From assembly GCA_965178125.1 (NCBI GenBank), contig OZ237737.1, positions 1,178,001 to 1,242,000 of the forward strand: DNA of 64,000 nucleotides. The letters are read 5' to 3'. A model generated the notes under the pieces. That model was given only the letters and a program-made list of their open reading frames with translations. It did not search any database and was not told the origin of the DNA. The position numbers and the translations under genes were made by a program. This document shows, one piece after another, positions 1-64,000 of the stretch (positions are counted from its first letter, which is position 1; each line of letters starts with the position of its first letter). The DNA comes from Bilabrum cf. latius. Taxonomy: Eukaryota.

Positions 1-3000
1 TTGGCCTCCTGCTGCCTCCTCAGCAGGTCCTGCACCACGGGCCAGCTCAGTGCCTCGGGCCACCCGTGCTCGCCCGTCTAGGCCATCAGCACTTGGTCGA
101 TCTCCACATCCTCGGCGTGGAACTCGGTCTCGCCACCCGACTGCGCCAGCTGCTTGGCCTTCCTCTGGGCCTTCAAGAACATCGGGTTCGTCTGCGCCGC
201 GGCACCCACCTCCAGATCATCTGGCGCATCCTTACCGCCGGACTTGCCACGGTCACCCGTGAAGCGCATCGACTTCTCGCGCTTGGCCTTCTCCTCAGCC
301 GACTCGCAGCTGAACGTGTTGCGGGCCACGTCCGGACACAGCGCATTGCTGAACTCGTAGAACAGCACGATGGCCAGGTACACCAGACTCGTGATCACGA
401 TGACCATCGTCAGGATCGCAGCGGAGTCGCGCTGGGCCTCGAAGCCCGGACGCTGCAGGTACTCCGACTCGAAGATGATGCCGGCCAGGCACACCAGGAT
501 GCAGCTGAACAGCAGCACAGCCTCCACCGTGTTGGCGTCGAAAGCCACCTCGCTCGCAAGCGTGCCCAGCGGCTTGCCCTCCTGCGCCCGCCTCCACAGG
601 TTGCGGTGCATCTCCAGCCGCTTCTGGTCTCGCAGTACCTTGGAGATGTTGTTGGCCAGCAAGCTGTGCAGCGCGTCGTGCTGCTGCTCCACCATCACGC
701 GATGCTGCTTCACCACGTTGTCCTTCGTGGCTTGACCCGCCATGTACGGCAAGTACCTCACATGCAAAGCGTAGCAGCAGATCAGCACCAGCAGAAGCAC
801 CGCCAGCTGGAACACAACGTTGCGCCGGAACAGCAGCGCGGTCACGGCGATGCAGAACTTTCGCGCGATGATCACCAGGTTCCAGTAGATGAAGTTGATC
901 TGGAAGTAGTAGTACAGCCGACCCACGCTCCTGCGCAGCAAGTTCGTGTTGGGCCCGGTCAGTGTGTCATCGCCCAGACCGTATGCCCGCAACAGCTGGT
1001 CCTCCTGCATCACGCGGTAGTTGCGCCACAGCAGGATAGACACGAACAGAGGGAAGCCCACCGTGTACACCACAAAGCCAATGATGGCGAACGGCAGCAG
1101 CTGCAAGTGCAGCCCACCGCGCTCGTAGCAAGGCTCAAACACGTCGTCCATATACAGCTTCTCGCTGCCGTCGGGGTTCAGCTCGGCGGGGTCCGTGGGG
1201 TTGCAGTTGAAGATCGAAAACACGCTCTGAGTCAGCATCAGGTACAGCACGAAGCAGCCCGTCGTGAACACAGACACAAGCTTGTCCATGTGCGTGCAGC
1301 AGCTCTCCTGCAGCTTGCGGCCCATGAGTAGCAGCTTGTTCAGAGACAGCATCACGTGCACCACCATCAGAATGGCCAGTGCCGCCACGGGTAGCAGCAT
1401 CAGCGCCGCCCACTTCAGACCGAAGCTCAGGCTCGGTACCATGCACTCGGGGGCCGTGATCTCCAGGTTGAGGTTGAACGCTGACAGGATCGTGAACAGG
1501 TCGCGCAGCAGGTTAGGGAAAGCAATGCGAGACGTGCTGAAGATGGCCAGCACCTGCATATAGTCCACGGCGATCATCAGAGTGGACAGCGTCAGGTTGC
1601 GCTTGTTCAGGTAGTACCCCAGCGAGCATGCCAGGATTGCACCCACCACGAACACCGCCACGATGATCTCGGGGTTCTGGGGGCACTTGGCGCACCGACC
1701 GGCCAGCTTGTAGTGGTTGGGGGCGCACTGCGAGCACCGCTCTCCGGCGTAGTTGCTGGCGCACATGTTGTTCCCCACGCACGCGTCCTGCGGCTCGCAA
1801 GCCAGCACCACATGGCACACATAGTCAGGCCCAAACCGTGCCCGCTCATCGGGGCAGTAGATGTTGCCCCGCTCCGAGTTCGCGGGATCCAGGTACAGCC
1901 ACCACCCAGCCGTGGCCACGGGCAGGTAGTCGTGGTCCTCGAAGCATGCGCCACCCTCGGGACACGGCACGCACAGCTCGCCGGCACGGCCGTAGAAGCC
2001 GGTGCCAGGGGTCACGCCAGCCTGGATGCCGGCCGCCTTGGCCATGCTCAGGGCAGTGGTCTGGGCCGCGTTGAGGACCGAAGGGGGAGGCGTCGTGCTG
2101 CTGCCGTTTGCGCCACCCAACGCCTGCTCCTGCCCAGCCTGCTGCGCTACAAGGCCCAGCAGCTCGTCCTCGCTGAAGCCGTACTCCTGGAGCGCGAGAG
2201 AGTACGCCTGGTCATACTGGCCCCAGTCCACAGAGCCGCCCTGGCACCTCGCCCAGTACACGAAGCTCGACCCAGTCGCCAGCGTGTTCTCGTCAGAGTC
2301 CACAGACAGCTGCACCGCCTGCGCTGCCACGTCCATGCTGATGTTCTTCAGTCCCACAGTGTCCCGAGGCGCATCGCACACCAACGCGCGACCTGCGGCC
2401 ACGGCACCTGGCGGGGGCCCGCTGCCAGAAGAGTCCTGGGCAGTGGCGCCATTCGATGCCCGGGCCTGCCTGGCAGCAGCATCGGCCGACACATCGCGCA
2501 CCTCGGAGCACTCCAGCCCGCCCACCATCACCGACAGATTCGCGGCCAGGATCGTGCCAGTGGCATCGGCGAAGTTCGCCCCGTAGAATGTCACCGTGTC
2601 TCCGCTGGCATCCGCCGGGAAAGGGCTCATGTAGTCGATGCGAGGCGGATCGTACGAAAAGTCGATCACCGATCCATCGGAATCCAGCAGCCGGTTGGAT
2701 CGCTGCGGGGCATCGTACCCGGTGAATACCGCGATGGCCAGCATCGTGCCGATCCCGTCCGGCATCGTGCACTCGATCTCGTCATGGCCCCAAGACGGCA
2801 CCAGCCCCGCAGGCTGGTCCTCCACGCACTCCTTCCAACGAGCCGGGAAGCGACCGCCATCGATGTCAGTAGGATCGAACACCGTGGCATCGCGCTGCTC
2901 GTTGTGCGCGATCAGCACACGGCGCCTGAAACGGTACAGGTAGCGCGCGCGGCGAGCCTGCGCCACGGGCGACGTGTCTGCGACTGGGACGGACTGCAGC

Positions 3001-6000
3001 TCCCTGCGGCTGCTGCCCGCGTCATCATCGCCCGAGATGCCGGGCACCAAGGCCTCGTTGGCTCTCTGCATACCAAGCGACTCGCCCCGGATCCGGATGC
3101 GGAATCCACCCGTGGTCGCGCAGCAGCCCAGGTTGGCGCCCAGCGGATCACCGCGGTCGTCGTATACGCCGAGCACCTTGGGAGGCTGGTACGACAGAGG
3201 CAGCGAGACGGGTGATTCCAGCCCGGCAGATGTGATCCACACGCGGTTGGTGCGGCCCTCCCCCTCGGGCACTTCCACCACCACGCGGCGGTGCGAGTGG
3301 GACACCACGCGGGCATAGCGAGGAGTCGGGTCGGCCTGGTCCGTGCCCACTACTCGCACAGCGACCGCCCCTGCAGCGTATGCCTGCTCGGCATCCAGCA
3401 CAGTCAGGGTACCGGAGCCCAGTGCCAGCTGAGTGCCTAGCCCGGAGTTCTCGCCAGCCTGCAGATCAGGCCTCCTTGCCTCCAGCTCAGACCACAGCAT
3501 GGCCGACTGAAGGCTTCCGATGCGACGCAGGTGCGCCAGCGCTGCGGGCGAGGCAAATGACCGGCCCTCCAAGGTGAGGTTCACCGGCACGCGGGTCGGG
3601 GGTGCGCCAGGGGTCAGCCGCTGCACCATACCAGATGGGATAGCAGCGCGATCCAGGGCCTGCAGCACCGGTGGTGCATATGCAAACCGAGCACCAGCAT
3701 CAACGGGCCTAGAGCTCTGGCCCTACACAGACACGCGCACCCACTTCTGGTCACCTGCGCCCTCAGGCAGCTGCACCACCAGGCGCCGATCCGTGTGCAT
3801 CACCACCTGCATGGGCAGGCACTCCTCCATCGTGGACGGTGCCACGCCGGGCTGGTCCCGTGCGCTCTGCGGCTGGGCACCCAGGTCGCACAACTCTACC
3901 ACAGCAGGCCCGAACACCTCTGCGGCCTCGGTGCCAGCTGCCACGCTGGCCCAGTCGCGGCCAAAGCCGTCACCGTCGATCACCAGCGTCACGCGATCGC
4001 CCGACTCGGTCGGGTACGTTGCAATGTCAAAGTCACCAGACCCAGACCCGCCCGTTCGGCTGCCATGGTATGCCTCGTCTCCAGCATCGGGGGCGCTCAC
4101 AGTCACGCTGTCCACGCGAGGCCGCATGTAGTCGAAGCGCGGACTGGGCGGGGGCGCAGGCGGGCCAGTGCCGCCCACACGGTTGTCCTCGGATGACGCC
4201 AGAGGACCACCGAAGCCAGCAGCAGATGACAACGAGAAGCCGTCCTCCAGAGGGGCCAGCTGAGGCAGGCCCACATCCATCACCAGTCGCCATCCAGTGC
4301 CCTGCCCAGCTGGCAGCTCCGCAGTCACGGCATCATCTGTCCAGGACACCACGCGCAGATAGTTCCGCGTCTCGGATGCACGCCCAGGGAACTGCTTCAC
4401 CAGTGCCAGTCGACCCAGAGGGGGGCTCAGAGCCTGTGTGGACTCGGCAGACGGCAGACCGACCGACCCAGGAGAGGCCGAGTCGGCGCGCCACACGCAG
4501 TCAGGGAAGCGGCAGCGGGCGCGGCAGCCAAGCACGGGACCTCCGCCGGGCCCGCCAGTGGGAGCCACCACGAACTGCTCGCATCCTGAAGACACGGCGC
4601 ACCCACCTGGCCACATGCGGGCGCCAGTGCCGGGTGAAGCAGGGTCGAACGTGCCAGAGCGGCACTGCGCGTCAATCGCAGACCAGTTGCCGAAGTCCTG
4701 TCCGCGGATCGTGATGAGAGTTCTAGCTGTTCCCTCGACGGGAGCGTCAGGCATGGCAGGGTCGGTCGCCACGAAGCCCACCTGTGTCAGCGTGGGCACT
4801 GGCGTGGACGATCCAGACGAGCCTGAGCCTGAGCCAGAGCCAGAGCCCGAGCCAGACGTGCTGCTGTCGTTGTTAAGCTACCGCGCGAACAGCAGCCGGC
4901 TCGATGCAGTGCCCGATGCCACTGTACCAGATGTACGGATCACAATGGGCGAGCTGGCGCTGCCGGGACCAGTCGAGCCGGCCATCCAAGCCACGGTCGC
5001 GGTGTCGCTGCCCTGCGATGGCACGCTCACCTCGCCCAGACGAGGCTCCCGGAAATGCACCGTGATGCGCTCGCCCGGCTGCGTGTCGGACAGCACCTGC
5101 ACGGCGCGAGACCGACCGAAGCCGCGCGGCACCTCGCATCGCACCGTGTAGATCTCATCACCGGGACCCACGGTCTCCACAGTCTGCGGAAGGTACGCGC
5201 GAGGCATCGCGGTGGGCGTGCCCGACTGTCCGATGCGGTGGTCGCACGAAGGGCACAACGACTCGTCAAGCGAGCAGTCACTGCAGAATGTCCGGCTGTC
5301 CGGTGGCGGGATGCACCGCGCGCCGTCCACAGTGATGGATGCCCGGGCTCCGAAGAAGCGACCGCGCAGCTCCAGCACGTACGTGCCGTTGGAGTACAGG
5401 ATGCTCTGCTCCTCCAGGCCGTCGCGCAGGGAAGGAAGCAGCTCGGCCGGGAAGTCTGTGAACTGCGCAGCCGGACTGCGGCGCCCAGTGCGGTCCACGA
5501 TTGTGATGTTGCCGCTGCGGCGGCCCTGCGTGGCCGCGCCGCGCTCCAGCAGCCTGTACGTGCAGTTGACCATCGTATGCTCCTTGGGCGGGTCGCACCG
5601 GAGCGAGCTCAGCAGGTCGGCCGGGGCAGCCTCATCGTCGTCCTCGCCAGTGGCCAGGGCATCGTGCACCGACCCATCCTCGCCCATCAGCACCACGCGG
5701 GGCACAAGGCCCAGATCCCGACCCTCGATCTCCAGCAGCAGCACAGTGTCGTCGCCAGCCAGTTTGCCCACACGGACAGCCTCAATCAGAGGCTCGTTGT
5801 ACCTCAGCTCGGCAGGCACGGAGAACTGGCGATCCACGCCGGTCACCGGCCCGGCCGTGCGAGGAGTGTCATCTGGTCCAGTCGACACGACCAGGTCCAG
5901 AGGGCCTCCCTCTCCAGCCGGGAGCTGCACACGCACCAAATGCCTCTGGCGGTACCACGTCTCCGTCACCCTCCATGCATCGGGCTGCTGGGCAGCACCG

Positions 6001-9000
6001 CCGAGCGGGTTGGGGGCATCACGAGACACGCGCGGGTCCGAAGTACTGCTGAACACGGGCTCCATGATCACGCGCCGCAGGAACCGCTCTCCGCTGCGCA
6101 GTGCCGGAGCATCGTCCGCGCCGGTCTCTTCATGCACCCAGTAAGACCGGATGGGGAATCCATACCCAACAGGGATAGGCAGCTGTCCCCCAGGGGGAAC
6201 CACCCCGTCCTGCACAGGCTCGCCCGCCGCCTCCGCAGCGACAGCAGCCCGCCTAGCATCATCTGAGGCCTTGGCCGATGTGACCAGCACGGCCTTCTGG
6301 GCATCATCCAGCACCTTGCCGCTCGCATCCACAGAGAAGTTGCCGAACTGCATCGACACGGTGCGGTTGGGAGATGCATTGGAGTCGATCCGGTGAGCCG
6401 CGTCCGTGAACAGCACAGCATCTGGCAGCAGCACCACCCCGTTCAGCACAACGTCCACACGGGCGGCGGGGTCGCGGAGGCCAAAGTCCCGGCCGATGAT
6501 CTCGATCGGGACACCGCCCGCAGTGGGCACGTCCTCCACTCCCAGGAACACCTGCACAGAACCACCGGCCCCAGCGGCCGCGGCCTCCTCCGCAGTCACC
6601 CGACCATCCGGGCTCACGGACCCGATGTTCGGAGCAGCGTATCCAGCCGCGGTGTTGTTGCTCACACCACCACCAGACGGCACGCCCACGCCTCCAGCGC
6701 CGGGCCCGACGTACCCACCCACGCCCACAGGCGCGCGAGGATCCGACGGCAGCGACGCCTGCCCCTCCACGCTCACGATCCACCTCACGGACGCTCCCAC
6801 TCCAGGAGCAGTCACGCACCGGATCATCGTGTGGCTCATCACCTCGCACTCAGTTGCCGTGTACTCCTGCCCAGATGGACCGTACGTGACGTAATCCAGG
6901 AAGTCGCGCCCGTACAAAGACGTGACTGGCCCGAAGTTCTTGCCGCGGATGTGCACCATCTGCCTGCCGTCCGTCGATGCCTGCCTGGCTCCTGGCCCAT
7001 CCACCGAGTGGATCTCGGGCACGCCGTAGTCCGTGGCGGGCTGCACACTGGTCTGGTTGTCCACCACCACGGTCCACCGGAGGTCCTCGCCAGCACCCTC
7101 CGTGGTCATGCACGTCACCTCAACATGGGCCACACTCACGTAGCAGTCCCTTGCAGTGAACACAACTGGCGGGGGCAGCACGGTGGATCCGTCAGACGAC
7201 GTGGATCCCACCTCCTCGTCCTCGCCAGCCAGACTCGTGAACGGCCGCGAGTACGTCACCAGCTCGAGGTCGCCCATCTCGCCATCCACACCGGTACCGA
7301 AGTTGTCGCCGAGCACCACCACCTTCTGCCACCCGCGGGTGTCGGCATCGCGAGCACCGCTGACGATCACCTGAGTGCCGTTGATGCCTTCGATCACACG
7401 AGGGAACTGCGTGATCACCGGAGGCGCGTAGCTCACCTCCCGCAGCAGGGCGTTGGATCGCTGGCCAGCGATCGTTACACGAACTGCATGATCCCTTCCT
7501 GTGCCCGCCTGTGTGAAGCACTGTGCCTGCACAGATGCAGCGGTCACGTTACATAGCACGCCCTCGTAGTGCATCCACCACGACCCCTGCACCTCCTGTC
7601 CGCCATAGCTCAGCACAGGCGATGCACCACCGAAGGCAGCACCACCCAGCGGTCCCAGCTGGTGAGCCTCCACAGAGACTACCTGGCCACCGCGAGTTGG
7701 GCCACCGTCCCTGCCAGGACCGCCCACTGCGACCAGCACTGGGGGCCTGTAGTCCGTCCGGAGGAGCTGCTAATCGTAGGAAGTAGGAGATGTGGGGATG
7801 TCCGAAGGCAACCCGCCCACCTCCACTCTCCACAGATGCCCGGTACCCACGCCTGCCACAGATTGGCACCGCATCTCGACGTGAGCCACGGTCACCCGGC
7901 ACTGCATGGCCTCGTACAGGAAGCCTTCCAGAGGGGCACCGGCAGGGCCGTACATTGCGGTCAGAGGCTCCATCACACCGGTGCGCGTGCCGCGGCCCAG
8001 GTTGCTGCCTCTGAGGATCACCTCCTCGCCGCCAGTGGTGGACAGCCGGCGGGTGCGCTCCGCCAGCAAGTCATCCGTCACCAGCGGGTCCTCGGATAGA
8101 GTCCCGTTCCCGATCCCACGAGACACCTGCTGGGCCTTGTGCTCAGCGAACACCTCCCTCACCCACCCAAGGGCCACCACCTCCACAGACTACAAAGAAG
8201 GCAGCGCGAATCCGATCTGAGTCACCATGGGGCGCGACACCTGGCCCGCGATCTCCACCTCGAACGACAACTCGCTGCCGATTCCCTCGGGCATCTCGCA
8301 CTCCACACGGGAATGCGAAGCCGTCACAGCGCAGTTCCGCAGCGTATACACCACTGATGATCCATCCGACGTGCGATACGCAAACTCGTTGCCAGTAGCA
8401 TGAGCGCGCACGATCGGCACGGACGGCCACCCAACGGGTCCGAAGAAGTCTCCGTCGATCACGATGCGCCCCCCGCCAGCCGTGGGCAGCACCAGTCCGC
8501 TCGACACCAGGTTGTCAGACGCAGACGCGGCGGCGGTCACGCTCCCGATCACAGGTACCTCGTACGACGTCTGGAACTGGTCCTCGCCATCCAGCACAAC
8601 CGTCTCAGACACACTCAAGTCGTCCACCACGCGGATCGTCCACACGAACCCAGCGCCCGTGCCCACTGGAGCCTCGCACGTCAGCCTCGTGTTGCCGCGG
8701 GCAGGAGCTCCGCCCTCCGACGGGTCCCGGTCCACGTCAAGGTCGGTGGCCCCAATGGTGCACCCCGGCGATGTCAGATCCATCGTGCCCGGGAAGCCAG
8801 TCTCGCTCGGCAGCAGCGCGCGCTGCATGGTGGCAGTGACAGTGGCGCTGCCGCTGGCTGTGCTGCGGCGGTACGCAGTGGGTCCGATGTTGCTGCCGTC
8901 GATGATGGTCACGTTGCCAGCTGCCCGCTGCGCCGCGGTTGTACCCCTGGTATCATGGCGAGGACCAGACACCTGGATCAGAGACATGTCCTCCTCGTTC

Positions 9001-12000
9001 GACACAGTCACCGACACCGTGGCCACGGTCGAAGTCAGCGGGGCATCTGCGCCCTGGGAGAAGGAGTCCGTCACCGTCACGCCAAGGGTGTACGACGTGA
9101 TGTTCTCTCGGTCGATCAGCTGGGGCACGGCTGCTTGCAGCATACCGTCGTTGCCAACGGAGAAAGCGTTGTTCTCGTTGCCTGACACGATCGTGTACGT
9201 GAAGATCGTGCCTGAATCAACATCAGCTGCCACCAGCTGACCCACGGACTCCGCCTGCGAGGCATCTGGGTTCTCCTCCAGCGTGAAGGACGCATCCTGC
9301 AGGGTGGGTCGCTCATTGATGTCCACGATCGTGATGGTGATATTGCCGAAATCGTACAGGTTGCCCTCATCCTTGGCCTCCACTGCCAGCGCATGCTCCT
9401 CGCGCTCCTCGTGGTCGACGCAGTCCGCCGACAGCAGGCTCACCGTGGTGGTCCACTCCGTGGGGGACACGCCTGCACCCGTAGTGCGACTCGCGGATGA
9501 CAGACCGAAGCAAACAGACGGCTGCATGTTGGTGGTCGGATCCAGCAGCCTCAGGGTCAGGGCGGTGTTCAAGTCTTCGTCCCGGATGTCTACAGTGCCC
9601 ACAGCAGTGGAGGCAGTGGCATTCTCCAGGAGAGAGAAGGCGCCGCCACCCACAGAAGGATACTCGGCCACGTCGGTCACTGTGATGTTCACATGGCCAG
9701 CAGTCTGCAGCCGCCCATCACCGTCGTCCTGCGCTGTGAAGAACACCCGGTAGAACGTCTCGTCCTCAAAGTCAAGACCGGTTCCAGCAAGCATCAGCTG
9801 CCCAGACCGAGTCAGCTCGAACAGCGAGGCGCCCAGCTCTGGCTCCACTCTATCGAGAAGGAAGTCCAGGTTGTCGTTGTCCTGGTCCGTACCCAGGGGC
9901 GTGCTGCCCGCGGGCTCGCCGTTCAGCAGCACGGTGCCAGTGAGCGTGGACTCGGGGAAGGTGACCTCCCGCGATGTGACGTCCGGGTTGAAGTTGCTGT
10001 CCAGCAGTCGGATCTGCACGGTGCCCTCGCCCGAGAGCCCCTCTGGATCCGTGACTCGCACTGTCATGTTCCAAGCCTTGAGCACACTGGAAGTGAAGCT
10101 GGGGGCTTCTGCGCTCAGGTACACCGTGCCGTCAGGACGGAGCGCGATCCAGGTCAGGTCAATATGCTTGGTGACGATCGTGTAGTTCAAGTTGGACCGG
10201 TGAGGCACGTTGTTTCTGTTGTCAACGTCTTCTCCCTGCAAGCGAGGGGCCAGCTCCGTCTCAACCGCGGTCTGCTCTCGCACACCGATGTTGTGGTATG
10301 GCAACCACGGGTTCTCGTTCACGTCATCCACGATGACTGTGACGAGGACCGGGTCGCTCTTGGCTCCCTGCGGATCCGTGGCGATGATGGACACCGACTT
10401 GAACACCCCGCTGCTCTCAAAGTCGTATCCTCCGACCGGCACCGTGCCACCAGATGCGGCATTTGTCTGCAGCGTCAGCACACCGGAGCTGCTGATTGCA
10501 AAGTCAGAGGCCTGGGTGTTGTTGGCATCCGTGTCGATCTCGAAGGTGAGACCGGACGTATCGGATGCCCCGTCAGGATCAGTGCCCACCACGGTGCCAA
10601 GGGTGACAGGGGGAGCGTCGTTCTCATCCACGTTATAGGACTAATCCTCCGTGACCGATGGAGCCTCGTTCACGTTCAGCACCGTGATGTTGAAGGTTGC
10701 AGACACCTTGGCTCCCTGGCTGTCCTCAAGCTCGAGGGTAACGCGGTGGTAGGCAGATGTCTCGAAGTCCAGCTCTTGGCCCAGCCGAAGTGTGCGAGTG
10801 TCCTGGTCTACCAGAAACGGCTGATCCGCCATCACAAAACCACCTGCATCAATGCTCAGCACGCGCAGGGTGTGTGACTGCTGCTTGGGGGTAGTGGTCA
10901 GGAAGCGGCCCTCGTTGTCAGGGTCCGTGAAGTTCACAGCAGCACCCACTACATCGCCCACGCCCAGCGTCTCGTGCACGGTGACGCCCTGCGGCATCAG
11001 CACCGGATCCTCGTTCACCGCGGTCACCGCAATGGTCACGCTGGTGGTCGTGGACAAACGGTTCGAGTTGTCGTTGTCCAGCCCAGAGTCCTGCACCGTG
11101 ATGTCGATCTCGTGCGATGCTGCCGTCTCGAAGTCCAGGCCCTGGGTGCCTGCACCATCCACCGCTCCCGCGCTCGAGACGGTGATCCGCCCCGTGGAAG
11201 AATCAATCGCGAAAAAGCTGGCCTGACTGCCACCCGAAATCGAGTATGTCAGCGTGCTTGGGTCATCTTCGTCGTCAGCAGACACGGTGCCCACCTCGCC
11301 TCCCTAGTTGGCACCCTCGCTGATCTTGAGGCCGATGAGCGTGATGGGCGTGAACACCGGCGCCTCGTTTCCATTGAGTGCCGTGATGGTGACGGACTGC
11401 TTGATGCCGATCTCTCCGTCGTTCGCCTCCACCTCGATCGAAAAGGTGCGCTCGCCTTGGATCTCGTAGTTGAGTTGGGAGCAGTCGGCCACCGTTATGG
11501 TGCCTGTCGAGCTGCCAATGGCAAACGCGCTGCGGTCATTTCGCGAGATACTGTACGTGATCGTGGTGCCGGCATCAGCGTCAGTGGCCTGCACGCCCTT
11601 GTCCGTGGAGGATAGGCCGTCGCCGTCCGAGCACGTCTCGATGGCACTGAACACGTAGTTGGTGCGCACCCACGTGGGCGGCTCGTTGCGGTTGATGATG
11701 TTGATCGTCACCGTGGTCTGGGCAGACAGCTCGGGATTCCCGTCGTCCACCACCCTGACCACCAGCGAGTATCGATTCACCGTCTCGAAGTCCAGGCCCT
11801 CTTTGGCCACGCTGATCAGCCCAGAGCACCGACTGATCCGGAAGAAGCCGTCGTCGTTGCCCGACACAATGGAGAACAGTAGCTCCTGGAATTGATCCTC
11901 GTCCGACGCTCCGATCTCGTCGCCCACGGGGGTGTCGATCTCGGAGCCCTCCTCCACTGATCGCACTGGGCTGCTCTCCAGCACAGGCGGGTCGTTGCGG

Positions 12001-14871
12001 TCGCGCAGGTTCACAGTCAGCGAGCACGTGATGGTCACCTGCGCATCCGTCACGCGCATGCCGACGGTGTACCTCGGGCATTTCTCGTAGTCCAGCATGG
12101 CAGATCCGCTCTTGACGGAGAACGTGCCGTCGCTCGACACGCTGAATGGGGTCCGGGTCGGGCACCCAGACACGCCGGAAGCGGGTGCCTGGGAAGTCAT
12201 TGTGTAGGAAATGCTGCGACCCACGTTGCTGCGGGCCTGAGCTAGCTTGCCCAGGTTCGTGCCGGCAGTGGACCTCTCATTCACGGTGGCGCTGCCGGTG
12301 CCCGTGGCCTGGTTGCACCCGGTGGTCCACTCAAGCCGAGGCCTCCTCTCGCCCTCCACGCACACCTCAGACGAGGAGCAGCGCGCCTGTCCCGTGCGCC
12401 TCCAGGGCTCCACGCTCTCGGGGGTGCTGTAGTACCCGCTCTGGACCGTGCGACGGGAGGTGGTGCCGGCCGGGCAGTAGTACTGTGCAGACCCACAAGT
12501 CTCCTGTCTGCTGCTGATGGAACCAGCGGGACAGAAGTAACCGGCCGTACACGCACCGTTGCAGTTGTTGGAGGACAGCCGGGTGGAGCTGCCGTACTTG
12601 CCCGCAGGACACTGGTACTTGACCCCGCTGGAGCAGTAGTGGCCCTTGTCGCAGATGAGCTGGCTCGACCGGAACCGCGAGTCGGGCCCACCTACCGTGT
12701 AGTATCCGGCGGACACCGAGCTGCGAGCAAGTGCAAGGGATCAAGGTCGATACTTGGTAGTAGCAGATAGGCATACAAACCAGCAGATATATTGAATTGC
12801 AATGGACGCCTAGACTAAGAGTCAAGGTGCAGCATGCTTTGCACATTTATTCTCACTTGCGACTGCCGCTGCCTTCAGGGCAATAGTACAGGCTGCTGCC
12901 GCACTGCTTCGGAGGCCGGGAGCCAGACGAGTCGGTAGTCTGCAGGGGGCAGTAGAACCCCGCAGGGCACAGCCCGCCGCAGTTGCTGTTCGTCTGCCCT
13001 CGCCCACCAAACCGGCCGGCGGGGCACTTGTTGGGGCACGAGGAGGTCGAGCGAACGCCACAATAGCATCCGGCGGCGCACGAACCCGAGCACTGGTTGT
13101 TCGAGTTTCCGTTGCTGCTGGAGTACACGCCGGCAGGGCACGAGTAGCGCGTACTCCGGGTGGAGCCTGACGTGGTGTAGTAGCCGCGGCTCGCGTCGCC
13201 GTCGCAGTCAGATGTGGTTTTTCCTGTGAATGTGCCGTACTTGCCGGCGGGCTGCGATTCAAGGACAATGACACACGGAGCCCAATTGGCTGATTTGCTG
13301 CAATGCACCACCACATTCAGTCTGTCTGGCAGTGACTGCCAGGGCAGCCAGCGGATGGCAGGGTTCGCTGCAGTCTCACGCAAAGGGAGCACGAATCAGC
13401 GCCGACTCCACCACCATTGGGCCTGTAACGACCTCGCGGGCAAGACAAGCAGGTGCTGCCGCTCTTGTACTGCCCCTTCTTGCACCCTGCTTTGACGTAG
13501 CACACGCCCTAGGTAGAATACCACGAGTACATATCGTTCCAGGTTGGCAACGCACCACCATTGGCCCAGATGTGTACCTGCAGAACAAAAGCGATTGTTG
13601 AATGCATAGGTATCATGTTTGCCGTACTGGCGGCTGCTGAACGATTGCGACAATCGGCAGAATTGCACGCTCGGCGTGTGCAATTCTTACGTGATGCTCC
13701 CCGCCTGCGCATAAATTGCAGTAATTAATGACGTATCATCATTTCTAAACGGTTGTCTATGCGGAAGAGCTTCACATGAGCGGACACTACAGTACGAGTT
13801 ATTGCGTATTGCCAATATATAGTTTACGGCTTACCACAGCAGTTGTTCGGTTCACCGGTATGCCAACTGCGATAGTAACACTATAGCGAAAATGCAATTG
13901 TTCGTGATATAATTGTGCTCAAGCCAGTCCAGATACAGACTGCAACGGTTGCACTCACCGTGAATAATCGTAGGGAAGGCCATCGCGCCATTCCCAGTGG
14001 TTCTCCCGGCGAAAGTCAGTCAGCCCAATCCTGTGACATTCAAAGCGGATCTGATGGTTCAAGATACGATTCTCATCACGCTTGACCTCTGCCTGGTGTG
14101 AGCAGAGAGGTGGGCCAAGGTGCGCCACGGGGTGCGGCCGGATTCAACTTACCAGCAACTCTTGCTTAAACAAAGGCCATACACGAGGTTATTCTCTTCG
14201 AAATTATGAACCCCAGCAAGGTGTCCGCCACTGATCCAGTTCTGCGACTAATAGAAGGATCATTCCGCCACTGACGCAGGCTCAAGAAAACGAACGCCAC
14301 ACGGAGCAGCACAGCCATCGGTGCAATTACATCGACGATAGCCCGGCTACTTTTTTAAATTCTCACCCTACAGTAGGTTTCTTGGGCATCCGGCCCTGCG
14401 CATCGTGATTGATTCCCAAGAAAGGCGAGGACCAAAGAATGTAGTGGACCAACAGCTGGGGTGCACGTCGTTCCTGCACCATATACGGCACCTCACCTCT
14501 TGCCGTAGGAGTATATCGATAGCAAAAGTCCCCTGAGAACGATAATGTTTATGCGAGCCGTTGAAAAGCATAGTATGCAAGGAGACTGTTTCGCAAAGGA
14601 CTAATTTTCGGGTGTTCAAGCTACCCACCGTGTCTAGCACTGGAAAACGTCCACTGCGTACGTTAAATGTCCATACATATAATAATATGAAATGTGGAGA
14701 AATGAATCCTTGCTTCCCTAGACCTTGTACAGACCGCTCCGAGGATCCAAAAAGTGGGGATACGCGGACATCTCTCACTCCACTAGGACAGCGATCGTTA
14801 GCGTTCACCAACTTGAAGCAAAGCATGAAACAAATGGAAAAAATAACGACGTACCCCTCCATTCGCCTCAT
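1..14871 (-). CDS. Giant cell-surface protein (>4,560 aa, 3' end outside window): signal peptide, C-type lectin domain, Cys-rich CPxGxY repeats, ~10 cadherin repeats, multiple IPT/TIG repeats, Cys-rich region, multipass TM domain
   Basis: Exons 14779-14871, 14629-14653, 14497-14532, 14367-14395, 14153-14241, 13959-14030, 13835-13866, 13691-13704, 13380-13577, 12857-13251 and <1-12720, all GT-AG with consistent phase. Splicing gives MRRMEGYVVIFSICFMLCFKLVNA-NDRCPSGW...FCYRY...GGHLAGVHNFEEN...WIGLTD...WHTGEPNN...WND. Cadherin motifs (LDFE, DxNE.P, xD.D) lie at ~8990-12300. Minus-strand ORFs 11304-12716, 10641-11294, 8190-10631, 7770-8186, 4878-7739, 3723-4799 and 78-3668 share one frame and are separated only by single TAGs (13509, 11304, 10641, 8190, 7770, 4878, 3723, 78). 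The frame stays open to base 1. Confidence 0.9.
4819..4854 (-). repeat. Coding hexamer repeat (GAGCCN)x6 encoding a Gly-Ser linker
   Basis: gagcct gagcct gagcca gagcca gagccc gagcca on +; reads GSGSGSGSGSGS in the minus-strand gene frame. Confidence 0.8.
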
Positions 14872-15517
14872 TTTGGGCACTCTTCGAGTAGAAGGAGTGA
14901 ATCAGTCGTGGGAACGAACAAGCCGGCGGGAGACAGCGGCGCGGCGGTCGCAACTTGCAGGAGCATCGCTAAAAGCGGTCGCCGAGGGCACGTAGAGAGC
15001 CACGCCTGGGCAAGCAAGAATTGTCGACACGAACCATCCTGGCATCAGCTGCTGCCATCGCGCGGATTGACATCGCGTCAAGTTGAGGATACGCTTGCTT
15101 CAGACTGCAGAATTAGTCGGTCTTCCAGCGCTGAGATCACACGTTGTACACAGCACCCTAATCTCGCAGACAGTCACACATGGTTGCAGTTGGTTTCCTC
15201 CGAGAGCCCATCCTCAAAGTTACCAAAAAAAGAAAACTGGCGAACGCTGCCCCTCAGCGCCCGAATAGCACGCGGCTTGATTGCCGCTCGAGTCTAATTG
15301 TGACCTCTCAACTTCCACATCCGCATGTGGTCGGTGATCCGATCCCCCTGATCCGAGTCACTCGTCACACATGCCCAACCCACACCTGCCCGGCCTGTGC
15401 CTCATCAACCCAATGACCCCACCGATCATCTTCTCTTCCACCATTTCCTCCCCCGTTCCGGTGAACCGTGAACCGTCGTCCCCCCCTCCCTTTGCTCTAC
15501 CCTCCCCCCCCTAGCTG

Positions 15518-15520
<3 letters not shown>

Positions 15521-15560
<40 letters not shown>
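15521..15560. repeat. (TC)20 microsatellite
   Basis: Perfect TC dinucleotide run, preceded by C-rich tracts, between divergently oriented genes. Confidence 0.95.
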
Positions 15561-15563
<3 letters not shown>

Positions 15564-15845
15564 CTCCTCCGCATCGCTACGTCGCATCTGAGCCTGCTCC
15601 TCGAGCGGGTCCTGCGCCCACCGAGCGACCTCAATCTCAGAGACCTTGCTGGCCTCACCAACCCACTCACGGTCCTTTGGGAGGCCTGGTCTTTGCTCTA
15701 GCACTGGGAATCATTGCCCATGATTGTGGGCGAGCATCCGGGGTTCCCTGTCGGCCTTCGGCATTTGCTGCATTTACTACAGACCCCACTGCTACTCGCT
15801 GTCCGCCGTCATCTCGAGGGTATGCGATAACGAGTGCTTTTGGAA

Positions 15846-18800
15846 ATGAAAACCAGATTTTGCCGGAACTGCAACACAAGCATTCGGAAGATATCTGGGC
15901 GTATGGATGATGCAGAGTACCTCTCGATGTGTGAACATGTAGAAATTGAATTGAGTCAAGGCCGATTAGATCGCCCAGTCCTCTTGAATGATGCACTTGC
16001 CAGGAGTGCAGATCTGTGGAGGCGCTGTCCCTCACTGGAGAAGATGAATATGCTCATGAGCACATGTCTGCCCCCTGATAGCATTGCGGAGCGTACTGTT
16101 TAGGTCTTGCTGCAGTTTGGAATGTCTGAAGCCGCTCGGATTCGGGACGCAGGATCTGCTGTTAGGACCGGCCATCATGCAGGCTGGAGCTCAGCCCTTG
16201 CCGTTGCAAGCAGTGCAGATGAGTCAGTTCTTGGTTTTATATTACGCACTATGCTAGCTGTGCCAGCGCTAGGCGCACAGACTACAATGAAGTAGCTGAC
16301 GAGGGGTTCGGGACAGGTTGCAGTTCGAATAGGTCTGCTACTTCCATTGCTGTACTCCTAGCAAGATTTACAATGCCCAGAAAACAAGGTCTAGCGGCGC
16401 TTCTTGGAATGGCAACGCGTCGCGAAGGCGGGTGAATCATCGTACCAAGGATTGCTCGCACAGGCTCTCGTCCAGCTTGTGGCAGACCATGGTGCCGCAA
16501 GTTTGGATGGCACTGCCGCGCGGGAGGTAGCTTGGTACCTCGCTGGTCATGGTAATCGGCGGCGCATTTTGGCTCGATGCTTGGTGACGGAAGCGATTCA
16601 GCGACGAGACGACAGCGTTGCAGATGCACCTGCAGCCAGCAGTACCGGTGGGATGGTAGGCCGGCTGCTAGGTGAGCCAGACGGGACCAGGGAACTAAGT
16701 TCTTGGAGGGCAGTATGGGAAGCGGTCCTGCAAGAGGTGTTGGCCGGTGAGATACGGACAGATGGGCCAGAACGATCCGATGCGCTCGAGGCTGCCGCTG
16801 AAGCAGCGCACGGTACTGGCACGGGCACCAAGTCTGCCCTCATGGCATTGGAGGCCTCGCGTGAAAACACGCGAACTAGTGCTAATGTTGTGCAGATATG
16901 GCTGGAGAATGCCGCTGCGACAATAAGTGGTCAAGTGAGGAAGCCTCAAAGCAGTAGACTGCGGGCGCTTAGGCGGCTGTTCGGTGAAGCAGGCGGCCTC
17001 AGCACCGGGCTGCACCAGGAGATCGTCGCAGCCTTGCTGGACGACAGCTCGTGTCACGTCTTGCGGCTTCAGCTGCAGGTGGCATATATGAGTTGCGGTA
17101 TCAGCTGGCCAAGCGTGTGCGAGCCAAGGTGGGCGGGCGCAAGTGCAGCTGCCGCGCGTGGGGCAGGGCCCAATGGTAGCCTGTCGCAATATCTTGACAT
17201 CCCAGACAAGCGGCGGGCGCGAGTTCAGATCCCGAGCTCGGCAGGTGCTAAAGAATCGCGAGATTCATCCGGTACCCGGGCAGTTCTGAGCCTGCTTGAC
17301 ACCTGCAGCAAGCTGTGGAGCGGTAAGGAGTCCATGCAGGAGGACTCTCGCTGGCAGCGGTCGCAGGCCATCGCACTTCTGCTGCTCATGGAGGCTGCCC
17401 CTGGTGGCTCGATCGGGCTTGGCACGGACCTCGCGCAGGCGATTCAGGAGGGTGTGCAGCTTCGGATGGCCAGCGCAGATCCCCTGCAAAGGCTGCTCGC
17501 CCAGCGGATTGGCGGGGTCTTCATGGAAGCTATGGGTGCGGAGACAGAGGCCAGTTTGCTGCCGTTTGATGCCGTGTTGCCTGCAGACGAGCCTCCGTGG
17601 TTGTCCCATCCGAAGAGCGGATCGGAGACAAGTGGCTCGGTAGCTGCAAGGCTTGGCAAGGAACACAAGCAGGCCGACTCGCTCGATCTGGTGGCGGCCT
17701 CCGCACCGACCGGGCCTGCAGCAGCGACTGCAAGTGCCCAGGTCCTTGCTGCCGGGGTTGATCGACGCGAACAGGACGCGCTCGCTAAGTCGCTCGACGC
17801 GCAGCGGGCAGACGATGCCACTGCTGCGGTAGCGGGAAGCGCAGACCCAGTGAGCTTCCCAGAGGCCAAGCAACTCGGAATCAGGCTCGGTAGAAGCCTG
17901 TGGGAAACTGCTGCGGTCGATTCCTTCTTGCGGCCAATCGTGGCTGTGGGTACAGCCGCGGGCAAAAGTGGCAGTAGTACTGTGCATAGCATTGCATCGC
18001 TGGAAGCAACGTCAAACGCGCTGCAGCAGCGCCTTGTCGCCCTGCGATCGCTGGATCGCAATTTTTAGTGGAAAGCCGCGGCTCAGATGGGCGCGGTTGA
18101 AGCAAAGGCAGCCTCTGCAGAGCTGGGCATCGGCGCTGCCGCGCATGGCTCTGGCAGTGCCGCGGTACGCGCCCCTGCGGCACGAAAAAGGGCAGCATGG
18201 CCTGAATCCCCTTCGAGTCGCTCTGTTGCCTCTCCCATTTCAGCGGAGGTATCTGGAGCAGACCATCGAGCGAAGCAACTTGATGAGCCCGCGCCTCGGG
18301 TCGATCCCCCGCGTTTGTGCGAGCACGAAGAAGCTCTGTTTTAGCGCCTGGGGCCCATCCCAGTTGGAGAAGAGGCGCACGCTGTTCCGATCGGCAACGT
18401 CCTCGGATACGAAGCCTTGGAAGACCTGGCTCCGGAGCCGCACGCAGCGGGGGCACCCAGGGACCTGGCGTCGGCTCTCGCTCAGGCCCAGCACGAGGAG
18501 GACGCCAGGGCAGCAGAAATCGCGCTAGTCTCGCTGCCAGAGCTGATCAGGCGGACCCTTGGACCCCAAGGAAGCGCACACGCAGCTGGAGGCGGGAAGG
18601 CCAGCTTGCTGGCATTGACGCTGCAGCAGCTGCTCGGGCTGCAAGACCGCTTCGCTCTGCCTGGCTTTGCAGCGTGGCGAATTGCGGCCCTCACCTCCCT
18701 AGCTGTGTCTGCTCCCGGAGCCGTCTTGCCGCAGCTGTGCAACCTCTTCTACGCGGATGAGCGGTCTGTTGCACAGCGGGCCGAATGTCTCGATCTTGTG

Positions 18801-19784
18801 GTCGATGCAGCCATGGAGCTGTCACGGCAGACCAAGGGGGAGGCGGGTGCCAATGCCTCGTAGTCTTCGGGCGGTGCGAGGGTCGAGATAATTGAGGAGT
18901 CTGCGAAAGGGGTTGAAGCGCAGGCACTTGCCGCGAAGCACGGAACGGGCGGGAGTGGCCAGGGCGGCCTTGAGTCCCTTGCGGCTCGCGGTAGCGTGGT
19001 CGAGGCCAGGGTCACTGGTGCCAGGCAGACACCGCTGGGAGAGTCAGGTGGAGTGGTGCCCGGCCGTGGCAAGGAGGTGGTTGACGCGCAGAGACCCAGG
19101 ACTCGCAGGTGGGGCACTGCCTCTGCACGGAGCAGCCGCACCGCAGCCGGCTAGACCCCCGCAAGCGGCTCTGGGACTGACCGTTTCGGGCCGATCGCGG
19201 CTTAGGTGATGCTGCCGTTGCTGAGCCCGAGACGGGTCACAGGCCTGGGTGCGGTGGACCTGCTAGGTCAGGACGACGAGATGCTGGCCCAGCTGATACG
19301 AACATGCTCGGTGCTGCAGGAGTGCGCGCAGGGGGCCCCAAAGGAGCACAGGATGTCCATTTTTGCGCGGTTCGCTGCGCTGTTGTGGGAGGTACGGTCA
19401 CACGCATCGGCTGCCGTGAGAAGGACTGTAGTGGGCGGGTTTGCGTCTTGCATGATAGCTGCAGTATCTATGGGGCTGGTGGCAAGCACCTCCAGCGGGC
19501 ATGAGGGCATGCCGGGGTCGGAAAGCACGGTGGCTGTGCTGGGAGCCGTGTACGAGTGGGCTGTTCACGTGGCTAAGAGGGACAGAGATGAGGCGTGCAG
19601 GGTGGCGGCACGGGAGCTGGCAGCGTCGCAAACGCTGCGGCAATGCGCAGAAATTACGAGGCAGGCAGCCGCGATGGGCGGGTCGCTTGGAGTGGGGCTC
19701 GGGGCTTTGTCGGCGCTTGGTGCTGCCGGTGGCAGCCACGGTCTCATGGGAGCACCCGTCGCTCGCCTGCTGGCCAGCATGTAA
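15846..19784 (+). CDS. TELO2: TELO2/Tel2-like protein (TTT complex subunit), ~1,300 aa; start uncertain
   Basis: One frame through TAGs at 16101, 16293, 16359, 16392, 18066, 18342, 18861, 19152 and 19203, ending at TAA 19782-19784. Tel2-like segments recognised by eye: SLPELIRR...LLGLQDRFALPGFAAWRIAALTSLAV..P...FYADERSVAQRAECLDLVVDAAMELS; TRRWG; DRFGPIAA.VMLPLL...DLLGQD..MLAQLIRT. Alternative starts are ATG 15903, or ATG 15720 with a possible intron 15820-15915. Confidence 0.75.
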
Positions 19785-20019
19785 GAGGAGAGGAATAAGA
19801 ACTAGTTCTACTGCAGCAGCGCGCCGCTTACTCGCTACAGAAAGTATCGCATCCGCAGCATTCTCCATGCAAACATGTTTGGTCTCTGTCAGGGCGCACA
19901 ACCGACTAAGTTGCCCCGGCTTGAAGAGGTCCCGGATAGCTTGAAGCTGTAGTGTTGCACTTTGCACGAACACACAAGGCCCTACTCGGTCAGTTTGTTC
20001 AATACAGACAGCTCGATAT

Positions 20020-20763
20020 TTACTTTCCAACAACACCTTTTGCCTCTGGTTCCTCCTTGGACTCTGCGCCAGCCTTGCCCTCCGCTGCTCCGGCTGCGCC
20101 TGCGCCTGCACCACCTGCCACGGCGGCATCGCTTTCCGCCGAGGCCGGTCGAACAGCAACCTTCTCGGACGCCGGGGCGTCCTCTGCCAGCAGCGACTCG
20201 ATCTCTGACTGCAAACCAGCTGGGATTGTAGTGGACCCGTACCTGCTCACGACTTCCCCCTTTCGGTTAACGATCATCTTCTCGAAATTCCACCACACGG
20301 CTTGCGAAAGCGAGTATGGCGCAGCGACCTTCAAGTGCTGATACAGCGGGTGCGCCTTCTCCCCATTCACGTCCACCTTTGCTGTAAATGGAAATGTTGT
20401 CTTGTAAACTTCGCACGTGAAGCTTCGAATATCGCTTGCGGAACCAGGCTCTTGCCCGCCGAACTGATTGCATGGAAAGGCAAGGATTTCGAGACCGTCA
20501 TCCTTGTACTTGTTATACAGCTCCTGCAGCCCCTTGTATTGTGGGGTGAAACCACATTTTGATCTGCGAGCACCAGATAGGCTTGTACCGAGCTGGTTTA
20601 GCAGAGTTGGTTGCGGCGGCAAGCAGGAATTCGACATGGGACCAGCCGTGTCTTCTCACGCAACGTTCACAACCACAGCCACCTTTCCTCTGCAAAGGTC
20701 GCCAAATGTCGTTGTTGATCCGTTCTACATTTCAATTTCATGGTCATAGATGCTCTTGCTCAT
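20020..20763 (-). CDS. GPX: Glutathione peroxidase family protein, Cys-type (non-selenium), 215 aa with Ala-rich C-terminal tail
   Basis: Exons 20660-20763 and 20020-20563 (intron 20564-20659, GTGAGA...CGCAG) give MSKSIYDHEIEM*NGSTTTFGDLCRGKVAVVVNVASKCGFTPQY...ILAFPCNQFGGQEPG...KVDVNG..AHPLY..LK...WNFEK. The star is TAG at 20725-20727. Ends at TAA. Confidence 0.95.
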
Positions 20764-21178
20764 GTCTACGTCTGCGGTGATTGATGGCGACATGGCACCC
20801 AGTACTCGTGCAAAAATGACAGAAATCGCAATGCACCGGCATAGAGCGCAGCTTACCTGCTTGGGAAGAACTGCAACACATATACAGAAGGCTGCCTAGT
20901 GGGATTCCCGACTTTACAATGCGTGAAACATAGTTGCTGTCAGAAGTTCCGCTGTGCTCATGGTTCCTGCGCGGCGCCGCTGGTAGTTTGCGACCAAAGT
21001 CGCACGGCGGTGGAAATCGCACGAAGCCACCCACATTTCGCATATTTCGAGACGCCGTTTGCAGTGCGAACGCCTCGATCCTTCCTGTGTGTAGCTTGTA
21101 TTCATTTCCGTTTACTGGCGGGCTGATATCGAGCGATCGCGGATCAGACGACACGTAATCCACGAGTTTTTCACCGAT

Positions 21179-24100
21179 ATGCTTGCTTTTGCGAGCGTAG
21201 CGCTTGCTATGGCCTACACGGCTGTGGCTAATTTCCAGCAGTGTCCTCGAAGCTCTGATTGCGGTTGGGACACTCTTTCGTCCTATTCTACAACCAAGAA
21301 CAGCGTGATTTGCGTCTCCTCTGAGGCTAGCGATGGTGAGACGATGGGTTCATGCGTTCTCTGTCCTTCGGTGTTCCAACGAAGTTCAGCTTCAGTTTGA
21401 ATTCAATTCTGGCCGTGTTCATTATCATTCTACTCGTGGGGGATGATTTGTTGCTGTTCAAGATGGCCGGTGCAACGTAATCGCTTCGATCGTCTCAACA
21501 TTGGCTCTCCGCCCTCGCAGGGTCGCCCATCGACGACTCCAAGAGCTACTGCTTTGGCTGCCTCGTAGAATCTGATTTTACGGCAGAAAGTGCTGACCTT
21601 GACAAGTGCGGATACACGTCATCCGAGCTCGCGAGCCTGCGCAGCGACTACGCCAGTCCGCAGCGCGTTACGGATGCGATCGACAACGGCCCAATGCTGC
21701 GCACACCTGATGGGAGGTCCGTCGCCCAAGTTGTGGTTGGCCACTCATTCGTGTGCGGCACTCGCGATGGGGACGGCTACTGCGGCAACACCGAGACGAC
21801 GCCGCGAAGCGTGAACGTAGCGCAGGACGGATCGTGGCAGCTGGGTCTCTCGACCTTTTAGAGCTACCTCCCCAGGTGCGCCTCCTCCGTGAATGCCAGC
21901 CAGGATGACAGCGCTATCCTCGACCTTCCCTATCATCCCGGGTTCCCTCTCTTCGGCGGTGACATGTCCAAGTTCGCGACAGACCCGAATCCCGCCCACA
22001 GCATTGAGGGCATGCAGGACGTCCTCATCACCGGGCCGATCAGCGCCATGTTTTCCGAGCAGAACCAGAATTTTGGACTTCGTCACGGACACAGAATGCG
22101 GTGGCGGCAGGAGTGCAAGGCTTTGCTGGCAAATGAACCCGAAGACAGGTACATCTTCAACAACGGAAACCGGCCAGCCGGCAACTCCTACAAGCTCGTT
22201 GGGAAAGCGTCTGCCGGGCAGCATTCTGCTTGCTTCCTCACAGAGGACCCGCTTGATTCCGACCACGGCAACGTGGCGTGCTTCGGCTCCCCGTTCAACG
22301 CGTACTTCTCGATCGTACCGGTCATGCCCAACCCGAAGGGATGGCTGGATGAGAGCCACTTCGAGTTCGCCCTCGGGCACGTGCCCATCGGAGAGTTCAC
22401 ATCGAGCTCTGGCCTGAACCTGGGGAACAGGCGGGCAAGCCAGCTCGCATCCGCAGCGTTTGCCCACTTTGCCGTGTACGACCCGGAGGGCTCGGAGACT
22501 GACAGCGTTCTCGTCGGGTGGGGTGGCGTGAAGGAGCCCCTGGGGCTGGGTGAGAGCAACCTGGCCAATGATTTCGGTGGTGACCCGCACTCCTTTCCCT
22601 CTTGGGTCATGCAGCCAGATGGCCCGTACTGGACGAGCGACATGATGAATCCCACGATTCGTGCCTGGGGACTGCCCAACGGTTTCGGCACGCTTGACTC
22701 GATCAACACCGCTGCCAAGCCCATCCTCATCCCGTTCGGAGGTGGCCGGATCGTGGACATCCACGCCATGCACAGCGCGGTATGCATATCCGTGGAGAAG
22801 CCGGAGCTTTCTGATGACACGCTGCTCAGGTGCTGGGGCGACTGGCAGAATCTCAAGGACGCTGGTATGCTTCCCCCTGGCTACGACACTGACACGCCCG
22901 CCAACCGGGAAAAGTACAACAACCTTGCCCTCAACCAGGCGCCATACATCCACATCGGTCAGGGCTACGGACTGACCAAGCAAGCGCTCAAGGGGGACCA
23001 GCCAGGCCTCAATGTGACCAAGATTGCCGGTCCCAAGCAAGCTGCCAATGCACTTGAGTCGCTGCAGCAGTTCGACGCGAAGTACGTGTCTGGAGGCCCG
23101 CTGGTCATGTGCCTGGGTCTACAAGGTGCCAAAGACGCGCCCGTGGGTTTCACCGGGGGCGTCCGCTGCTTTCAAGGGGGCAACAACGTGAACGATCTCA
23201 GTCCAGCGCATGGAGGTGGTCATCTGGGCACCATCGCGAACCCTTTCAACGGACAGCTGGGCTTCCAGCCGGCCACCATGACTGCCGATTCGCTTTTCTC
23301 GATCCAGCCTGTCCCACTTGGCCGGCAGGACTTCATCGTGCACGAGCTGGAGGTTACCGCTGCTGCGGCCTGCGTGGTGTACTCCACGGACGACGTGTCG
23401 CGCGGGCTCGAGTGCTGGGGTCTCGCCGAGACTCTGCCGTACATCTAGGCCGGCAGCGAGCATGAAACCATGGGCTCCACGCAGGCGCTCGCCATCACCA
23501 ACATCGAGCCACAGCTGCCCGAGGTCCCCCGCATCGGGGCCACCTGCAAGAACGCTCGCCTGGACGAGCCCCCGGAGCTGCAGGTGACTGGCGTCCCCTT
23601 TGACGTCATCATCACGGTGGTAGGAAGGCCAGAGACGGCGCAAATGTCTTTGTCTGAGGTATTCTCCTCCATCTCTCTGCCGGAGAATCCCAACGCTGGC
23701 CTTGCTGGCCCTGACGAGTACCAGGCCCTTGCGGAGGTTGAGATTACGTCTGTGTGCTTCGGCGGCATCACCAACATCCGGGCGTTTGTGGAGGATACCG
23801 CTTTGACCGGTGCATAGATCATTCGCTACAACCAAGGAGACGACCAGATCGAAGTTCTCACGCAAGCACTAGACACGGAAAGCGGGCCGCTCGCCGATCT
23901 CGGTGGCGCCTACGACTTCGATTTTGTGTTTGTACTCACGTACTCAGACGGGCGCAACGTATCCACCAGGGCGCCAGGCACCTTCTCAGCCGATGCGGTG
24001 AATGAGCCTCCGGTGGCTGTCCACCAGAACGTCCCTGCTTCCATGCCAGCCACGATTGTGCTACCGCTAGACGCATCGGTCGTTGGTGCTGATGGACGGG

Positions 24101-27100
24101 TTGCCCTGGCCTCGCACGTCGGCATCAACAGCTTCGAGGATCCCGAGGGCGAGCAGGTGTACCACTACATCGTCGGCAAGGAGATCCAGTATGACGCCCA
24201 GGTGGCATAGCAGCTCGAGGGCATCGAGATCGACAGGAGCACCGGAGAGCTGTATTACAACACCGGCACTGGCAGTATCGCAACTGGTACTACGTTCACG
24301 ATCACCATCATTGGCGCTGACTTAGGTCCAGCCAACGCGCTGCCTGCCGGTGGGTTCGAGTTCCCTCCCGAGGCACTGACCGCCACGACGCCTGTGGCCC
24401 GAGTGCAGTCCTTCCAGTTCGTCTGTGCCGCTGGTCACTAGCCTGGGGCCAACGGTGGCTGCGAGCCGTGCTCTCCTGGTTTCTCAAGCCCCGCGGTGGG
24501 TCTGTCCAGCTGCGGAGCGTGCGGGAGCTTCTACTACCAGCCCAACGAGGGTGCTTCTTCCTGCCTGCGGTGCGAAGATGGCCCCAACACCATCCCGCAT
24601 GCCACTGGCGGGCAGAGCGAGGCTTGCCTGGTGTGCTCTGACGTGGACGACAACGCCATTGCCAACGCTGCTGGAGATGGCTGCGTCTGCGCTGTCGGGT
24701 TTGCCGCTGATTAGGGCACTGATGGCGGCCGCGGCGAGTCGATTTCATGCAGCCCCTCCATGATGCTGGACGTGGCACAGGGAGCACAGACCACCTTGTA
24801 TATCCTGGACGGAGTGCCACCCCCGGATGCCGGATCTTGCGACTTCTCGCTGGAGATGACCGTGCTTGGCTCCTCCACGACCAAGCTGGTTGCCCTTGTA
24901 CCCCCAGGCCTGGCCACTCGCTTCCAGCAGAGGGAGTTCGCGCTCAGGCTGCAGCCCCGAGGCGGCGGGCCGCTGCCGAGTGGTGTATCGTTCCAGCAGG
25001 AAGTGCCTAGTTCGTCCGACTACACCTTGTCCAATGCGTTTGGACTCGTCTTTGTCCCTATCGACGACCAGATTGTAAACGCCCATGCTGCAGGCGTGGG
25101 CGTGGAGTTCACCATAGTCGTTGAGGTGCTGCAGGGCACCTCGATCAACTTCGAGAGCATTGATTCCACGGAGACTTATTTTGCGCTGCCCATCATCGCG
25201 GTGGGAGGCGAGTGCGATGCAGCGAGCATGGATTCGCAGGCCTGCCTCGATTCGAATCAGGCGGAGACTCAATTGGTATTCACGGTGGTTGACCGTGCCG
25301 ATGCTCCCCAGATCCGATTCGCGGATTCCAACGGGTACGCTGTTTCGGAGACCCTGAGTAGCTCTGTGCAGTTTCCGTTTCGTCTCGAAAACACCGATGA
25401 GCAGTCATGGAGCACAGCTGTGGCCTCACCGCCGTTTGTCAGCGACTCGGACATGCTGGCGCCGGCACCCGGCGTAGACAGCGGTTCTGGCGCGGCCCAT
25501 CTCACCTTTGCAACGGAAGACGCTCGGCAGCCTCTCTTGCACGTGTCTGCTGAGGTGCGCCTGAGCGCCGGTGCTTCCCTTCCTCCCGGGGTACCATCCG
25601 TGTCGTACTACAACGTGGAACTATAGAGAAGTCGCACCGCTGTGAACCAGGGCTTCACCGTGACTGCCTACAAGATCACCCTCTCCGTTGATGGCGAGGC
25701 CCGAGGCAGCAGCGGTAGCGGGACTAGGCTGCACTGCTCTCCGCAGTGCCCTGATGGTCTTGAGGTCGTAATTACCGGCAGGTCCATTGGGCAGCACCCC
25801 AGCGTGCCGTCCACGGAAATGGTGCTACCACTATCCGTGATCAACGTGAACGAGGCGCCCGTGTTCGGCTCGGATGCTCAAGGCGGCATTACGGTCCAGA
25901 TTCCAGAGAACACAGCGGCTGGTGGTGCGCCGGAGACAAGCGGAGCATTCACGGTGTTCGATTTCGACCAGGGCGACTCGATCACAGGTTGCACCGTGTC
26001 GGCTGCTGAGTTCCCGAACGGCCTCTTCGACGCTACTGTGGGCTCGCTCGGATCTGGCGAGAGCCTGTTCAGCAACGGAGTGTCAGTGTCTCTTGCGCTT
26101 GCCTCTGGCGTGCAGCTCGACCACGAGACGGTAGATGAGGTCAGCGCGCAGCTGACGTGCAGCGACTCTAGCGGAGCTAGCAGCTCTATCTCGTTCCAGG
26201 TGCGCATTGTTGACGTGAACGAGGCGCCCTACATGGCCACTCGCGTGGACTCTACCGACATCTGCTTCTCGGAGAACCCCGCTGCCGGTGAGCTTGCCTC
26301 CGGCGCCCTTCGGATCGACGATCCAGACACTGAGCAGCTGGCATCCCTGGAGGTGCGTGTGGAATCCTGCAACATCGAGAACGGAATAGCTGTGTGCCAG
26401 CCATCTTCAGGCACACAGTATGCCGATTTTTCGTCCTGCGTGGATGTCGTGGAGATCACCAACAACGCGCAGGATCCGTTCCACGGCAGCAGCTCGACCG
26501 AGAGGCGAGTCCGCCTCGCGTACCGTGACTCCCCGGAATGCCGAGAGCTGGCCAACTACGAGGCTTCCTTTGGCAGCGTGGCGGCCCGGGATGCAACCGG
26601 CAAGCCGGTGCGTTACCTTCGGGTGGTTGTTGACGACGGCACACCGGCCGGCCGCCGGCTCCAGAAGCTGGGAGGGGACGAGGGACGCATGGCTGCGTGG
26701 AGGCGACGCTTGCTGCAGTCCAGCGTGCTTCTTCCCGTCTGCATCCGGAACGAGGACGAGCCGCCTGTCGCTATCGCGCCAACCGGAGAGACGCTTCCGC
26801 TGTTCGTTCGAGTGACCGAGAATGATGAGAACCTTCCGAGTACTCTGCTGGACGCTCGGAACTACTTCCAGGACCCTGACGCGGGTGATGCCGGCAACCT
26901 GCAGTACACGATCGAGTTTGTGTCCACAAACAATGCAGGAGGCGAGACTGCTGCCTTGAACCACATTCAGACCGACGACCAGGCCGGCTTGATCACCCTT
27001 GGGCCCGATGCATTCAACTTTGAAGAGGGTAGCCAGTACAAGTACCTGATATCTGCTCGCGATCCCGACCTTGGCGCTGGAGCGCAGGCCGAATTTGAGG

Positions 27101-30100
27101 TCACCATTGAGGTGCTGGACCAGAACGAGGCGCCTGAGCCCACGCAACATGTGCCTGCTGAGTCCCAGATGGTGGAGTATTCCACTGACCTGCAGGCCAT
27201 CACGGATTTCTCGTCTCTGTTCGTTGACGTGGATGAAGGTGACAGCCTGCGGTTCAGCGTCCGGCTTCACGACGGTGTCTCTGGCGACCTGCCGTTTGAG
27301 ATAACCTCTGTGGGGGGCGTCCTGTCATACACTGGCCCCGCCAACCTCGACTTTGACGACCGCGCCCAGATCCCCTCCCCTTGGATTGACGTCGTTGCCA
27401 CCGACTCGGAGGGCTTGACTGGGTTCCTGCCGGTCCGCCTGGGGCTGATCAACGCAAACTTCCCGCCGGTGGCCCAGCCGCCGCAGATCCAGTAGTCTAT
27501 CGACGAGAATGTGGCTGGTCCCATCATCATGGGCCAGATCACCGTGACCGACCGAGATGCCGGCGATAGTTTCACGTTCGAGATCATCAACATTGCCGGT
27601 GCCGATGCCGCCGCTGCAGGAAAGTTCACGGTTGACTCGCAGGGAACTGTGTCATACACCGGTACCGGCGAGGACTACGAGGCGCTGCTGGCCGCTGGAA
27701 GCACCGTGGTGGAGGCGGATGTCCGCGTGAGCGATGGCGTGACCGCCTCGGCTAGCCTGCCTCGCGTGCGAATCTCGCTCCACATCTAGGACGTGGACGA
27801 GGCCCCCATCCTCACCAGCAGCCCGGACACGACGCAGGAGCCTCTCGTGATCAGGAAGAGCGCACCTGCTGGCTCCCCGGTGCAGGGAGGTGTTTTCGGC
27901 TTTGAGGGTTCCAAGGGTCCCGAAGGGCCCACATGCCGCCTGTGCGCCTGCGTGCTAGTCGACAGCGAGGGTGGCTCTCAGGTGGGCGACGATGGACGCT
28001 GCGAGCTGTGCAACGACGAGCTGGGGGAGGCCTTCGGTTTCACCGACAGTCTCGACGCGGCAGCCTGGGACTCCGAAGCAGGCACAGGAACCTGCCAGCT
28101 CAGGCTGCTGGAGCCCAACCTTCTAGACGATGAGCTCGGGGCGTATGCGATCCGAGTGCAAGTACAGGCGGAGTCCTCCTCTGGGTTCCTGAGTGAACAG
28201 ACTGGTGTGGCCGATGTTGTGGCCCAGTGCCCGGTTGCGACGTGCCCCCAGGGCCAGGTACCCTACGGGGTCTGCGGTGCGCAGACCCCTCAGACCTGCG
28301 TCCCGATCGCGGACGAGGGTAACGGTCAGCAGTACGAGCTGGACACGGACTGCACGGAGACGAGGAACGGCTTCGAGAAGGGCAAGCTGACGCTCATGCA
28401 GGTCGACGATCCTACGGGAGCCAACAACAGGAGGGCTCGCGACGAGCAGTGCGACTCGCGCCTCCGGGTGGCATGGTACCAGGGCGACAAGCCCGCGTGG
28501 TACCGCCAGATGATCGAGCCGTTCCGCCGCTTCCGGGTGGAAGGCCGGGACAACCTGTTTGAGGCGGATGTGGCTCTTCCGCAGGGCAAGTGCTACTTTA
28601 TGGACATCATCGAGCTTAACGGCGGCGACCAGGCGGTCATGGGACTCAAGTATCAGACGCAGTCTGCCTTCTCACGTGCCCTCGAGGACGACGAGGACGA
28701 CGAGTTCGTGCGCATACCTGCAACCAGCACCGTGTCGACGAGGTGCTTTTGCGCCCCTTGCGCAAGCCCCGATCGGTTCCGGAACCCACTCTGCGAGGCT
28801 GACACGTACGCCTCGGCCGTGCTGCCCCGCTCGGAGTGGTGCCAGGAGTGCTCCACCTGCAGGCCAGGCATCGAGTACGAGACCAAGAGCTGCAGGGGCT
28901 CTCACCCGGACGAGGTCGCCAGCGAGTACCAGAACCGCGAGTGCGCTTCCTGCACCCCTTGCCAGGTGGGCGAGTTCGAGGCTAGGCCGTGCCAGGGTCG
29001 CCAGGACCGCGTGTGCGAGTCTCGCAACGTGGAGGGCTTCCCCCGACCATACAACAGCGAGAGCCACGTGTCTCCCCAGCTGTTTGCGCCGTTCTCCGGA
29101 AATCGCAGAAACGCCGAGTGCAGGGCGCAGCTTGGCTTCCGGTGGTCGACGTTCGACCGCCAGCGGTGGGGCAGCCGCTGGTTCATGATCCGCGAGACGC
29201 AGCACAACGACGTGCACGTCGACTATGTTTTCGAGGCATCTGATGGCTGGGAGACGCAGTTCGTGATTGGAGCCATGGAGAAGCCCGAGCAGACCTACAC
29301 CCTGTACATGTACGGTCCATTTGACATGGCACAGCCTGCGTACTAGCCAGCTCCAAGCGACAGCACTTGGCGCGCTGTTACCGGCAACGGCCGCAGCGTC
29401 ACGATCGGATCGGAGTGTCTCGAGGTCGTGGAGGAGGCTACGGTTCTCTCGACGGAGCGTTCCGTGGATCACACTGGCTTCTACGGCGATCTTGAGCCTG
29501 TCATCTCTCACAACCGCAGGGACGAGCGCTGCCACGTCCTTGCGCGGGTGTCGTACGTGGATCAGGTGTACACGGGAGCGCCTACCGCGACCTTCCGGAT
29601 CCGTGAAGTTGGCAACCACAATGTGCCTTTCGCGCGCGATGTGACGCTGGAGCTTGGAACCTCTGTGGTCGTGGATCTCGGCGACGAGGACACGTTCAAC
29701 AATGCAAGGCACCTCCGCTTCTAGATGTACCGTTCGGACGGGCAGGGACGCTACACGATCCCGACGTCCAGCGCCCTGTCAGTCGGGCGGAAGTGCCTGG
29801 AGGTGCTGGAGGAGGCAACCCGTGATGTGACACAACCCGTGGACCTGCGCTGGGATGTATTCACCGGTGTCTCCGGCAAAATCTCCACGCTTTACGGCAT
29901 CCGTCGCGATTCTCGCGATCGCGCCATCGTGCACGTCCAGTACTACGATCCGAACGGGCCTGGCGAGGCCGTGTTTAAGATCGCGGAGACGGCCAACTGC
30001 GACATTCCTTTCGTGCGCAAGGTCACGATCAAGAACGGCGAGAGCGCTGTGCTTGATCTGGGCTCGAGGCAGGACTTCCGCCGACGCAGCTGGCTGCGCT

Positions 30101-33054
30101 TCACCATGTACCGTGAGAACCTCGGGGCCGACACCGAGGGGAGCTGGATCTTCGTGCGGTCCGTGCGCCTGGGACCCTGGCAGGTTGAGACCTTCGAGCC
30201 TGCTCGCCTGCTGAATGCCGAGTTCCCTCGCCGCACGACCACACCGACTGGCAGGCGCGGCAACATCGAGCCCGTGTACGGTTACCTTCGGTCCCCTAGC
30301 TGCGACGTGTTGGTGCGGGTCAGCTTCTACGACCCGCACGGGTGCGAAGACGAGGAGAGGACCTTTGTGGTACGCGAGACCATGCACTGCAGCGTGCGCT
30401 TTGCCCGCTCGATCACTCTCTAGAACGGCTAGGAGGCAATCCTTAACTTGGGAGACAGGGCGACGTTCCGAGGCCGATCCTGGCTCCGGTTCTCGCTGCA
30501 GTATTCTGACAACCGCGGGGGGTGGCGCACGAAGGAGTCCCTCTTCGTCGGCCCGAGCTGCATTGACATGTTTGAGGATGACGAGGACCAGGCCGACGTT
30601 ATCACGAACGCAGGCGGAGGCTACGACCTGCGCACCGGGCGTGGTGGCAAGCTCCTGTCAGTGTGGGGACAGCGCCGGGCACCGAGCGGCACTGGATGGG
30701 TGGACCAGGATGGGGAGGTGGTCGAGGAGTGCGATGCAATCGTGAGGGTGGCTTACAACGACCCGTACGGCGAGGACGAGAGGCGCTTCGTGCTTGCCCC
30801 TCTGAGCTGGTGGTGGGGTGCGCGCTCTGGTTCCGACAACGGCGCCAGGTCTTTGGTTGTCGCGAATGGGGAGGAGAAATATGTCAACCTCGGGTCGTTC
30901 GCCGAGCTGGGCAACGACCACTGCGAGTGGTACTCTCTGATGGTTTTCGACCGCAGGTGCATGGCATGGATCCCGCAGGCATGGGTGTTCCTTGGCCCGC
31001 AGTGCGTGCCGACGTACCCGCTCGCCAACCAGGTCGCTGGCTACCCGCTGCCCAACTTTGCGCCTACCTGGAGCGATGCCTTCCTCGACTACGAGACTGT
31101 TCTGGGTGATCGCGTCCGCCTGTGCAACGGTGACGTCGCTATCTACCTTCGCTTCTGCGAGGACGAGCGAGTGGCCCCTGCCACCCAGGAGATCATCCTC
31201 AAGGAGACAAAGAACAGCAACATCGACTGGGCCGTGTCTGTGACCCTGGAGCGCTGCACTGAAACGATCGTGATCGTGCCGGCGTCGCAATGGTCTGCCA
31301 GATGGGTAGAAATCTCGGCCTACACTCGCAACGACCGCGGGGACAGCCTGCACCGCGGCTGCAGGTCCTTCGGCACGCACCGCTCCAGCGTGTGCGCCGC
31401 CGACCTTGAAGTCACCGACACGAGGAGGCTGCTGCAGGAGGCTAGCGGCGACGGTGCCTCGAGCACGTCCATCCGCCACGACATCGCGCAGGCGGCCAGC
31501 CCCCGCTCCGCCATCCGAATGGAGGCCACTCTGTCGAACCTTCGGCCGGGATAGGACGATACCGACCCTGACCTGGAGCCGGCCGCGTCGCGCGTCATCT
31601 ACGGAGATCTGAAGGCCGTGATGGAGGCTGGTGGGCCCTCTGAGTACGACCTGCAGGGGGCGCTCAACGGCGCTCTCGAGAAGGTTGTGAACGATGCTGG
31701 CGTGCAGGCCAAGGTGTTCGCAAACGCCGCGACCGCTGGCGGTGTCCGGCTCAGCGTGCTGCCGCCCACCCAAAGGTCCAACGCAGAGGCTGCAGTGGCG
31801 AGAGCCATCGATTCTGGCGCGCTGAAAACGGAGATCGAGAGCCGGGGAGCCCACGCTCTTGGCGAGCTGCAGATTGTGGACGATAACGCGGTGCCAGCCT
31901 CTCCTGACACTGATGGTGGTGAGACTGTTGTGGACAACAGCGGCAACTCTGGTGATGACAGCGGCTCCGAGTCCGGGGGAAACACCACGACGGGTGGCGG
32001 CTCCACTGTGCAGCCCCCAGCCGCTGGGGGGCGCGTGCCCGGCTCTGGCAGTGAGAACAAGAGCCCGCTGTGGTCCGAGCGCGGCGACCTGGTCGTGCCT
32101 CTCCTCATTGTGGCATGCGTGCTCGGAGTGCTGCTGGTCGCATCGGGCATCTTTATTGTCCGGAACAGGTCGGAAGGCGTGGTGGTTGAGATTACTACCG
32201 TGGAAGAGGAGGAGGACGGTGACGACGCGCACAGCCCTCGACCAAAGAAGGGCGACGATGCAGCCACTCCACGTGCCGGTGTCACGACCGTCAAGACCGC
32301 CGGCTTGAGACCCGCTGCAGGTTCCATGGCGCACCTGATTGACGATGACGCCGCGTCTACCTGCCCCTCAGAGGACGCTAGTAGGTCGAGCAGGGACAGC
32401 CGTGCCATGCACAAGTCCGCTCTTTCCGCGCTGCAGCACCCCGCCAGCCCTGCCGGAAGGATGCAAGCCCTCGGTTGCAACCCTAGCCCTAGGGAGGCCC
32501 TGGCGCGAGAGGCGAGGGACTCCGTGTCGCCGGGCGGCACCCGCGGCCAGCCCTCGAACCGCAGGTCCTCAGCAGACGACCGTCCTATGGGTTCTGTGAC
32601 TGCGGAGAGGACTCGCAGCCGCCGGCATCACCGGACCTCGTCTGTCGGAGCGTCACGTCCCGGTCTGCAGGAGAGCGCCATCGACGCGCTGAAGCGAGAG
32701 AGGAAGCGTACCATGCCCAAACAGAAGCGGGAGAGGCTTCAGGCGCATGACAGCGATGACGAAGGTTACGTGAGCCCGCCGCAGGAGGATGTGGACTCGG
32801 GTGACGCGGCCGTAAGCGGGGGCATGGCACTGCTGCGGACAGGCGGCAACGCAGGCAGCAGCCCTGGCGAGGTCTCCGGCGGCCAGCCCACCACTCCCGG
32901 TGCAGCGGCCATCCGCCGTGAGAGCCGCAGGAACTTGCTTGCCATGGGAAGCAGTGCTGGCAGTGCCGCTGGTTCCAGCCGCGGATCAGGCGAGTCCCGC
33001 CCAGCGATGCTCGGTGACGTCCCTAAGCAGAAGTCGCTTCGGAACGTTTTCTGA
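21179..33054 (+). CDS. Giant single-pass membrane protein (~3,900 aa): signal peptide, RCC1/BLIP-II-like repeats, Cys-rich repeat, ~7-8 cadherin repeats, partial PA14-like segment, TNFR-like Cys repeats, six novel ~130-aa repeats, TM helix, disordered tail
   Basis: Exon 21179-21335, intron 21336-21520 (GTGAGA...CGCAG), then one frame through 14 TAGs (21859, 23446, 23815, 24208, 24439, 24712, 25624, 27493, 27787, 29344, 29722, 30421, 30430, 31552) to TGA 33052-33054. Motifs: HSACFL..GNVACFG, LRCWG, LECWG; NVNEAP, DVNEAP, LDHE, DQNEAP; CSTCRPG..YE..SC...NRECASCTPC..GEFE..PC...QDRVC; TM LLIVACVLGVLLVASGIFIV at ~32100-32160. Confidence 0.88.
29110..31400 (+). repeat. Six diverged tandem protein repeats (~130 aa, ~390-nt period) inside the 21179-33054 gene
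   Basis: Shared consensus by eye: C.v.vrV.Y.DP.G....F.irET.h..v.F.R.vTl.nG.s.v.dLG....F....wLRF.mY......W.....l.vGp.C...fE. Confidence 0.8.
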
Positions 33055-33490
33055 GGGTGCGGGATGCCCATTAGATATTAGAAATTTGCGTGCGTGTATT
33101 GAACTTTGAGAGGTCATCTGGTTGCTTGCCCAGTCCGCCCGTCCTGGCAGTAGCTGGTTTCGGGTGAATTCCCTTAGGCGTGGGTGTGTTCTCGGGGCCG
33201 CGGGCGCTCCCGGGCGGACGCGTCGCGACTCGTGAGATCCGATCAGCCTACGCTCTGGGGAACTGGGTAGACAGATGTGCCATAGAATCGATTCCATAAC
33301 AAATCATCTCGCCTCTAGTGTGTTGTTGCGGTCTGCTTTTGTGGATACCAACCCCATGACTAAACTGCTCCCGCCGAGCAGCACTGCTGCTGCCAAACCG
33401 GAACCCAAAAGCACAGTTCGCGCCTTTCACAAAACTGCGCCTGAGGGCTCTCTCACCTCTTCATTATCTTGTTTTATTCCGCCTAATAGT

Positions 33491-36400
33491 ATGCCGAAGC
33501 AAAGTACGAGGGCTCGAGCAAAAGTTGAGCCTCGGAAGCTCTCCTAGGATTCGTCTGAGAGCGACATCGCAGGTGCCGCTCGTGGCAAGGCCTCCGCTTC
33601 TAGAGGCAGAGATGCTTTGCCAAAATCGCAGTATGACAATTTTATAGATAGTTTGAGTGGAATCGATTTCCCGTCACCGGGCAAGTCATCCCAATTGGCT
33701 GCGCAAGGGGCAGGTACGAATGGCGAGCCTGCTGCGAAGAGGTCACGGTCTGAGAGATACCAGGGATCCAGAGGATTGAAATCTAGCAGAGACCCTTTTT
33801 CAAGTGGAAATACGTATGCTGGCATTCTGTAGAGTGCTGGCTCAGGCGAGACAAGCGAAGCAGACTACGACGAGGATGATAGTGTAGACAGCGAAGCAGA
33901 ATCGGAGGACGAAGGTGACGCCGGCAGCGAAAGACTTAAACCCAGTCGTCGTGGGGTAAAAGAGTTGGCGAAAGCGTCAGAAAAGCTCTCTGCGCAGCTC
34001 TGGGAAGAGGAAGAAGGGGTTTACGGGGCTGGCCTGATGTCCAGAGCTGGCGTCAAGGCGTCCGTTGACTCCCTCTCGTCATCGTCGAATCTTGGACGCC
34101 CTTTGGGCAAGAAGAGACACGCAAAGGTGATTGAAGACATGGCTCGCGACCGGGATGCGCACCGCTAGGCGGCACTTGCGACTGCCCCGAATGCGACGTA
34201 CGCAGAGCGCACCGTCACCCCAGATCCAGGCACCATCCTGAAACTGACGATGCACAACTTCATGTGCCACTCCCACCTTGAGATTGAGTTTGGTAACTTT
34301 GTGACGTTCATTAACGGGCGAAATGGCAGCGGCAAGAGCGCGGTGTGCCTGGCGCTTCAGCTGCTGATGGACAAGTCATCTGGATTCATGATGGACAGAA
34401 AGAGGTATCGCACGGTGAAGAAGCGGGATGCGGCACCGGGAACCCGCTGCTACATTGAAATGGTCATCAGCAACAAGAAAACCAACTTAGGAGGATGTGA
34501 GATTCCCTGGATTCGGCTCGCTGCCGAATCGGACTGGCCGTCAGGAACCGCTGGTGCTTGCTCCCTGTCGCGCCTCTCTCTCTCCTTGAATGTGCGCTTT
34601 GACTCAAGCATATGCATCCTCTCTCTCCTCGCAGCTACTATCCCGCATAACCACCGGCTCTACGGTGACTGGATCAAGGTGCAGAGACGTATCGGCGATC
34701 GGGACCAGAAGTGGCAGTCGTTTCTGATTTGGGGCGAGAACCACGAGCAGTTCAGGGGGACGGGGCCGCAGTCGGTTGGTGTGCCAGACACCGCAATCAG
34801 AGGGAGGGACGCAGATACTGAGCTAGAAGCTATCGTGAAATGGTTTTGCTACCATCCGGACAACCCGATCACGTTTCTCACGCAGGATCGGGCGAAGCAG
34901 CTTGCTATGTCTACGTCCCGTCACAAGTACGAGATGTTCCTGGTCGCCACCGATGCCCGCGTCAGCATGGTCCGCATGGAATCGATGCGAAAGCGGTACA
35001 ATCGCATTGCCGCAGACCTTGAGTCCCTGCAAGTTACCCGAGAACGGCTCAAGAAGAAGGCTGCCGCAGCCAAGGCCGAGTGGGACAAGTGCCGTCAAGT
35101 GCGCAACGCAGACTCGGAGATCCCGAGGATACGCTTGCGGATCGCAATGAAGGAGCAGGAGGAAGAGGTTGCCAGGAAGGAACGACTAGAAAGGAAGCAG
35201 GCGAGCGACAAGGCTCGCCTGAAGCTGCAGCACGAAAGGATGGTGGAGCTAGGGACCCTCGCTGACGGTCTGGACGACGATGCGGCTCGCAAGGACACCG
35301 AGGCGGAGGAAATGGAGACCGAGCTTACAGAGAGCAGCGCGAAAGGCACCTCTCTTCGCAGCAAGATTTCCATGCTACAGGGCAGGAGAGAGCGCACGGA
35401 GCAGCGCTATCTCGAGAGCAAGGAAGAGGTCAGTCGCACCAGGGAGGAGCTGGGCAAGGCGCGGAAAGCCTACGACGATGCGTGGGTGAAGGCAGGTGTG
35501 CCACCTGTAGATTCAGAGGACGAGCTGACCGACGAAGACTTGCAACTGAGCAGTGACAGCGATGGGCAGGGTCTCGATCTCGTTGATGATGAGGAGGATG
35601 AGGACGGCCCGTCGAGAAGAGGCGGCAAGGCAGACCGTCGAGGTAGGCGGGGCAGACAAGGCAGGGCGCAGCGCGCAGCGGGACGAAAAAAGCGCGCAGG
35701 CCCCAGGGCGTAGCTGTGGCACAAGACCTTTGACGAATCCTCGCCTGCCTTTGGCAAATATGCAGACAACCCCAAGAGCACAAACCCAGGTGGGCGAGCC
35801 GCAGCAGCCAGTGATAGCGAGGACTCGGACTCCGGGTACGATTCGAGCGGCGTGACCAGAGACGATCTATCCTCGACAATTGCAAAGCTGGAGAGCAAAG
35901 AGGCTGCCACGCTGCGCAAAGTACGCAAGGTTGACGCCAAGCTACGAGGGATCGCAGGCGCGAGACGTGAGGTGCTCAAGCAGCAGGCGCAAGCAGAGAC
36001 GAGCGTAGGGTCCTCCACAGTTTACCTGAAGCAGCAGCAGAAAGCCTTGAAGGAAGCCAAGGCGAGATTGAAAGAGGTTCAGCGGTCAGTCAAGGGTGGT
36101 TCTGGCGAATCGCAGCAGCACGCTTCAGTGGCTGCCTCCATGCTGGGCACAGCTGCAGGTCGGTACTGCCTTGCACTGGAGAGGCACATGGGCAGTCAGG
36201 CACCCATCGGTCCTATTGGCGCCCTGTTTCGGATTCAGCCACAGTACCGCAAGTGGAGGGCAGGAATCTGTGCCGCGCTCCAGGACATTCTCTCTTCGTT
36301 CCGCTGCGAGACAACGAAGCAATTCGAGCAGGCTCGCAAAGTTGCCAGCGCGTCAAGGTACGACGCGGACCTGAGGGCATTCAAACCTCTTGACCCTGCT

Positions 36401-38821
36401 GGCATTGCTGACAAGACCATTCGTGAGAGACCAGATCTGGCTGGAACCGGTGGCTAGGAAGCAGCATCGCGGAAGTCTTCGTCGAGCTCGTCGGCAGCGG
36501 CTGCCGCTGCCGGAATACCTTCTGTTCCGGCAGTACCGTTCCTTGTGAGTGATGCCGTTGTCCTGAAAGTTGGGACGAATGAGTCGGAGTCGTGCACTGC
36601 ACTGCATGCTTTACACAGCCACAGCAAAGCGCACCGCATTGCGGTCGTGTAGGACCCGAAGCAGGGCCGCACACTGCTCGAGTCCCACCCGAAGCTGCTG
36701 CGGTGTGTCGTGTGCGACAAAAGTGGAGGCGTATCGATCATTGGACGGTCGGGCGTGCTGATTGCTGGCAGTGCAGGCGGCAAGAACGCTCAAGGCAAGG
36801 CAAAGCAAGCGCCCGCTGCGGCTGCGACGGGCATGTTTCTTCGTCCGATCTCCCGGAGTGTGCCCCAAGTGCCGCTGCAGACTAGCACTAGCGAGTCTGC
36901 GCTAGCTCCATTTCGAGAAGACATTGAACGGTGTGAGGTTGCCTGCAACGAGGCGGAAGCTGAGTTGGACGGCATCCGAGAGGCTTTCCAGGCCAACAGC
37001 CAACGGTTGGAGGACTTGTCCAAGCGGGAGGCCCGCTTTCGAGAGCTGCACGAGACGCATCGAGCTGCAGCCGAGCGCTACAAGCAGCAAGTGTCAGCGG
37101 TGAAGGCGGTAGTTTCGAGTGAGAAGAAAGGTCGGGAGAAGCTAATCGAGGACGCGCGGGCGAAAGAGAGGGCTGTGTACGAGCTACGTGGCAAGCTGCA
37201 GCGAGCCAAGAAAGCCACGAGACGCTACAGAGCGGCGCTTGAGGAGCTGGACGGCGAGCTGGCTCCAGTGGAGTACGAGCTGCGAGAGCTGGAGCGCACA
37301 AGCGGGTCTAGGAAGCAAGTGCGGACTTTGCAGCGGCAGGCGCAGGACATTCGTGCAGAGGCGGACGATGCACGCACGGAAGCTCGCACGATCAAGATCG
37401 AGTACGACCGGCTCTTCTCTCGCCGGCAGAAGCGGAAGCTGGAGCTAGCGGAGCGCAAGGACATGGTGGAGAAGGGTGACCTCGTGATCGACCAGGGGTG
37501 GAGGGAGGTGCTCGGCGACGAGTACGACCCGGAAGGCCACGATGAGCGCGAGCAGCCTCCCATGGGAATGGAGGACGAGGAGGCGCCCATCACAAAGGAA
37601 CGACTGCAAGAACGCCTCAGGACTCTGGAGGTGCTCAGGCAGCAGGCCAGGCTCAAGGCAGAGGCGGCGAGGAGGGCTGCCAAAGGCAAAGCTCCTCCCA
37701 AACGGACCACGGACGACATCCTGAGAGCCTACCAGCGCGCTCAGAAGAAGATGGAGGTGAATGAGCAGCAGATCGAAATTGCCACCCGTATGCACCGCAG
37801 GGCCTCAAAGATGCTGAAGGTGCGGCACAAGAACATGCTTCGTCTGGTGGAAGAGGCCCAGCAGATGGTCCGCCTCAAGTTCCGGCAGGTAACCATGAAA
37901 TTTCCGTTCAAGAGGACGGAGCTGATCTGGGCACCGGACGACAAGGACGACCCAACGCAGTGCGGGTGCCTGCACATCGACATCGTTCCGTACGCCAGCG
38001 ACCTTGGAGCAGCAGCGGATGGGCACCCTGACGGTGGCAAGGCTAGTCGGGGGTCTGACGACGACGATGCAGACGAGGACGAGGACGAAGACGAGGGCAA
38101 CGTAGATGATGGCACTGGCCGAGTGAACACTGCTGCTTCGTCGGCAGCCAGCGGTAGTGGGGCGGGTGCAGTTGACTACCACGACGACGAAGGCGAGGAC
38201 GAGTCGGAGGGTTTGCGCGGGAGTTCATCTGCGTCATCTTCTCGCGCGCAAGATGTCGGGCTCAGGCAAGACCACCACATCGAGATAGGCAACAGCAGAA
38301 ACGGCATGAGCGTGCACACGCGCCGCGTGCGAAACTCTGAGACGGTGCTGTCAGGGGGTGAGAAGAGCGCGGTGTCCATCGGTCTCATCATGGCGATGGC
38401 TGCGCAGATTGAGACGCCGCTGCGGCTGCTCGACGAGTTTGACGTGTATCAAGACGAGACCAGCCGGCAGCTGAGCATGCAGGCCTTGCTGCAAGGCGCC
38501 TTCCTGGCCGCCAGCAACGGAAACATCAACGGGCACCAGACGGTGCTGCTGACACCGCACGACGTCAGCTCTGCTCCCATGGATCGGTACCCGCCTGGGT
38601 TTGTGAAGGTCTTTCGGATGCCAGAGCCCAAGAGGGTGGGGGCTGCTGCTGGTGCTGCTGCTGGCACGAACGGAACTGCGAGGGGTGGCGCCGGCAGAGG
38701 CAGAGGCCGTGGTGCTGCGCTGGGGGCAAAGCGAGGTCGCAACGGGCGGGCGGTGGGCGTGGGCGGTGCAGGGGTCGTGGCCCTGGGGCTCGTTGATGAC
38801 GAGGACGAAGAGGAAATGTGA
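33491..38821 (+). CDS. SMC6: SMC6-like structural maintenance of chromosomes protein (~1,730 aa with long acidic insertions)
   Basis: GTILKLTMHNFMCH, Walker A GRNGSGKS, Q-loop DNPITFLTQD, coiled coils, signature LSGGEKS, Walker B/D-loop LLDEFDVYQD, and LLTPHD. One frame through TAGs at 33545, 33830, 34166, 35711, 36455 and 36650. Predicted intron 34497-34634. Ends at TGA. Confidence 0.88.
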
Positions 38822-38918
38822 GTAGTGCTGCTGTTCATGCAGAAAGCACCAACAAGTATGATTACGGGGCGTTCATGCAAATGCAACAACAAATAGTACG
38901 GATGCGTAGCGCAGCGCG

Positions 38919-39683
38919 TCAGCTGGAAGCGCCCCCTCCCGAGTTCGCCTATTCGTCGCTCTGCACTTCATCACTGCCTGTGCCACCATGCGGTCCAACC
39001 TATGCGCTGTCTCCTGTAACAGCTGCCGATCCCGTTCCCTCTGGCTCTTGCGGCCGAACAAGCCCGTCGCTCTCCAGTGCGCTGAGGTCCAAACCTCTAC
39101 CGTATCGATCATGCAAGGCCTGCATGCTCTTGACGAATGCAGCATCGCGTTCCTTGGCTAGTTGTTCCAGTTCTGTCCGCCTTTTCTCGATATGTTCTTG
39201 CGCTTGCCTTCGATGAGCTTGGATTGAAGCACCAAGCGCTGCCGCCTCTTCCTGCTCTGCCCCAGCAGCTACTTTTAGACGATCTGTCGCAAGTTTTACT
39301 ACGATGTGTGCATGAGAAGGGGAAATTAAGTAGTGCTGATGCAAATACCAGCTTTGGTGCGCCTAACAGACCGGTAGAGGATACGATAGTCTGAACTCAC
39401 GATTCTCAAGGATAGACTCCAGCGGTGGGGCTGGTTTCTGACCTTCATCACATGGCAGGCCATCCAAGCCATCAGCAGGCCGAGGGTTGATGCCACCTTG
39501 ATACTTAGACCCCTCGATGTCAATACCGCCGAGGTGAGCACAACCTTCCAAAAACACGGAATCCTAGTAAACCTGTCGCCTGCCAAAATTCGATACAGCA
39601 CCGTCCAGAACGCCATCAAACCTAGCAGAATGATCAAATACTAACTTGGAGGCAGCTGTGGCACTCGCAATCACACTCTCCAT
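38919..39683 (-). CDS. Small coiled-coil protein (220 aa), resembles BLOC-1 subunit 5 (Muted)
   Basis: Exons 39401-39683 and 38919-39298 (intron 39299-39400, GTGAGT...CGTAG). TAGs at 39564, 39000 and 38949; TGA end. The pattern LVFDH...G....V.NFGRR...LESILENLKLATDRL...KSMQALHDRY resembles Muted by eye; not verified by search. Confidence 0.6.
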
Positions 39684-39803
39684 GTCAAGCAATCCCGCTG
39701 AAATGTTCAGTAGGATTTAATTCAGTTTTTCAAATAAATATCATACCTTACAATAAGCAGGGCGCGACGTCACGAACTCAGAATCCTTCCCTCATCCCTG
39801 GTC
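39684..39803. promoter_or_regulatory. Putative bidirectional promoter (120 bp between divergent ATGs)
   Basis: Lies between ATG 39683 (-) and ATG 39804 (+). Contains an AT-rich core (ggatttaattcagttttttcaaataaatatcatac) and a CRE-like CGACGTCA at 39765-39772. Confidence 0.5.
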
Positions 39804-42800
39804 ATGAAGGGATTGCTAGGTCTGCTAGCCTCGCTCTACTGCACAACGCATGTGCTGGCCATTGAGCCACAGCCAGTCAAGCCAGTGAGTCGCCCTGTGT
39901 GGCAGCTTGGCCTCGACAGTTGCACTACCGAGTCGTTCTTGTACTTCCCCTTACGTTTGATGCGTCTCTCTTCGCGGTTACACGCAGGAGCCGCTGCCCG
40001 GGGCTGTTGTCATCTCATCTGACAAGAAGGCGCGATTCACAATTCTCACGGATTGCCTCGTGCGGATGGAGCAAGCCAAAGACGCTGGGACGTTCGAAGA
40101 TCGCCCGACACTCGCCGTGATTGATCGCCAGCACCAGGCCCAGTTCAAGAGTGGCGAAGCCGATAGCGTTCTTACTATTGATACTGCATGCCTGACGCTG
40201 AAGTACAAGGTCGGGTCTGCCGACTTCACGGATGCAGGCGCGCTCCAGGCCGTCTCGGCGGAAGGACGGAGCCCGGCTTGGAGCTGGTCCGCCGCAGATG
40301 ACGGTCTGGTGGCCCCAGACAATCTTCTCGGAACCATTCGGTCGCGTGAGTAGCTGATGTCGTGCCTTTCATTTTCGGCGCTATTGTGGTTCTGGTTTGT
40401 CGACAGCTCGCTCGAGATCCATTGCATACCCTGTCGCAGTTGACCAGATCGAGACCGTGTCTTTGAACTGCACCGAGAACGCGGGAATGATGGTCCACGG
40501 GGAGAGCCTGCACTGCGTGTGGGCGCCGTTCAGCCGCAGCGGGTGGCACGTGATCGACGACACCAACACGACCATCCTGGACGACAAGGACTGGGTGACG
40601 AACGACACGAACAGCAACGCGTTCGACTGGTACCTCTTCGGCCACGGGCACAGGTACACCACCGCCATCAACGACCTCAACCTGATCAGCGGCACCAACC
40701 CCCTGCTGCCCAAGTACAGCCTCGGGGTCATGTTCAGCCGATGGTTCGACGTCTCGTTCGGGGACGCACGCAGGCTGATCGAGGACGGTTACGCGAGCAG
40801 GGGCATCCCCATCGACGTCTGGATCACGGACATGGACTGGCACCGACCCTACCTGGCGCCCCCGGGGCAGGACTGGACGGGGTGGACGTTCGACCGCAAC
40901 CTGTACCGCTTCCCTCAGGACTTTTTCGACTACATCTCGGACAAGAAGCTCGGGTTCTCTCTGAACATCCACGACGCAGAGGGCGTGGACAGCGATAACC
41001 TGAGGTACGCAGAGATGGCGAAGGCCAACGGGATCGACCCGTCCACCAACCAGACGGTGGCAGCCCGCTTCGACGACCAGACCTACATGGAGTCACTGGA
41101 GGACATCATGCTGCAGCCCTTCCAGCTTGCCGTGGGCAACAGGTGGTCCCCCTGGAGGGACTGGCAGCAGGGCGGGCACACGGACGTGTCCACCTACAAC
41201 CTCAACCCCACTATCTGGCTGAACCACGCCTCGTGCACCAACAACTACCGCAGAGGGCAGAACTGGAGGGCCTGGACCCTGGCCCGGTACGGTGGGTACG
41301 GGAACCAGCGGTACCCCACTGGCTTTTCTGGGGACGTTCGCCACTCTTGGACCTCTCTGCAGTTCCAGGTGTACTTTAGCACGACTGCCTCCAGCGTCTC
41401 GTATTAGTGGTCCAACGACATCGTCGGCGAGGCCGGCAACTCGGACGACAAGCAGGAGCTGCACACCCGCTGGGTGCAGTGGGGCGCCTACAGCGCGCTC
41501 TTCCGCACGCACGACGCGGGGGGTGCCGTCGGAGGATGCGCAGACCAGGGAGGCTGCGAGGTGGTGGAGCTGTGGGACGCAAAGAGCCGCTTCTTCGAGG
41601 CGAACCGCGCTGCCGTGGCCGCCCGCCTCGCCCTGCAGCCCACGTGGTACACTCTGAACCAGCAGTCCACCGAGACGGGCGTGATGCCCATCCGACCCAT
41701 GTACTTGACCTACCCCGAGCAGGACTCTAGCTACTCCCAGTACGTGCGCAACTCGCAGTTCATGGTGGGCGACAACATCCTGGTAAGCCCCGTCACTGCG
41801 CAGTCTTCTGCCGAGACGCTCGTCGCCAACTGGAGCGTGTGGCTGCCCAACGAGACGTACTGGTACGACCAGGTGGGTGGGCTCATGATCGATCCCATGG
41901 CTGCCGAAGCTGCCGAGAAGGCGCAGCGGGGCCTGCGTGGCAGCGACCGTTCCAGCGACGACGGCATCGCTAATATCACCGCGGCGTATGCCCTCCACGA
42001 GATCCCCGTGTTCTTCCGCGGGGGTTCGGTGGTGGCCCGCATCCCTTACGACCACAGGGACGTGGTCGCCGTGGCGCGCAAGGACTACACTCACCTCATC
42101 TTCGACGTGTATCCCGGGGGCAGCGAGGGCCAAGCCACGGTGTACGAGGACGACGGGGAGACGCTGGACTATTCCAACGGCACGTCCGCGGTGACCCAGG
42201 CGACCTACACGACGGCTCCGGCCGCGGACTCGATGCAGAACACCACGCTCAAGGTCCGCACCACGGGGGAGTACCCCGGCCTCCCCAAGTCACGGGCCTA
42301 CACTGCACGCTTCGTGATGAGCTACCCTCCCGTGTCCGTCAAGGTCGATGGGCAAGACGCTGCGTACAGCCGGTTTGGCTGCAAGGCGGACAGCGCGCAG
42401 GCCGCTGATTTGTCTACCTGCTGGGGCTACGACGGCGACAGCCTGACGCTGACGGTGACGGCCGCAGGCAAACAGACCGTGGAGGGTGCTTCCATCGAGG
42501 TGATCGCGCCCGCGGTGAGCGGTGACCCCGTGGAAGACCCGATAAACGGCGCTGCCGGGGCCATCCAGAGGGCCATCTACGTCAAGCAGAACGTGCTCGA
42601 CCCTGAGATCCGGCCCGGGGACTGCAAGAAGTACCTGTACCAGGTGGAGCGCCTCGCCACCACTGGCGATGCACTGTCCTACCTGGCGCAGCCAGGCTCC
42701 GCTGGCAGCCCTTCGGACTTTGCCGCCACGCTTGCAGGGATCCCAGATTTGCTCGCAGAGTCGCTCTCTGCCGTACAGAGCCTGCCATCGCATGACATCA

Positions 42801-42856
42801 ACGTCACCCGGCAGGCCCACGCGGAGGCTCTGCTGGCTTCTGCCCACGGTTTCTGA
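39804..42856 (+). CDS. Secreted glycoside hydrolase family 31 (GH31_u1-like alpha-glucosidase), ~950 aa
   Basis: Signal peptide MKGLLGLLASLYCTTHVLA; introns 39885-39987 and 40346-40439. Motifs ARFTILT..LVRME..FEDRPT, DWYLFGHG, GIPIDVWITDMDWH, WRDWQQG (nucleophile), RYPTGFSGD (acid/base), ELHTRWVQWG, VYEDDG. One TAG at 41405 inside SVSY*WSNDIVG. Ends TGA TGA. Confidence 0.92.
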
Positions 42857-43747
42857 TGAAAACTCATTGTGCTCGATCCCAACACACTCATGCCGTGTAC
42901 TTATAATCATTTAGCTGCACACTTGGCTCCGCGACGACCCTATGAAACGTGTTATTTGCTGTCCAAAGCAAAACTGGGTTTCGAAACCAAAGGTACACGT
43001 AACCGATAGAACCCTATTTTGCGGCCTTTGGCCTGAAAGGGTCGGGGGTCTTGTAGTTCTTGTTTTAGGGCTCCTCTGGATCTAGGTGATCACCCAAACC
43101 CCTTGGGGGGCGACGGTGCATCTGGGTGCTTATGGAATCTTTACCCAACAATGCATTTCTGTATTTCTGTATTTTGCGACCACTGGCACTTTGCTTCAGT
43201 CGCAGTAACTCTATCCCAAGGGCGCTTTCTTGGCCACTGTAGGGCATCTCTACAAGTGGTTGTGCCCAGATACTATTGGAATCAATATTCTTTTGTCCTG
43301 AGGAGGATCAATTTGGATAAATCAAGCTAAGGTGAGCGAATCTCGTGCAGACTCGAGCTTTGTACGTCATCGATTGCTAGGTGCGAATCTACTGCCAAAA
43401 GCTCAGTTTTCTATTATTCGCTAAAGTGGAATCGGAGAAATCCCGATGATAGTGCTCCATTCAGCCTCTAGGAATGAACTCGACAGCCTGTTGCAGTTCA
43501 TCAGCTTGCTTGCGGCTCAATCTTTGTCCCCATGTTCTTGCCAGCCACCAGCGTGCATGGTTAGCGCTATCACTTGTGCTGAACTTTTTGAACAAGTCTC
43601 CGTCTTGTGAGCAGCAGCCGCCGCTCGTTTTACTGTTGGGAGTCCAGTGTCTGTTTGCAACACCTGTTCGCAGTGCTTGTTGGCAACACCTGTGTGCATC
43701 TACTTTGCGCATCACAACAGGCCCTGTCGATGTCGAGATCAACACAG

Positions 43748-46700
43748 ATGCTAGCGCCAACTGCGAGAAATGACGCACGTTGCTCCTCTAGGGCTTTTTT
43801 GCTATTCGTATGCGCAACTGTCTTGCTCACGCGATGGAGTATGGGTGACAGAGGCTGCTTTCCCCATACGAATACAGGAATTCTTAACTGCTGCAGCGGA
43901 GATAGCTTAATACTGGATACAGATGCATGCACAGCTTGCTCCGGTTCGGCGCCCACTTGCAGGAGTGGATCAGGCATTGACGGCGGATTTTGCACGTTTT
44001 CGCTTGACGAAATTGTCATTGCCCCTGGTACTAACGTAAGATTTGAAGGATTTAGGTGTCAGTATCTATGTTTCTTGTACATGATCCCAAAGCTGCCGAT
44101 TCGTGTCACGGCTCCGTCGGTCTTCCGCAGGTTCAGCTCAAAGGCAGGAAAGGACTGCATTTACAAGGAAGGAATGGAATACACCTCGACGGGGGCATAT
44201 GGAACTTCACTGCTCCCTACAAGGACATCACCGTATCAGCCGAAAAGTTTGGAAATGTAGCCCAGTCCTAGGCCTTGGCATGTAACGGCAAGACGTACCA
44301 AAGCGCCAGACTGGGTATACTTGGCGGTATGGATGGGGGGTACGCGACAGGATACAGCGGAGACACCACCATTCGGCACTCCCACCAAGTATCAGGGCGA
44401 ACATCAGCTCAATAGCCCTAGAGCGTCTAGTTTACTCCGGCCGAGGGAGCGTACGCCTCCAGCTGGACTTCGAGCGGCGTTCCCTCCTAGGCGTCAGCCC
44501 TCCAGCAGTACCCTGGAGCGGCAGGCGGATCCAGGGGTGGTTTCGGTGGAGTCTCGCAGCTAGCAGGTTCTTTCAAGTCCAAGCGCGCCACCAAGTTTAC
44601 CAAAACGCGCGGTGGCACAGGCGGGGGCGGAGGCCTCTCAGTGGACCGGTTCATCACCACGGCAGGCGGCAACAGGATTATCGCGCTAAAGGGCTACGAC
44701 GACGAGCGATACTGCGTGCCGGCGCACGGCGGGGCAGGGGGTGGAGTCATGAAGCTCCACTCTAGCCATGGAGACGTCTATATTGGTCGAGCGCAGATGA
44801 GTTTCGATGGCGCCAATGTCTACGCTCCCGGGGTGGCCGGTGGCGGAAGCGGCGGAACCTTGCAGATCTGGATGCCAGGGAGTGCCAAGGTGATTATCTC
44901 CAAGGAGGCTCGTCTTACGTTCCGTGGGGGGTACACGCGAGCCACGCCGCCCAACGTGTGGACTGGTGCCACTGGCGAAGACGCCCTAGGCGGAGGTGGC
45001 GTTCTGGAGATCATGAGGATCTCCTGGTCTACGGGCGGCAAGCTAGAGGTGCGACTTCTCCCTTCAAATATTGACATGTCGTCGGGGGCGTACATGTGTC
45101 CCAGTGCCACAGACCCAAGCATCACGGGCCCTCAGCACTGCGACTGCTCGGCCGCAGTGTGCGGGTACGAGGACGGCAAAATCGACATCATTCGAGACAA
45201 TTGGGCCGGCAACCTCGCAGGATCCAGCGTGGGTGACGTGCGGCTCACCGCTGCAGAGGTCCCCGATACCATCGCAAACGTGCTCAACGGCGTGCAGGAC
45301 ACATGCATTCAGCCGCGGATGACTCTGCTGACGGGAGGCAACGTGCCGAGCTCCTACTCACCCGCCACGGGTTGTTGCTACGACCCTGCTGGGGGCCAGG
45401 AGATGCGCATCCGCGTCAGCACGCTTCGCGGAGAAACTTGGACGCACGACTTGACGAAAGACGTGGAGGTGTTCGCTGCCGGGATTTCTATCCCGTCGAG
45501 CGACATCTCGACCACTGGGGTGCAGGGATCGTCTGCCGCAGCGACGCGGTTCGACGCTGTCATCAAGCTGCCAGCCATCCACGGAAGCAACATGAACGTG
45601 TCTGTGCGCACAACGTACGGAGGGCAGAAGCGCATGTACACCGTCGATAATGCTTTCTCGACCACTCTGCCGTCGGTGGATGCAGGCATCGTGAACGCGC
45701 CTCCCGTGCATCTGCGTTGGACCAACATGACGGCAGAGCCTTACCAGTGGAGCTTCATCCTCAAAGGCAACAATTTCGGGGCCAGGGACAACGACTAGGT
45801 GGAGATCACCGTGGGTGGACAGCCATGCATGCGCACCCGCGTACTGAACTCGACCCACGCGCAGTGCTGGCCGAGCAGCGACGTGGGAGAGGACAGGCCC
45901 GTCGTGCTCAAGGCAGGGGATCGGACTGCAGGCGGAGCATCGAACACCATCGACTTTGCGCCGCCTATCATGTTTGCGGTGCAACGTGCCAGCAACGAGG
46001 ACCATGCGCGTGGAAGGTACCACAAGGTGAACGGCGGCACTGACGTGTTGATCAAAGGCGTCAACTTCGGAGTGTCCATGTGGTCCGACGACGAAAGTCG
46101 TGGGTACAAGTTCCAAGAGAACATGCTGAGTCAAGCTCACATCGACATTGCTTACACCTATCGGACGGTGCCTGGCCAAACTTCTGTGCGTCACGTAGCT
46201 TGCCACAACATGCGCTACTACAATGATCGGCAAATCGGCTGTAGGCTCTTACAAGGAGCCCATTACATAGATGGGTTTAGGCTCAGGTATCAACGGAGCG
46301 GGGCGTATGTGTATCCTAAATCGTAGCAGTTTTACTGGAGCTACGATGGAGTTGATGTTCGAGACGTTCTGCAATCCATCGAGCCAGGAAGCGGCGACGA
46401 GTGGCACTCGATTGGGCTCGATGGAAGCAAGTGGTCCGACATCTTCCAGGGCAGCCGGATCGATGGGGTCATCCCCGCGCTGAATTTCTCGCAGGTGCAG
46501 ATGACGAGCATTTCGGAAGGTTCGAATTCTATTTATTGCAAGCTGGACCCGACGGATACCTCCGGGGGAGTGCTTCGATTGCGGGGATCCAGCGTTCCGC
46601 ACGTCTAGGCCAGGGGCTCCGATTTTGGCTAGCGAAATGCCCCGGACAGAAATGCCATACGATTCCGCCATGGCTCTCAGGCCTCTGCGGTTACCGTACT

Positions 46701-49700
46701 GAGTCGTGACAATGCAGGAAGTGACGTGAGGATTCGACTGCCCCAAGGGACGGGTGGACCCAGGCCATTTACGACGTACTACGAGCACATGGAGCCTAAG
46801 TGGTTCTGCCAGGTTGGCTACGAGCCACCTGTCATCACAGGGGTCACCTTGTCGGGTTCGTCGACGTTTAGTCTTGCGGCTGCCGGTGATCAGACTCTTC
46901 AGATTGCTGGGAGAGAGTTTGGCATGGACACCACTGCAACCACTGACGGCACGCTAGCTGCTAGCAAGGCGAACGTATTGCTTGGAGATCGCCCGTGCGC
47001 ATCTGTGATCCGGGACTCGACCACAACTCTGCGGTGCATTACTCCAGCTGGGGTCGGGGGACCGTTCAGAGTCAAGGTTACCGTGGATGGACAGACAACG
47101 GCTCAGACCAACTTCAGAGTGAGTTACAACGCCATCACAATTTCCTCCGTGTAGCCCAACACGGCGTACGCTGTGGAAGACAAGTCTACCTCTTTCATCG
47201 TGACGGGGTCCAACATGGCTGTGGCAACCCGCATGTCGGAGCTGCAGATTCAAGTCGGCGGTGTCAGCTGCGAGAACGTCACGGCGTACACGGTTGATAA
47301 CGGCGGGGTTGCGTCAGCTGTCGACTGCCGAATCAACGGTACAAGGTTGCGACAGGTATCAGGCAAGACTGTAGCAGCCACGGTGAACGGTATGTCCGCC
47401 ACGTTTGCATCTGGCGTACTCATTTATGGCTCACCAAGCATTGAGCTAATCGGTGGGGGGTTTGCCGGCACGGACACCAATACGACTGTGCAGATTCGGG
47501 GACGAAGTCTGGGAAGGTCATCAGCAAACATCAAGTCCGTGAAGATCGGAACGTTTCCGTGCGTTGATGTCGACATGCAGGAGCAGACAGACGTGCAGGA
47601 CAACCGGTAGGAGTTCACGTGCGTGCTGCAAGGCGGGGCAGGGACCGATCACGACATTGTTGTGGAGCTAGTGGAAGGCGGGTCTGCGGCAGCCTCTGGG
47701 GTGTTCTCGTTTCAACCGCCTACTTTGGTATCTGTCACCCCCGATGAGTCCAGTATCGGCGCTTTCTTTGCAGATTTTGTCATTTTTGGGTCAGACTTCA
47801 GCTCGCAGGAGTTTGGACTTCTTCCATCCGCCATTACAGTTGGAGGTTCGCCATGTGGCTCGCTTGAGCTCTATAACTCGAGTGCAATTGGATGTCTAAA
47901 CGTCAGTGCGAATGCCTTTTCGGAATCTGGGGTATCAGTTACGTTTGGCGGCTAGACGACCACAGCTGGTGGAATTTTCACGTTCGTTGGAGCGCCTAGG
48001 GTAGACGGATCCCAGCCTGCTACCGGTAGCGTAAATGGCGGGTACAACTTGACTTTGACTGGCGAGAACCTTCCATCTGTGCGGACAGAATTGCTTTCGT
48101 TCACTGTTGGTGGTCGCCCGTGCATCGAGGTTTACCTGAACCCCTCTGGAGAAGACATCGTGTGCATGGTCCCGCCAGGTGTCGGGGCGGTCGTGGATGT
48201 CATCGTGGTCGCGGTTCGAAACGGTGCCCAGCTGCGCGCTGGCGGTTCTGGGTTGTTTCGGTATGATCCGCCATCAATTTCTTCCATCGTGCCCAGGTAT
48301 GTGCTCGTGGGACCTCAAACGTTGCAGTTTGTTATTCTGGGGTCCAATCTCGGAGTGAGGAACGTATCGGGTGCTACTCCGGAGATCATGGTGGCCGGCG
48401 TCTAGTGCTCGAGCATTGAGGTGCTGAACAGCTCGGCCGTGCTTTGTGGCACTTGGTCGAGAGAGGGCGATGCTGAGTACTCGACCAATGCTGTGATCCT
48501 ATCCGTTGGTCAGGTGAGTGCCCGCAACACAGAGGTGCTCTCAGTTGTGAGCCGTCCAATCGTGTCAGCTGTGTCACCAGCCAGTGGGCCCACGCGAGGC
48601 AGTACGCAGGTTGCTGTCACTGGGACTGGGCTTGGCTTCAGCGGGGCGCAGGATGTGCAATTCGTGAGCATTGGCGGTCGCTCGTGCACCAATATTCAGC
48701 TTATTTCACCAACCTGGGTGAGCTGCCGCACGCCGTCAGGTGCGGGGCGAGGCAAAGACGTCTAGCTGACGAGTTCTACGGGTGTCATCTCGACCGGAGG
48801 GGTCGGTCTGTTCGATTACAACCCGCCGACCATTCGCGCTGTCAGTCCCAAGCATGTGCTGACTTCGCCGGATGAAAGCACGACTTACAATATCACCATC
48901 ATTGGAGAGAATCTGGCCGCTCCTGCAGCTGGGAAGGTGCCATCACAGGTAGTTGCTGCTGGGCTTTCGTGTAGCAGCGTCACTGTCCTCAATGAGAGCG
49001 CGGTGCGATGCAACAGCGTTCCAGCTAGTGATTGGCCAAGCAGTGTAATATCTGTAGAGATAGAGCAACAGGTCGTTACTTCGCGCGATACCGATACTTT
49101 TCGGGCTTTCAGGTCACCGTCGGTCGCAGCTGTTGTACCAGCAGAAGCGGTGAGCCGGGGCCGGCTCAACGTCACTGTGATCGGGGCGGAATTTGGCTCC
49201 GGCCAAGGTGATATTGCAGCAATTTACGTTGGAAGTACGGCGTGCCTGGCGCATTACTTTGTGTCTGATAGCATCCTTACCTGCGTGTTGCCACCCGGCA
49301 TTGGTCAGGACCATGAGGTGGTTGTCGAGAATTCGCTGGGGCTTCGCAGCTCAGACGGGGCCTTGTTTTCATACTCGTCCCCTTTAATTCACTCAATCGA
49401 GCCCGGAAGGTCTTTGGAAGGCGACGCTTTCACCGATTTGATGATCAGGGGCGAGAACCTGGGTGCGGTTGCTGCAACTGCGGGCCCCGCCAGGTCGCTC
49501 CGTGACCTTCGTGGTCCTTGGGTTGACATTGAAAGATGCGAGAACGAGACCGTGGTGCGACAGAAGGAGACTTGCGTGAACCGATCGCAGATTGCCCTAG
49601 GCCTCCCTTGCGACAGCGGAACACCGCTCACCAGCAGTATGGCCTGCGTCAACGGCAGCATCGTTGCCGACAACTCCACCTTGTTTCTAGATACGGTATG

Positions 49701-52700
49701 CACGACGGCAAACGTGTCGACAATCGAGATTGTGTGTCGTAACGTGACACCTTGGAGCGTTTGGACTTCGTCTGATGGCACTGAGTACCCCGTGCTGAAC
49801 GACCTCTCCGCTCAGCTCGTGCACAACGGTTCCGGAGTGATGGCACCCACTCGTCTCGAGATCGGTGGATAGTACTGCTAGGGTGGAGTCTTTGTCGTTG
49901 ATGATGAAGCTATCCTGTGTCACGCAATCTCTCTCGAGACTTTCGAATCGCCTCGGGTGGATCTAGAGATAGGTGGTCAGACTGCCACGAGCTTCAGCGC
50001 ATTTGAGTTCTTGGAGGAGCCGTTTGTATCGGCTGTGCGACCCGCCAGCGGCCCCACCATAGGGGGTACAACCATCACCATCTCTGGCGTCGGCTTTGGC
50101 AGGACGGATGGCTCGGATCTTTCGTCTGGGATACGAAGCGAAGACGCTGGAGTAACCGTGTCTCGCCGTCCGTGCACGGACATCAAGGTGCTGGATTCTC
50201 GGACTATTACCTGCAAGACTCCGGCAGGCATTGGTCTAGACCGTGAAGTTCAAGTGCGGAATGCCATTGGAAAGGCGTCCAACGCTGCACCGGTGTTTGA
50301 GTATAACGAGCCCGTGGTCTTGAGCAGCAGTCCTGCGCACGCCGTGCTGGCTCCACCCTTGTCCTCTGCAACTAGGTCTATTGAGATCAGCGGAATCAAC
50401 CTGTGGTCTGGCGATCAGCGCGATCCGCCGCCAATTGTGACCGTTGCTGGTGCATCCTGCGACTAGGTGCGTATGCAGAGCCCAGAAGTTCTATTGTGCA
50501 GCGTACGTCCCAGCGAGTTTGGCATCTCTGGAGAGATCGAGCTTGTGCCTGCCACTGACTCGAGGCAGCGAGTCGTGCAACGCAGTGTGTTTGAAATATA
50601 CTAGGGACCTGTCGTGAGCAGCTTTGATGTGCCTAATAATACCATCCCACAGCGTGGTTAGGTTCAAATGACCATTCGTGGTTCGCAATATGGTGCGAGC
50701 TTGGCAGACATCAGCAGTGTCACGTTGGGTGGAGCTCCTTGCAGCAATCTGCAATTCAAGAGCTCGTCCGAGTTGCTGTGCTAGGTCCCTCTAGGCGCCA
50801 CCGGCAGCAACCCGATCGTGGTCACCAATTCTGAGGGTTACTCATCGAACACCAACGTTCAGTTCTCGTACGCTCGACCGGTGATATCGAGCGTCGAGCC
50901 GTCGTACAGTCATGTGTACGCGTCGAATCGGACGCTTCAGTCATTCTTTATTTCGGGACAAGGATTCGGATGGAAGCAGGAAGATTTGGATACGATTGTG
51001 GTTGGCGGAAATCCGTGCAAGCCCGTTTGGCAGAGCCCAACCTCTGTTCTGTGCGAGGATGTTGATGCGACGTCTTGGACTGGAGCAAGCAGAGATGCGG
51101 TGTCGGTCAAAATAAACGATCTGACCACATCGCAAGCCGGCATTTTTACGGTGTATGACTCACCGTCTGTGTCTACGGTCGCACCGAATTTCGCATAGAG
51201 TCTCGGCGACATCCCGTCTGACTCAAGCTATGTGCCACTGGAGGATCGGCCTCCTGTCCCAGTGTACAACAACATCTCTGTATGTTCCTTGCAAAATGTC
51301 ACGGACAATGGTGTACAAGTCGTGAGAGATGTCTGTACCATTGTGACGAATGTCACCTATGAGCCGGCCCGCGCTGCCAGCGATGAACCGTACCCATCAC
51401 CGTTCCAGCAGATCACTTGCAACGACTGCGGCCAGCGAGCAAGCGATGTGGTCGGCGTGGATGTCGGGGGGCGCCCGTGCACGGATGTCCGAAGTGAAGT
51501 CGTCGGTTCAGCCATTCAGGTGCGATGCAGGGCCCCGCCTGGCACCGGCACTCGCGTCCCACTCACGGTGCATCTGCTTGGAGGGTCCGGACGGTGGAGA
51601 GATTTTGAGTACCGTGCTCCAGTCTTGACTTCAGTCAGCCCCCCAAATTTTCTTTAGGGCAGCCCCGACAACTACACAGGCATCGAGATCCACGGGTCCG
51701 GCTTTGGTCCGTCCGATTACCAACTAAAGCAGACTTATGGCGCACACACAGACTACGCTGCCAGCCCAGTGGAGCTTGAGTTGGGTCAGTTTCCGTGTCT
51801 GGACCTGGACCACGTTTCCGACACTCTGCTCGTGTGTAGAACCATGCGGGCCCCGGCAAGCAGGGCTGTTTCAGTGGTGGTTGACCAGCAATTCGCCACG
51901 CAAAACCTCATGCAGCTTGCAAACCGGCCGGTCATCACCACAGCAGTGCTGCCGGCCGACACCGTAGCATCGGTTGATGGCAATTTCAACGTGACCATCC
52001 GCGGCTCGTTCGGTTGGGTAGAAGAGGACGTCAAGGCCGTGAGGATTGGTGATAGCCCTAGTCCACGATGGTACTGGCAGAGCAACGAGTTCATCATTGC
52101 TGAAGCGCCTCCTGGTTACGGCCGCGCGGCGGTCGTTGAGGTCGAGTTGAGGAACGGCCAGTTCAGCGGCAGGTCGCAGACGATCCAGTACGCACCGCCC
52201 GTGGTGACGGGCATGGAGCCGTCTGTTCTTTTACCCAATGCGGGCAACATCACCGTGAAGATCTTTGGCTCGAATCTCCCGCCCGAAGCCAGCATGATTG
52301 GCTCCATCTCGGTTGCGCAGTACCCGTGCCTCTTGACCGTCGTGAATAGCAGCCTGTACCTATGCGATCTAGTGAATGTTAAGGAGTGGCAGGGGTCTGC
52401 GCTGCAGATCAACGACAAGTAGCAAACTGCCACTGTGTTTGGTGATACATTTGTGGGCCTTGGCGCGCCCCGCATCACCACGCTGTCGCCGCAAAACGGG
52501 CCTACGGACCGCCCCACAACGGTGACACTACGAGGTCAGAATTTCCCCGCGAAGCAGGAAGACCTCGTTGCTGTGTATGTAGGTGGTGTGAGGGCAACCA
52601 ATGCACGAGTAGCCTCTGAACAGGGACAAACTGGTGAGATCCCGATCATCGCCGAGTTTCCCCCGGGCGCTGGTGCTGATATTCCTGTCTGGGTAGAGCT

Positions 52701-55700
52701 CAGGACAGTTTCGTCAGCTGCCGTGCCGATGTGGTCGTACGATCGACCTGAAATCGAGCAGATCGACCCGGAAGAAACGTTTGCGGGCGAATTTGATCTC
52801 GGGCTTACCATTATAGGCAGCAACTTTGGCACGAATCCTGCTCACCTGGGAAACATCACCGTAGTATCGAGGGAGGATGCTGCCCGCGCGGCAACGTGCA
52901 GTGGAAGCCCTGTTTGGCACAGTCCGACCATGATAACTTGCACAGTGCCTCACATGCCCGCGACGATGCCGCACGGCGGTATTCAAGTGTTCGTTGAGAT
53001 CGAATCCCAGCTTTCCATTGCCGTGGGCTCCGGTCAAAGCGCCTTTGTGCTGGGGAGGCCTTTGGTTGAGACCATTTCACCCACGACCGCAGCCGGGAAC
53101 GATAGTATCCTCATCCTTGGGGAGCGGTTTGGCGACAGCGATGACGATATTGAGTCTGTGTCTGTAGATGGGCAGGAATGCCTGGCCTGGGAGCGTCGAG
53201 GTGCAACCGCCATCCAGTGCATCGTCCCGTTCGAGTCTGAGGCTCGCAAGGCTGCTGGCGCGCTGGATACGTCGGCATTAGTAGGCCTGGATGTCGCAGT
53301 GCGAACCCGAGGCGGCCTACAGAGCGAGCCTAACGAATTTTTTGGGTATGCATCGGCCTCGGACGAACCATTTAACGCACCCTTTGGCGTGGTCGGATAC
53401 CGCGAGCAAAATTCCGTCAGCCTCATCAAGTTGCAGTGGCTCTACACTGATAGTGACCTTACCAGGTCAAGAAACCTGCGATTCTACCAGACTGCTCAGG
53501 AGTTTTACGTGTACGCCTATCCTTTGGACGAACGGCTAGTCCAGGATCTGGGTTTCTTTTAGCAGAACGCTAGTCTCGGAATGCAGGAAGGTGATGCAGA
53601 CCAGCCATCTGCGAGAATTCCCCACTCGATCTTGTTCTCGTCCCCTCCGACAGATTCTTCCGGAAACCAGCTAAACTCGACATCCGGCTTTATCGTCCAG
53701 AGGTACGATGCTCGGGTGGTTAGCCAGACGCCTCTTGACAGGTACACAACCACGGCGAGGTATGAGGTGGACGTGCCGGGGTTCCAGGCCCGGCCGTACA
53801 TCTTTCAGGTTGCCGCGAGCAACAATGCCGGCCAAGGACCCATGTCTCATCCCAGCGCAATCGTGTTTGAGGCGTGCGCCTCGAACCAGTTCCTAGCTAC
53901 ACACAAGGCCGCCACTGAGCCTGAGAGGGCAGTCTGCGTTGCATGCCCGGACGGTGCGTTCTGCGGCGGTCTTCCGAGCGAGAACGTCACGGCGCAGGCA
54001 GGCGCATGGCGCGTGCCATGGTCAAGCGAGGGTCTCTTGTTCGAGAACTGCCCTGAGCCTACAGTGTGCCAGGGGACTCCGACGGACATCGACGCCATCC
54101 TTGACGCTCTTGGGGGCACAAGTGGCGATGAGAATACCCCTGTAGAAGCAGAGACGGATGCTTTAAATTCTACATCGGCCCGCGAGCTCGGCGCGAGGTC
54201 TTTGACCGGCGACTGGTCTGAGAATGCGGCAGCAAGATCGCTGCAAGGTGTTCCGCCTGCCGTAGAGAGCCTGCAACGGTTCGGTGGGCGGCGAGGCAAC
54301 TACTCTGAGGCGGCACTGGTGAACGCGCTGCTTGCAACGCTGCAGCAGCACAGCACTGACCTAGAGGTATTCAGGATTCAGGAGCACCTGTCTTGGCACA
54401 GTGTCGACTTGACTAGAATGCCGTACCCTACTTTAGTGCTTGATCCCGAAGAGCAGGAGGGCTGCACGGAGGGCAACTTCGGTACGCTCTGCACCCAGTG
54501 CTAGCTCAACTATGCGCGAAGCGGCACGTTTCAATGCCGACGTTGCGCCGATAGGCGCTATATCATCGTCCTAACCGTGATTGCGTTCTGCGTGCTGATT
54601 GGCGCTATCAGTTTTGTTATCCGCGGCACGCTGATGACCCGCCAGCGCGAGGGCAAGGTCGAGATCATGGTGATCAAGATCGGGTTCTCGCACCTGCAGA
54701 CAGTCGCGCTGGCCTCGTCCTTTGAGCTGTCCTGGCCGAAAGAGATTGTCAGGTTCTTCGACGTGGTGGACACGTCCAGCAGCATATCGCCAGACATTGT
54801 CAGCGTTGATTGCCTGTTCCCACGAACCGGTACTCTGGGATCACGCACGTTCTTTCTTACTACCTCAATGATCCTCGTGGCGCCCATCGCCTTCGTTGCG
54901 GTCGTGTCTATCTTCTGGTTGGGCCGCTTCACCTGCACGGCGGCTGGCAACTCTGGTGCCACGAAACGGATCATCGCCCGGTCCATCGATATGGCTGCAT
55001 CGAGACAGCTGGAGAGGCAGGCCCGCGAGCGCGAGGAAGTGCAGATGGAGTCCAACCCGATGAATCCGACAGGTTCGTCGAGGAGCGATCTGGCGCAATC
55101 GAGCGCGGACTCAGAGGCGCCTCTCAGTAACTTGCTTGATCGGCCAGCTGCCAATGCATCCACCAATCGTTCGCGAACGTCGTTCGAGCCTCGGGCCCCT
55201 GCAACGTCCAAACGGAGTCTGCTAGGCGGCGGAACAAGTGCACAGGGCAGCCCGTCGCGCGGCGTGCAGCCGCTCAAGGGTCTGCGGGCGTCGAGTCCTG
55301 ACTCGAAGCGGGCAGCGTCGCAACCGGGCTCCAAAGCGGGTTCATCATCGTTCGCGTTAAGCGCAGCTCCGCCTCCGCGCAAGCCACGCCCACCTCCAGG
55401 CAAACCCACCTCCAGGTAGCGATCGGGCTCAAACTCCTCATCAGGCAGCAGCTCGGCCAAGTCGGCCATCATGAAAGTTTCGCTTGAACAGGCAATTGAC
55501 CTCGCCGAACAAGCAGCTAGGGCGCTAACGGAGCCGCAGAGCACCACCTCGAGGAGCAAGAGCGTGAGGCTGTCAAGCAAGGGTGCGAGGCGATTCCGGA
55601 GTTCGATTCGACGCGCAAGCAAGATGTCGAGGTCTTTGTAGGGTCATGGTGCTGGAGACAACGGCCTCAAAGAAAATCCGATCCATCTGGCCCTGGCCAA

Positions 55701-57222
55701 CTCGCGCCAACCCGGGACTCCCTTGTCCTCTTCATCCCAGTCACCGCTGTTCGACCATGCGTCACCCGTGAATGTCGGCGATTCCGAGCCTCTCTCGGAG
55801 CAGGACGAGCTAGCGAGGGGCGAGACTGACCTGGTGTCTCGTGTGAGCGAGCTGGCCATCCGTGCAGGCTTGGGGCCTGTCGAAATCGCTGAGCTGGTCA
55901 ACATCGCGCAGGCACACTTCAAGAAAGCGGCCACTTGGCAGCACACTCTGGAACGCATCATGGTAAGCAGCCTCGTGGTGGGATTCCTGGTGCATGCCAC
56001 CGTATCCCGGGCAGCTCTGCTGCTATTCACGTGCATTGGGGTGGGCGATGTGGAGGGTGCCTACGGCCCAGATGGTCAGCCCATTGACCAGGCTGAGGAG
56101 AGGCGCGTGCTGCTCCATGACATGGCCGTGGATTGCAGCAGCAACACCGCACTCACCTTCCGATACGCCGTGGGACTGCCATTCTTCGTGCTATACTCGA
56201 TCGGGGTGCCGCTTCTTGTGGGCACCCTGCTGTATATCTACAGAGAAGAACTGCAAAATCCAGCGTTTGGCCGCCGATTCTACTTCCTTTTCGCTGGTTT
56301 CAGAACCAAAGCGGTGTACTGGGAGAGCGTGGTGGCCCTTCGTAAGGTTGGTATTGCTGTGATCGCTGTGTTCCTTCGGCCCCAAGGCATTGACGTGCAG
56401 GCGTATTGCGCCCTGATCCTAGTGTTCGTCGGTGTCGTGGTGCACTCGAGGGCATGGCCGTACCAGAGCCAGGTGCTGAACCTGCTTGAACTGCAATGCC
56501 TGTGCACGCAATTCGTGACGTTCTACTGCGGGCTGTTCTTGATCTCGCCCAGCGTGGACGAGGCCGGCAAGGAGACAGCAACTTCGGTGATGCTGCTCGC
56601 CAATTCGTTCTGTCTCATCAGCATTGCCACCGTGCTGATCGGCCGGCAACTCGCCGCCCAGCTGCACAAGTGCGACCTGTTGAACCCCAATCCCACTTTC
56701 CCAAGCGACCGAACGTGGTCGTAGTGGTGCTGCAGCATGTGCTTTGCGATATGCCTGCCGTCCGAAGAAGAGCTCAGAGCAGCATCCACGAAGTAGGTGC
56801 AGAAGGAGAGCAAGCTCACTCGGTACTTGACCACGGCGCCCCAGGTCACCTTGCTCAAGGCGGGGCAGGGCGACTTACGCCGGGACGATCTCGGCGACGA
56901 GGCCGGCGAGGTGGCCAGCGACCAGACGTCTGGAAGGCAGGTCCGGGCCGGTTCTTTCTCTCGGAAGAGCCCGGGTCGCGCGGCGGGGCGAAGATCGTCA
57001 AACGTCCACTCCATGGCGCGGTCGCCGTACGCTGCTAAAGCTGCTGTGGCGCGGCTGTCGACGAACCAGAGGGGAAAGGGGTCTGGTAGCAGGTCGTAGA
57101 GCGTGATCGACAGGGTGAAGTCGATCGGTGGCTAGGAGGTGGTGAGCCCGATCGTTTCAGCCGCGGGACGAGCTGAAGAGGTCGCATCGTTCCGCGAGCG
57201 TGCGAAGCAACAGCGACCTTGA
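43748..57222 (+). CDS. Giant multipass membrane protein (~4,460 aa): signal peptide, Gly-rich region, ~20+ IPT/TIG repeats, FN3-like domain, Cys-rich region, multipass TM domain
   Basis: Start ATG 43748 (or 43730); intron 44036-44130 (GTAAGA...CGCAG); then one frame through 31 TAGs to TGA 57220-57222. IPT motifs (P.i.sv.P..G...GG..iti.G.nfG...v.vGG..C); FN3-like YIFQVAASNNAGQGPMS; TM region with FLFAGF....YWE.VV.LRK and ..AWPY....LN.LE. Confidence 0.88.
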
Positions 57223-57666
57223 TGCATAGCACAGCTGGTGAGGTAGTCGCAACCACAGGCCGTCATACGATGGCTCCGATGTGACCGCACGGCGGTGGTG
57301 CTCTGACAGGACCGACTTGATTGAATTGATTTGCACATGCTTTGCTATTGCTACTCCACGTCAAGATCTCAACTACGACGCGCCCTCAGAATCAGAAAGT
57401 AGAAGTTGGTGAAAAATTACCGTGTAAAGTAGCAACGCAAAGCACACTAGACCATTGACAGGCGCGCCCCTCAACCCAGCTGATCCTGATCTTGCTGAAA
57501 CCGCGCGCTCTGAGCCAGCAACCTCGCAGCTCAGCTGACGAGGGTTGCGGCACACGCAGAATCAGCTCGAGTAACAGACCAGTTGGAGCCACAGGACGCG
57601 ACGAGCAAGGCCAAGCAAAGACAAGATGCTAGAAAATGATACAAAAACGAACGCACTCGCAGACCA

Positions 57667-60600
57667 TCACCCGCGCGAGCCTGAGCCAGACCCCGTGCGG
57701 CCGGCCCTCAGAGCTGCGAGCGACTGCGAACCGTCTCCACCCACCAGGCTCCTCCCGGAGCCCGTGGACCCACCCCCGTCTCCAGACGCTCCTGCCTGCG
57801 TCGAAGTTGGCGCAAAGACGCTGCGTCGAGACCGGCGCTGTCCCCTTCTTCCCATGGGGTTCCTGGACATGCCGCCCGCCGCAGCGGCAGCCGCCGCCTC
57901 GATCGACGACTGCGGCTTGGACTGCCGGTTGACCTCCGCCGTGTCTGCCTCCTTCCTCGCCTCCTTGGCCTGGTCGGTCAGCGAGCGCACCTGCTGCTGC
58001 AGCGTGCGGTACTGGTCCCTGAAGATCGACCACTGCTCCTTGTCCGGCGGCGTGGCCATACCATCCATGGCCTCCTCGGCGTCAAGCGAATCGGCCAGCA
58101 GATTGCGTTGGGAAGCCCTCGCAAAGACCGGGTTGGTCTGCTACTCGATCACGCCCACGATCTGATCCTCTTCGGTCGGCAGGCCAGACTCCACATCGCC
58201 GCTCTTGCCGGGCCGACGGGCCCCCATCCCGGACCCGCGACGAGCCTTCTTCCCCGCCTTGGCTAGTTTTGCGTTCTCAGCCTCCGAAGCCGACGCACAG
58301 AGTGTGTAGATGTCGTACGCAAATACCGCGAAGAAGTAGATCAGCGTGCCGAAAATGACCACGAGGGTCAGCGCGATGAGAGTGTCCCTGTACCCAGCAT
58401 AGTACTCACCCGTCTCGTCCGTGTTAAGCTGGCCCGAGCTGAACATAATGCCGCTCAGGTTAACCAGCACGGCAGATCCCAGCAGAACGGACTCGATGGT
58501 ATTGTAGTTGATGGCGGCCCCCATCACTGTGCCACCGAACTGCACGAGCAGGTTGGGTGACTCGGTCAGCCTCTGGAAGCCCTGTCCGTACGTGGCCCGC
58601 TTCCTGCCCTTCTGCACCACCGACTTGATGGTGGCTGCCAGCTTGGAGTGGGGCGAGCTGGGGTCGAATGACAGCCGCTTGTGCTGCCTGAGCGTGTCCT
58701 CCATCTCGTCCGGTGACATGAAGGGATGCACCCTAGTCTGAGCCGCGAAGGCCGTAAACATGACCAGAAGGCTCATGGACAGCTGCATCACCGGGTTGCG
58801 CACGAACAGCAGTGACGTCAGCGCGAAGAAGAACTTGCGAGCAATCAGCGCCAGCATCCAGTAGATGCGGTAACCGATGGGCTTGAATGCGAAGTACATC
58901 TTTGAGTACCTCCTGCGGACCGTGTACGCGTTGGGGTTCGTCACGGTGTCTTCGCCCTGCTTCATTGCGCGCAGCAGCTGGTCCTCCATGACGAGGTCGT
59001 GGTTGGTGTACAGCACGTAGAACACGATCGCAGGGAAACCCAAGCCGTAGACCAGCAGCGTGACGATGGCAGGACCCAGAAGGGTCCGATGGATGCCACC
59101 AGGCTTGGAGCACGGCTCGAACACCACCTGTAGGTACAGCCGCCCGTCTGCGTATGATAGATCAGAAATGAAGAAGAGACCAAAATTGGAGAGGCTGTAC
59201 AGCCGAAGACAGGCAAAACACGCTGGGATCCACCGAGACGAGCTCACCTGGCGGAGTAGTAGGCTGCGATGATGTGAGGATGAAGGAAAGACAACACGTT
59301 TACAAGTAACGTAGCCAAGTAAATCCAATAAAAACAAAAGAAAAAGAAAGATGAAGAAGAAATAAGTGCACAAAGGTGCACCGTGGTGACCCGGGGGTGC
59401 AGCATCGAAGCATCGTAAAAGGCTAGACTCAAAGCGACTCACTTGGCAGTTGAGGACATCAAAGGACGTCCGAGAGAGAATGAGATACAAGATGTACCCG
59501 CCAACCAGGAACATAGAGACGCACCTATTCAGGTGCTGGCCAAACCACGCCTCCGTCCGTGTCTTGCGCTTGATGCACCAATCATATGCCGAAATGCTGA
59601 CATACACGAGGGTTAGGCACAGCAACCCAGCCACCGGCAGCATCATGATGAACATCCACTTGGACATGTAGCTAAGATCGGGCACGGTGCACTCGGGCGC
59701 GGTGATCTCGATGTTGAGGTTGAAGGCGGACAGGATGTGAAGAATATCCTGCAGCACGGGCGGCCACGGCACTCTGGCCATGGTGTACAAAGAAAGTACC
59801 TGAAAGTAGTCCATGCCGAGCGTTGTGAGAACCAGGTTGATGTTGTACTTGGCCAGGAAGAAGACGAACCCCACGCCACAGATCATGATGATGATGAATA
59901 CTGCGATCAGGATCCACGGGTTGTCGGGGCACTCCACGCATTCCCCGGCGCGGCGGTAATAGCCCTCGTCACACGCATTGCACCGCCACTCTGGACCGAC
60001 ACTTCGGTAGCCCGTGGCGCAGAAGTTGTCCCCGGTGCACGCCCATATAGGGTCGCAAGGCACGACGCACTGCGCACGGTCTGGGATCCTGAACAGCTCG
60101 GGGCACTCTGAGAGCTGGTCCGTTTCGTTGAGGTTGTACCAGCCCTCCTGAGGCCTTGGCTGATGGAAGAGCACGTTGCGGTACTTGAGCTGCCAAGGCC
60201 CATCGTCGTCATCGAGGTCGATGGTGAGGTAGCGCGGGTCCTGAAGGGACGCGCCGAGGCTGCGAGCGTTCTCGGGGGACCGAAGCTCGTCCTCAGCTTC
60301 TTGTCCTTCACCGCCCTCACCCTCCTGCAGCATCCTCCTCTGCTCGTTCTCCTCCTCAAACTGAGCCTGCAGCAGCTCGATCTGCTCCCGCAGGCCGATG
60401 ATCTCCACCTCGCGGCTCGCGATAAGATCGGCATGAAGCTGGGGCACTAAGCGCGTGTGGCCATTGCAGTCGGCGCCTCTAGGGCAGGGCAGGCACAGCT
60501 CCGAAGGGTCGGCGAAGAACCCTCGGTCGCAGGCAAAGAGCAAAATGTCTTCGGACGTACCGTTCTGCCCAGCTGCTGACACTTCGATCGCCTTGTAGCC

Positions 60601-63600
60601 CACGGGCAGCTCTGGAATAAGGCAAGACACAGTGGGACGGAAGCCGACCGCCCCGTCTCCCCTCCGGATGGTTTCACGGGCGCGAATCGTGGTGTTGGGC
60701 AGGCACGACTGCCCGTCGATGCGGAGCTCCAGCCGCCTCTCCTCTGGGGTCCAACCCTGTCGGTCCGCATCTTCATCGGAACCGAAATTGCGGCCCAGGA
60801 AACGAGCCGAGTACTGGTCCTCCATGCGCGCTAGCAGGCCGTCCTCGTCCACCAGCTCGCCCGTGACCTCGAGACCAGACGGATCCGCACCGTCGATCTG
60901 GGGCGGGTTGTAGTCCCACTGAGCGTAATTGGGGCTGGTGCGGTTGGCACCGTTCACCTCCACGACTGTAAGCCGCACAGCACGCTCTCTTCCAATACCA
61001 GGTGCCGAGTCAAACACGATCGACTCCATGTCCTGCTGCCGGATGTCGATGCGGGGGTCTCGTCGGGGATAGCACCCGGACACGCGCGGATCGTTCGGGA
61101 ACAGCCCATCCACTGTGCTTGCGCTTGTGATGCAGTCTTTCCAGAAATCCACACGGAGCCACACGATGGGCAGGAAAGGAGCCACGGCCAGCGGGACGCC
61201 CTGCCCCGTCGAGAGCTGCTCGGCTGCAGCCTCGGCCTCGGCGCCCTGCAGTGGTGGAGGCGGAAGGTTATCGGCGAAGATCGTCACCACATCACCACCG
61301 TCAGTCGACCCTCGGTTGGGCCGCATCCCGCCGTCTTGGATCCAGGGCGAGTTGTACACGAAGGAGGGCAGCAGGTCCACGCCAGGGGGCAGCGTCGTGC
61401 GGTTTCCCAGCGATGCCTGGTCGCCTTGCTGCAGGTTACCTGCCACGAAGAGCCGGATGTCGCGGGTACCCGCCCCGATGGGCACGGTGAACATGACTTC
61501 GTCGTGCCACCAGTGCAGGATGGATGAAGCGGCGATCTCTCCCTCGCCCAGGAAAGACTCCCTGTTGTCGCAGATGGGCACTCGCGACGGGCGCAAGCGG
61601 TAGGTGTGGGACAGGAACACGCACAGAGCGCTGGGTCCGGCCGCAGAGCCAAAGGGCCTGCCAAAGTTCCTCCCAAGAATCCGTACGGCGAATCCACCCG
61701 TTGTGTTGCCATGCAGAGGCACTCGGCTGGCAGGCGTAGTGGCAGACTCCCACCCAGACAGCAGCAGCCCCTCCCGGCCCATGATGGCAGTGGACAGCCC
61801 GGGGATCGGCTGGTAAAGCTCTAGACCCGAGACGACGGGAGGATCATAGGAAGCGGCGCCAGCCGATATCACGTAAGGGGCATTGCCTATCTTGATGCGA
61901 ACGTCAATGACCTTGCCCATACCCTCCGGTAGGACGCACTCGAGCTCCTCGTGGGAGACCCAGAGCACGGCCCCGCAGCTAACCCAGGCAGACCCAGCCC
62001 CCGTGAACGAGCGCATCTCGATGATCCGATCCCTGAACATGGGGCCCCCGTCGGGAGCCCGCAGCGAGGCCGAGCCACCTCCCGAGCCGCCGCCGGTGCC
62101 TGTTCCGCTACCGGTCCCGTTCACAACAGTCACGTTGCCGTCTCCTCCGGAGCCGCCATCGCCGCTCTCTTGAAGCACCACGAGCGGTCCTCCAGGAAAC
62201 CCGCCGGATCCGTCTGCGGCGCCAAGGTTGGAGCCGAAGATCTTGATCCTTGCGTTTCCTTCGGTTGGTAGACCCGTGGCAGCGACCTTCGGGGCCACGT
62301 CAGTGATGCTAGCGGAATCGTACGATGCCCGGAGGAACCGCGCACCCGGTCCGGATAAGCTCGGCAGCTGCCCGGCAACGTCCACGTCCACTCGAAGCAT
62401 GGCCCCGTGCCCTGCCGGCAGCCTCACCTCGATAAACTGATGGCTGCGAGCCAGCACTCCGGGCTGCGTGACCAGAGAAGGCGGCGCAAGCGGAGCACCG
62501 TTGCCATCGCAGCTTCGGATCTGGTCGTGGGCCCCAAACAGGATCACAGGGCAAAGGCCCAGGTTGTTTCCCACGATTCGCAGAACACCACCTATGGTGG
62601 GCAAACCAGCGCCCTCCACAGAGGCAACCTCGGTGGCGACCGGCCGCCCCGCGTCTTGGGCAATGCCGCCGGTGCCCTAACCGGAGGACGGGCCGCCCAG
62701 CAATTCTGCTCGGAGGATCGAGGGCGGGCTGTACTGGATCGAGCCGCCCACTCTAGATCGCTTCCAGTCAGTTCCAGTCCACGTCTGCACGGTCACAGGC
62801 ACCGCAGAGCCCTCCCCCTCTGGCAGACGGCACCGCAGGGATACGGTGCCGGTGGTGGTGGCAAGAGCCGCGGTGGCAGGGTCATCCACGCCGCCGTCCG
62901 ACTCTCCGTTGAACAAGGATGCCCCGTTGGCGCTGTACAGGCGGCAGACCCTCTCACGACCGGCCCTCCCCACCAGCACCGCCACTCGCTCGCCCACGTT
63001 AAGGTTCTCCACCTCCATGGTGATGTCCTCGCCGCCAATGGTGGGGACTTCAGCCGGAGCGTTCAGCTCGGAAATGTCCGGAGCCACGGACTGGAAGATG
63101 AGTCGCTCGCTAAGCTGCACCAGGGCCGCTGGGTTTGGGCCTCCCGTAGCTCCGGGATCGACGTACTGAAGAGAGTTGATCTGCACCTACACCCCGCCCT
63201 CTGGTGCAGTGGTCAGCAGCACGATTTCGTCGTCCGTCCACGAAATCACCTGCAGGGTGGCCTGCTCCGGAAGAGAGATCGACTCGAACTGGCGGAAAGT
63301 GAGGAAGATGCTCGGAGCAATCGGTGGTTCGAACGTCCCGAAATTTTGCCCATAGAGGGTCAACACACGAAGCCCGCAGTAATTGTTCGCTCCAGAAGGC
63401 TCTGGGCAGCCGAGGGAGGATGTGTTCGCGATGAAGCTTAGCTCCCCAGGGCGCGAGGGCGAGTTTAGTGCCAGGTAGTCCAGCCTCGGGTCGTGGTAGT
63501 CGAACAAGGACCCCGCACCATCCGTGATGGGGTCGCTGAACACAGCCACGTCAGCTGCTCGGTCCAGGGCCACGCCTCGGGGGTAGGCTGCGATCCTCAC

Positions 63601-64000
63601 CGCGCGGTCCAGACCATGACTCGCCGGGAGATCAAACACGACCTGGTGCCTGCCATCCTCTAGGATCCGCGTGGATCGTGGCTGGATGAGGGCACCCTGG
63701 GACGAGTAGTCGGCCGGGTTGCCGAAGGCCACAGCCACATCGGAGGCCGCATGGAGCAGGCCGAAATCTCGTCCCACTACCGTGACTGTGGATGGGTCCG
63801 TCACAGTGTCTGGGAACCAAGACGCGGGCGAGAGGGACTCCACGCTGGGCCGCGCGTACGACACGGACCCAACGCCTACATCCGAGGGGAGACTGCTCTG
63901 CTCTGCCACCGTCACAACAAACACGAGGTCCCTGCCGACTCCAGGCACCATAGTCGCTCGGATTTCCGTGTGGGAGACTAGCTCAATGTCAGTGGCCTCG
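57667..64000 (-). CDS. Giant IPT/TIG-repeat multipass membrane protein, paralog of the 1-14871 gene (5' part outside window)
   Basis: One frame from 64000 through TAGs at 63187, 62677 and 58141 to TGA 57667-57669. Introns 59264-59442 and 59148-59247 flank a 16-nt exon at 59248-59263. Shares ILSAFNLN.EITAPEC.VP.LS, EDQLLRA and (Q)TNP.F with the 1-14871 gene. Confidence 0.9.

What the first reader, a model, noticed from the sequence alone, without database searches (positions are those of the whole stretch)
1..64000. Variant nuclear genetic code: TAG is a sense codon while TAA and TGA remain stops
Seen in the sequence: 76 in-frame TAGs (manual count 8+9+1+14+6+3+1+31+3) across all nine genes on both strands. 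Each is followed by same-frame continuation of recognisable domains, including conserved housekeeping genes: the GPx N-terminal KSIYD motif lies upstream of a TAG, a TAG splits the GH31 catalytic barrel, and TAGs separate the two SMC6 head halves. All eight visible termini are TAA (19782, 20020) or TGA (33052, 38819, 38919, 42854, 57220, 57667). I found no internal TAA or TGA and no frameshifts. Established: in most recoded eukaryotes (many ciliates, diplomonads) UAA and UAG are reassigned together. UAG-only reassignment is rare; reported cases include Iotanema (Gln), an uncultured rhizarian (Leu) and some ciliates. Inference: this GC-rich organism does not look like a ciliate, so it may be an independent origin. 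I cannot tell whether it is already described.
Basis: partly seen in the sequence, partly recalled or inferred. Interest (0 to 1): 0.97.

Follow-up and report, generated by a model that had tools for sequence, protein, structure and literature searches.

The report
Eukaryote that reads TAG as glutamine
This stretch comes from a GC-rich single-celled eukaryote whose genes use the stop codon TAG as an ordinary codon for glutamine while TAA and TGA still end genes, a rare kind of genetic-code change that seems not to have been reported for this sort of organism.

Summary
If TAG is read through, seven frames open to 832-4391 aa (standard-code maximum 1511). These frames hold 72 in-frame TAGs and no internal TAA or TGA. 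All eight visible gene ends are TAA (2) or TGA (6). Pfam domains lie on both sides of TAGs. Spliced contigs from three other public runs remove GT..AG introns and match the DNA letter for letter, so 33 of 33 covered TAGs are kept. This rules out editing and assembly error.

TAG most likely means glutamine:
- 5 of 5 closest GH31 homologues have Q at the TAG site.
- In a syntenic metagenome relative (L002) that also reads TAG as sense, 15 of 36 aligned TAG sites face Q. Ordinary Gln codons face Q in 45%.
- The log-likelihood for Q exceeds that for Glu, the next best, by 10-16.

TAA is not sense: 0 seen against about 14 expected.

One weak clue points to a Cafeteria-like stramenopile. The tRNA and eRF1 could not be examined because no genome is held. 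I found no published match (seven searches). I rate it a new member of a known code variant (NCBI table 15).

The parts
3..12740 (-). Giant cadherin + IPT/TIG surface protein with a C-terminal multi-pass membrane module. The frame runs off the window at its low end. In-frame TAGs at 11306, 10643, 8192, 7772, 4880, 3725 and 80. A probable upstream exon with a further TAG lies at 13509-13511.
15831..19784 (+). TEL2-like gene (Telomere_reg-2 domain). 9 in-frame TAGs (16101, 16293, 16359, 16392, 18066, 18342, 18861, 19152, 19203). Ends in TAA at 19782.
20020..20763 (-). Glutathione peroxidase with a Cys (TGT) active site. Two exons with one GT..AG intron. TAG at 20725-20727 in exon 1, after MSKSIYDHEIEM. 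Ends in TAA at 20020-20022.
21481..33054 (+). 3857-aa surface protein frame with weak cadherin-like and TNFR-type Cys-rich matches. 14 in-frame TAGs. Ends in TGA at 33052.
33471..38863 (+). SMC6-like mRNA, as covered by a spliced contig of run X5. Intron 34497-34634 (138 nt, GT..AG, in frame). 6 in-frame TAGs (33545, 33830, 34166, 35711, 36455, 36650). TGA at 38819.
38865..39690 (-). Small gene with no Pfam match. Intron 39299-39400. 3 exonic TAGs (39566, 39002, 38951). TGA at 38919-38921.
39988..42884 (+). GH31 glycoside hydrolase mRNA. A further 5' exon is joined from 39884. Intron 40346-40439. One TAG at 41405-41407 inside the TIM-barrel domain. TGA at 42854.
43672..57222 (+). Giant IPT/TIG-repeat protein (about 37 TIG-like units found across this gene and two paralogues). 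5' exon 43672-44035, intron 44036-44130. 31 exonic TAGs. TGA at 57220. It has no counterpart in the syntenic relative L002.
57667..63999 (-). Second IPT/TIG protein with the same C-terminal membrane module. The frame runs off the window. Probable in-frame intron at about 59140-59435. 3 TAGs (63189, 62679, 58143). TGA at 57667-57669.

Best explanation
The window is nuclear DNA of a GC-rich, gene-dense, intron-poor eukaryote in which UAG has been reassigned from stop to glutamine. UAA and UGA remain the terminators. This is the pattern of NCBI table 15.

Shown here:
- TAG lies in frame in every gene.
- TAG is kept in spliced transcript contigs.
- TAG evolves like a glutamine codon.
- TAG is used like a non-preferred Gln codon, commoner in weakly biased genes.
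- At least two related environmental or culture lineages share the trait.

Inferred, not shown: decoding by a tRNA-Gln with anticodon CUA. Its C34 pairs only with G, which would explain why UAA is left alone. I also infer an eRF1 that has lost UAG recognition but kept UAA and UGA, as proposed for Iotanema spirale.
For: (1) Frames. 72 in-frame TAGs against 0 TAA and 0 TGA in seven frames of 832-4391 aa. In 18,432 coding codons: TAG 71, TAA 0, TGA 0.

(2) Real genes. Pfam GH31, SMC_N, Telomere_reg-2, GSHPx, Cadherin and TIG domains, with TAGs inside or between domains.

(3) Transcripts. Contigs of runs X5, X6 and X7 (two studies other than that of the probable source X1) skip GT..AG introns that X1 keeps. 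The X5 pieces listed lie on the exons with 0 other letters. 33 of 33 exonic TAGs in the laid 20 kb are covered by them.

(4) Glutamine.
- 5 of 5 closest GH31 homologues (51-85% identical) have Q at the TAG column.
- Against the syntenic relative L002, 36 TAG sites face Q 15, S 4, two each of E, A, R, D and P, and one each of H, M, K, I, G, V and T. One more site is TAG opposite TAG.
- That is 42% Q, against 45% for ordinary Gln codons and a background Q of 4.2%.
- A BLOSUM likelihood puts Q first, by 15.9, 11.9 and 10.2 log units over Glu for 36, 28 and 18 sites.
- The codon opposite TAG is CAG 12 times and CAA 3 times.
- A 92%-identical relative has Q opposite TAG 36650.

(5) TAA is not sense. 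0 seen against 14 expected from the CAA/CAG ratio, P about 7e-7. L002 has TAG 35, TAA 0, TGA 0 in 5503 codons.

(6) Codon usage. The TAG share tracks the CAA share across 7 genes, Spearman 0.86, p 0.014.

(7) Termini. All 8 termini are TAA or TGA.
Against: - No tRNA gene is in the window or in L001/L002, and no genome is held. The tRNA-Gln(CUA) and eRF1 parts of the mechanism are therefore untested.
- 21 of 36 aligned TAG sites face residues other than Q. One close relative has S opposite TAG 36455 and another has E opposite TAG 18342. This fits ordinary divergence at variable sites, but it is not proof of Q at every site.
- The internal TIG-repeat test could not single out Q. R, S, D, E, T and Q led, and the controls showed low power.
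- Eight termini are too few to exclude occasional use of TAG as a stop: P(0 of 8) = 0.17 if TAG ended 20% of genes.
- The tail of the small gene after its last two TAGs is not conserved in L002.
- The runs taken as RNA are only guessed to be RNA by the tool, and X5 is flagged 'probably DNA'. Their RNA nature rests on the spliced joints and gene-wise depth.
- There is no peptide evidence.
Confidence: 0.87

Rival explanations
1. Dual-meaning code: UAG is read as glutamine inside genes but can still terminate near the 3' end, as in Condylostoma or Blastocrithidia for other codons.
For: Only 8 termini were seen, so 0 TAG stops is weak evidence (P = 0.17-0.43 if TAG ended 10-20% of genes). The small gene has TAGs 10 and 27 codons before its TGA, and the tail beyond residue 234 does not align with L002.
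Against: The giant TIG gene has TAGs 29 and 41 codons before its TGA. L002 has TAGs in the C-terminal part of the second TIG gene with conserved sequence on both sides. All 8 termini here are TAA or TGA, and the long L002 frames end in TGA.
Confidence: 0.07
2. TAG is a sense codon for another amino acid (glutamate, serine, leucine, tyrosine or lysine).
For: Some close relatives have E or S opposite a TAG. The TIG-repeat columns favour polar residues in general.
Against: Q is opposite TAG in 15 of 36 sites, and no other residue in more than 4. The likelihood for Q exceeds that for E by 10-16 log units and exceeds the others by more. 5 of 5 closest GH31 homologues have Q. CAG, one transition away, is the commonest partner codon.
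Confidence: 0.04
3. No code change: the TAGs are artefacts, pseudogene lesions, edited sites, or lie in unrecognised introns.
For: Two of the 76 stop-to-stop TAGs do lie in introns (39365, 44053).
Against: An independent DNA run and the spliced contigs carry identical letters. The X5 pieces lie on the window without a single other letter, and 33 of 33 covered exonic TAGs are kept. Only TAG, never TAA or TGA, interrupts frames. A relative at 70-80% DNA identity keeps the frames open and has its own TAGs at other sites.
Confidence: 0.01
4. A rival for the mechanism only: UAG is read by the ordinary tRNA-Gln(CUG) through a first-position mismatch together with a weakened eRF1, without a dedicated tRNA-Gln(CUA).
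For: From knowledge, not from a call: near-cognate tRNA-Gln is known to read UAG at low level in standard-code organisms. A 2026 preprint abstract in the listing says the same. TAG is a minor codon here, 8.7% of Gln-type codons.
Against: 31 TAGs in one 4363-codon gene would need near-complete read-through at each. From knowledge, the described UAG reassignments have cognate suppressor tRNAs. Not tested here.
Confidence: 0.1

Closest known systems
Iotanema spirale (Fornicata) nuclear code: UAG = Gln, with UAA and UGA as stops (Panek et al. 2017, PMC5304391, passages read; PMC9161772, passages read)
   Same: The same codon, the same amino acid, and UAA kept as a stop. It is also a non-ciliate. 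UAG is a minority codon.
   Different: Iotanema is an anaerobic caviomonad, and its code change is reported as specific to that one lineage (PMC9161772). The window's organism has a glutathione peroxidase and giant cadherin/TIG proteins of a family shared with Cafeteria. It occurs in runs labelled algae or protist metagenome and has at least two relatives with the same trait. Identity with Iotanema was not tested directly.
Ciliates with UAG-only reassigned to Gln: Protocruzia tuzeti and two phyllopharyngean lineages (McGowan et al. 2024, PMC11687900, passages read); NCBI table 15
   Same: The same reassignment. The same inferred logic of a CUA-anticodon tRNA and altered eRF1.
   Different: The window is 60% GC, carries nine genes on one 64-kb piece with genes up to 13 kb, and has introns of 94-138 nt. 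From knowledge, phyllopharyngean macronuclei have gene-sized chromosomes and ciliate genomes are usually AT-rich. No ciliate marker could be tested.
Rhizarian exLh (UAG = Leu) and Scotinosphaera (UAG = Ser) (PMC5304391; PMC11687900 discussion, passages read)
   Same: UAG is uncoupled from UAA in a non-ciliate nuclear genome, and terminators are only UAA and UGA.
   Different: A different amino acid. Leu and Ser score far below Gln here.
UAR = Gln codes (many ciliates, Hexamita, oxymonads, ulvophytes, Amoeboaphelidium)
   Same: Stop-to-glutamine reassignment.
   Different: In those codes TAA is also Gln. Here TAA is absent from 18,432 coding codons (14 expected) and ends two genes.
Code-15 phages (crAss-like, Lak)
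   Same: TAG = Gln.
   Different: The window is eukaryotic: spliceosomal introns, SMC6, TEL2.

Membership tests
Nuclear code with UAG = Gln and UAA/UGA = stop (NCBI table 15 pattern) | In-frame UAG in conserved protein-coding genes, with homology continuing on both sides | tested here: met
   72 TAGs in seven frames. Pfam domains and orthologue alignments run across TAGs.
Nuclear code with UAG = Gln and UAA/UGA = stop (NCBI table 15 pattern) | UAG sites correspond to glutamine in relatives | tested here: met
   5 of 5 closest GH31 homologues have Q. 15 of 36 sites face Q against L002, compared with 45% for ordinary Gln codons. Q leads by 10-16 log-likelihood units.
Nuclear code with UAG = Gln and UAA/UGA = stop (NCBI table 15 pattern) | UAA and UGA are not sense codons | tested here: met
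   0 TAA and 0 TGA in 18,432 coding codons. 14 TAA would be expected if TAA were Gln. 0 of each in 5503 L002 codons.
Nuclear code with UAG = Gln and UAA/UGA = stop (NCBI table 15 pattern) | UAG is not used as a terminator | tested here: inconclusive
   0 of 8 termini are TAG, but the power is low.
Nuclear code with UAG = Gln and UAA/UGA = stop (NCBI table 15 pattern) | UAG is present in mature mRNA (no editing) | tested here: met
   33 of 33 covered TAGs are kept in spliced contigs with 0 other letters. The runs are only guessed to be RNA.
Nuclear code with UAG = Gln and UAA/UGA = stop (NCBI table 15 pattern) | A tRNA-Gln with anticodon CUA | not testable with these tools
   No tRNA in the window, L001 or L002. 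No genome is held.
Nuclear code with UAG = Gln and UAA/UGA = stop (NCBI table 15 pattern) | eRF1 N-domain changes (GTS, NIKS, YxCxxxF) | not testable with these tools
   The eRF1 gene is not in the window and no genome is held.
Ciliophora | Ciliate genome traits and marker genes | not testable with these tools
   No rRNA or other RNA family is in the window. The composition (60% GC) and gene layout argue against it, but they are not defining.
Bicosoecid-like stramenopile (Bigyra) | Phylogenetic placement by rRNA or many proteins | not tested
   One clue only. The sole named hit among 13 for the C-terminal module of the cadherin/TIG protein is Cafeteria roenbergensis (30% identity over 612 aa). 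The nearest named GH31 hits are scattered over Amoebozoa, choanoflagellates, green algae and a foraminiferan data set.

The most novel reading that the evidence does not exclude
An undescribed clade of GC-rich heterotrophic flagellates, possibly bicosoecid-like stramenopiles, reassigned UAG alone to glutamine independently. It has at least three sequence-distinct members: the window, a 92%-identical relative, and the L001/L002 lineage. If so, this would be the first nuclear code change in that supergroup. The nearest homologues of its giant genes are uninterrupted ORFs, so standard-code relatives seem close by. A genome and transcript data already exist for it.
Probability: 0.4. Interest if true: 0.85.

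Novelty: new member of a known kind. Interest (0 to 1): 0.74.

Why it matters
Nuclear code changes outside ciliates are few. Cases where UAG and UAA have different meanings are fewer still. The passages read list these:
- Iotanema, one rhizarian, Scotinosphaera and some ciliates (PMC11687900).

Another lineage would add an independent data point on how UAG is uncoupled from UAA. This one is GC-rich and its stops are mostly TGA. It evidently has DNA and transcript data, and it has relatives with and apparently without the trait.

It would allow a direct comparison of eRF1 and tRNA-Gln between recoded and standard-code relatives.

In practice, any annotation of this genome with the standard code will break most long genes. 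The relatives' proteins in public collections are already fragmented at TAG sites.

Tried and rejected
- **Whole genome:** none is held, so no tRNA, eRF1, rRNA or genome-wide stop tally was possible.
- **tRNA and Rfam scans:** the window, L001 and L002 gave nothing.
- **Solved GH31 structures:** the TAG column is ambiguous (T, W or F) at 20-35% identity.
- **TIG-repeat profile** built from the window's own repeats: 12 TAG sites fall in variable columns and the controls fail (Q ranks second, K fifteenth). I rejected it as uninformative, except that it disfavours hydrophobic residues, Cys, Gly and His.
- **SMC6 homologue search for taxonomy:** 1 hit only, a 92% relative.
- **TEL2 full HMMER search:** 110 hits. 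Distant columns at TAG sites are variable. One close relative has E opposite a TAG.
- **Protein atlas on the GH31 C-terminal ORF:** no taxonomic help.
- **Earlier findings of this scan:** three look-ups found nothing.
- **TSA prefix of the nearest EukProt GH31 hit:** two literature searches found nothing.
- **Sequencing runs:** no listed holder is on record as RNA. RNA status is inferred from the joints.
- **Contig ends:** they fall 28-63 nt after three TGA stops. This is only a weak hint of transcript ends.
- **Literature:** searches found no report of UAG = Gln in a stramenopile, a bicosoecid or any GC-rich non-ciliate other than Iotanema. Subscription journals and supplements were not searchable.
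Full report
**What is in the window**

The 64-kb window is 60% GC. Under the standard code the longest frame is 1511 aa. If TAG alone is read through, seven frames open to 4391, 4246, 3857, 2110, 1861, 1317 and 832 aa. Reading TAA through changes nothing. Reading TGA through lengthens many frames (maximum 1806 aa), as expected in GC-rich DNA, but gives nothing comparable.

Within the seven frames the in-frame counts are TAG 72, TAA 0 and TGA 0, apart from the terminal codon. The two other frames of the same stretches hold TAG 181, TAA 81 and TGA 775. So TAG is tolerated in frame about as often as out of frame, and TAA and TGA are excluded.

Pfam finds these domains:
- GH31 domains
- SMC_N head halves
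- a TEL2 (Telomere_reg-2) domain
- glutathione peroxidase
- cadherin repeats
- many IPT/TIG repeats

TAGs lie inside or between these domains.
- KSIYD lies before a TAG in GPx.
- A TAG lies in the GH31 barrel.
- TAGs lie between the SMC head halves.
- The eight termini are TAA at 19782 and 20020, and TGA at 33052, 38819, 38919, 42854, 57220 and 57667.

My count reproduces theirs. There are 76 TAGs in eight stop-to-stop frames. Two of these are intronic. One more lies in GPx exon 1 and one in a probable upstream exon of the first gene.

**It is a eukaryote, and the TAGs are in the transcripts**

Thirteen public runs hold the 33200-42900 stretch or part of it. I laid four of them on 33200-53199.
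- Run X1 is the probable DNA source. It covers the stretch colinearly with no joints at the introns.
- Runs X5, X6 and X7 come from two other studies. Their contigs skip 94-138-nt stretches with GT..AG ends: 34497-34634, 39299-39400 on the minus strand, 40346-40439 and 44036-44130. They also show two joints in 5' leaders.
- Contig boundaries follow gene boundaries, and depth differs by gene. I therefore take these runs as transcript assemblies, although the tool only guesses RNA and flags X5 as 'probably DNA'.

The X5 pieces lie on the window with 0 other letters and 0 gaps. All 33 exonic in-frame TAGs in the laid stretch are therefore kept: SMC6 6, small gene 3, GH31 1, giant TIG gene 23. This removes RNA editing, unrecognised introns (except for two TAGs that really are intronic) and assembly error as explanations.

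The genes do have a few short introns. Some are in frame and free of stops, so the long frames read through them.

**Which amino acid**

*GH31.* The GH31 TAG sits in a well-conserved block. The five closest homologues (51-85% identical, all environmental) have Q there. More distant eukaryotes have a different local motif.

*Syntenic relative.* A metagenome scan returned two contigs, L001 and L002, of a relative at about 70-80% DNA identity. The gene order matches: SMC6, small gene, GH31, second TIG gene. This relative also needs TAG read through. L002 has frames of 2555 aa with 12 TAGs and 1467 aa with 15 TAGs. Its long frames hold TAG 35, TAA 0 and TGA 0 in 5503 codons.

*Site-by-site comparison.* I aligned orthologues in both directions, which gave 36 TAG sites with a residue opposite.

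| Residue opposite TAG | Sites |
|---|---|
| Q | 15 |
| S | 4 |
| E, A, R, D, P | 2 each |
| H, M, K, I, G, V, T | 1 each |

- One further site is TAG opposite TAG.
- The Q share is 42%, against 45% for ordinary CAG/CAA glutamines in the same alignments. In well-aligned blocks it is 56% against 62%. Background Q is 4.2%.
- A BLOSUM62-based likelihood ranks Q first. It leads Glu by 15.9 log units over all 36 sites, 11.9 over 28 sites and 10.2 over 18 sites.
- The partner codon is CAG 12 times and CAA 3 times.

*Other relatives.* A 92%-identical SMC6 fragment from another run has Q opposite one window TAG and S opposite another, the latter in a variable tract. An 84%-identical TEL2 fragment has E opposite one TAG. 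These non-Q cases are what ordinary divergence gives.

*Repeat test.* A test based on the window's own TIG repeats had too little power to add anything.

**TAA and TGA**

TAA is absent from 18,432 coding codons. If TAA were glutamine with the A/G ratio of CAA/CAG (0.166), about 14 would be expected (P about 7e-7). TAA ends the TEL2 and GPx genes, and TGA ends the other six.

Eight termini cannot exclude occasional termination at TAG. A dual-meaning code therefore remains a minor rival.

**Usage pattern**

TAG makes up 8.7% of glutamine-type codons. Its share per gene runs from 2.6% in GH31 to 15% in the giant TIG gene. It tracks the share of the non-preferred CAA codon (Spearman 0.86, p 0.014, seven genes). 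Panek et al. reported a similar pattern for the reassigned UAG of the rhizarian exLh, where UAG was the rarest codon for its amino acid in ribosomal protein genes (PMC5304391, passages read).

**Mechanism**

The reassignment itself is shown. How it is decoded is inferred from established knowledge.
- A tRNA-Gln with anticodon CUA would read UAG but not UAA.
- eRF1 would have to stop recognising UAG while keeping UAA and UGA. For Iotanema a T-to-G change in the GTS motif was proposed (PMC5304391 and PMC9161772, passages read).

Neither gene is in the window, and no genome is held.

**Who is it**

There is no rRNA or other RNA family in the window. The nearest named GH31 relatives (34-47% identity) are scattered over a foraminiferan data set, choanoflagellates, Amoebozoa, green algae, a chlorarachniophyte and a labyrinthulomycete.

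The C-terminal Cys-rich plus multi-pass membrane module of the cadherin/TIG protein gave 13 hits. The only named one is a Cafeteria roenbergensis cadherin/TIG protein, colinear over 612 aa at 30% identity. From my own knowledge, Cafeteria genomes are also GC-rich and intron-poor. A bicosoecid-like stramenopile is therefore my best guess, but it is a weak one.

All 13 homologues are uninterrupted ORFs of 2531-6249 aa. That would be improbable (1e-4 to 0.03) at even the lowest TAG density seen here. These relatives probably use the standard code, and the change may be confined to a narrower clade.

Public proteins of the closest relatives are fragmented exactly at window TAG sites.

**Comparison with what is known, and novelty**

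From the passages read (PMC11687900, PMC5304391, PMC9161772), the known cases are:

| UAG meaning, with UAA kept as stop | Organisms |
|---|---|
| Gln | Iotanema spirale, Protocruzia tuzeti, two phyllopharyngean ciliate lineages |
| Leu | rhizarian exLh, one ciliate lineage |
| Ser | Scotinosphaera |

The code variant itself is therefore known (NCBI table 15). The window's traits do not fit a caviomonad or a ciliate well:
- its composition and gene layout
- its GPx gene
- the protein family it shares with Cafeteria
- its occurrence in algal and protist culture-like samples

This is not proven. Seven full-text searches found no report for a stramenopile, a bicosoecid or another GC-rich non-ciliate. 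Subscription journals and supplements could not be searched.

**Verdict**

I file it as a new member of a known kind, with interest 0.74.

Noticed in passing
window 43023-43175: A short intergenic element between GH31 and the giant TIG gene has contig depth of about 1750-4000 in run X1, against 11-15 for the flanks, with many variant copies. It is a high-copy dispersed repeat of unknown kind.
   Followed up: partly
window 44047-57222 versus L002 10271-10681: The 13-kb giant IPT/TIG gene has no counterpart in the syntenic relative. There GH31 and the second TIG gene are only about 410 nt apart. This is a gain or loss of a whole giant gene between close relatives.
   Followed up: partly
window 3-2693 (minus) and 57670-59148 (minus); P0113: The giant cadherin/TIG proteins end in a Cys-rich region plus a multi-pass membrane module with no Pfam model. 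A Cafeteria roenbergensis protein and a dozen environmental ORFs of 2500-6200 aa share it colinearly. It is an uncharacterised surface-protein family.
   Followed up: partly
window 34497-34634, 39299-39400, about 59140-59435: Introns of 138, 102 and about 290 nt are multiples of three and free of TAA and TGA. Stop-to-stop reading therefore passes through them unnoticed, and one contains a TAG (39365).
   Followed up: yes
window 38819-38921: The convergent SMC6 and small gene have stops only 98 nt apart. Their transcript contigs end at 38863 and at 38857/38865, so the 3' ends abut or overlap. The 3' untranslated regions appear to be only about 30-60 nt.
   Followed up: no
window 20560-20660 (minus): The glutathione peroxidase uses cysteine (TGT) at the active site, not a TGA-encoded selenocysteine. 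TGA shows no sign of recoding here.
   Followed up: yes
window 38057-38096: An acidic GAG/GAC-rich tract in SMC6 attracts many unrelated contigs in all four runs (depth up to 250, many loose ends). This is a low-complexity pile-up, not a feature of the gene.
   Followed up: no

Follow-up and report, generated by a model that had tools for sequence, protein, structure and literature searches.

The window, a 64-kb stretch of DNA, carries on its forward strand a spliced IPT/TIG gene that encodes a membrane protein of 4,466 codons and contains 31 in-frame TAG codons, 0 TAA and 0 TGA. Its untranslated first exon (43276..43331, the start being inferred from 54 letters remaining in the X5 contig) is linked to the second by a GT..AG joint at 43329/43672 (cut +2), seen in contigs of X5, X6 and X8. 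In exon 2 (43674..44035) the long frame has its first ATG, at 43730, ahead of a stretch that looks signal-peptide-like by eye, while exon 3 (44131..57356) contains all 31 TAGs and the TGA stop at 57220-57222. The protein matches the Pfam TIG family (E 4e-114) and, by eye, has hydrophobic, membrane-like segments at its C-terminus. A spliced X5 contig of 13,644 nt spans exon 3 with 0 differences and retains every TAG. Between 44131 and 57219 the other five frames contain 9-29 TAA and 43-121 TGA codons, and the gene's own frame, free of both, is far from chance.

In-frame TAGs were likewise found in other genes of the window. On the forward strand, these are a Tel2-like frame (PF10193; 15831..19784, nine TAGs, ending in TAA), a cadherin-like giant protein (21481..33054, 14 TAGs including IQ*SIDEN at 27493, TGA end), an SMC-family protein (33236..38821, six TAGs, TGA end) and a GH31 glycoside hydrolase (40358..42856, one TAG within the TIM-barrel match, TGA end). 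The minus strand encodes a giant membrane protein with cadherin and IPT domains that runs off the window (1..12740, seven TAGs), a glutathione-peroxidase-like gene with a TAG at 20723..20725 (family assigned by eye) and a further IPT membrane protein (57667..63999, three TAGs, TGA end).

An earlier sequence-only reading had proposed that TAG encodes Gln since the TAGs of 47944..49881 sit at Gln-favoured positions of the IPT repeats. All TAG positions it named (47953, 49870, 27493 and, on the minus strand, 20723-20725) are correct, and the pair it cited in this interval represents two of five in-frame TAGs. We aligned 41 repeats from three window genes by HMM, with Gln making up 3.6% of repeat residues. 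The recurrent Gln of the VDGQTT motif falls in a column with Gln in 15/33 rows and Gly in 11/33. The TAG of VTFGG*TT (47953..47955) matches this Gln-rich column only if registered by eye; in the HMM alignment it lies one column to the right, where Gln occupies 2/28 rows. EIGG*YC (49870..49872), the second cited case, does not mark a Gln position, as its column holds Arg in 8, Val in 6 and Gln in just 3 of 32 rows. The three uncited TAGs showed no Gln preference either: 48403..48405 lies in a column of mostly Pro and Ser (Pro 14/32), 48763..48765 in a variable column (Gln 3/34) and 49879..49881 in another variable one (Thr 6, Ser 5 and Leu 5 of 33). The claim thus holds for one of the five sites, in the by-eye register. 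We rejected the repeat columns as proof that TAG means Gln because the repeats are too divergent, and the ESM Atlas returned only generic IPT/TIG clusters, under 0.9.

That TAG means Gln is upheld instead by genome-wide evidence. A set of 19 dynein heavy chains contains 405 TAGs in 91,477 codons and no TAA inside the frames. Columns were compared with 60 of 120 outside homologues at consensus thresholds of at least 70% and at least 90%. Gln was the consensus at 37/71 and 28/44 TAG columns, respectively, with Glu at 9/71 and 7/44. In the controls, CAG faced Gln in 333/543 and CAA in 38/63 columns, GAG in only 45/718. The 34/71 conserved TAG columns without Gln are matched by CAG, which does no better. 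As judged from these alignments, TAG is a sense codon genome-wide and, where columns are conserved, resembles CAA and CAG. In agreement with this, the coding score falls after 12.8% of 196 TAGs and 16% of 319 CAAs, compared with 77.8% of 63 TGAs. TAG accounts for 9% of Gln codons (251/2,799) and occurs in 73/111 coding segments.

We considered whether UAG might encode Glu alone, or Leu. Glu does face some TAG columns (the 9/71 above) and one TAG of the eRF1 gene faces Leu in nearly all homologues. A likelihood analysis of 195 dynein TAG columns nevertheless favored Gln, with Glu 94.7 log units below. A metagenomic locus from a close relative, 85% identical over 1,178 codons, has 13 TAGs and no TAA or TGA; these TAGs face CAG 10 times, GAG twice and GAC once. 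Leu tRNAs have a variable loop unlike the 5-nt loop of the tRNA-CUA described below. Taken together, a Glu-only or Leu meaning is highly improbable.

A mixed meaning, in which a mosaic tRNA inserts Gln for the most part but Glu or Tyr at times, seems improbable to a lesser degree. Glu is second at TAG columns (7/44, against 34/543 for CAG), and the tRNA-CUA retains C1:G72 and C38. The TAG of the GluRS gene faces Trp in 35, Tyr in 24 and Gln in 14 of 150 homologues; we rejected it as a sign of Tyr because this column is variable. CAA, however, has an equal Glu share (9/63). Estimated mixture weights for TAG were 0 for Tyr (0-0.02), 0 for Leu (0-0.05) and 0.09 for Glu (0-0.23), compared with 0.10 for Glu at CAA, and an aromatic consensus was found at 2/122 TAG columns versus 6/150 CAA columns. 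The earlier caveat that Glu stays possible thus fails for Glu as sole meaning and stands for a minor share of up to 23%.

The least credible explanation attributes the TAGs to sequencing errors, pseudogene lesions or RNA editing, and we give it almost no weight. Contigs drop rare variants and could hide partial editing, but TAG is the only codon interrupting the 19 dyneins, eRF1 and GluRS, the runs of three studies match with 0 differences, spliced ones included, and the separate taxon represented by the metagenomic locus has the same TAG pattern. Whether a run is RNA was estimated, none being recorded as such; X5 was classed 'probably DNA' although GT..AG joints are present. P0001-P0004, considered as proteins, are uninformative on the code of their genomes.

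Gene ends point in the same direction. Among the 13/19 dynein genes with a visible C-terminus, 10 end in TGA, three in TAA and none in TAG, and the eRF1 gene ends in TAA, so that TAG terminates 0/14 verified ends. UAA did not appear as a sense codon in dynein frames, and it does appear at dynein ends, contrary to NCBI table 6 (UAR = Gln); as a positive control, 19/80 metagenomic loci have many TAA and TAG codons together. No tRNA with a UUA anticodon was found among the recovered tRNAs, and one candidate match (L102) is not a tRNA. A positional dual meaning, sense within genes and stop at some ends, would fit the 8/60 frames with an early-ending coding score that have TAG at most 10 codons from that end, as well as the intact GTS, E55 and S70 of eRF1. 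Against this, TAG is absent from the verified ends and is not depleted near stops (TAG forms 7/50 Gln codons over the final 30 positions versus 83/1,131 beyond 100), and in one dynein a TAG lies among the final 20 codons. We regard such a dual meaning as rather improbable, a shade more so than the mixed one. The nuclear code is almost certainly, as far as can be told from these genes, one in which UAG encodes Gln while UGA (mostly) and UAA are stops.

The eRF1 gene itself contains two in-frame UAG codons. The first faces Gln in 116/118 homologues. The second, at position 69, faces Leu in 117/118, and Gln is found there only in PDB chain 8ip8. Changes near the GTS and NIKS motifs comprise positions 27-30 (beside the GTS loop), S60V, L69Q and K130H, and through these eRF1 may have lost efficient stopping at UAG. 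The UAG-sensitive position 69 of eRF1 is itself encoded by UAG. A PF03463 locus (L055) was rejected as eRF1, being Pelota-like.

A single nuclear tRNA-CUA gene was located (G000:C23:907607-907679; Rfam 69.8 bits, cloverleaf fold). A whole-sequence tRNA tree left it unplaced (support 0.16), and stems were therefore compared pair by pair. In the acceptor and anticodon stems it shares 10 of 12 pairs with tRNA-Tyr, six with tRNA-Gln(CUG) and three with tRNA-Gln(UUG); among 535 pairings of tRNAs with different amino acid specificities, no more than 8/12 agree. Across all 21 stem pairs, 14, 11 and 10 are identical, respectively. The tRNAs recovered do not form a full set (His, Leu and Glu(UUC) are missing, and Ser has one); among them tRNA-Tyr is closest, and not a tRNA-Gln as for a Tetrahymena-type suppressor. 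The one-step origin from tRNA-Gln(CUG) implied by the sequence-only reading is not borne out. C1:G72 occurs in tRNA-CUA and tRNA-Tyr only, among 35 tRNAs. The D-stem is Gln-like, being identical to that of tRNA-Gln(UUG), but also to that of tRNA-Arg(CCU) and hence unspecific, and C38 is shared with the genome's tRNA-Glu. The discriminator is G73 in place of the A73 of eukaryotic tRNA-Tyr identity; in E. coli, the classic su3 discriminator mutant inserts Gln. In eukaryotes, C1:G72 is the element for Tyr (PMC9976931). U1-A72, G3-C70, G36 and U38, which belong to the Gln set of E. coli (PMC1483225), are all absent from tRNA-CUA.

These features make Tyr ancestry likely. The tRNA-CUA would have arisen from a copy of tRNA-Tyr(GUA) via G34C and would then have lost Tyr identity (A73 to G73), with GlnRS charging it; C34 would let it read UAG, not UAA. 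It is probably the Gln-charged decoder of UAG. Alternatively, near-cognate tRNA-Gln(CUG) may read UAG by G36:U1 wobble once eRF1 ignores it, leaving tRNA-CUA silent or minor. Two tRNA-Gln(CUG) genes are present, tRNA-CUA is single-copy without visible descent from tRNA-Gln, and readthrough by tRNA-Gln has been published for standard-code cells, as the accessible text indicates (PMC13192750). Selection on tRNA-CUA is indicated by its perfect stems, where two changes from tRNA-Tyr are compensatory, as well as by undamaged internal promoter boxes and a 3' T-run; moreover, 9% of Gln codons would be a heavy load for wobble reading; we consider wobble decoding unlikely. As a whole, the explanation by a variant nuclear code is very probably correct.

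The organism appears to be a microbial eukaryote among the stramenopiles, beside a bicosoecid in trees. An eRF1 tree, based on a single gene and including one named bicosoecid, grouped it with Bicosoecida sp. CB-2014 in a ten-member clade (FastTree support 0.991), and a single-gene dynein tree nested it among stramenopile orthologues. Of 120 matches to cox1, none came from a named close relative. The genome has 60% GC and UGA as its main stop, contrary to the usual setting for such codes. Some two thirds of the long genes (73/111 segments) would be truncated by standard gene callers.

Neither a stramenopile UAG-only Gln code nor one that uses a tRNA derived from tRNA-Tyr turned up in the literature searched. 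We lean somewhat towards this being the first variant nuclear code in stramenopiles, in which a tRNA-Tyr copy turned amber suppressor and was then charged by GlnRS via G73, G2:C71 and A37. Few lineages are known in which UAG is split from UAA, and the accounts consulted report no decoding tRNA for codes of the Gln type. This genome offers code, tRNA, eRF1 and GlnRS jointly, and nearby are a recoded relative and others with a standard-looking code, so that it can be tested which changes in eRF1 abolish stopping at UAG alone and why stops are so frequently reassigned to Gln.

The fornicate Iotanema spirale likewise has UAG as Gln with UAA and UGA as stops; in the accessible parts of its description UAA is the dominant stop, eRF1 carries T32G and the decoding tRNA is unidentified with tRNA-Gln(CUG) as predicted source (PMC5304391), whereas here UGA leads and GTS is intact. 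The ciliates Hartmannula sinica, Trochilia petrani and Protocruzia tuzeti also reassigned UAG alone to Gln; 87-98% of genes end with UAA in five recoded phyllopharyngeans, while UGA leads here (44/51; 10/13), and no suppressor tRNA was found in H. sinica or T. petrani (PMC11687900, PMC10089648). In the rhizarian exLh and in TARA phyllopharyngean ciliate MAGs UAG is split from UAA as well, but encodes Leu. Position 69 of eRF1 is Ala in exLh and is changed here too, though through a UAG codon, and the tRNA-CUA of the TARA MAGs derives from tRNA-Leu. Nuclear tRNA-CUA genes also decode UAG in the ciliate PL0344 and in Blastocrithidia, where they most resemble tRNAs of the inserted amino acid, Glu (PMC10553269, PMC12153298); here the tRNA is Tyr-like and the codon Gln-like. 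Laboratory amber suppressors mischarged by GlnRS offer a parallel, in which the CUA anticodon brings U35 and attracts GlnRS, and yeast tRNA-Tyr(CUA) variants take traces of Gln, albeit in an engineered setting with the E. coli enzyme and at low efficiency (PMC1483225, PMC2965240, PMC9976931). If our reading is true, nature has repeated this laboratory mischarging, and the promiscuity of a synthetase, not the parent tRNA, can determine which amino acid a stop codon gains.

Taking TAG as a sense codon opens seven long frames in the window (GC 60.6%), each 830-4,390 codons long with 1-32 TAG and zero TAA or TGA, and with matches to the Pfam families IPT/TIG, cadherin, SMC, GH31 hydrolase and Tel2-like. 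The genome assembly (G000) comprises 48.6 Mb in 111 contigs. In the IPT/TIG membrane-protein gene (plus strand), intron 1 (43332-43673, GT..AG) is spliced out in contigs of sequencing runs X5, X6 and X8, intron 2 (44036-44130) in contigs of X5 and X6, and positions 44131-57356 are spanned by a single 13,644-nt X5 contig with 0 differences. The RNA status of these runs is an automatic guess, and X5 is labelled 'probably DNA'; the skipped GT..AG introns nevertheless speak for RNA. After splicing, the frame opens at 43730 and runs for 4,466 codons with 31 TAG to a TGA. Both TAGs that the sequence-only reading had cited as Gln-favoured IPT positions are present at 47953 and 49870. Only the former, one of five TAGs in 47944..49881, lies in such a column (Gln in 15 of 33 repeats, registered by eye), while the column at 49870 holds Arg 8, Val 6 and Gln 3 times among 32. 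Elsewhere, on the minus strand at 59150-59443, a 16-nt micro-exon sits between AG and GT inside an intron region; in X5, 13 letters separate the sides of this joint.

We are highly confident that a UAG = Gln code is real and genome-wide in this organism. All 19 dynein heavy-chain genes underlying 28 AAA_6 matches were retrieved, and their longest frames carry 405 TAG among 91,477 codons. These genes (L056-L093) are almost intron-free, 18 of 19 forming one frame of at least 4,300 codons. Among paralogues only, TAG stood opposite Gln in 23/48 conserved columns and opposite Glu in 9/48. Using 60 of 120 outside homologues (alternate rows of the match list), 195 of the 405 TAGs fell in columns with at least 20 homologues; Gln was opposite TAG in 37/71 columns and Glu in 9/71 at ≥70% consensus, and in 28/44 and 7/44 at ≥90%. 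For comparison, Gln was opposite CAG in 333/543 columns, CAA in 38/63 and GAG in 45/718. Two likelihood models, which assigned control codons correctly, chose Gln for TAG, as the sequence-only reading had proposed; in the second, Glu trailed by 94.7 log units. Mixture shares at TAG were 0-2% for Tyr, 0-5% for Leu, 0-1% for Trp and 0-23% for Glu, the Glu share being the same as for CAA. TAG makes up 9% of Gln codons, and its use rises as GC3 falls (rho -0.83, 19 genes).

Termination was examined in the same genes and beyond. The conserved C-terminus was reached in 13/19 dyneins, with TGA as stop in 10 and TAA in 3; five of the remaining six extended beyond the DNA retrieved and one broke earlier. 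Across 464 kb, 51 of 111 coding segments finish near their own stop (TGA 44, TAA 7), TAG being excluded by construction. The real test of TAG as stop is the drop in coding score, which follows 12.8% of TAG (n=196), 16% of CAA (n=319), 7.3% of CAG (n=1,866) and 77.8% of TGA (n=63). Among the other 60 segments, TAG lies near the end of the coding score in 8. No TAG depletion close to stops and no sign of UGA as a sense codon were seen.

The probable UAG decoder is unexpected. At least 48 Rfam tRNA matches and further ones from two pattern searches included one tRNA with a CUA anticodon (G000:C23:907607-907679), which folds into a clean cloverleaf, and none with UUA. The 34 nuclear tRNAs against which we compared it, position by position, are an incomplete set that lacks His, Leu and Glu(UUC) tRNAs as well as most Ser tRNAs. 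Rather than tRNA-Gln, the single tRNA-Tyr(GUA) gene matches the stems of tRNA-CUA, sharing 6/7 acceptor and 4/5 anticodon-stem pairs, G27.U43 among them, as well as a 5-nt variable loop. This 10/12 match is at the level of isoacceptors and exceeds all 535 different-amino-acid pairs (maximum 8; pairs not independent); the two differing pairs are both compensatory, and the acceptor stem is found in just these two genes. The D-stem, T-loop and G73 are identical to tRNA-Gln(UUG), the D-stem also to tRNA-Arg(CCU). According to the accessible part of PMC9976931, eukaryotic Tyr identity requires C1:G72 and A73, and A73 is lost here. Four changes from tRNA-Tyr (G2-C71, pyrimidine 34, A37, G73) point toward the E. 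coli Gln set, as listed in the accessible part of PMC1483225, while U1-A72, G3-C70, G36 and U38 of this bacterial set are missing. We infer charging with Gln because the UAG codon behaves as Gln.

The one eRF1 gene found ends in TAA and contains two in-frame TAGs. Using 118 homologues (two fused matches excluded), one TAG aligns with Gln in 116 and the other, human position 69, with Leu in 117. Gln also occupies position 69 in PDB chain 8ip8, so that Q69 by itself is unable to account for the code. In the available text of PMC5304391, L69A increases UAG readthrough and exLh eRF1 carries Ala69. GTS, E55 and S70 are intact, and A27T, G29A, N30D, I35V, S60V and K130H each occur in 0/118 homologues. 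In the GlnRS (L227, G000:C33) anticodon-binding domain, Gly replaces the Arg of the FKRL motif of the human and Thermus enzymes. This Arg presumably reads G36, and plant GlnRS has Gly at the same position; we give the replacement little weight. The GlnRS gene has zero TAG in 751 codons covered and GluRS (L228) has two.

Several further tRNAs stood out. Nuclear tRNA-Ile(GAU) occurs twice (L008, L040; G000:C32, C4) and tRNA-Val(GAC) at G000:C9:632630-632770 (L232); G34 in these boxes is unusual in eukaryotes. Ala, Thr, Pro and Arg tRNAs use A34, and neither Ile(AAU) nor Val(AAC) was among the incomplete set recovered. In tRNA-Trp(CCA) (L229, G000:C40:414960-415100), an A31.C39 mismatch leaves four anticodon-stem pairs. 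Near-identical CAU tRNAs (L022, L032, L036, L043-L045), three with U37, have stems like tRNA-Pro(UGG) (8/12 pairs) and represent a possible second identity switch or pseudogenes. A recurrent tRNA-like element containing A and B boxes, present at L236 and at some 19 further sites, most of them close to the ends of contigs, is possibly a subtelomeric SINE.

The organism is likely a stramenopile and probably a bicosoecid. A dynein tree (38 rows, star alignment, FastTree) nests it and the metagenomic locus L202 within a clade of further sequences that is sister to ochrophyte orthologues, and the eRF1 tree places it in a clade of 10 including Bicosoecida sp. CB-2014 (support 0.991). Its mitochondrion uses the table 4 code with a UCA tRNA, both reported for bicosoecids in the accessible part of PMC6723347. 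The mitochondrial genome (G000:C111, 38,401 bases, L046-L049) has 10 tRNAs found, very long frames resembling rps3 and rps4 (named by eye) and TAA as stop in 15/15 frames listed. A second, distinct 18S gene (L050, G000:C95:6099-7900) measures 1,802 nt, compared with a length of 1,700 nt for the 18S of the C12 array; we take it to resemble a dinoflagellate, and it therefore probably comes from a co-occurring organism.

Among 80 metagenomic dynein loci sampled, L202 is 85% identical to its G000 counterpart and has 13 TAG, opposite CAG (10), GAG (2) and GAC (1), and zero TAA or TGA; the two G000 TAGs in the aligned stretch face CAG and GAG. By this alignment, L202 has the same code. TAG is absent from L149 (2,811 aligned codons) and L150 (2,330), the nearest relatives compared at the DNA level, and 19/80 loci have abundant TAA and TAG together, the pattern of table-6 organisms.

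Reassignment of UAG only is described, in the available parts of PMC11687900 and PMC5304391, to Leu in exLh and three ciliate MAGs, to Gln in Iotanema, Protocruzia tuzeti, Hartmannula and Trochilia, and to Ser in Scotinosphaera. In searches of a mainly open-access literature, including main-text passages of these papers and of PMC10553269, PMC10089648, PMC12153298 and PMC2965240, we found neither a stramenopile nuclear code variant nor a natural Tyr-derived Gln tRNA-CUA. The type of code is thus already known, and the supergroup branch on which it occurs here is apparently new.
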